DNA of 32,000 bases from an uncultured Candidatus Saccharimonas sp. (GTDB lineage: Bacteria > Patescibacteriota > Saccharimonadia > Saccharimonadales > Saccharimonadaceae): NCBI GenBank assembly GCA_963528875.1, contig CAURWT010000001.1:30001-62000 (forward strand), in the 5' to 3' direction. Shown here piece by piece: positions 1 to 32,000 of this stretch. The notes under the pieces are model-generated. The model had not been told where the DNA came from. It ran no database searches and saw only the letters and a list, made by a program, of their open reading frames with translations. Position 1 is the first letter of the stretch. Each line of letters starts with the position of its first letter. Made by a program: the position numbers and the translations under genes.

Positions 1-452
1 TTTTTGAGCTCTGGATTAATCTTGTTAAAATTCTTGTTATCATCAATATCAATTCCTTCAAGAATTTCAGCCTCCTTCTCATCGGAAGTTGGACCGCTAA
101 ATTCCGAAATTGGCAAGCTTTCGCCATCAATAACATCATCTCCTTCGACTTCTAAAATATCAATTTCTGGTACCTCTGGCTTACTTTGAAGGGTTTTCGA
201 AACTGGAATTTTTGCCGCTGCTGACATAGTCTTTAATGCAGAATTATTAGTAATAAAAACGATTTTCTTATCATTTTTTTGCGCAGCTCGAGAAAGCAAG
301 CGAATATTTACAGCACTCCTAAAAATACCCAAACTTTTCGGTGGAACAATTGCAATAATTCTCTCTTTCGAAGATTTTATTTTATTAACAACATCCGTAA
401 TATCATCTTCAACATCAACATAGATTACATCTTTTTTAACTTTTTCACTCAT
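1..452 (-). CDS. hypothetical protein, cut by the window edge (N-terminal ~150 aa visible: MSEKVKKDVIYVDVEDDITDVVNKIK...)
   Basis: ATG at 452-450 with AGAGG SD at 459-463, 12 nt after the ftsA-like stop. My reverse-strand translation stays open to position 1. Absent from the ORF track because no stop lies in the window. No tubulin/FtsZ glycine-rich signatures. Confidence 0.6.
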   Translation of the reverse strand, partial: MSEKVKKDVIYVDVEDDITDVVNKIKSSKERIIAIVPPKSLGIFRSAVNIRLLSRAAQKNDKKIVFITNNSALKTMSAAAKIPVSKTLQSKPEVPEIDILEVEGDDVIDGESLPISEFSGPTSDEKEAEILEGIDIDDNKNFNKINPELK

Positions 453-464
453 ATCTTACCTCTT

Positions 465-1724
465 TTAAGCTCGTAAAATCCTGTTTAGTTTATCACGAAA
501 ACTCTCGCTAGCATTTTCATCAGTACTGTAAGTATCATACCCGACCCGTAAAAGCCCCATTGCTGTAATAAATGTATGATCATTAATTTTTCCAGATTCG
601 TCAATAACTCCCGAAACTTCAGAAGGCTTAATATGTTTTACTATAGGCTTTTTATTGAATGGTAATTCTTGCCACCAATCATCATTTTCCAATCTTTCAA
701 CAAGAGATTCTAAGCTTGAGCCACCACCACATAGCAAAATCTTACTTGGCAGATAATCAACATTTTCAAAATCGCTTAAAGCTAGTTCAACGCCAGAAAT
801 CCAAACATCCAAAGTATTATCAATTGCATCGATTGCCTGCTTTGCAATAGTAGACTTGAGTTTCTCATTCGAAAGGTTTAGCTTTAGTTTTTCAGCGTTC
901 TTGTAAGACAATGAGAGTTCGTTCGCAATTTGATTCGTAAAACTTCGACCACCAATTCCGAACATTTTAGTTCCTTCAACACCACCATCATTCACGACAG
1001 CAATATCAGTTGTTCCACCACCGACATCAGCTAAAATTGCAGTAAAATTGCTTGAAGAGTCTGAACCAACAACACTTCTAGCAACTGCAAAAGGTTCAGC
1101 CGCTACCGCAATTAAATCAAGCGCAAGTTCATTTGCAACACGCTCAATAGCACCAATATGAACAGTTGGCGCAAAAGCTGTATAAATTTGAATTGAAACA
1201 TCTTTCCCCTGAAAACCTATTGGATTCGAAACCTTATAGCCATCAATATGAATCCCAACAATTGCTGAATTAACAAGCTTAATTTCAGCTTCTTGATTTC
1301 CCGTCTCAAGAGCAATCTCTCTTTGAGCTTTAAGCTGAGCTCTTTCTTGAATTTTATCAATAATAAATTCCATTTCAGCTTCATCAAGAGGGCGATTTGG
1401 CTGTGGACGACGATATTTAATTGTATTTGTCGCTCCTTTAACCAACTCACCAGCAATTCCAATTACGGCTTTTTTGGCTTGGATCTCCGCTTGGTCTTCA
1501 GCCTCAATCAAAGCATTCTCACAATTTTGAACAACGCTAGCAATATCAGCAATCGCACCCGAATGCATATCCGCCACACTCTGCCGTGCACGCCCAACAC
1601 CAATAACACGAATTTCATCACCATCAATTTCAGCTACAAGAGCCTTCACGAATTCAGTTCCAATATCAAGGGCAACGATATGATTATCGCTTAAATCTTC
1701 TTTTTGTTTATTCTTGAATAGCAT
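465..1724 (-). CDS. ftsA: actin-like ATPase, cell division protein FtsA-like
   Basis: 419 aa. N-terminal phosphate-1 motif IVALDIGTEFVK, ADVGGGTTDIAV, ILLCGGGS, and a C-terminal amphipathic tail SFRDKLNRILRA. The size fits FtsA better than PilM. Confidence 0.7.
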   Translation of the reverse strand: MLFKNKQKEDLSDNHIVALDIGTEFVKALVAEIDGDEIRVIGVGRARQSVADMHSGAIADIASVVQNCENALIEAEDQAEIQAKKAVIGIAGELVKGATNTIKYRRPQPNRPLDEAEMEFIIDKIQERAQLKAQREIALETGNQEAEIKLVNSAIVGIHIDGYKVSNPIGFQGKDVSIQIYTAFAPTVHIGAIERVANELALDLIAVAAEPFAVARSVVGSDSSSNFTAILADVGGGTTDIAVVNDGGVEGTKMFGIGGRSFTNQIANELSLSYKNAEKLKLNLSNEKLKSTIAKQAIDAIDNTLDVWISGVELALSDFENVDYLPSKILLCGGGSSLESLVERLENDDWWQELPFNKKPIVKHIKPSEVSGVIDESGKINDHTFITAMGLLRVGYDTYSTDENASESFRDKLNRILRA

Positions 1725-1733
1725 ACCAACACT

Positions 1734-1739
1734 ATTATA
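1734..1739 (-). promoter_or_regulatory. -10 box TATAAT, 9 nt upstream of the ftsA-like ATG (leaderless-type)
   Basis: Reverse strand reads ggtTATAATagtgttggtATG. No SD. Confidence 0.4.
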
Positions 1740-1766
1740 AACCGTTTAAGGTTTTTTTGCAAATTT

Positions 1767-2306
1767 TCACAAGATTATTTCTATGTCTTCTAATTCCAAA
1801 ATATCGCTCAAAAAAGTTTTGTTATCCAGTTCGAAAACCTCGCAGTCATACTTTTTTCGAAATTCATCAGCATTAAACCTCTCAAGAGAACCCTTTACGC
1901 CGCTTTTTCTGTCAACTCCAAAAATCCAAGATTCATTATTACCTCGTTTTTTGTATCGATTAACAAACTCACTTATATTTTTAGGATTATTCATTGGAGC
2001 AACCACGCAAAATGGCATTTTTTCTTGAGCTAAAAAATCAATAACTTTCTTATTGTTCCAAACCGCCATAATTTTATCTGGCGAATAATTTTTTACAATT
2101 TCGTTACAATAAATCTGAAGAAAATTATCTTTTCGAACTCTATCAAATCGCCCTTTTGCGTTTTCTTTGCCATATTTCCAAGCCAAATTATCAACATAAA
2201 TAATATCAGAGCTTTCCAAATCTATAAAGTCCTTATGCTTTATTGAACTTTTTCCAACGCCAGGATAGCCAACAACAATAGTTCCGCGTTTAATTTTTTG
2301 AATCAT
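1767..2306 (-). CDS. small P-loop NTPase / kinase-like protein
   Basis: 179 aa with Walker A GYPGVGKS near the N-terminus. Its start overlaps the alaS stop in an ATGA (2303-2306). TGA stop. Confidence 0.6.
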   Translation of the reverse strand: MIQKIKRGTIVVGYPGVGKSSIKHKDFIDLESSDIIYVDNLAWKYGKENAKGRFDRVRKDNFLQIYCNEIVKNYSPDKIMAVWNNKKVIDFLAQEKMPFCVVAPMNNPKNISEFVNRYKKRGNNESWIFGVDRKSGVKGSLERFNADEFRKKYDCEVFELDNKTFLSDILELEDIEIIL

Positions 2307-4186
2307 CGCAAAATAGCCTTAATTCGCCGAACGCCAGCACTTGAAGATTGCTCTTTCACAATCTTAAACTTTTTACCGCCTTCAGCAAGCTCTCGCGTAT
2401 TATCAACATGCGGACCACCACAAATTTCAACGCTAAACGGTTTTTCGCCTTTAGCTTTCATTATATAAACCTTAACCGTTTCACCATATTTATCACCAAA
2501 AACACCAATCGCTTTCAGCTCGTTCAAGGCGTAATCCGTTGGATACTCCGCCCAAGAAACCTCCAGCCCTTTCGAAATTTGATCATTAACCGTATCTTCA
2601 ATTTGCCGTTTTTCTTCATCAGTTAATTTTCGGTCAAAAGTAAAATCAAAACGGAGCCGCTCAGTATTAATATTTGAACCTTTTTGCGCAATTTGCCCCT
2701 CAAACATATTATGAAGTGTCGCATTCATTAAATGAGTAGCTGTATGAAGCTTGCGGTGTTCGAGCGTTTGCCCTTCAAGCCCACCCTTAAACTTACCTTT
2801 TGAAGCCGTCTGCGAGCGTTCGCGTTGCTCTTTCATTTTAGCATCAAATTCCTCACGCCAGTTTTTCGAAAGTGATATTTTACGTCGGATAGCTTCTTCG
2901 GTCGAAAGCTCAAGAGGAAAACCAAAAGTATCATAAAGCTGGAATAATTCCACGCCAGTTAAACTATCTTGAGAAAATTTTTCAAGCTCTCGCAAGCCTT
3001 TTCGAAGCGTTCGGCGGAAAGCTTTCTCCTCTTTTGTCATAACTGCAATAATTTCATCAGATTTTAAAGCAACTTCCTTGTAATCTGGTGCATAGATATC
3101 GACGATTACTGGCACAATCTGTTCAACAAAATTATCTTCTATACCCAAATCAAAAGCCTTCGCCATCGCGCGACGGATAAATTTTCGCATCACATAACCT
3201 TGTTCCTTATTAGAAGGAACACAACCATCAACCGCCAAAAATGTTGCACTTCGCAAGTGGTCGGCAATCACGCGCATCGAAACTTTATTTTCATCGTATT
3301 TTTTACCACTAATTTCTTCAAGCTTTTCGATAATTGGCTTCATCAAGCTAATTTGGAATACATCTGGATTATCAATTTTTGCAGCAGCAATCCTTTCTAA
3401 GCCGCCGCCAAAATCGACGTTTTTCTTTTCAAGCGGCTCGAAAGAACCATCTTCCATTCGTCGATATTGCATAAAAACCTGATTGCCGATTTCCATAAAC
3501 CGACCGCTATCACTCGCTGGATGAGCCTCACCGAAGCTAGAATCATGATTTTCTTCACCGAAATCATAAAAAACTTCTGAATCCGGCCCACAAGGATCAC
3601 CAATTGGTGTTGAATCCAAACCACCACCACGGCTCCACCAGTTTTCTTTATCGTTATAAAAGAAAATTCGTCCGCCTTGAAGCCCGAGCTTATCGCCATT
3701 TTCAGCCGTATCAAGCTCAACAATTTTTGCATCAATACCTTTTTCAGCAAAAACCTTTCGCCAAATCTCTGCTGATTCGTCATCGCGTGGAATATTGTAT
3801 TTTTCGTTACCAATAAAACAAGAAACATATATTTTCGAAGGATCAAGATCTACTACATCTGTTAAGAATTCAAAAAATTGCCGAATTTGCTGCTCTTTAA
3901 AATAATCACCGAGAGACCAATTTCCAAGCATTTCGAAAAAAGTTGTATGGCGGTTATCGCCAACATCATCAATATCTTGCGCCCGCAAGCAGGTCTGGCT
4001 GTCTGTTAATCGCACACCCTTTGGATGTTTTTTACCCAAAAGATACGGCAATAGTGGCTGCATCCCACTCCCCGTGAAAAGAGTTGTTGGGTCATCTTTT
4101 AAAATTAAAGAAGCGCGTTCAATTACTTCGTGGCCATTTTTTTGACAAAATTCTAAATAAGCTTTTCGGATTTCTTGTGCATTCAT
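2303..4186 (-). CDS. alaS: alanine--tRNA ligase, short form (catalytic, tRNA-recognition and editing domains; no C-Ala domain)
   Basis: 627 aa. Class II AlaRS N-terminus (FTGSGMQPL, FFEMLGNWSLGDYFK). Editing-domain zinc motifs HTATH and CGGPHV. Ends at GVRRIKAILR, where the C-terminal coiled coil and C-Ala would normally follow. Confidence 0.95.
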   Translation of the reverse strand: MNAQEIRKAYLEFCQKNGHEVIERASLILKDDPTTLFTGSGMQPLLPYLLGKKHPKGVRLTDSQTCLRAQDIDDVGDNRHTTFFEMLGNWSLGDYFKEQQIRQFFEFLTDVVDLDPSKIYVSCFIGNEKYNIPRDDESAEIWRKVFAEKGIDAKIVELDTAENGDKLGLQGGRIFFYNDKENWWSRGGGLDSTPIGDPCGPDSEVFYDFGEENHDSSFGEAHPASDSGRFMEIGNQVFMQYRRMEDGSFEPLEKKNVDFGGGLERIAAAKIDNPDVFQISLMKPIIEKLEEISGKKYDENKVSMRVIADHLRSATFLAVDGCVPSNKEQGYVMRKFIRRAMAKAFDLGIEDNFVEQIVPVIVDIYAPDYKEVALKSDEIIAVMTKEEKAFRRTLRKGLRELEKFSQDSLTGVELFQLYDTFGFPLELSTEEAIRRKISLSKNWREEFDAKMKEQRERSQTASKGKFKGGLEGQTLEHRKLHTATHLMNATLHNMFEGQIAQKGSNINTERLRFDFTFDRKLTDEEKRQIEDTVNDQISKGLEVSWAEYPTDYALNELKAIGVFGDKYGETVKVYIMKAKGEKPFSVEICGGPHVDNTRELAEGGKKFKIVKEQSSSAGVRRIKAILR

Positions 4187-4194
4187 ATTATTTC

Positions 4195-4203
4195 ATTTTA
4201 CCA
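4195..4203 (-). promoter_or_regulatory. extended -10 TGGTAAAAT, 8 nt upstream of the alaS ATG (leaderless-type)
   Basis: Reverse strand reads tTGgTAAAATgaaataatATG. No SD. Confidence 0.45.
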
Positions 4204-4227
4204 AATTTTAACCTTTTTAGCAAATTA

Positions 4228-4256
4228 TTGATTTTTGAAATTATTTTCTGTATAAT
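4228..4256 (+). promoter_or_regulatory. sigma70-type promoter TTGATT-17-TATAAT
   Basis: -35 at 4228-4233, -10 at 4251-4256, 17-nt spacer. Lies upstream of the small ORF at 4288. Confidence 0.55.
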
Positions 4257-4287
4257 TTAAGTATTCTAATATTATCGGAGGTACATT

Positions 4288-4452
4288 ATGAGAGAAGCAA
4301 AAACTCCTCGCGCATTTATAGTTCGTTTTCTGCTTTCAATTTTTATAATGATTTATTTTGGTATGCTCATATTCGTTATTTTAAATAACGAGCCTATCAA
4401 CAATCAGGCCAATAACCCCAAAAATGAACAAAGAATTGAAAAATTGGAATAA
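4288..4452 (+). CDS. small (54 aa) single-pass membrane protein
   Basis: GGAGG SD at 4277-4281, 6 nt before the ATG. Hydrophobic core FIVRFLLSIFIMIYFGMLIFVIL. Own promoter and terminator. Below the ORF-track size cutoff. Confidence 0.5.
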   Translation: MREAKTPRAFIVRFLLSIFIMIYFGMLIFVILNNEPINNQANNPKNEQRIEKLE

Positions 4453-4486
4453 AAAACTACCATATCTACACTTAATCATTTTCGAA

Positions 4487-4515
4487 AGTCAGTACACACT
4501 GGCTTTTTCTTTTTA
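4487..4515 (+). terminator. rho-independent terminator
   Basis: Stem AGTCAG/CTGGCT (one G-U), 6-nt loop, then TTTTTCTTTTT. Confidence 0.5.
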
Positions 4516-4525
4516 TAATAAATAA

Positions 4526-4554
4526 AACCACTCTTCAATTTTCGAAAAGTGGTT
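4526..4554 (-). terminator. rho-independent terminator for the 4576..5865 gene
   Basis: Stem AACCACT/AGTGGTT. The loop carries TTTCGAAA. A T-run follows on the minus strand. Confidence 0.55.
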
Positions 4555-4575
4555 CGATATCTTAAATACAAAATT

Positions 4576-5865
4576 CTATTGGAATGCCACCAGATATGCT
4601 ACCAATCCGGCACCAGCACCAAGCATTAGAATTGCAATTATAGCCAGCACGACACCCCAGCCAGATTTCTTTTTATGTTTAATGGGTGCAGAATATTCAT
4701 CACTCGAAAGAATCGGTGCCGACATTCTTGCTCGCCGAAGCTCCTTTGTAATAGTTGCGGCTTTTTGCTCATAGTTAGAAACCGGCTTTTTAAATTCGAA
4801 ACTTTTAGCCTGATTTTGATTTGCACCTAATGGTCTTTTTTCAATTTGCGGATTTTGTACGAAAGGTGTTTTTGGCTTTTCAATTTCATCAACAGGCTGA
4901 ATTATTACCTTTTCCAAGACTTCATTTTGTTTTGAATTTTCTTCAACTCTTTCATCAACCTCGAAAATATCTATTCTTTTATTATTTTCTTTTTCTTTGA
5001 TTTGCTCTGATTGATTTTTTTGCTCAGTCTTAACTTCAATCTTTGAAGCTTCAGTTTCAGCTTTACTATCTATATCTTTTTTGATTTTCTCAGAATTATC
5101 AAAAGCAATCGTATTGCCGCCAGTTTTTAAGCTTGAAATTTCTGGCATAACTTTTTCTGGTTTATTTTCGAGATTTAGATTTTCAAAATTCGAACTAGAA
5201 ACTTTTCGCTCTGGAATTTCAACCGTATGTTCACCGTGAAAAACTCGAAGTTTATTACTATCATCACCAATTCGATAGACACCAGCATAAAACTCCGCCC
5301 GACTTGGTGTGGTAGTTTTTTGCTCCGCAATATTAATTTCATTTTTTTGAGATTGAACTTCAGTTTCTTTTCTTGCTTGAGTTTTTTCATTTTTTGAAAC
5401 AACTTTTTTTCGAATCGGTGAATTTTCAAGCTTTTTGATATTTCGAATTGGTTTTTCGCCACCATATGTTTCTAAAATTGGGCTTTCGAAAGCAATTTTC
5501 TCTTCTCTTGCTAAAAGTGAAACGCCAAAATTGTCGCGGTGATGTTCTGGTGGAACGGGCGCACTAAAATCATCCAAAATTCGAACTCTTGGTTTTTTAT
5601 AAACAGATTTTTTCTCATTTTTTGGTTTTTCAACAACCTTTTCAATATTTCGAATTTGTGCTTTTTCGTTATTTTGATGCAATTGGCTTGCCGTCTGCGG
5701 AGCTTTTCGTGCAAAAACCATTTTTTGTTGCTCACGAGAATGTTCAATCTGGCTTTCGATTTTCGAAAAAACCTCATTATTTTTATCTTTCGAATTTGGC
5801 ACAACACCATTTTCAAGATAGCTTCCAACCGCTTTATCTAATTCTTCAAAATCTATATCTCGCAT
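4576..5865 (-). CDS. Lys/Glu-rich, C-terminally anchored membrane protein (hypothetical)
   Basis: 429 aa, low-complexity K/E/N-rich. Single C-terminal TM GWGVVLAIIAILMLGAGAGLVAYLVAF. AAGGA SD. Starts 10 nt after the tpiA stop. Confidence 0.7.
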   Translation of the reverse strand: MRDIDFEELDKAVGSYLENGVVPNSKDKNNEVFSKIESQIEHSREQQKMVFARKAPQTASQLHQNNEKAQIRNIEKVVEKPKNEKKSVYKKPRVRILDDFSAPVPPEHHRDNFGVSLLAREEKIAFESPILETYGGEKPIRNIKKLENSPIRKKVVSKNEKTQARKETEVQSQKNEINIAEQKTTTPSRAEFYAGVYRIGDDSNKLRVFHGEHTVEIPERKVSSSNFENLNLENKPEKVMPEISSLKTGGNTIAFDNSEKIKKDIDSKAETEASKIEVKTEQKNQSEQIKEKENNKRIDIFEVDERVEENSKQNEVLEKVIIQPVDEIEKPKTPFVQNPQIEKRPLGANQNQAKSFEFKKPVSNYEQKAATITKELRRARMSAPILSSDEYSAPIKHKKKSGWGVVLAIIAILMLGAGAGLVAYLVAFQ

Positions 5866-5875
5866 ATTTTTCCTT

Positions 5876-6643
5876 TTACTTTTTTATTGTTTCAAAAACT
5901 TTTTCTGCAATTTTAGCGAATTTTTCAACGCTCAAGCTTGCTCCGCCAATTAGCAAACCATCTATTCCTTTAATATTTGCATAATCTGTTGCGAATTCTG
6001 GCTGAATGCTTCCACCATAAACTACTTGGGTATTCTCAGCAGTTTTTGCGCCATAAAGTTGTTTTATTTGATTTCGAATAACTTTTACCGCTTTTCGAAT
6101 ATCATCAGGGTTAGCATTCACGCCAGTTCCGATCGCCCAAACCGGTTCATACGCAATAATCACTTTCGTAATATCTTCACTTGATACATTTGCAAGCCCG
6201 CCAATTAGCTGATCGTTTAGAACTAAATCAGTTTCATTATGATTTCGCTCATCAGATGTTTCACCAATACACAAAATTGGTCGAATATCGTTTCGAATCG
6301 CTGCAGCAACTTTTGCACGAATATCTTTATCTGTTTCGTGAAAAATATTTCGCCTTTCAGAATGGCCGACTAACGCATATTGGACAATTCCGCGGAGCTG
6401 TGAAATTGCTACTTCGCCAGTAAAAGCTCCGTGATCTCGCCAGTAAAAATTCTGTGCCGCTAACTTAAATTGCCTATGATTAACTTGCAAGCTTAAAGAT
6501 TGCAGAGTGAAAGTTGATGGCGCGAGAATAATTTCCATTCCACGATGAGCTTGAATTCTATCACTCAATTTATGCAAAAAAATACTCGATTCCTGCATAT
6601 TTAAGTTCATTTTCCAGTTGGCGATAACAAGTTTTTTATCCAT
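5876..6643 (-). CDS. tpiA: triose-phosphate isomerase
   Basis: 255 aa. ANWKMN, VGHSERR and AYEPVWAIGTG motifs. Confidence 0.95.
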   Translation of the reverse strand: MDKKLVIANWKMNLNMQESSIFLHKLSDRIQAHRGMEIILAPSTFTLQSLSLQVNHRQFKLAAQNFYWRDHGAFTGEVAISQLRGIVQYALVGHSERRNIFHETDKDIRAKVAAAIRNDIRPILCIGETSDERNHNETDLVLNDQLIGGLANVSSEDITKVIIAYEPVWAIGTGVNANPDDIRKAVKVIRNQIKQLYGAKTAENTQVVYGGSIQPEFATDYANIKGIDGLLIGGASLSVEKFAKIAEKVFETIKK

Positions 6644-6652
6644 AATACTTTT

Positions 6653-6661
6653 ATTTTATCA
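6653..6661 (-). promoter_or_regulatory. extended -10 TGATAAAAT, 9 nt upstream of the tpiA ATG (leaderless-type)
   Basis: Reverse strand reads aaaTGaTAAAATaaaagtattATG. No SD. Confidence 0.4.
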
Positions 6662-6684
6662 TTTTATTTTATTTTTGTAAATTC

Positions 6685-8001
6685 TTATGCTTTATTTTCT
6701 AGAACTTCAAATCCTGGTAAAATTTCACCGCTCATCAATTCAAGAGCTGCACCACCACCAGTTGAAATTAATGAAAAATCTGCATTCTCCACATTTTGAA
6801 TCGACCAATCCAAAACAAAAGCTGAAGTGTCACCACCACCAACTATTGATTTTGCACCATTTTTTGTAGCTTTCGAAATTGCAGAACAAGTTTGAGAAGA
6901 GCCTTTTGCAAAATTCTCAAATTCAGCATAACCAATCGTTCCATTCCAAACTATCATTTTTGCATTTAAAATTTCATTTTCAATTCGCTGAATCGATTTT
7001 TCTCCTAAATCAAGAATAATCTCGTTTTCTAAAACCGCCGTAACAGGCTTTTCAATTCTCTCAGCATCTTTCGAAAATTCACTCGCCACAGCAACATCTT
7101 CTGGCAAAATTATGAAACTTCGCAAACTATTAAACCCAACTTTTCGCTCCGCAAGCTCAAAAATCTGCTCAATAATCTCATTTTGACCATCTTCAATTCG
7201 GCTTTTCCCAACTTCAACATTTAAATATTTTAAAAAAGTGTTCGCCATAGCTCCAGCTACGATAATTTTATCAGCTCGCTCAATAAATTTCTCAATTAAC
7301 GGCAGTTTATCAGATATTTTCGCACCGCCCATTACTGCCACAAATGGTCTTTCGGGGCTTTTAAAAGCTCGCAAGATCGTCGAGTATTCTTTTTCAAGCA
7401 ACAAACCAGCTACGCTTGGTATTTTTTTGGCAATTTCACTAGTTGAGGTATGTTCACGATGAATAACGCCAAAACCATCTTGCACGAATAAATCCGCACC
7501 AGTAACCTGTGCTAACGCTTCCGCAAATTCTGGTAAATTATTTTTTTCAGCCTTTGAAAAACGCAAATTCTCTAACATTTCAATCTTATAGTCATCATCT
7601 GCATCTTTCATTGAAACTGAATACCGTGTTCGCGGAAAGATTGGCGTAGTGTGAAAATTCATCGGAAAATTCAAGCCTTCAGCCTGTAGAAGCTCACGCA
7701 AATTATTAAAAACTGGTCGCAAAGAATATTTTCGAGTTCCATTAGGCAAATGTTCAAGTTCATCTAAATCGGCAATTCCTTCAATTGATTTTGGTCGCCC
7801 CATATGCGAAATAATAATTATTTTTTTCGCCCCTCGTTCAATCAGATTTTTTATTGTTGGTAAACTCGCCCGAATTCGATAATTATTCAAAATTTTCGCT
7901 GAGCCACTTTCTAAGTATTCAATAGGTACATTATAATCTGCACGAAGCAAAATTACCTTTCCTCGCACATCAACGTCATTTATAGTTTTTTTGTTAAACA
8001 T
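6685..8001 (-). CDS. pgk: phosphoglycerate kinase (long form, 438 aa)
   Basis: LLRADYNVP, ISHMGRPK, MLENLRF, GGGDT and STGGGA motifs. Roughly 40 extra residues compared with typical ~395-aa enzymes. Confidence 0.95.
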   Translation of the reverse strand: MFNKKTINDVDVRGKVILLRADYNVPIEYLESGSAKILNNYRIRASLPTIKNLIERGAKKIIIISHMGRPKSIEGIADLDELEHLPNGTRKYSLRPVFNNLRELLQAEGLNFPMNFHTTPIFPRTRYSVSMKDADDDYKIEMLENLRFSKAEKNNLPEFAEALAQVTGADLFVQDGFGVIHREHTSTSEIAKKIPSVAGLLLEKEYSTILRAFKSPERPFVAVMGGAKISDKLPLIEKFIERADKIIVAGAMANTFLKYLNVEVGKSRIEDGQNEIIEQIFELAERKVGFNSLRSFIILPEDVAVASEFSKDAERIEKPVTAVLENEIILDLGEKSIQRIENEILNAKMIVWNGTIGYAEFENFAKGSSQTCSAISKATKNGAKSIVGGGDTSAFVLDWSIQNVENADFSLISTGGGAALELMSGEILPGFEVLENKA

Positions 8002-8035
8002 TTTGTTCCTTTTTATTTTGAAAATATTTTACACA

Positions 8036-8064
8036 ATTTTAACATAAACTCATTAATTATTCAA
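8036..8064 (-). promoter_or_regulatory. sigma70-type promoter TTGAAT-17-TAAAAT for pgk
   Basis: -35 at 8059-8064, -10 at 8036-8041 (minus strand). AAGGAA SD before the ATG at 8001. Confidence 0.55.
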
Positions 8065-8174
8065 CTATTTTATTTTATAGGCTATATATTTTATATTACC
8101 AAAAAATAGCAAAACTCCGATCCAGCCATATCCAATTCTGTAAAATATATTACACCAATTTAATAATAAAACTA

Positions 8175-8203
8175 TTGACATATTAATAATTTTGTGCTAT
8201 AAT
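8175..8203 (+). promoter_or_regulatory. consensus sigma70 promoter TTGACA-17-TATAAT with TGn
   Basis: -35 at 8175-8180, -10 at 8198-8203, preceded by TGC. No annotated gene lies downstream on the + strand. Confidence 0.65.
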
Positions 8204-8364
8204 GATAACATAATCATCCAAAAAACAAAAAAATATCAAAATAAAAAATGATTATAGAAAGGAAACATTTTGTTTAAAGTTATTCGAGTAAACCAATCTG
8301 AAGAATCTTATTCAGTGAACGTTCGAACAAGTCGCGAAAAATAATTAAGACTTTCAAAAACCCA
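8204..8364 (+). other. candidate small transcript (sRNA, or carrier of a 24-codon sORF at 8270-8344)
   Basis: Bounded by the consensus promoter and the terminator at 8365-8396. ATAATCAT (8210-8217) can pair with ATGATTAT (8248-8255). TTG-start sORF MFKVIRVNQSEESYSVNVRTSREK with AAGGAAA upstream. Confidence 0.3.
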
Positions 8365-8396
8365 AAAAATCGCCCGATGTCCTTGGGGCGATTTTT
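8365..8396. terminator. bidirectional rho-independent terminator
   Basis: 11-bp stem AAAAATCGCCC/GGGCGATTTTT with a 10-nt loop. A/T runs on both sides. Serves typA (minus) and the small + strand unit. Confidence 0.75.
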
Positions 8397-8424
8397 AAAT
8401 ATTTTAGTAAATTGTCAAGCGTTG

Positions 8425-10251
8425 TTATTTAGTAGATTTCGCCATTCGTTTGCGCTCATTTGAATCCAAATAGCGTTTTCGAAGTCGCAAATTTTGCGGC
8501 GTAACTTCAAGAAGTTCATCATCTTCAATAAAATCAATACACTGTTCAAGGCTTAAATCTGTATATGGCGTTAATTGAACCGCACCATCAGAAGATTTTG
8601 AGCGCATATTTGTGAGGTGTTTTTCTTTCACAACATTAATTTCTAGGTCTTCTTGGCGATTATTTAAACCAACAATCATTCCGGCATAGACTTCAGTTCC
8701 TGGGCCGATGAATAATTCGCCACGACTTTCTGCACTTTGAAGCGCATAAGGTGTTGATACTCCTTTTTCGAAAGCTATTAATACACCATTTCGACTTGAA
8801 GGAATTTTAGTTCCCATCTCTTGATAACCATATGGCAAGCTATTCATAATAATTGTACCTTTTGTAGCGGTCAGCATTAGATTTCGAAGACCAATCATAG
8901 CACGCGTTGTAATAATATAAGTTAAGCGAGTAGCCCCTGTTGGTAGGCTTTCTTGAGCACGCATTTCAGCTCGGCGAGCCCCCATCTCTTGGCTCACCGC
9001 ACCAACAAACTCAGGTGCAACTTCAATAATTAATTCTTCAACTGGCTCTTTTTCGATACCATCTTCTTGAATTGTAACTACTTGTGGGCGACCAACTTCA
9101 AACTCAAAGCCCTCACGGCGCAAGGTTTCAATCAAAACAGAAAGGTGGAGTTCACCACGACCCGAAATAATGAAACCAATTCCGCTTTCTTCAACTTGTA
9201 GTGAAACATTTGTTTCGAGCTCTTTCTTTAGGCGATCACCAATTTGGCGTGAAGTTGTAAACTCGCCTTCACGGCCTTTCATCGGGCTGGTGTTTGGGCC
9301 AAGATACATCGAAAGGGTTGGCTTTTCAACCTCAATTGTCGGCAAAGCTTCAGGATTATTTGCATCAGCCAAAGTTTCACCAATTTCAGCTTCAGAAACA
9401 CCTGTAATCGCTACAATATCTCCAGCAAAGGCTTCTTGAATTTCCTCGCGGTTCAAACCACGATATGCAAAGAGCTTATCAATTTTAGCCTTTTTAACCG
9501 TGCCGTCTCGTTTGATTAACGCAATTTGCTCACCAGATTTCACTTTTCCGCGTGCGATTCGCCCAATCGCGTATTTTCCTAAGAAATTATCGTAAGTTAA
9601 AGAAGTTACGAGCAATTGAAAATCACCTTCAAGTTCAACTTTTGGTGCAGGAATTTCATTAATAATCGCATCAAAAATCGGCTCAAAATTTGCATCTGCT
9701 TCAGGATTTTCTGGCACTTCAGGCCATGATTTACCATCGCGCCCAATTGCATAATAAGTTGGGTACAACAATTGATCATCATTCGTAGCAAGTTCCAAAA
9801 ATAAGTCCGAAACCTCATCATTAACTTCTGTGATTCGACGAGCTGGTTTGTCAATTTTATTTACAACTACAATTGGTTTCAACCCAAGTTCAAGAGCTTT
9901 CGAGAGCACAAATTTAGTTTGAGGCATTGGGCCTTCTTGAGCATCTACCACCAAAATTACACCATCCGCCATATTCAGCGTGCGTTCAACCTCGCCAGAA
10001 AAATCGGCATGCCCCGGCGTATCAATAATATTGATTTTATAATCACCATGATAAATTGACGTCTGTTTTGCAGTAATAGTAATTCCGCGCTCCGACTCTT
10101 GATCTCCTGAGTCCATCAAAAGTGTCTGGCTCATTTCAGCCTGATTTTCACGAAAGGTATTACTCTGTTTTAAAAGACCATCCACCAAAGTGGTTTTTCC
10201 GTGGTCAACGTGAGCAATAATCGCTACATTTCGAATATTTTCTGATTTCAT
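8425..10251 (-). CDS. typA: translational GTPase TypA/BipA
   Basis: 608 aa. [21 protein letters not shown] and NKID G-motifs, and the EF-G-like domain order typical of BipA. Confidence 0.95.
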
Positions 10252-10323
10252 ATTTTCTCTCTATTAAAAATTATTATAAAACTTTAAATATTCTACCATT
10301 TTTTTCCCAAAAAATCAACCAAA

Positions 10324-10773
10324 CTATTTAGAGAAATTACTCCACCAAAGAATTTTATTCGCAATATTAAATAGCCAGTTCACTCGCCGATCATAATTTA
10401 AAATTATCAAATGCGTGTGCTGATGCTTAACAGTTTTTCGAACGTTTTGCGCTGCACGAGCATAAATTGAAAAACCCTGGGCTTCATATTTTGATAAAAT
10501 TTCAAAATATTCTTCCTTTTCTGCTGGTGAAAAATTACTAATCGTATCTGTAAATTTCTTTGGAATTAGAAGTAAATGCTTCTCAACTTCAAACCCATCC
10601 CAAATTTGATACGGAAACAAGTTTTCAACCAGTACAAAATGCTCAAATTTTTCTATAACCAAATTATCGCGTATTGCTCTGTCGTAAAAATTATAATCTT
10701 CGCCCTCATGTTTTTTATTTTTTGCATATTTTTCATATTTTTTGCCAATCCCGTTAGGCCTTCTTGTGTCCAT
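10324..10773 (-). CDS. HIT (histidine triad) family nucleotide hydrolase/transferase-like protein
   Basis: 149 aa. HxHxHxx motif HQHTHLI near the C-terminus. Confidence 0.7.
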   Translation of the reverse strand: MDTRRPNGIGKKYEKYAKNKKHEGEDYNFYDRAIRDNLVIEKFEHFVLVENLFPYQIWDGFEVEKHLLLIPKKFTDTISNFSPAEKEEYFEILSKYEAQGFSIYARAAQNVRKTVKHQHTHLIILNYDRRVNWLFNIANKILWWSNFSK

Positions 10774-10781
10774 TCTTTTTT

Positions 10782-10787
10782 ATTTTA
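10782..10787 (-). promoter_or_regulatory. -10 box TAAAAT, 8 nt upstream of the HIT-gene ATG (leaderless-type)
   Basis: Reverse strand reads ggTAAAATaaaaaagaATG. Confidence 0.3.
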
Positions 10788-10862
10788 CCTTTCGATTATA
10801 CATATTCATCTACATAATCTTAACATAACTTTAATATTTTTTCAAAAAAATGAAAAAAGTTG

Positions 10863-10891
10863 TTGACTTTACAAAAAGAGTCTGCTAAAAT
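10863..10891 (+). promoter_or_regulatory. promoter TTGACT-17-TAAAAT for tRNA-Val
   Basis: -35 at 10863-10868, -10 at 10886-10891. The tRNA starts 11 nt downstream. Confidence 0.6.
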
Positions 10892-10902
10892 GGTAATTGT
10901 TC

Positions 10903-10979
10903 GGGTGATTAGCTCAGTTGGCTAGAGCATCTCGTTTACACCGAGAGGGTCTGGGGTTCGAGTCCCTAATCACCCACCA
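10903..10979 (+). tRNA. tRNA-Val (anticodon TAC)
   Basis: 77 nt. Hand-folded cloverleaf: acceptor GGGTGAT/ATCACCC, anticodon stem TCTCG/CGAGA with loop TTTACAC, T-loop TTCGAGT, encoded CCA. Confidence 0.9.
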
Positions 10980-10994
10980 ATTGAAATTATATAG

Positions 10995-11028
10995 AAGAGC
11001 TTCAGTTTTGGAGCTTTTTTCTTTTTTT
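10995..11028 (+). terminator. rho-independent terminator after tRNA-Val
   Basis: Stem AAGAGCTTCA/TGGAGCTTTT (with G-U pairs), 4-nt loop, long T-run running into TTTCGAAA at 11026-11033. Confidence 0.6.
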
Positions 11029-11043
11029 CGAAAATTTAAATTA

Positions 11044-11072
11044 TTGACTTTTTAAGCTTTTTATGTTATTAT
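11044..11072 (+). promoter_or_regulatory. promoter TTGACT-17-TATTAT
   Basis: -35 at 11044-11049, -10 at 11067-11072. Upstream of the 11131 CDS. Confidence 0.45.
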
Positions 11073-11130
11073 ATAAGTATTCTCGCACCTTTTGATGCTG
11101 GAAAATTTTGAAAGAAAAGGAGGGTTAAAA

Positions 11131-11523
11131 ATGATTAACCTTCTCACGTACTTAGTACTATTCGTGCTAAGATTACTTAACGTAATTTCCCTAGGAGCTA
11201 TAGATAGTATAGCAACGGTTTACTCAATCTTAGTTTTTTCAACTTTTTTTGTGATTTTAAAACTTGATTCAGTAATACAGATTTGTGATTTTTGGCGAAA
11301 ATCAGGGAAATTCATCAAAGTACTATTGTTTATCGGAGTTATCCTTAACTCATTGCCCCAATGGTATTTATGGCTTGTCGGAATAATTCTGATTATTCTA
11401 GCCTATTTTATTAAACCAAAAGAGGGTAAATCTTCCCTATTCCAAAAATTAAAAAATGTTATAGTGGAAGAATTTAAAGAGGATGCAAAGCAGAAACCTA
11501 GAAAAAAATTACCTCCAGTATAG
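11131..11523 (+). CDS. multi-pass membrane protein (hypothetical)
   Basis: Start set at ATG 11131 (AAGGAGGG SD at 11117-11124) rather than the track start at 11092. About 4 hydrophobic segments and a basic C-terminal tail. Confidence 0.65.
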   Translation: MINLLTYLVLFVLRLLNVISLGAIDSIATVYSILVFSTFFVILKLDSVIQICDFWRKSGKFIKVLLFIGVILNSLPQWYLWLVGIILIILAYFIKPKEGKSSLFQKLKNVIVEEFKEDAKQKPRKKLPPV

Positions 11524-11531
11524 CCTTCGTT

Positions 11532-11569
11532 AATCGCCTTTGAAATGAGGCGATTTTTCTTTATTTTTT
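11532..11569 (+). terminator. rho-independent terminator
   Basis: Stem AATCGCCT/AGGCGATT, 8-nt loop, T-run, then TTTCGAAA at 11567-11574. Confidence 0.65.
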
Positions 11570-11617
11570 CGAAAAAGTTAAAGTGCTTGCGTTTATTTAA
11601 TATATATTATATGCTTA

Positions 11618-11646
11618 TTGACTTTTTAATAGTTTTGTGCTATAAT
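11618..11646 (+). promoter_or_regulatory. promoter TTGACT-17-TATAAT with TGn
   Basis: -35 at 11618-11623, TGC then TATAAT at 11641-11646. About 150 nt upstream of the 11798 CDS. Confidence 0.6.
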
Positions 11647-11654
11647 TCTAGCAG

Positions 11655-11752
11655 TTGACATATCATAATCAGCAGATCTGTCAATGAAGCTTAAAAATCG
11701 GGTTATTATGAGGTATGAATCGTGATACCTCTGTGTTCATTTTTATTATTTT
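11655..11752 (+). promoter_or_regulatory. structured 5' leader (two hairpins plus a T-run) of the 11798 gene
   Basis: Inverted repeat TTGACATATC (11655-11664) / GATCTGTCAA (11675-11684), 9 of 10 matching. Hairpin GAGGTAT-N8-ATACCTC (11710-11731), with a T-rich run at 11740-11752. Mini-ORF ATGAGGTATGAATCGTGA at 11708-11725. Confidence 0.35.
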
Positions 11753-11797
11753 GGCCAGAATAATAAAAAAATATATTGAAAGGAAGGTGAAATAGAA

Positions 11798-13243
11798 ATG
11801 GACACAACAAATAAGAAAATCAAAAAGACCCTTCGTCGGATAGTGGAGTATATTGACGTAAGTCAGAAAAAAGATAGGGATTGGTATAATGATGTTGAGG
11901 ATAAAGCCTCAACTTTCAAAACCAATCAAGAAAAACTAGAATATCTTGAAGGTATTCTAGATAAGTTGAAGCATAATGATGAAGCCGATAAAGCTAATAG
12001 TGGAGAAATTGTAAAGCCAAATTTTTGGTCGGCAATAGCCATCGGTGGTGGAGTGTTTCTATTCGTAATTGGTATGATGGCGTTATACTTTTTGTTTTTA
12101 GCACCAAAAAGTGCCAATGCTACAAATGGCAGTATGACTACCGCTTCTTCCACAATTTCGAAGTCTGCGGATCTTCCAAAAGAAGATTTTAAGATTATGG
12201 ATTATGTGGTTTCTTCAGGAAATGAGATTAAACCTAATCCTGACATGAAGAATGAGCAGCACAAAGTGTTTGCAAATGGCTCTTCAAACAATTCTCTTTC
12301 AGATGATAAAGATGCCGCGATAAAAGAAATGACCGACTACATGGCACACAATGTGTCGGCATTAAAAGAGAAGGCAATGGCTTTTGGAATCGTCAGTCAA
12401 AATACTGACGAAAAGAAATGGCTCGAAAAGAGAAATGGCTCTCTTTATTACAATAAAGAAGGCCAAGATATTTTCTATCAAGTCAAATCTTTCTTAAATC
12501 GCAGCAAAATCACTTCGAAAGTTATGGAACAAGGTAGTAACTATTATACTACTGGGCTAAACAAAGACAATAAAGTCGTTGTTAGCCAAAGTTCTCAGGA
12601 TCTTTCTGGGCAAAGATATTTGGAAGTTAAGAATCCTGAAGGTTCAACTGAAAAATATCACTACAATATCTTGGTTATTTGTGGGAATACTGTTATGAAA
12701 AATAACAATATTCACGGAATTCCGACAGAAAAAATCGAGATTCCTAAACCGCAAAGACCAAAAGATCCAGAAAAACCTGGTAAACCGTCAGAACCTTCAA
12801 AACCGAGCGAAAGCAAGGTCGAGAAGAAAGATCCTAGTAAGGATCCAGCTAGCCAAGGTAAAGCTTTGGTTGGCGGAGGTCAAAACGATGGATCTTCGAA
12901 TAGCGCAGAAACTTCTCAGGCAAAATTACCTGAAAGCTACTCTGCTCCATCTGCACCAGCGCAAAGCTCTTCTTCAACATCAGGTCAGACCACCCCATCA
13001 CAGGACGCTCGCGTTAGCGAACCGTCTCAATGGAGCGGCGCTGGAACAGTTACGGACTCAAACGGGTCTACAACGGTAGAAAAAAATGGAGCCGTAACCA
13101 CCCCTGATAATCGCCGCTATAGCGGCTTGGTGGGTAAATCTGCTCCTAAAGTAGAAGCTGGAGCGAATGGAGCTACGGCTCCAAACAGTTCAGCTAATTT
13201 TGCAGGCAATAGCTCTATGAGCGAGCCTGCAATTGATGACTAG
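11798..13243 (+). CDS. membrane-anchored secreted protein with a Pro/Ser/Ala-rich C-terminal tail (hypothetical)
   Basis: 481 aa. AAGGAAGGTGA SD. Cytoplasmic N-terminus, one TM (FWSAIAIGGGVFLFVIGMMALYFLFLAP), an extracellular domain, then a PKPQRPKDPEKPGKPSEPSKPSE linker and an S/A/G/T-rich tail. Confidence 0.75.
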   Translation: MDTTNKKIKKTLRRIVEYIDVSQKKDRDWYNDVEDKASTFKTNQEKLEYLEGILDKLKHNDEADKANSGEIVKPNFWSAIAIGGGVFLFVIGMMALYFLFLAPKSANATNGSMTTASSTISKSADLPKEDFKIMDYVVSSGNEIKPNPDMKNEQHKVFANGSSNNSLSDDKDAAIKEMTDYMAHNVSALKEKAMAFGIVSQNTDEKKWLEKRNGSLYYNKEGQDIFYQVKSFLNRSKITSKVMEQGSNYYTTGLNKDNKVVVSQSSQDLSGQRYLEVKNPEGSTEKYHYNILVICGNTVMKNNNIHGIPTEKIEIPKPQRPKDPEKPGKPSEPSKPSESKVEKKDPSKDPASQGKALVGGGQNDGSSNSAETSQAKLPESYSAPSAPAQSSSSTSGQTTPSQDARVSEPSQWSGAGTVTDSNGSTTVEKNGAVTTPDNRRYSGLVGKSAPKVEAGANGATAPNSSANFAGNSSMSEPAIDD

Positions 13244-13383
13244 CTTTCTTTGATTTTAACGATTGCACTTTGTCTTTCGAGACTCACGCTGGGCGGTTTT
13301 CCGCCGCCTGGCTTTACATTGATACTTCTTAATAACCCGATTTTAAGTTTTAACAATTCGGCTAAAGCGAAGAAAACAAAATA

Positions 13384-13412
13384 TTGACAAACAGAATTAT
13401 GATGATATTAAT
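13384..13412 (+). promoter_or_regulatory. candidate promoter TTGACA-17-ATTAAT
   Basis: -35 at 13384-13389. The -10 is weak. Confidence 0.35.
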
Positions 13413-13460
13413 AATAAATTCTAATAAGTGGAGATTAGAAGGGAGAAAATGAGGGACCAA

Positions 13461-15695
13461 ATGAAAAAACTCATTAATTTTATTAAAAACCATTCAATAA
13501 TCTCTGGTTCAGTTTTGGTGGCGGCAGTAGCTCCAGCTCTAGTTTGGGCTTGGGGTCCAGCTCGACCATCATTCACTATCGAAAAACCAGCAGATTATAT
13601 TACGTTCAACTCAATCACGAATAACCCTGTGATTGGCGGAGACGAAAAAGATTTCGTTGGAATCCGTGAAGTTGGATCAAACGCAAAATGGACAAACAAT
13701 ATGAAAGTTCAAAATGGCAAAGAATATTACGTTCGAATGTACGTTCACAACAACGCAGCTTCGAACTTAAATCTTGTTGCCGAAAACGTAGTAGCAAAAC
13801 TTAACGTTCCAACAACAACAGCAAAAAATGTGACTGTTCAAGGTCAGATTTCAGCTTCAAATGCAAAACCTAACACAGTTTGGGACGAAGCAACTTTTTC
13901 AAGCGATAATGGCTTCAACTTAGCTTATATTGCTGGTTCTGCCCTTTTCGAAAATAACGGAATGGGTACAACTAAACTTCCAGACAGTATTGTAAATAAT
14001 ACTGGAGCAAAACTTGGATACGATAAACTTGACGGAAAAATTCCTGGATGTTTCCAATATGCAGGCTATGTAACCGTTAAAGTTAAAGCTCAAGTTAGCC
14101 AACCGCAAGAAAAAACTAACATCGACCTTGCAAAAACAGTTCGAAATAAAACAAATGGCGAAAAATCTTGGGTTGAAACTGCAAACGCAAAATCTGGCGA
14201 CACAGTTCAATTCCAAATTCACGCTAAAAATACAGGTTCTGCAGGAATTCAGAATCTTGTAATTCGCGATATTCTACCAAAAGGTTTGAATTATGTTGCA
14301 GGCTCAACAAAACTCTATAATACATCAAATCCAAAAGGATTGAAAGTTAGCGACAACGTCATTCAAAATTCTGGAATCAATATTGGTTCATATCAACCAA
14401 ATGGCGACGCTTATGTTCGATTTGATGCAACTGTTTCAGCTGAAAATAGTTTGCCAGTCTGTGGAGAAAACACTTTAACTAACATAGCTCAAGCAAGTGA
14501 CCAAAAAATCGTTAAAAACGATACTGCAAGCGTAAAAGTTACAAAAAAATGTGAAACTCCTAAAAATCCAGTTTACAAATGTGAAGCTTTAAGTTTGAAC
14601 ATTGTTCGAAAAGACGAAAAGCAAATCACTTATGCGGCTGACACAAAATATTCAGTAAAAGATACAGAATTTACTGGTACAAAATATGTAGTAAAAAATT
14701 CAAAAAATGAAGTTGTTGCCGAAAAAGTTGTAAATGGTGGAACTAAATTCGAAATTACCGTTCCAAACAATGTGAACGAAAAATACACAGTTACTTCAAC
14801 AATCATCACTAAAAACGGTGAAAATTCAAATGCTAACTGTGAAAAATCTTTCGAAACTAAGGCTCCAGCGCCAGTTCCATCTAAACCGGAATTGGTATGT
14901 CGAAATATTACAATTAACCAAATTTCTCGAACAAAATTCGAATTTAACACTTCTTATACTGTAAATAACACAACATTCGTTGGTGTTAAATATATCGTAA
15001 AAGATCAAAGTGGTAAAATCGTAATCGAGAAAACTGTAAATAACAGTTCAAAATTGACACTCAACATTGAAATTGTTGGTAAATTCACAATTTCTTCAAC
15101 AGTTATCACAAAAGATGACGAAAACTCAAATTCAAATTGTGAAAAATCTTTCGAAGTTAAACGTGAAGAAAAACCTTCAATCCTTATCAAGAAAACTGTA
15201 AATAATCAGAAAAATGCTAAAATTGAAGCAAATACTGATTTTAACTACGAGATTACAGTTTCGAATAACGGAAATGTTGATTTGAAAGATGTTGTTGTAA
15301 CCGACCGTGCACCGGCAAATATTACTTTTGTAAGTGCCGATAGTGGTGAAATCAAAGATAATACTTTAACTCTAAAGATTAACTCTTTGAAAGTTGGTGA
15401 AAGCAAAACTATTACAATTAGATCACAAGCAACAGCAACAGGAATAACTGCCGTAAATACAGCCTGCGTAGATACGCCAACAATTCCTGGTGATAACGAC
15501 GGTTGTGATAGCGCCAAAGTGGAAGTTCCAAAGAAACAAACTTCACCAACGCCTACACCAAACAACCCAACACCAAATATTCCAACAGAATTGCCACAAA
15601 CTGGTGCAAATACACTTTCTGCAATTTTTGGATTAACATCAATGGTGACCGCCTTTGGTTACTACTTCGCTAGCCGAAAAGCTGCAAGATTCTAA
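13461..15695 (+). CDS. LPXTG-anchored surface protein with DUF11-type repeat domains (putative adhesin)
   Basis: Start set at ATG 13461 (GAGGG 5 nt upstream). Signal peptide MKKLINFIKNHSIISGSVLVAAVAPALVWA. Two DUF11-like modules. C-terminal LPQTG (15591-15605), then a hydrophobic segment and RKAARF. Confidence 0.85.
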   Translation: MKKLINFIKNHSIISGSVLVAAVAPALVWAWGPARPSFTIEKPADYITFNSITNNPVIGGDEKDFVGIREVGSNAKWTNNMKVQNGKEYYVRMYVHNNAASNLNLVAENVVAKLNVPTTTAKNVTVQGQISASNAKPNTVWDEATFSSDNGFNLAYIAGSALFENNGMGTTKLPDSIVNNTGAKLGYDKLDGKIPGCFQYAGYVTVKVKAQVSQPQEKTNIDLAKTVRNKTNGEKSWVETANAKSGDTVQFQIHAKNTGSAGIQNLVIRDILPKGLNYVAGSTKLYNTSNPKGLKVSDNVIQNSGINIGSYQPNGDAYVRFDATVSAENSLPVCGENTLTNIAQASDQKIVKNDTASVKVTKKCETPKNPVYKCEALSLNIVRKDEKQITYAADTKYSVKDTEFTGTKYVVKNSKNEVVAEKVVNGGTKFEITVPNNVNEKYTVTSTIITKNGENSNANCEKSFETKAPAPVPSKPELVCRNITINQISRTKFEFNTSYTVNNTTFVGVKYIVKDQSGKIVIEKTVNNSSKLTLNIEIVGKFTISSTVITKDDENSNSNCEKSFEVKREEKPSILIKKTVNNQKNAKIEANTDFNYEITVSNNGNVDLKDVVVTDRAPANITFVSADSGEIKDNTLTLKINSLKVGESKTITIRSQATATGITAVNTACVDTPTIPGDNDGCDSAKVEVPKKQTSPTPTPNNPTPNIPTELPQTGANTLSAIFGLTSMVTAFGYYFASRKAARF
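14580..15161 (+). repeat. two tandem, diverged ~90-aa Cys-bracketed modules inside the LPXTG gene
   Basis: Unit 1 is 14580-14861 and unit 2 is 14898-15161. Each starts at a Cys and ends ...ENSN(A/S)NCEKSFE(T/V)K. Identical 18-mer TGTGAAAAATCTTTCGAA at 14838 and at 15138, 300 nt apart. Confidence 0.8.
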
Positions 15696-15739
15696 GCTGA
15701 CCGCTTCTCAATGGAGCGATCAAGCTTCAAATCTAAATA

Positions 15740-15767
15740 AAATAGACTTCCACTTGGAGGTCTATTT
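15740..15767. terminator. bidirectional terminator between convergent genes
   Basis: Stem AATAGACTTCC/GGAGGTCTATT (one G-U), 4-nt loop, A/T runs on both sides. Confidence 0.7.
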
Positions 15768-15772
15768 TATTT

Positions 15773-16624
15773 TTATAAATCTTGCTGGCCTTTTTTATCA
15801 GCAATTTTTCTCGCTGCTATAATTACATTATCAATTAATGAAGCTACCGTAAGCGGACCGACACCACCCTTTACTGGGGTGATTGTTAAGTCTTTTCGAA
15901 AATCACGAGCTTCTTCAGCTACATCGCCTTTAATTTTGCCATTTTCGCTTGCTGTTCCAGCATCAACAACCACAGCTTTATTTTTTAGCATTTCTGAAGT
16001 TATTAAATTTGGCTTTCCAACGGCTGTAATTACCACATCAAAATCTTTAAGCTGCTCTTTCATTTCTTTCGAGTTAAATTCATCAAATTTCGAAACTGGC
16101 ACACCAGAAGCCTCAAGTATTTTTGAAAGCGGTGCACCTACCAACTTACCTTGGCCAACAATAGCAACTTTTTTATTCTCTAAAGAAATATTATACCCTG
16201 CCAAAAGCCAATTTATCGCCTGAGCTGTAGCTGGTACAAAAGCACTATCGTTCAAACCGTCAACATCTTTTTCTTTAGATATTTCTGATAAAATTTGCTC
16301 AGTTTCCTCTTTCGAAATCTTCTCGCCATTTTCATCTTCAAGTGGAAGTTGAACGATAATCCCATGAATATTTTCATCAAGATTTGCTTTTTGAATTTCT
16401 TTTTTCATACATTCAACAGCAACTTTTCTCCGTTCGACCTCAATTAAAATATCTTCACCATATTTTTCTTTAAGCCGCATATAAGTTTCAGTTACAGGAT
16501 TTTTCGAAGAATAAAAAATTACTAATTTCGGAAAAACTCGCCAACTTTGCCGCAAAGCCCGTACTTGCTTAGCTTGACGTTCCTTAATAAAATCGCGGAG
16601 TTCTGCACCATTTAAAATTCTCAT
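15773..16624 (-). CDS. folD: bifunctional methylenetetrahydrofolate dehydrogenase/cyclohydrolase
   Basis: 283 aa. IVGQGKLVG Rossmann motif and the C-terminal PVKGGVGPLTVA motif. Confidence 0.9.
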   Translation of the reverse strand: MRILNGAELRDFIKERQAKQVRALRQSWRVFPKLVIFYSSKNPVTETYMRLKEKYGEDILIEVERRKVAVECMKKEIQKANLDENIHGIIVQLPLEDENGEKISKEETEQILSEISKEKDVDGLNDSAFVPATAQAINWLLAGYNISLENKKVAIVGQGKLVGAPLSKILEASGVPVSKFDEFNSKEMKEQLKDFDVVITAVGKPNLITSEMLKNKAVVVDAGTASENGKIKGDVAEEARDFRKDLTITPVKGGVGPLTVASLIDNVIIAARKIADKKGQQDL

Positions 16625-16630
16625 TATTTT

Positions 16631-16636
16631 ATTATA
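16631..16636 (-). promoter_or_regulatory. -10 TATAAT, 6 nt upstream of the folD ATG (leaderless-type)
   Basis: Reverse strand reads gcgTATAATaaaataATG. No SD. Confidence 0.45.
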
Positions 16637-16646
16637 CGCAAATATA

Positions 16647-16675
16647 TTGAAAAATTCAATTTTTTAATATATAAT
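16647..16675 (+). promoter_or_regulatory. promoter TTGAAA-17-TATAAT
   Basis: -35 at 16647-16652, -10 at 16670-16675. Upstream of the 16722 CDS. Confidence 0.55.
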
Positions 16676-16721
16676 TTAACATATAATAATTACAGAAGTT
16701 AATCAAAGAAAGGATTTTTAA

Positions 16722-17264
16722 ATGTATAATTATAATAGCTACCATACATATGGATATAGGGATTACAGCCATGGTACAGAAGCTAACGCTATTGCCGGAA
16801 TGTCTATCGTATTTTTGTTGGTTTTCGTACTAATTGTTGCGATCATAGGATATGTTATTAGCTCTCTTCTCTATATGCTAATTTTCAAAAAAGCTGGAAT
16901 CGAAGCTAAAAAAGCCTGGATTCCTTTCTATAACCGCTGGATATTCTTTGAACTCGGTGGACAAGAAGGTTGGAAATCTCTTCTAACATTTATTCCTTAT
17001 GTTGGACTAATAATCTCACTCGTTTTCGAAGTTATTGCAGTTATTGAGATTAGCAAAAAACTAGATAAGTCACCTGCCTGGTCTATTCTTTTCATATTTG
17101 TAGCCCCTATTTGGTTCTTAATTCTTGGTCTAGATAGCTCTCGCTGGAATGACATAGCTGGTAAAGAAAGTCTTGCAAAAGGAACTATTCTCGGTTATAA
17201 AATCGTAGAAGAAGATAAAGAAGCAGAAGACACTGAAGCTAAAGAAGAAAAAACAGAAGAATAA
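16722..17264 (+). CDS. DUF5684-like small membrane protein with an acidic tail
   Basis: 180 aa. The KKAGIEAKKAWIPFYNRWIFFELGG signature resembles the DUF5684 family (from memory). Three TM segments. E/K-rich C-terminus. Confidence 0.65.
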   Translation: MYNYNSYHTYGYRDYSHGTEANAIAGMSIVFLLVFVLIVAIIGYVISSLLYMLIFKKAGIEAKKAWIPFYNRWIFFELGGQEGWKSLLTFIPYVGLIISLVFEVIAVIEISKKLDKSPAWSILFIFVAPIWFLILGLDSSRWNDIAGKESLAKGTILGYKIVEEDKEAEDTEAKEEKTEE

Positions 17265-17281
17265 TTCTTTTTAAATCATAA

Positions 17282-17308
17282 AACGGCATTCTGATAAAGA
17301 ATGTCGTT
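17282..17308. terminator. bidirectional terminator
   Basis: Stem AACGGCATTC/GAATGTCGTT (one G-U), 7-nt loop, flanked by A- and T-runs. Confidence 0.65.
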
Positions 17309-17318
17309 TTTATTTTAA

Positions 17319-18365
17319 TTAAATTTCTAGCGGTTCTTGCTCAATTTTTATGCCAAACTTTTCAAAAACTTTATCCTGAATAGTTTTTCTTGCCTTAGCT
17401 AGTTCATCATAATTTTTAGCTGAAATATTCGTTAAAACTAAAGCATTTTCTGGATGGACTCTTATTCCAAAAATCTCTTTCCCTTTCAGGCCCGATTGCT
17501 CAATAAGCCAACCAGTTGCAATTTTGTATTTTTCACCAACTTCAAAGAGTGGTACATTTTGATATTTTTTGCGAATCTCTGCAGCTTTCTCTTTCGAAAT
17601 TATCACATTCTTGAAAAAACTCCCAGAATTTGGAATTTCCTCTGGATCTGGTAATTTTTTTGAACGAATCTCAACCACCGCATTCATTACATCTTTCGCT
17701 GTTATATTTTCTTTATTTTTGCCAATATTCTCAAGTTTCTCCTTTAAAACCTTGTACTCAGGCATTTCTGGTTGAGATTTTGAAAGCTTCAAATTCACCG
17801 AAACGATAAAATATTTTCCTTTAGCATCATTCTTAAAAATACTATCACGGTAAGCAAAATCACATTCACTTTTTAATAAAGTTTTAATTTTACCAGTTGA
17901 GATTTCGAAAACTTTAACACTTTTCAAAATATCAGCAATTTCCTGGCCATATGCACCAACATTCTGGATTGGTAGAGCTCCAACTGTTCCAGGAATCATC
18001 GCCATTGCTTCACAACCACTAAAGCCTTTCAAAACCGCAAAGTTAACAAAATTATGCCAATTTTCACCAGATTTTATGCAGAATTCAGCATTCTCATCAT
18101 TTTCGAAAACCTTTTCAAAACCTTTAATTTCATTTTTTATCACTATTCCTGCAAAGTTTTGATTCTTCACAATCGTGTTACTTCCACCACCAAGAATAAA
18201 AATCGGCAAATTATTTTTTTCTGAAAACTTAATCGCATTCTTAAAATCTTCGATATTTTTTACTACTGTAAAAAAATGAGCTTTTCCACTAATTTTCATA
18301 GTAGTAAGTTTACCAAAATCAATATCTTGCTGAATTTTTAGATTTTCGAAAATTATTTCCTTCAT
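17319..18365 (-). CDS. murB: UDP-N-acetylenolpyruvoylglucosamine reductase
   Basis: FAD-binding PCMH-type N-terminus (FILGGGSNT) and MurB C-terminal domain. ATG 18365 preferred over the track's TTG at 18374, which overlaps the -10 box. Confidence 0.9.
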   Translation of the reverse strand: MKEIIFENLKIQQDIDFGKLTTMKISGKAHFFTVVKNIEDFKNAIKFSEKNNLPIFILGGGSNTIVKNQNFAGIVIKNEIKGFEKVFENDENAEFCIKSGENWHNFVNFAVLKGFSGCEAMAMIPGTVGALPIQNVGAYGQEIADILKSVKVFEISTGKIKTLLKSECDFAYRDSIFKNDAKGKYFIVSVNLKLSKSQPEMPEYKVLKEKLENIGKNKENITAKDVMNAVVEIRSKKLPDPEEIPNSGSFFKNVIISKEKAAEIRKKYQNVPLFEVGEKYKIATGWLIEQSGLKGKEIFGIRVHPENALVLTNISAKNYDELAKARKTIQDKVFEKFGIKIEQEPLEI

Positions 18366-18373
18366 ATAGATCA

Positions 18374-18382
18374 ATTATATCA
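18374..18382 (-). promoter_or_regulatory. extended -10 TGATATAAT, 8 nt upstream of the murB ATG (leaderless-type)
   Basis: Reverse strand reads tTGaTATAATtgatctatATG. No SD. Confidence 0.5.
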
Positions 18383-18383
18383 T

Positions 18384-18409
18384 AAAAAATAAAACCCGCC
18401 AAAAGCGAG
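18384..18409 (-). terminator. terminator after tRNA-Arg(TCG)
   Basis: The minus-strand RNA forms CUCGC-UUUUG-GCGGG followed by UUUUAUUUUUU. Confidence 0.5.
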
Positions 18410-18417
18410 AAAATTCG

Positions 18418-18494
18418 TGGTACACCCGGCAGGATTTGAACCTACAACCGCCTGGTTCGAAGCCAGGTACTCTATCCAGTTGAGCTACGGGTGC
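18418..18494 (-). tRNA. tRNA-Arg (anticodon TCG)
   Basis: 77 nt. Acceptor GCACCCG/CGGGTGT (G1-U72), anticodon stem CCTGG/CCAGG with loop CTTCGAA, T-loop TTCAAAT, encoded CCA. Confidence 0.85.
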
Positions 18495-18536
18495 TTAATA
18501 AATAAATTATACCACACTTTTTTTATTTTGTGAAGA

Positions 18537-20132
18537 CTATTTTTTAATAAATTTTAAGATTTTGTATAAAGGATCACCGTTTAATGAGTTATTATAATCC
18601 ATTTCTTTTGAAAAATTATAACCAGGAATTGGCGATTTTTTATCAGCACTGCTATATGGGGAAATTATAAAAAACTCTTTATTATCCAAAAAGTTACTGT
18701 TATTCTCAATCTTTGGCGTGTAGTCAGCTCGAATCATATCACCCGAACGATAAATTGGTGGTTCACCATAAAACCAAATTTTACTTTCATTATTGGAATA
18801 TTGCGCTGCTGAATAATATAAAAATCCGCCAACAACAATTGCTGCATTATTTTTTTCATTTCGAACCTTTTCAATCGCTTGCCGAATTTCAGTAATTTCT
18901 CCACCATTTTTAGAAATACCCTTTTGTAAATTAAGCTGAAAAATTCCAAAAACATGCGAGAAAATAATCAAAATAATCAATAAAATTGAAGCACTCTTTT
19001 TATTTTCGAAAAGTTTAACCGCAATAATTGCCATTAAAATCGACACAAAAACTTCAGCCATAAGTAAATATCTATCAACAAAAATTGAACTAAACGGTGG
19101 TAAACTTGCGATATAAAGCAAAAATATAGGAATCACCGAGGCTGAAAAAAACAGCCAGAAAATACTATTATTTTTTTTACTCCTCCACTTTTCGAATGTA
19201 AAAATTGCAATAATCAGAAGAATAACCATAGCTATCAAGGATAGCCAACCGTTAGTTTTACTAGCATCAAGATAAAAAAAGAAATTCGATACCATATTTG
19301 GTATTGTTGTAAAATCAAGCGCAGGAATCCAGAACTTAGCTTTAACATAAGTAGCTTGCGAAATAAAAAATGAAATCCAAGGAATATATAAAAACGCAAC
19401 AATCAAATGTGAAGAAAGCCATTTTTCAGCAAAAAAATTACTAAAAAACTGTTTTACGTAATTATTCTGCTTTTTAAATTTTAAACAACCAAAAATATTA
19501 AATTTATTTGAGCTCTTTTCTTGATTCTTCGAAATATAAACTGCTCTAAAAATCCATAATGAAATTGGAATCAAAGCATAGATATATTGTGTCCAAATTC
19601 CAGCACAGACAGCAATAATATAAATTATTCGCCATTTTTTCTTACTTTTCATCGTATTTTCGGCAACCCAAGCTTCATAAAAGGCCCTCACCGTTAAAAC
19701 ACTCAAAAATGCTACCATAGTATACATTCTAGCTTCCTGCGAATATCTAATTAGCATCGGTGAAATTGCAAGAAAACTGCTCGCCAATAGTGCAATTTTC
19801 TTATTATAGAGTCTTTTTACTAAAAAATATGCCAAAATTATAGTTAAAACACCAAAAAATGCAGATAAACTCCTCAATGCAAAGTCACTCGAGCCAAAAA
19901 ATACGCTCCAAATTTTCAGTAAGAAATAGTAAAGCGGCGGATGAACATCAACAGATGTGTAATGCCAAATTTCAGCAAAATTAAAACGAATTATATAAGC
20001 CGAAAAAGCCTCATCGAACCAGATTGAGGCTTTCGAAATTGTTAAAAAAACAATGGTTAAAAATCCTGAAATAATTCCCAGAAAAGCAATTTCAGAACGG
20101 CACTTTTTAAATCTCGAAAAAACCATACCCAT
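18537..20132 (-). CDS. glycosyltransferase family 39 (PMT/ArnT-like) integral membrane protein
   Basis: 531 aa with more than 10 TM segments. N-terminal loop motif WFDEAFS...VDVHPPLYY, typical of GT-C/GT39 enzymes. Confidence 0.8.
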   Translation of the reverse strand: MGMVFSRFKKCRSEIAFLGIISGFLTIVFLTISKASIWFDEAFSAYIIRFNFAEIWHYTSVDVHPPLYYFLLKIWSVFFGSSDFALRSLSAFFGVLTIILAYFLVKRLYNKKIALLASSFLAISPMLIRYSQEARMYTMVAFLSVLTVRAFYEAWVAENTMKSKKKWRIIYIIAVCAGIWTQYIYALIPISLWIFRAVYISKNQEKSSNKFNIFGCLKFKKQNNYVKQFFSNFFAEKWLSSHLIVAFLYIPWISFFISQATYVKAKFWIPALDFTTIPNMVSNFFFYLDASKTNGWLSLIAMVILLIIAIFTFEKWRSKKNNSIFWLFFSASVIPIFLLYIASLPPFSSIFVDRYLLMAEVFVSILMAIIAVKLFENKKSASILLIILIIFSHVFGIFQLNLQKGISKNGGEITEIRQAIEKVRNEKNNAAIVVGGFLYYSAAQYSNNESKIWFYGEPPIYRSGDMIRADYTPKIENNSNFLDNKEFFIISPYSSADKKSPIPGYNFSKEMDYNNSLNGDPLYKILKFIKK

Positions 20133-20141
20133 GACAAGTCT

Positions 20142-20150
20142 ATTATATCA
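20142..20150 (-). promoter_or_regulatory. extended -10 TGATATAAT, 9 nt upstream of the GT39 ATG (leaderless-type)
   Basis: Reverse strand reads aTGaTATAATagacttgtcATG. No SD. Confidence 0.45.
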
Positions 20151-20183
20151 TAGCTTTTAGCTTTTCGAAATATTAAAAATTAT

Positions 20184-21455
20184 CTATAAATCGCTCGGTA
20201 GCGGAAAATTTCTAGCAAAATCTGCAACTTCTTTTTTAATTTCGGCAAGTCTTTTAGAATCTTCACGACACTTAATCGCAAGCTCCATCCATTCAGCAAT
20301 TTTCACCATCTCGGCTTCCTTCATCCCACGCGAAGTTACAGCCGGCGTTCCAAGTCGGATCCCGCTTGGTGTAAACATAGACAAAGTATCATTAGGAATC
20401 GAATTGGCGTTCAAAGTTAGTCCAATCGCGTCCATCGCGCGTTCAGCGACTTTCCCATCAATCCCAAAACTTGCATAAATATCAATTAAAATTAAATGAT
20501 TTTTTGTACCTCCAGTCACGAGTTTGAAGCCTCTTTTCGAAAGCTCTTCGGCCAAAAAATGAGCATTTTTTACTACCTGTTGAGCATAAATTTTAAATTC
20601 AGGCTGAAGTGCTTCATAAAAAGAAACTGCTTTTGCCGCAATTGAGTGCATTTGTGGGCCGCCTTGCGTTCCTGGAAAAACACTACGATCAATTAAAGTT
20701 GGTAAATTTTCAAGAGTTTTTTCTGGTTTTTTGAGTGGATTCCCCACTTTTCCATTCGAAAGAATCATTCCACCACGAGGGCCGCGCAAAGTTTTGTGAG
20801 TTGTAGTTGTTACAACATGAAAACCGTAATCAAATGGGTTTTTCGAAACACCTCCAGCAATTAATCCAGCAATATGAGCAACGTCAGCCATGAGCATGGC
20901 GTTATATTTTTTGCCAATTTCAGCAATTTTAGCATAATCAATTTCACCAGGATATGCAGAAAATCCCACAAGAATAATTTTTGGCTTATATTTTTCAGCT
21001 AATTCTTCAATCTGCTTATAATTAATTTCACCATTTTCATCTAAGCCGTATCGCACAAAATTATAAATCTTACCACTACGCGTTACCGGTGAACCATGTG
21101 TTAAATGACCGCCTTGAGATAAATCCATACCTAAAACCGTATCGCCAACTTCTAGCCAAGCATTATAAACCGCCTCATTAGCATTTGCACCACTATGTGG
21201 TTGGACATTAGCATGATCACAATTAAAAAGCTGTTTTGCGCGTTCAATTGCTAAGCTTTCAATGATGTCGGTATTCTCCTGACCACCATAGTATCTTTTG
21301 CCAGGATATCCTTCAGAATATTTATTTGTTAAAACTGAACCAAGTGCCGCCAATACTTCTCTCGAAACATAATTCTCACTTGGAATTAATTCCAAGCCTT
21401 CTCGCTGACGATTTTCTTCATTTTCAATTACATCAAAAATCTTTTCATCAAACAT
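20184..21455 (-). CDS. glyA: serine hydroxymethyltransferase
   Basis: 423 aa. LIPSENY, and the PLP-lysine motif TTTTHKTLRGPRGG. AAGGAGAG SD. Confidence 0.95.
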   Translation of the reverse strand: MFDEKIFDVIENEENRQREGLELIPSENYVSREVLAALGSVLTNKYSEGYPGKRYYGGQENTDIIESLAIERAKQLFNCDHANVQPHSGANANEAVYNAWLEVGDTVLGMDLSQGGHLTHGSPVTRSGKIYNFVRYGLDENGEINYKQIEELAEKYKPKIILVGFSAYPGEIDYAKIAEIGKKYNAMLMADVAHIAGLIAGGVSKNPFDYGFHVVTTTTHKTLRGPRGGMILSNGKVGNPLKKPEKTLENLPTLIDRSVFPGTQGGPQMHSIAAKAVSFYEALQPEFKIYAQQVVKNAHFLAEELSKRGFKLVTGGTKNHLILIDIYASFGIDGKVAERAMDAIGLTLNANSIPNDTLSMFTPSGIRLGTPAVTSRGMKEAEMVKIAEWMELAIKCREDSKRLAEIKKEVADFARNFPLPSDL

Positions 21456-21510
21456 AAAAAACTCTCCTTAAAAATTAAACTTTTCGAAACTAAAAATATA
21501 AAACCGTCGC

Positions 21511-21540
21511 TATATCATATTTTTAAGTATATCATATTTT
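21511..21540. repeat. 13-nt direct repeat TATATCATATTTT x2 (17-nt period) in the glyA/murA divergent region
   Basis: Copies at 21511-21523 and 21528-21540. Each contains the palindrome ATATCATAT. On the minus strand each reads as a TGATATA extended -10-like box. Confidence 0.6.
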
Positions 21541-21567
21541 TAAAAAATAAAAAAATTCTTAGAAAAC

Positions 21568-21597
21568 TTGTTTTTGTTATACCATAAGTGATATAAT
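21568..21597 (+). promoter_or_regulatory. promoter TTGTTT-18-(TGa)TATAAT, 6 nt upstream of the murA ATG (leaderless-type)
   Basis: -35 at 21568-21573, TG at 21589-21590, -10 at 21592-21597, ATG at 21604. No SD. Confidence 0.55.
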
Positions 21598-21603
21598 TAT
21601 TTT

Positions 21604-23133
21604 ATGAACGAAGAACAAGCCTATTTAGAAAAAATCGGGAAGCTTATTCAAGAATCCCGCCTGCACAAGAATTTAACTCAAGTTGAGCTTGCTGAAAAAA
21701 TTGGTACCTCACAAAGTGCGATTAACCGCATTGAAAGCGGTAAGCAAAATATAACTATTGAAATGCTTGCAAGAATCTCAGAAGAACTTTCGAGCGAAAT
21801 TATATCTGTTAATTCAAATAAAAAGACCAATTTTCGTGTTCATGGCGGTCACGAACTTTCTGGTGAAATTGAAGTTAAAACATCAAAAAATGCCGCCGTC
21901 GCTCTACTTTGTGCTTCTCTTTTAAATAAAGGAAAAACGATTCTTCGCCGCGTTGCTAGAATTGAAGAGGTTAATCGAATTATTGAAGTTTTAAATTCGA
22001 TCGGCGTAAAAACTAAATGGCTAAATAGCGAAAACGATCTCGAAATTATAACTCCCAAAGAATTATCTTTCGAAAATATGAATGTCGAATCTGCCAAAAG
22101 AACACGTAGCATTCTAATGTTTCTCGGCCCGCTTCTTCACCAATATTCAAACTTCGAAATACCTTTTTCTGGCGGGTGCGATTTAGGAACACGCACAGTT
22201 GAGCCGCACCTCTCTGGATTAAAGTATTTTGGCGCAAACGTTACCGCGCAAACTGATTTTTACAAAGTTTCAAACAAACCAAAAAAAGTTGAGAAGCCAA
22301 TACTTTTGACCGAGCGCGGAGACACAACAACTGAAAATATAATTATGGCCGCAGCACTTTCTGGTCAAGAAATTACAATTCGAAATGCTAGCCCAAACTA
22401 TATGGTGCAAGATTTATGCTTCTTTCTTGAAGAGCTTGGCGTTAAAATTGAAGGAATTGGAACGACAACCTTAAAAGTTCATGGATTAACAAAAATTGAG
22501 AAAGATGTTGAATATTATGTAAGCGAAGATCCTATTGAATCTTTGACTTTTGTGGCGGTTGCGCTGGTTACAAATTCTGAAATCACTATCAAACGTGCGC
22601 CAATCGAATTCAACGAGCTTGAGCTCGCAACCCTCGAACAAATGGGTGCAAATTTCGAAATCAGCCCCGAATATCTTTCGAAAAATAAAAAAACGCGCCT
22701 TGTGGATATTAAAGTTAGGAAATCAAAACTGCATGCCGCGAAAGATAAAATTCACGCACTACCATTTCCTGGTATAAATATGGATAATTTGCCTTTTCTT
22801 GGATTAATCGCAACTGTCGCGGAAGGTCGAACCTTGATTCATGACTGGAGCTACGAAAACCGTGCAATTTACTTTACTGAGCTTTCAAAATTAAACGCTA
22901 AAATTGAACTTGTTGATCCACATCGTGTTTATATTTCTGGCCCAACAAAATGGAAACCTGCAGACGTTATTGCACCAAGCGCCCTTCGCCCAAGTGTTGT
23001 AGTTTTGATCGCAATGCTTGCCGCACCAGGAGTCTCAACTTTGCGAGATGTTTACAATATTAATCGCGGCTATGAAGATTTTGCAGAAAGATTAAATTCA
23101 CTCGGCGCAAAAATTGAAACTTTATTTTCATAA
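21604..23133 (+). CDS. murA: XRE-family HTH domain fused to UDP-N-acetylglucosamine 1-carboxyvinyltransferase
   Basis: 509 aa. Residues 1 to ~70 carry LTQVELAEKIGTSQSAINRIESGKQN (Cro/C1-type HTH). From ~76 on it is MurA: FRVHGG..GEIEV..SKNAA, the catalytic Cys context GGCDLGTRTVEPH, and a C-terminal INRGYEDF. Confidence 0.9.
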   Translation: MNEEQAYLEKIGKLIQESRLHKNLTQVELAEKIGTSQSAINRIESGKQNITIEMLARISEELSSEIISVNSNKKTNFRVHGGHELSGEIEVKTSKNAAVALLCASLLNKGKTILRRVARIEEVNRIIEVLNSIGVKTKWLNSENDLEIITPKELSFENMNVESAKRTRSILMFLGPLLHQYSNFEIPFSGGCDLGTRTVEPHLSGLKYFGANVTAQTDFYKVSNKPKKVEKPILLTERGDTTTENIIMAAALSGQEITIRNASPNYMVQDLCFFLEELGVKIEGIGTTTLKVHGLTKIEKDVEYYVSEDPIESLTFVAVALVTNSEITIKRAPIEFNELELATLEQMGANFEISPEYLSKNKKTRLVDIKVRKSKLHAAKDKIHALPFPGINMDNLPFLGLIATVAEGRTLIHDWSYENRAIYFTELSKLNAKIELVDPHRVYISGPTKWKPADVIAPSALRPSVVVLIAMLAAPGVSTLRDVYNINRGYEDFAERLNSLGAKIETLFS

Positions 23134-23141
23134 TTTAAAAG

Positions 23142-23160
23142 ACTCCCGAAAATCGGGAGT
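23142..23160. terminator. bidirectional terminator between convergent genes
   Basis: Perfect 8-bp stem ACTCCCGA/TCGGGAGT with a 3-nt loop. Confidence 0.6.
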
Positions 23161-23163
23161 TAT

Positions 23164-23577
23164 TCAATTGTTGAATCCTTTGTGTAATTCGCGATAATTT
23201 ATCGCATTTTCAAGAATAGAATTCGCTTCATTAAAATTAAAGACTGATTTATCTTCAAGTTTTTTAATAAGAAGATTGATAAATTTTAGATTGAACTTCA
23301 CGCAAGAAATTCCAGTTGGCTTCTCACCGTTTAGAATCTTAAAAATAGTGACTAGCTCAATATCTACATCAGAGGCTTCTGCCCAATCTTCTCCAAGCAG
23401 ATCTTCAGCAGCTTGGATTAATGAAAATCTAATAGCGTCAATCAATTTAATCCTGCGGCGCGAAAAAATACTTTCACAAAACAAAGGGTGATAAGCTATA
23501 AATTCATTCAAATCATTCTTGAAGATATCAAGCATTTCCTTCGAATTATCAATCTTTGTAAGGTTCAACTTTACCAT
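23164..23577 (-). CDS. hypothetical cytoplasmic protein (137 aa)
   Basis: Strong GAGGAGG SD (23586-23592) 8 nt from the ATG. No motif I recognise. Confidence 0.6.
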   Translation of the reverse strand: MVKLNLTKIDNSKEMLDIFKNDLNEFIAYHPLFCESIFSRRRIKLIDAIRFSLIQAAEDLLGEDWAEASDVDIELVTIFKILNGEKPTGISCVKFNLKFINLLIKKLEDKSVFNFNEANSILENAINYRELHKGFNN

Positions 23578-23611
23578 ATCATGTACCTCCTCGGTAAAAA
23601 ATCTATATAAT

Positions 23612-23620
23612 ACTATATCA
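23612..23620 (-). promoter_or_regulatory. extended -10 TGATATAGT for the 23577 gene (34-nt leader with SD)
   Basis: Reverse strand reads gTGaTATAGT, followed by a leader containing GAGGAGG. Confidence 0.4.
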
Positions 23621-23670
23621 CACTTTTAAATTTTGGTCAAATAAAAAAGAGCCTTAAGCTCAAATTTACT

Positions 23671-23748
23671 TGGGGCGAATGATGGGGTTCGAACCCACGG
23701 CCTCCGGTGCCACAAACCAGCGCTCTAACCAGCTGAGCTACATCCGCC
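23671..23748 (-). tRNA. tRNA-His (anticodon GTG) with encoded G-1
   Basis: 78 nt. An extra 5' G opposite discriminator C73, acceptor GCGGATG/CATTCGC, anticodon loop TTGTGGC, T-loop TTCGAAC, encoded CCA. Confidence 0.9.
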
Positions 23749-23760
23749 ATAGCTTAAACC

Positions 23761-23789
23761 ATTTTAACACATAAAAACCTGAAAATCAA
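23761..23789 (-). promoter_or_regulatory. promoter TTGATT-17-(TGt)TAAAAT for tRNA-His
   Basis: -35 at 23784-23789, -10 at 23761-23766 (minus strand). Confidence 0.6.
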
Positions 23790-23792
23790 GCT

Positions 23793-24260
23793 TTAAAATT
23801 TTGGCTTAATTTGCGGGCGAAAACTTCGCACATCATTTTGAGAACTTGAAGTTTGCGAACCATAAAAACCCGCCATTCCGGTTTGTTGAACTTCGTCAAA
23901 ACCACTTTTCGTCATTCTTATTTTTGTTGATTGATCAATTTGACCATTCGAAAGTGTATTTTTTTGCCTATTTAAATTTTGCTGCAAATAATTTGAAGCC
24001 CTTTCTTCTCTTTTGGCTCTAATCTGATCAATAGCCGATCTTGAACTTTCCATTTTAGTTTTTTGCGCCATCCTTAATTGACCAAGTTGAGAATCTCGAT
24101 ATGAGCGCACTTTCGAATTTCTATAATCAATCGCTTGGCGCTGTGCAAAACTTTGTGAGCTTGCAGCACCAATTCTTCCACCAGACTGAGCTTTAGCGTA
24201 TCCGCTAGAATGAGAAACTTCTTCAAGACTTGATTTTACAACATAATCATTTAATTTCAT
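23793..24260 (-). CDS. Gln/Ser/Arg-rich, probably disordered protein (hypothetical)
   Basis: 155 aa of low complexity. No TM segment and no recognisable motif. Confidence 0.5.
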   Translation of the reverse strand: MKLNDYVVKSSLEEVSHSSGYAKAQSGGRIGAASSQSFAQRQAIDYRNSKVRSYRDSQLGQLRMAQKTKMESSRSAIDQIRAKREERASNYLQQNLNRQKNTLSNGQIDQSTKIRMTKSGFDEVQQTGMAGFYGSQTSSSQNDVRSFRPQIKPKF

Positions 24261-24266
24261 AATACT

Positions 24267-24275
24267 ATATTAGCA
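24267..24275 (-). promoter_or_regulatory. extended -10 TGCTAATAT, 6 nt upstream of the ATG at 24260 (leaderless-type)
   Basis: Reverse strand reads aTGcTAATATagtattATG. Confidence 0.35.
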
Positions 24276-24302
24276 TAAACACGTTATTTTTTCAAAAAAG
24301 TC

Positions 24303-24331
24303 TTGCTTTTATAAAAAATGTTTGCTATAAT
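24303..24331 (+). promoter_or_regulatory. promoter TTGCTT-17-(TGc)TATAAT for tRNA-Gly
   Basis: -35 at 24303-24308, -10 at 24326-24331. The tRNA starts 8 nt downstream. Confidence 0.6.
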
Positions 24332-24339
24332 AATCTCAT

Positions 24340-24414
24340 GCGGGCGTCGTATAACGGCTAATATACCTGCCTTCCAAGCAAGTGATGAGAGTTCGATTCT
24401 CTCCGCCCGCACCA
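24340..24414 (+). tRNA. tRNA-Gly (anticodon TCC)
   Basis: 75 nt. Acceptor GCGGGCG/CGCCCGC, anticodon stem CCTGC/GCAAG (one C-A mismatch) with loop CTTCCAA, T-loop TTCGATT, encoded CCA. Confidence 0.8.
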
Positions 24415-24440
24415 TTTGATCTTTTTTGTTTTAGCACAAG

Positions 24441-24462
24441 CCTCCATTTTCTGGAGGTTTTT
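24441..24462 (+). terminator. terminator after tRNA-Gly
   Basis: Stem CCTCCA/TGGAGG, 5-nt loop, TTTTT. Confidence 0.65.
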
Positions 24463-24482
24463 GCTTTTAGAAAATAATCATA

Positions 24483-24511
24483 TAGACTTTTTTAAAAAAA
24501 CTTGATATAAT
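24483..24511 (+). promoter_or_regulatory. promoter TAGACT-17-(TGa)TATAAT for tRNA-Arg(TCT)
   Basis: -10 at 24506-24511 with TG at 24503-24504. Confidence 0.5.
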
Positions 24512-24523
24512 TGTTTTAGGTAC

Positions 24524-24600
24524 GCCCCCGTAGCTCAGTGGATTAGAGTAAGAGGTTTCTACCCTCCTGGCCGTAGGTTCGAGTCCTACCGGGGGTACCA
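24524..24600 (+). tRNA. tRNA-Arg (anticodon TCT)
   Basis: 77 nt. Acceptor GCCCCCG/CGGGGGT, anticodon loop TTTCTAC, T-loop TTCGAGT, encoded CCA. Confidence 0.85.
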
Positions 24601-24614
24601 AATTATTTTATTTT

Positions 24615-25133
24615 ATGGAAATTATTTTTTACTCAATATTATTCATTCTCGGCATAATTATTGCCGCTTTTCTTTTAACTATATTTTTTGGTGCACCATA
24701 TGTCCCAACACATAAATCAGATCTTTTCAAACTCTTCGAAACAATAAATCTTTCTAAAGAAGATATACTCGTAGATATCGGTTCTGGTGATGGAGTTGTT
24801 TTAAAAGTTGCAAATAATTTTAACGCAAAAGCTATCGGTTTTGAAATTAACCCTTTTCTGGTTTTAATTTCAAAAATTAAACTTCGAAAACAACAAAACT
24901 GCCAAATTTATCTTAAAAATTTTTGGAGAGCCTTCCCAATTTCAAACATTACCATATTCTATACTTTTGGCCACGCCGAGAGGATTGAAAAAATGCTAAA
25001 ACTTGCTCAAATTCAGGCAAATTTTCAAAAAATGCCTCTACTTTTTATTAGCTATGGTTTCGAAATTAAAAACTTAAAACCTTTTAGAATATCAGGCGCA
25101 CATTATATTTATAAAATTCAGCCAAAAAAATAA
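24615..25133 (+). CDS. membrane-anchored class I SAM-dependent methyltransferase (FAM173/ATPSc-KMT-like)
   Basis: 172 aa. N-terminal TM. APYVPT, the SAM motif I LVDIGSGDG, and GFEINPFLV. Confidence 0.7.
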   Translation: MEIIFYSILFILGIIIAAFLLTIFFGAPYVPTHKSDLFKLFETINLSKEDILVDIGSGDGVVLKVANNFNAKAIGFEINPFLVLISKIKLRKQQNCQIYLKNFWRAFPISNITIFYTFGHAERIEKMLKLAQIQANFQKMPLLFISYGFEIKNLKPFRISGAHYIYKIQPKK

Positions 25134-25163
25134 TTAAAAAGTCTTTTTTTTCATAATTAAATA

Positions 25164-25172
25164 TGCTATAAT
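25164..25172 (+). promoter_or_regulatory. extended -10 TGCTATAAT for tRNA-Lys
   Basis: TG at 25164-25165, TATAAT at 25167-25172. The tRNA starts 9 nt downstream. Confidence 0.5.
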
Positions 25173-25181
25173 GTGAATATT

Positions 25182-25258
25182 GGGCCAGTAGCTCAGCCGG
25201 TTAGAGCACCTGCCTCTTAAGCAGGGTGTCGAGGGTTCGAGCCCCTCCTGGCCCTCCA
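25182..25258 (+). tRNA. tRNA-Lys (anticodon CTT)
   Basis: 77 nt. Acceptor GGGCCAG/CTGGCCC, anticodon stem CCTGC/GCAGG with loop CTCTTAA, T-loop TTCGAGC, encoded CCA. Confidence 0.9.
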
Positions 25259-25272
25259 GAATTTGAAAAAAT

Positions 25273-25310
25273 AAATCAGCAAGAACTATCTATCTGCTGA
25301 TTTTTATTTT
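25273..25310. terminator. bidirectional terminator
   Basis: Stem AAATCAGCA/TGCTGATTT, 13-nt loop, T-run. Lies between tRNA-Lys (+) and the clp-like gene (-). Confidence 0.6.
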
Positions 25311-25313
25311 ATA

Positions 25314-27689
25314 TTAGCTTTGTCGAATTATCTCTGGAGTAATTTCGATGTTCGAACCAGCTTGAGCTTCACCGGAAAGCATTTTTCGCGCGATAGTGTT
25401 TTCCACAACTCGCTGAATAACTCTTCTCATCGGTCGAGCACCAAGTTTTGGATCATAACCTAAATTTGCAAGCAATATTTTAGCTTCTGGCGTAACAGAA
25501 ACTGTAATTTTTTGGCCAGCAAGAGTTTTATTTACCCCAACAATCATCAAATCAATAATCTGCATCAGATTTTCTTTTGTAAGTGGTTCGAAAACAACAA
25601 TTTCATCAAAACGGTTCAGAAATTCAGGGCGAAATTCACGACTTGCAATTAAGTCATTTACAATAATTTCTTCAGCACTTGTCGAATCATAACCACGAGA
25701 AATCAACTCTTGAATTCGCTCAGAGCCAGCATTTGATGTTGCAATAATAATCGCATCTCGAAATGAAACCTCACGGTTTTTTTCATCCCTCAAAATACCT
25801 TCATCTAAAACCTGCAAAAGAGCAGTTAGAACATTTGGGTGAGCTTTTTCAATTTCATCTAAAAGAACAACCGAGAAAGGCTTTTTCATCATTTGAGCAG
25901 TTAGAGAACTCGCATCACGCGCGCCATCCGCGATCAATCTTGAGACATCGTCAAGATTTACAAATTCATTCAAATCAAGACGTACAATATTATTTTCACC
26001 ATTAAAATAAACTTCTGAAAGTGCCTTCGAAAGCTCTGTTTTACCAACTCCAGTTGGACCAAGAAATAGAAATGTTCCAATTGGTCTGTTTTGATTTCGA
26101 ACGCCAGTTCTCGCACGGCGCAAAGCATTTGCCACAGCCGAGACTGCTTTTTCCTGACCAACCATTCTGGCGTGCAATAAATCTTCAAGGTTTAATAAAG
26201 TTTCTTTCTCTTCATTAACATTTGCAGTGGCAATTTTTACATTCATTGTTTGCTCAATTGCTTTTTCAACTGAGCTCGCCGTTACAATTTTATTATCAGC
26301 AAATCCTGCCGCCATCTCTAACAAGCACACCGCCCGCCCTGGCATTTCTAAATCAAATATATATCTTTCGCTTAGTTTAAAAGCTTCTTTAAGTGCTTGA
26401 AACTGATAAAACACACCATTTTGATGTTCGAAAATCAACAACTTGTCTTGCATAACTGCCAGTGTTTCATCATAATTAGCTGGTTTAACTTGCAACCTAT
26501 TCATTGCCTGAGCAAGTGCTGGGTTCTTTGCTGAAATTTGCAAAAATCTCTGTTCATCAAGAGTTAAGATTAACCTTAAAGCACCAGCCTGAATGATAGG
26601 AAGAAGTAAATTCGAAACATCAACCGAACCAACACCATCTTCAAAAAATAGCTGAGCATTATCAAGACAAATAATTATATTTTTAGCAGCATAAGCCTCG
26701 TTCAAAACATAATTCAGCAAATTTTCTATTTCACCTCGTCCTGGCGCTGCCGCAATCAAAGATGCGGCGTCAAGAGAAACAACCTGTCTAAATTTTAAAT
26801 TTGAAGGGATTTTCTCACTACCATTTGCAATTTTTGCAGCGAAAGAATTCACAACAGTAGTTTTACCAACACCATCAGCACCAATCAGGGCAATATTCTG
26901 CTTTCCATTACTACTGAACTGCTCAACCATTTTCAAAACTAAATCTTTATGTTGCTCTAAATTTGAAGACATTAAAATATTGTTCGAAACCTGATTTGTA
27001 ATATTCATTCCAAAACGATTCAAGGTTGGCGTATAACCAAACGACCAATCGCGGGCAATTCCACCAGTTTTCATTGGAACTTTAGATTGACTTATTAGTG
27101 AAAAAATATGATCATGCCACAAAACACCACGTTCTAAATCTTCAAAGTCAAGATAAAACTGCGCAAGAAGCGTTTCGTAATTTGGAAAATTTCGAATTAT
27201 CGCAAGAGTTAAAACTGAACCAGAAACGGTTTTAGTTTTTAACTTTTGCTGAATTTGTAGTGCAGTTTGAAAAATATTCTCAGGTGAATTTTGTGGAATC
27301 TGAACCAAACTTTCAATCGTAGTTTTTCCAAGCCCAAAACGTGAAATAATAAACTTTCCACCGGAACTTTCTAAAACTACTTTTGCGATCTGCTCGCTTG
27401 TTGGATTTTTAGAAAGTTTTCCTAAAATATTGCTAGCTAGCTGCCCTTCAATATTTAAATCTTTTGTTGGCTCCAGCCTATGAAGTTCTCCGTTCCACCA
27501 ATGAACTAAAATTGTGATTATTGATGAAAATGCTAAAATTAGCCAGCCAAGAGCCGAATCCATTAAAATTAAACAAAAACCGCTCAAAATTCCAACAATT
27601 TTCAAAATCTTAAGTAGAAATAAAAATCCCCTAAGCCCATTCATTAAACGGGATTTTTTTGCGCGCAAATTATTGTAATTAAAAATCAT
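25314..27689 (-). CDS. membrane-anchored Clp/Hsp100-family double AAA+ ATPase
   Basis: D1 has Walker A GADGVGKT and Walker B IIICLDN (Asn in place of Glu). D2 has GPTGVGKT, VVLLDEIEKA and GARPMRR. Two Clp_N-like repeats. Two N-terminal TM helices. I saw no M-domain coiled coil and no IGF-type ClpP loop. Start set at ATG 27689 (AAGGAG 9 nt upstream) rather than TTG 27698. Confidence 0.85.
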   Translation of the reverse strand: MIFNYNNLRAKKSRLMNGLRGFLFLLKILKIVGILSGFCLILMDSALGWLILAFSSIITILVHWWNGELHRLEPTKDLNIEGQLASNILGKLSKNPTSEQIAKVVLESSGGKFIISRFGLGKTTIESLVQIPQNSPENIFQTALQIQQKLKTKTVSGSVLTLAIIRNFPNYETLLAQFYLDFEDLERGVLWHDHIFSLISQSKVPMKTGGIARDWSFGYTPTLNRFGMNITNQVSNNILMSSNLEQHKDLVLKMVEQFSSNGKQNIALIGADGVGKTTVVNSFAAKIANGSEKIPSNLKFRQVVSLDAASLIAAAPGRGEIENLLNYVLNEAYAAKNIIICLDNAQLFFEDGVGSVDVSNLLLPIIQAGALRLILTLDEQRFLQISAKNPALAQAMNRLQVKPANYDETLAVMQDKLLIFEHQNGVFYQFQALKEAFKLSERYIFDLEMPGRAVCLLEMAAGFADNKIVTASSVEKAIEQTMNVKIATANVNEEKETLLNLEDLLHARMVGQEKAVSAVANALRRARTGVRNQNRPIGTFLFLGPTGVGKTELSKALSEVYFNGENNIVRLDLNEFVNLDDVSRLIADGARDASSLTAQMMKKPFSVVLLDEIEKAHPNVLTALLQVLDEGILRDEKNREVSFRDAIIIATSNAGSERIQELISRGYDSTSAEEIIVNDLIASREFRPEFLNRFDEIVVFEPLTKENLMQIIDLMIVGVNKTLAGQKITVSVTPEAKILLANLGYDPKLGARPMRRVIQRVVENTIARKMLSGEAQAGSNIEITPEIIRQS

Positions 27690-28159
27690 AAGAGCCAACT
27701 CCTTTTTGTTTTAATTGGTTTAACTTCTTTTGATGGAGTATTTTTTTGCCAATTTTTAAAATCGTCCTTGATTTTTGGAATAATTTTCGGAGTCCAACCA
27801 GTTGTGAAAATTACAGCAAGAATAATCGGTAAAACCGGTGAAATTAACCACAAAATTAACATTGCTAAGCCCCAAATTGCTTTAAAGCTAATAAAAAATA
27901 TACCAATTATCATTATTATTGTTCGCAAAAAAGCACCAATAAACCGAGAAAAAAGCTTATCAAAAGACTTCTTGATTCGAACTTCAATCGAAGCGTTCGA
28001 AACACCTAAAGCATCAATTTGTCGAAAAGGTGCAAACCAAGTTTTTATTAAAAGACCGAGCGAAAAAGTATCAATCGAGTGTTCGATTCCATCTAAAATC
28101 TTCTCAGTACGCCAAGCTAGCCCTTTCCCATACCACCAAGTTAAAAAAGACATAAACAT
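27686..28159 (-). CDS. small multi-pass membrane protein, translationally coupled to the clp-like gene
   Basis: Its TGA stop overlaps the clp-like ATG in an ATGA (27686-27689). Hydrophobic segments. Start set at ATG 28159 (a -10 box 6 nt upstream) rather than GTG 28174. Confidence 0.6.
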   Translation of the reverse strand: MFMSFLTWWYGKGLAWRTEKILDGIEHSIDTFSLGLLIKTWFAPFRQIDALGVSNASIEVRIKKSFDKLFSRFIGAFLRTIIMIIGIFFISFKAIWGLAMLILWLISPVLPIILAVIFTTGWTPKIIPKIKDDFKNWQKNTPSKEVKPIKTKRSWLL

Positions 28160-28165
28160 AATTAA

Positions 28166-28194
28166 ATTATACACTAAAAAAATATTTTTCGCAA
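28166..28194 (-). promoter_or_regulatory. promoter TTGCGA-17-TATAAT, 6 nt upstream of ATG 28159 (leaderless-type)
   Basis: -10 at 28166-28171, -35 at 28189-28194 (minus strand). Divergent from the rny promoter. Confidence 0.45.
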
Positions 28195-28196
28195 TT

Positions 28197-28224
28197 TTGA
28201 AATTTACTTTTTTTATGATAAAAT
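28197..28224 (+). promoter_or_regulatory. promoter TTGAAA-16-(TGa)TAAAAT for rny
   Basis: -35 at 28197-28202, -10 at 28219-28224. AAAGGA SD before the ATG at 28283. Confidence 0.5.
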
Positions 28225-28282
28225 GGATTTAGGCATTGTATTGCTTTTGATTTTTTAACTATCTATTGATGAAAGGAAAAAT

Positions 28283-29788
28283 ATGGAAATAATTATAGCT
28301 ACGCTTGGCGTTTTGTTTGGCGGTGGTAGCGCTTTTGCATATCAAAAAGTGAAAACTGCAAATGCAAAAAATAATTCAGATAAAATTATTGCTGAAGCCC
28401 GAAAAAAATCAGCTGAAATCTTAGAACGTGCAAATGAAAAAGCCTTAAAAATTACTGAAAAGGCTAACGAAGATGAATCAGAACGGCGAAAAGAAATTCG
28501 AAAAACTGAAAATCGCCTCGCAGAACGAGAAGAATCTCTCGACCGAAAACTTGATCAGATTGATTTACGAACTGAGAAACTTCGAAACAATGAACTTGAA
28601 GTTGAAAAACTCAAAAATGAGATTAAAGAAATTCGCAAAAAGCAAGATGAAAAACTTGAAAAAATTGCGAGACTTTCAAAAAAAGAAGCGGCTGAAAAAA
28701 TTATGAAAATTGCCGAAAGAAATATGGCTCAAGATATGGTTAATCTAGTTGCAAAGCTCCAAAAAAATGCAACCGAAGATGCTGAAGAACGAGCTCAGGC
28801 TATTTTGGTTTCAGCAATGGAACGAATCTCAAGCGAAGTAACAGCTGAACGAACAGTTACAGCTTTAAAACTCCCTGATGATGAAATGAAAGGTCGAATT
28901 ATTGGCAAAGAGGGTCGAAACATTCAAGCACTTCAGCGCGAAACTGGTGTAGATATCTTGGTTGATGATACCCCTGGAATGGTTGTTCTTTCAAGTTTCG
29001 ACCCTGTTCGCCGCCAAGTTGCACGACTTTCGCTTGAGCTTTTAATGAAAGACGGGCGAATTAATCCAGCAAGAATCGAAGAAGTTGTTGAAAAAGCTGA
29101 ACGTGAAATAAACAAGGAGATTAATCGTGCTGGCGAAGATGCTGCTCGTGAAGTTGGACTTTCAGGTTTGCCGCATGAAATGTTACGACTGCTTGGCGAA
29201 TTAAAGTTTCGAACAAGTTATGGTCAGAATGTTTTAAAACATTCAACAGAAATGGCTAATGTTGCAGGCTTAATTGCTGAAGAAATTGGTGCAAATGTTA
29301 AAATTGCAAAAACTGCTGCGCTCTTTCACGACATTGGAAAGGCCGTAACCCATAAAATCGAAGGAAAACATGCCCAAATTGGTGCTGAACTTGCCGAAAA
29401 ATACGGAATGGATCCCCGAGTTGTAAATGCAATTGCAGCACATCATGAAGATGTTGAAGCTACAACAGTTGAGGCAATTATTGTTAAAATCACTGACGCA
29501 ATGAGTGCTTCTCGACCGGGAACAAGAAACGCTTCTGCTGAAAACTTTGTAGAGAGAATGCGCGAGCTTGAAAATGTTGCAACTAGCTTTAAGGGTATAA
29601 ATAAGGCTTATGCGATTTCGGCCGGGAGAGAGATTCGTGTAATAGTTTCACCAGAATCTATCGACGATCTTTCAGCAATAAAAATGGCACGAGATATTGC
29701 AGATAAAATTGAAAGCACAATGCAATATCCAGGCGTCATCAAAGTTAATATAATTCGTGAAACGCGCGCAATTGAATATGCAAAATAA
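28283..29788 (+). CDS. rny: ribonuclease Y
   Basis: 501 aa. N-terminal TM, coiled-coil region, KH domain (GRIIGKEGRNIQALQRETGV), HD domain (LFHDIGKA). Confidence 0.95.
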   Translation: MEIIIATLGVLFGGGSAFAYQKVKTANAKNNSDKIIAEARKKSAEILERANEKALKITEKANEDESERRKEIRKTENRLAEREESLDRKLDQIDLRTEKLRNNELEVEKLKNEIKEIRKKQDEKLEKIARLSKKEAAEKIMKIAERNMAQDMVNLVAKLQKNATEDAEERAQAILVSAMERISSEVTAERTVTALKLPDDEMKGRIIGKEGRNIQALQRETGVDILVDDTPGMVVLSSFDPVRRQVARLSLELLMKDGRINPARIEEVVEKAEREINKEINRAGEDAAREVGLSGLPHEMLRLLGELKFRTSYGQNVLKHSTEMANVAGLIAEEIGANVKIAKTAALFHDIGKAVTHKIEGKHAQIGAELAEKYGMDPRVVNAIAAHHEDVEATTVEAIIVKITDAMSASRPGTRNASAENFVERMRELENVATSFKGINKAYAISAGREIRVIVSPESIDDLSAIKMARDIADKIESTMQYPGVIKVNIIRETRAIEYAK

Positions 29789-29806
29789 TAATTTCAAAAT
29801 TATAAT

Positions 29807-29832
29807 AAAATAGCCTTCATAAAGGCTATTTT
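29807..29832. terminator. bidirectional terminator between convergent genes
   Basis: Stem AAAATAGCCTT/AAGGCTATTTT with a 4-nt loop. Confidence 0.7.
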
Positions 29833-29835
29833 ATA

Positions 29836-31056
29836 TTATATCTTACAGTTTAATCCACTATTTTTAATTTTAGTTGTTGAGAAATCTTTACAAATCGGTT
29901 CATCTCCTTCAGTTTGAGCAGAAAATAGAGGAACCGGGAAATTACTATCATGGAATCCAATTCGACTTTCAATTCTTCTAAACTGACTATTTGCTCGACC
30001 AGTTGAATCAACTTTTGGTTGAATACCCTTAAAATCTACAACATTACCATTATTCATAAGCTCAATTTTAAATTCAGCATTATTCATTAAAGGTGTCAAT
30101 CGAGCATATAAAACATCAGTTGGAGAAACGTTTCGCCCAATATTTATTACCATTTCGCAAGCATAGGCACTTGAGCCAGCTCCAAGATCATCTGAACATT
30201 TTGTAAAAGTATAGTCATTTGTTGACTGTGCAGAATTTTCATCTCGACGAACAGTTGGTAGATTCGAACTATTCACAACTCGAGAATCCAAGCCCGAAGC
30301 AGGATATAACAGCATTTCACTCGCACCATTTCCATCATCTGGATAAGGTGTATCCATGCTTGTTGATGAATTTCCATTATGTCCAGGAACATAACCATAT
30401 AATTGGGTTTTTAATATGGCTGGTCTATTTTGAGCTTGCCAATCTTTCAGAATATTAGGGCGAGCATTAGGATTATTTATTGAATCTAATGATATTTTTG
30501 AACCATTCGCCATATTATTTTTGGTATGCCACTTAACACGAATCTGGTTAAAGCTCGAAACACCTTTTAAGTTAATAACTGAGGGCGTTCCTTCATTACT
30601 TTGACCCAAAAAGTCAGAAGTATCTGTTTTAATTTTAACACAAGTATAGGCTTGGTTTAAATTTTGATCAGTATTTCCTCCACCAGAACTTGTTTTAGTT
30701 TGCACTATAGTTTCATTACCATTAGCGCCAATTCCAGCAGTCGCTAAAATATAACAGTTACCAGACAAAATTGCCTTTGTCATTTCACTACAATCATATG
30801 TCTTACCTTCGAAAACTTTCTTACCAACATCTGCGCCACCGCAGGCACCTTTATAAATTCGTAAAAATCTTTTAGCATCTTCAACTCCCGCCTGAGCACT
30901 ATCATAAGCACTCTGTGAAAGATCTAGCCTACTGGCCTGCTCTTGGTCTCGGAGCATAATCCGCAAAAAGCTTGCAGACATAATCGAGACCAAAATACTA
31001 ACCATAATAACAATAAAGATTGAAACACCACCTTTTTTAAACTCTCTATTTGTCAT
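29836..31056 (-). CDS. PilX-like type IV pilus minor pilin / pilus-associated protein
   Basis: 406 aa. N-terminus KKGGVSIFIVIMVSILVSIMSASFLRIM followed by QEQASRLDLSQSAYDSAQAGVEDA, which matches the PilX N-terminal pattern (from memory). Several Cys in the globular part. Confidence 0.6.
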   Translation of the reverse strand: MTNREFKKGGVSIFIVIMVSILVSIMSASFLRIMLRDQEQASRLDLSQSAYDSAQAGVEDAKRFLRIYKGACGGADVGKKVFEGKTYDCSEMTKAILSGNCYILATAGIGANGNETIVQTKTSSGGGNTDQNLNQAYTCVKIKTDTSDFLGQSNEGTPSVINLKGVSSFNQIRVKWHTKNNMANGSKISLDSINNPNARPNILKDWQAQNRPAILKTQLYGYVPGHNGNSSTSMDTPYPDDGNGASEMLLYPASGLDSRVVNSSNLPTVRRDENSAQSTNDYTFTKCSDDLGAGSSAYACEMVINIGRNVSPTDVLYARLTPLMNNAEFKIELMNNGNVVDFKGIQPKVDSTGRANSQFRRIESRIGFHDSNFPVPLFSAQTEGDEPICKDFSTTKIKNSGLNCKI

Positions 31057-31058
31057 AT

Positions 31059-32000
31059 TTAATACCTCACCGGAAGTTCTTTAGTATAAGTTGTAACAAT
31101 TTTGCCCGCACTACCAGATTGAGACTGAGCCCACAAGTAGGTATCTGCCGATTGGTTAAAAATTTCAGCAGGATTAGCTAGCGTATCTTTCGCAGTCCCA
31201 TCAGAGCCAGCAGTTCGCCACAATCGCAACTCTTTCGAAACTGTTCCACCACGCACATGCAATTGATTGTCACAATTTTTCATATTAACATCATTAGCAT
31301 TCTGGGCACCATTAACCGCACAAGTATTTATTATACCTTGAGCAATCAACCACGCATCAACTCTTTTCACTCCTTGGTCAATAGTAATATCTCCATCAGC
31401 AATAATTATGATCTGACGGAAATCTGAATCATTATTTACAGCTCTATCAACATTCACAATATCACCAGAAATTCGAATATTTTTACCATAGATCACTCGA
31501 GTTTGTTTATCAGCCGAAATCGAACCAAGCTGTTTGTTCGCATCGCCATAAACTTCAACTTTTGTATTTGTATCTTCGAAATTCTTTTTTGGAAATTTTG
31601 AAGCAATGTTTGAAATTAATGAATCAATACTTGACTTCCCTTGGCCAAAACTACTTTTTGAAGAATAATCCTCAATTGCCAACTTTCGCGTACTTTGCGA
31701 AGATTCAGTTCTAAAATCTTTAATTTTCACACCCGAGAGCGCTTCATATTCGACCCAAGAACCAAGAACTCCTTGTTTAGTTGTAGATAAACTCGTTCGA
31801 ATACCAGATTTTGAATAGACACCATTTCCCCAGAATTGAACTTTTGGTTTCTTAACCAGCTTAATACAAATTGGTGCACCGTGCCGCCAGTCTAAATTTT
31901 CTCGTTCTTGTTTAGCTTGCTCAGCCTGACTTTGGTTCGAATTCATCTTGTATGGCGAGATGGAAAGCGCAACACAATAACGGGTTCCCGCCTCGGCACC
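31059..32000 (-). CDS. secreted or pilus-associated hypothetical protein, 5' end probably beyond the window
   Basis: Its stop lies 2 nt before the PilX-like start. The reading frame stays open upstream of the track's ATG (31946) all the way to position 32000. Confidence 0.55.
   Translation of the reverse strand, partial: GAEAGTRYCVALSISPYKMNSNQSQAEQAKQERENLDWRHGAPICIKLVKKPKVQFWGNGVYSKSGIRTSLSTTKQGVLGSWVEYEALSGVKIKDFRTESSQSTRKLAIEDYSSKSSFGQGKSSIDSLISNIASKFPKKNFEDTNTKVEVYGDANKQLGSISADKQTRVIYGKNIRISGDIVNVDRAVNNDSDFRQIIIIADGDITIDQGVKRVDAWLIAQGIINTCAVNGAQNANDVNMKNCDNQLHVRGGTVSKELRLWRTAGSDGTAKDTLANPAEIFNQSADTYLWAQSQSGSAGKIVTTYTKELPVRY

Follow-up and report, generated by a model that had tools for sequence, protein, structure and literature searches.

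The palindrome TTCGAA is over-abundant in the stretch of DNA analysed here (32,000 nt, in the following the window), whose source belongs to clade G6 of the oral Saccharibacteria (TM7; Nanogingivalaceae). At somewhat less than even chances we tentatively favour the reading that TTCGAA is a lineage-specific HIP-type palindrome and the target of a TTCGAA-reading enzyme, which most plausibly would be a solitary methyltransferase. The over-abundance is real and was confirmed exactly: the window contains 101 copies at a GC content of 35.65%, and 34 of these are the octamer TTTCGAAA. The hand estimates of the initial annotation (about 100, about 33 and about 36%) come close to these values, and every position quoted there is correct. 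The zero-order expectations, estimated there as 11 and 1, were computed as 10.7 and 1.1 (observed/expected 9.4 and 31). In 100 dinucleotide-preserving shuffles TTCGAA occurred 22.2±4.5 times (maximum 34) and the octamer 4.06±1.85 times (maximum 9), giving ratios of 4.6 and 8.4, and the observed counts were reached in none of them (0/100). Markov nulls, recommended earlier as a check, come near the count at order 4 or higher (92 expected vs 101 observed), but only since 75% of the TTCGA pentamers are themselves part of TTCGAA. By z-score TTCGAA ranks first among all 4096 hexamers and among the 64 palindromic hexamers of the window. With about one copy per 320 bases, genic and intergenic (3156 per Mb; octamer 1062 per Mb, i.e. 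1.06 per kb), it is, like HIP-type motifs, a short palindrome far more frequent than composition predicts, with a density in the range of hundreds to thousands per Mb. The copies are distributed over protein-coding DNA (92), intergenic DNA (7) and tRNA genes (2).

1..32000, no strand assigned: all 101 TTCGAA copies including 34 TTTCGAAA, evenly spread (3-11 per 2 kb)
18456..18461, minus strand: anticodon loop of tRNA-Arg(UCG) (U33, UCG, A37, A38), outside the phenomenon; conserved in all relatives including non-enriched ones
23688..23693, minus strand: T-loop of tRNA-His, outside the phenomenon

The usage of codons, codon pairs or dipeptides (CGA-Arg, TCG-Ser, Phe-Glu) might generate TTCGAA as a by-product, the more so as CGA is the commonest Arg codon of the window (135/405) and a gene for tRNA-Arg(UCG) is present. 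Yet synonymous-codon shuffles, which preserve every protein sequence and its codon usage, yielded only 31.9±4.7 copies where the genes contain 90 (z = 12.4), and 5.8 octamers where they contain 27; the initially considered outcome that codon-shuffled nulls reproduce the counts did not occur. CGA is preferred only in the context TT_A, where it makes up 81% of the Arg codons vs 21% with neither flank matching. Moreover, the copies fall in each of the three phases (25, 29 and 36 in phases 0, 1 and 2), as had been noticed before within a single gene, and intergenic DNA is equally enriched. Together with the comparison of lineages described below, these results led us to reject codon usage as the cause, a proposal that we consider extremely improbable. 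Codon choice and peptide content have instead been bent by the motif: about 41% of the protein-permissive positions are occupied by TTCGAA (90/220 vs about 27 expected), and the dipeptide Phe-Glu occurs 50 times vs 30.7 expected (z = 3.7), with Glu-Phe at expectation. The sites at 196 and 367 belong to a gene that is cut by the left edge of the window.

13732, 13760 and 13947 (13732..13952), plus strand: three copies in phases 1 (xTT-CGA-Axx), 2 (xxT-TCG-AAx) and 0 (TTC-GAA) of one surface-protein gene ending at 15695
4576..5865, minus strand: densest gene, nine copies (7 per kb), protein of unknown function
22653..22683, no strand assigned: pair of octamers within murA, spaced 23 bp

In strict intergenic DNA (2884 bp, 24.8% GC) we found 7 TTCGAA vs 1.67 expected (about 4-fold) and 6 octamers vs 0.37 expected (about 16-fold, P ~3e-6), so that six of the seven hexamers are octamers. 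A lack of intergenic enrichment, named earlier as an argument against the motif, was thus not observed, and the six non-coding octamers reported initially were all located. The semi-independent lineages L013, L016, L017 and L065 show a similar picture (7-11 intergenic copies vs 1-1.7 expected).

4480..4487, no strand assigned: octamer TTTCGAAA immediately 5' of a terminator-like hairpin (4484-4507)
4540..4547, no strand assigned: octamer within a hairpin resembling a terminator (4525-4555, minus strand), 30 nt beyond the stop of gene 4576-5865
8322..8327, no strand assigned: the sole intergenic hexamer not extended to the octamer (GTTCGAAC)
11026..11033, no strand assigned: octamer directly 3' of the terminator T-tract downstream of tRNA-Val
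11567..11574, no strand assigned: octamer directly 3' of a terminator T-tract (hairpin 11532-11555)
20163..20170, no strand assigned: octamer in the 51-nt spacer from glyA to the downstream glycosyltransferase gene
21482..21489, no strand assigned: octamer in the divergent glyA/murA promoter region

The earlier remark that some intergenic copies sit on or just after terminator T-tracts holds for the sites at 4481, 11027 and 11568, and the site at 4541 lies inside a terminator-like hairpin; in the window, no evidence of a function of this placement was seen. TTCGAA builds up where its cost is low, namely at synonymous positions in three frames and in T-tract/A-tract intergenic DNA.

The whole palindrome is the unit. 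In the window the probability that TTCG is followed by AA is 0.43 vs 0.14 in other CG contexts (odds ratio 4.7, p = 9e-21), the two halves are coupled with an odds ratio of 4.0 in L013 and L017, and coupling tested in L020 and Nanosynbacter was not significant. Sequences that deviate at motif position 2 reach only 0.33-0.70 of their expected number. The flanks of the 101 copies are biased at ±1 only and random further out, giving a weaker outer layer, tTTCGAAa. The lack of flank information past ±1 rules out a mobile repeat. If TTCGAA were the core of a dispersed mobile or REP/MITE-like element, the high copy number would be accounted for, but the flanks should then be conserved and most copies intergenic, and here 92 copies sit in ordinary conserved genes and the output of a tandem-repeat finder contained nothing related to the motif; we give this explanation practically no chance.

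Turnover of TTCGAA proceeds mainly via CpG-to-TpG/CpA transitions. The site alternates chiefly with TTTGAA and TTCAAA, the inferred sources of 8 and 6 of 16 gain sites. Among Phe-Glu codon pairs, TTTGAA was found 17 times vs about 29 expected from codon usage (arithmetic on codon counts). TTTGAA and TTCAAA together amount to 0.81-0.95 of their expected number in the window and to 0.63-0.79 in L017 and L065, and the non-enriched L020 and L058 have similar values (0.60-0.83).

The excess is not confined to the window, as had been considered initially: it extends 9.5 kb past its left end (24-26 copies vs 6-7 expected) and recurs in many related genomes. Six lineages of 35-44% GC show codon-aware observed/expected values of 2.4-2.9, again in every frame, also outside genes and beyond what codon usage explains, whereas the values for L020, L021, L030 and Nanosynbacter are 0.4-0.9. 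Enrichment was present in several G6 lineages of this GC range and absent from Ca. Nanogingivalis gingivitcus, two other G6 relatives and Nanosynbacter. Sister lineages differ sharply (L065 vs L019; L017 vs L008-L010), and in the mosaic genomes L008-L010 imported segments carry 1.6-2.3 copies per kb vs about 0.8 per kb in the remaining locus. In this mosaic lineage the excess resides chiefly in segments acquired by recombination from enriched relatives. TTCGAA abundance is a trait of the lineage and not of the genes, and its patchy distribution is as expected for a dispensable gene.

As in HIP-type motifs, the sites are better conserved between genomes than control motifs. Conservation exceeds that of permutations of the same composition in L013 (0.56 vs 0.37), L017 (0.41 vs 0.18) and L065 (0.57 vs 0.18, p = 7e-6), an extra conservation not seen in the non-enriched L008 or L020, and positional memory is detectable among permissive positions. 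At high divergence, part of this positional persistence may be due to synonymous sites still short of saturation. Between close relatives, synonymous TTC/TCG codons were no better conserved within sites than outside, indicating that any per-site force is weak, a point against the reading favoured here.

A purely mutational or repair bias without a dedicated reader, leaving the motif itself functionless, might act through context-dependent polymerase errors or a mismatch-glycosylase preference, either favouring T-to-C changes in TTTGAA/TTCAAA or protecting the CpG of TTCGAA. The identity of the alternative states and sources, the high turnover, the equal TTC/TCG conservation inside and outside sites and the partial occupancy of permissive positions (33-50%) are all consistent with it. 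We nevertheless regard it as rather unlikely, as the coupled halves and the depletion of position-2 variants demand recognition of all six base pairs, and the sharp contrasts between sister lineages and the persistence of positions above control words do not fit either. Recognition by an abundant nucleoid-associated or chromosome-organising protein, as proposed for HIP1 by Xu, Lawrence and Durand (PMC5861425), would suit a palindrome, which fits a dimeric binder, as well as the conservation above control words and a spacing slightly more even than random (coefficient of variation 0.82 vs 0.98±0.10, P = 0.026). But this evenness is a weak signal, 32 kb are too short for the 10-90 kb periodicity reported for HIP1 and no candidate protein is known, so that we judge such a role quite improbable.

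The closest parallel to the reading we favour is cyanobacterial HIP1 (GCGATCGC) with the alternative HIPs GGCGCC, GCSGC and RCCGGY (Robinson 1995; PMC4390886; PMC5861425), and the comparison drawn in the initial annotation fits. Both are short restriction-type palindromes with about 1000-3000 copies per Mb and a palindromic outer extension, occur in coding DNA in all frames as well as in non-coding DNA, are restricted to lineages with exceptions among close relatives, are conserved above control words of matched composition and belong to naturally transformable hosts. TTCGAA differs in its AT-rich sequence, in having a hexamer core instead of an octamer and in its host, an epibiotic Patescibacterium of roughly 0.65 Mb; the octamer excess of 31-fold (zero-order) or 8-fold (dinucleotide) compares with 15-300-fold for HIP1, and the cognate methyltransferase is here only a candidate. 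HIP1 proper does not apply, since CGATCG has 2 copies in the window vs 3.8 expected (dinucleotide model) and the host is a Saccharibacterium, not a cyanobacterium. HIP1 itself is still unexplained.

[quoted passage not shown] Genomes with a cognate nuclease normally avoid its site, and here TTCGAA is the most over-represented hexamer, so that a restriction target under avoidance was rejected. In Microcystis there is one copy per 209 kb (PMC2779907); the about 650-fold higher density found here argues against an active nuclease partner. In E. coli, Dcm/Vsr leads to an excess of CCWGG and a deficit of CTWGG/CCWAG. TTCGAA likewise would be over-represented through interconversion with C-to-T deamination products (TTTGAA, TTCAAA), but shows a much larger excess and weak product depletion, and neither a Vsr protein nor a C5-methyltransferase was found in the examined DNA. 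That this depletion, the classical signature of very-short-patch repair, is weak in the window counts to some degree against the favoured reading. TTCGAA methylation reported elsewhere is m6A, a base that does not give rise to a mismatch by deamination.

The initial suggestion of a process at the level of the DNA is supported by the codon null (32 vs 90), the intergenic excess, the use of three phases and the recurrence in independent lineages but not in control lineages. We propose that a force on double-stranded DNA would keep TTCGAA abundant genome-wide in a sub-clade of the G6 Saccharibacteria, and that the enriched lineages may encode a protein reading it symmetrically, the most plausible candidate being a solitary (orphan) Type II DNA methyltransferase of BstBI/AsuII/NspV specificity. 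Methylated copies might be useful, e.g. as a self-mark with which a naturally competent organism processes or recombines incoming DNA more readily, or by marking one strand for repair. It might also be that the near-cognate TTTGAA and TTCAAA are converted into TTCGAA by a repair bias coupled to methylation. Against the proposal, no genes for DNA methyltransferases, restriction enzymes, Vsr-type or MutH-type proteins were found in the window, the 10-kb extension or any G6 locus; the DNA examined for a reader gene amounts to about 50 kb, i.e. 7-8% of the genome. In cyanobacteria, every alternative HIP co-occurs with its cognate, usually solitary, methyltransferase (PMC4390886), and natural transformation is up to 100-fold higher with methylated HIP1 (bioRxiv 10.1101/2024.09.10.611283). 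The m6A methylation of TTCGAA occurs in nature (bioRxiv 10.64898/2026.06.24.734251). We found no published description of TTCGAA hyper-abundance in these bacteria.

Instead of a methylated target, TTCGAA might be a DNA-uptake or self-recognition signal comparable to DUS in Neisseria or USS in Pasteurellaceae: the competence machinery (type IV pilus/ComEA-ComEC) would prefer tTTCGAAa DNA, and this biased uptake with subsequent recombination would spread the motif by molecular drive without methylation. DUS and USS reach densities comparable to that of the octamer (about one copy per kb), and they likewise occur in genes in all frames and near terminators, distort peptide content and belong to competent, recombining lineages; inter-species recombination is directly evident within this family. 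However, known uptake signals are non-palindromic 9-12-mers of far higher specificity, whereas TTCGAA is a perfect palindrome, and a 6-8-mer with 5-30-fold enrichment discriminates poorly. The recipients L008-L010 imported motif-rich DNA and yet are not enriched themselves. No pilin or receptor is implicated; two unannotated proteins (29836-31946) have no Pfam hit. To our knowledge, there are no cultures of G6 Saccharibacteria. Saccharibacteria are naturally competent (PMC10633639), as demonstrated in G1-type members only. All in all, a putative uptake role of this kind appears unlikely to us.

Returning to a methylated palindrome, it is possible, albeit not probable, that tTTCGAAa, probably in methylated form, is a tag of self-DNA that the competent, nucleotide-scavenging G6 Saccharibacteria use when they take up, process or recombine incoming DNA. 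If so, it would be a palindrome with a function analogous to that of DUS/USS and of methylated HIP1, the first of its kind in the candidate phyla radiation, and these bacteria would offer a minimal-genome system of about 650 genes in which the long-sought HIP machinery might be found.

The hexamer TTCGAA occurs 101 times in the 32,000 bp of the window (35.65% GC) and the octamer TTTCGAAA, extending it by one base on each side, 34 times, an exact tally that bears out the by-eye counts of the initial annotation. Zero-order composition predicts 10.7 and 1.1 copies, respectively, and dinucleotide-preserving shuffles yielded 22.2±4.5 and 4.06±1.85 copies, none of the 100 shuffles coming near the observed counts. 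TTCGAA is the most over-represented hexamer of the window (rank 1 of 4096), and all other palindromic hexamers remain at or below about 3 times their expectation. Its density is even (3-11 per 2 kb, at least one copy in 24 of the 25 ORFs), and the distances between copies are a little more regular than chance predicts (coefficient of variation 0.82 vs 0.98±0.10, P = 0.026). Markov models of orders 4-6 come near the observed numbers (92 vs 101 for the hexamer, 35 vs 34 for the octamer). Nulls of order 4 and above were discarded as circular: TTCGAA accounts for 101 of the 135 TTCGA pentamers, so that the motif itself dominates their sub-words.

The initial annotation had preferred a process at the DNA level over codon usage as the cause, and this preference was upheld. 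When synonymous codons were shuffled within each of the 25 ORFs, thereby preserving proteins and codon usage, 31.9±4.7 copies of TTCGAA were obtained vs 90 observed (z = 12.4), and 5.8 vs 27 of the octamer. The genic copies are distributed almost equally over the three codon phases (25, 29 and 36), and TTCGAA occupies 90 of 220 synonymously permissive positions (41%), about 27 being predicted by codon usage. CGA accounts for 29 of 36 arginine codons (81%) between TT and A, vs 47 of 225 (21%) in contexts that match on neither side; the motif thus drives the preference for CGA and does not result from it. Shuffles, phases, occupancy of permissive positions and CGA context together rule out a coding by-product, and codon usage is excluded as an explanation, with hardly any probability left to it. 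The influence of the motif extends to protein composition: the dipeptide Phe-Glu (50 vs 30.7 expected, z = 3.7) and the pattern [FLIV]-Arg-[IMTNKSR] (61 vs 46 expected, z = 2.5) are in excess in the window proteins, and the reversed forms of both are at expectation.

Copies in non-coding DNA had also been pointed out initially, and this DNA is indeed enriched. Once the ORFs, six tRNA genes and the gene that extends past the left end were removed, the remaining 2884 bp (24.8% GC) contained 7 copies of TTCGAA vs 1.67 expected and 6 of the octamer vs 0.37 expected (Poisson P about 3e-6). Where the flanks are free of coding constraint, the octamer is the usual form.

In an alignment of the 101 copies, information beyond the hexamer was detected at positions -1 (T, 60%) and +1 (A, 59%) only, two preferences that are mutually independent. 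Since no flank is conserved farther than ±1, TTCGAA does not represent a mobile-repeat core, and this explanation is excluded as well, with hardly any probability left to it. TTCG is followed by AA in 43% of cases, vs 14% for other CG dinucleotides (odds ratio 4.7, p = 9e-21), and TNCGAA variants, altered at motif position 2, are scarce (0.33-0.70 of expectation). Because the halves are coupled and the position-2 variants depleted, the whole palindrome is the selected unit, in line with a protein that reads DNA symmetrically. A mutational bias acting without any such reader fits poorly to the coupling of the halves as well as to the contrasts between sister lineages described below, and we consider it improbable.

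Two copies are located within tRNA genes:

TTCGAA at 18456, within tRNA-Arg(UCG) (window 18418-18494), in the anticodon loop
TTCGAA at 23688, within tRNA-His (window 23671-23747), in the T-loop

Both are kept even in non-enriched relatives; they are structural parts of the tRNAs and lie outside the phenomenon. The tRNA-Arg(UCG) is a dedicated reader of CGA, the codon favoured by TTCGAA. Several intergenic copies are found directly after terminator T-tracts, as remarked in the initial annotation, or in a terminator-like hairpin. No function is needed to account for this placement, because a T-run followed by an A-run is one mutation away from TTCGAA.

The translational GTPase TypA encoded in the window shares 95-99% identity with proteins of Saccharibacteria (TM7) MAGs labelled Nanogingivalaceae or Ca. 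Saccharimonas, and 89% with that of the human oral Ca. Nanogingivalis gingivitcus (clade G6). The comparison covered eighty homologous loci (handles beginning with L denote loci from relatives):

TTCGAA state of the homologous loci
Window's own group (92-95% nucleotide identity), L018, L013 and L016/L025/L015: enriched, ~3 copies per kb
L017 (44% GC): enriched, deeper-branching, 4.7 copies per kb
L065 (41% GC): enriched, deeper-branching, 3.5 copies per kb
L019: weaker enrichment
L020 (Ca. N. gingivitcus, 0.23 per kb), L021, L022, Nanosynbacter and other Saccharimonadia: not enriched

With the codon-aware null, six enriched lineages have observed/expected ratios of 2.4-2.9 (z = 7-12.6), and L020, L021, L058 (Nanosynbacter) and L030 have ratios of 0.4-0.9. 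The intergenic enrichment is repeated in L013, L016, L017 and L065, and the excess continues for 9.5 kb past the left end of the window. Sister lineages contrast sharply (L065 vs L019; L017 vs L008-L010), and a dispensable gene would account well for the patchy distribution. An apparent avoidance of TTCGAA in Nanosynbacter (110 vs 319 under a dinucleotide null) disappeared under the codon-aware null (4 vs 4.6). Other palindromes deviate as well: CCGG in L017 (9 vs 58 expected), ACGT in L065 (11 vs 57) and GGGCCC in the pooled Nanosynbacter loci (1 vs 38) show deficits that look like lineage-specific restriction-modification footprints, and GCTAGC is in excess in the pooled Nanosynbacter loci (269 vs 101).

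The loci L008-L010 seemed half-enriched and are actually mosaics. Their typA and alaS segments show 87-92% nucleotide identity to the window and 1.6-2.3 TTCGAA per kb, identity is only 65-74% in the neighbouring genes pgk, tpi and ftsA, and the remainder of the locus contains ~0.8 copies per kb. The imported segments are:

L008, 9475-12035 and 16877-18778; likewise in L009 and L010

This pattern indicates that species of the Nanogingivalaceae have recently undergone homologous recombination with each other, and the protein trees of different genes conflict accordingly. Motif-rich DNA has thus entered a lineage not generating TTCGAA itself, which shows that the enrichment belongs to the molecular regime of a lineage and not to the genes, and that DNA is exchanged across species in these bacteria. 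Such exchange fits the natural competence demonstrated experimentally in other Saccharibacteria (PMC10633639). That TTCGAA is itself an uptake signal, recognised independently of methylation, appears unlikely.

Among relatives, TTCGAA is replaced mainly by TTTGAA and TTCAAA, i.e. by CpG-to-TpG/CpA transitions, which are synonymous in phases 0 and 2; TTAGAA and TTCTAA, reflecting synonymous CGA/AGA exchange, were also seen. TTTGAA and TTCAAA are also the main sources of new sites. Polarised changes comprised 16 gain and 10 loss sites, but this surplus was dropped as evidence, as ascertainment favours gains for all control words too, and only the spectrum of source sequences was used. In close relatives, synonymous TTC and TCG codons are conserved no better inside TTCGAA sites than outside, indicating that turnover is high and that any force per site is weak; CGA is conserved better inside. 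Compared with words of the same composition, TTCGAA is better conserved in L013 (0.56 vs 0.37), L017 (0.41 vs 0.18) and L065 (0.57 vs 0.18, p = 7e-6), an advantage growing with distance and absent from the non-enriched L008 and L020. At positions permissive in both genomes, TTCGAA is present in L065 at 16 of 18 window-occupied vs 8 of 20 window-empty positions (p = 0.0025). This suggests that individual sites are retained; part of the effect could come from synonymous positions that are not fully saturated.

When all 25 window ORFs were scanned against NCBIfam and Pfam, no methyltransferase, nuclease or Vsr for this motif was detected, and the footprint of very-short-patch repair in the window is weak. 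A SAM-dependent methyltransferase of 172 aa (24615-25133, +), with an N-terminal membrane helix and weak Pfam matches to RrnaAD, DOT1 and N6_N4_Mtase (E = 0.005), was rejected as a DNA methyltransferase, being too small and membrane-anchored. Among 84 loci scanned for the methyltransferase motifs [DNS]PP[YFW] or PCQ with ENV, no G6 locus matched; the matches came from Nanosynbacter and other non-G6 loci only (RsmD-like and similar proteins). A 10-kb extension of the window, encoding RuvX, YceG, Obg, ExoI and RarA, contains no relevant enzyme gene, nor was one found within the ~50 kb examined.

Some further features of the window deserve mention. MurA (UDP-GlcNAc enolpyruvyl transferase; 21604-23133, +) carries an N-terminal DNA-binding domain of the XRE-type HTH_3 family (residues about 10-64), an unusual fusion. 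Between typA and pgk, the close relatives L081-L084 encode a 405-aa MFS transporter (L081 2948-4165), and the corresponding interval of the window is a spacer of just 424 bp (8002-8424). A 179-aa P-loop ORF without family match (1767-2306, -) is shared by the window, L082 and L084; L081 and L083 lack it at this position. A PilM-like match at 465-1724 proved to be FtsA. Two adjacent proteins of 406 and 295 aa (29836-31946, -) have no Pfam match; the former has a hydrophobic N-terminus and loosely resembles a minor pilin, and these may be the pilus genes mentioned in the initial annotation. Two short tandem duplications are located in the glyA-murA intergenic region (17 bp, 1.9 copies, 21511-21543) and, also outside coding sequence, immediately upstream of tRNA-Gly at 24340 (19 bp, 2.0 copies, 24294-24333). 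CCACCA occurs 32 times on the + strand (about 4 expected) and its complement TGGTGG only 6 times; with 6425 C vs 4983 G on this strand, we read this as ordinary strand asymmetry from the GGT/TGG-rich Gly/Trp codons of mostly minus-strand genes.

The excess of TTCGAA is real, strong and reproducible across genomes, the general interpretation given initially stands, and the data establish that a DNA-level, sequence-specific and lineage-specific force acts on a 6-8-bp palindrome. TTCGAA is the recognition site of BstBI/AsuII/NspV. The nearest known phenomenon is HIP1 with the alternative HIPs, the highly iterated palindromes of cyanobacteria; unlike HIP1, the signal described here is an AT-rich hexamer/octamer in another phylum with a lower fold-excess. 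Every alternative HIP is found together with a cognate methyltransferase, in most cases a solitary one, and Elhai proposed that methyl-directed repair makes HIP sites (PMC4390886). We tentatively favour, at somewhat less than even chances, the view that enriched lineages encode a solitary methyltransferase with TTCGAA as target. Its sites might be favoured either because methylated copies are of use to the cell or through a repair bias. m6A methylation of TTCGAA was detected in environmental genomes (bioRxiv 10.64898/2026.06.24.734251), and methylated HIP1 raised natural transformation up to 100-fold (preprint, bioRxiv 10.1101/2024.09.10.611283). Xu et al. argued that HIP1 is under selection and plays a part in chromosome structure (PMC5861425); that TTCGAA is the binding site of a nucleoid protein seems quite improbable to us.

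In the full-text literature no report of an over-representation of TTCGAA or the octamer in any bacterium was found, nor an earlier description of this excess in work on Saccharibacteria methylomes; methylation, restriction and palindromes go unmentioned in the G6 genome papers. To our knowledge, HIP1 has no agreed mechanism or function after nearly 30 years, and all well-studied HIP cases are cyanobacterial. TTCGAA provides an independent, strong HIP-like example with a different sequence. Its density is a simple binning marker for this G6 sub-clade, and digestion with BstBI or TaqI could enrich or deplete this G6 DNA in samples. Should the roughly 2000 sites of each genome be methylated, this would be relevant to future genetic manipulation. 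Selection and biased repair are separable via population data in existing oral metagenomes. The host has one of the smallest bacterial gene sets known and naturally competent relatives in its phylum. With enriched and non-enriched sister lineages as natural controls, and one lineage apparently taking in motif-rich DNA by recombination, the hunt for the responsible gene narrows to a small presence/absence comparison.
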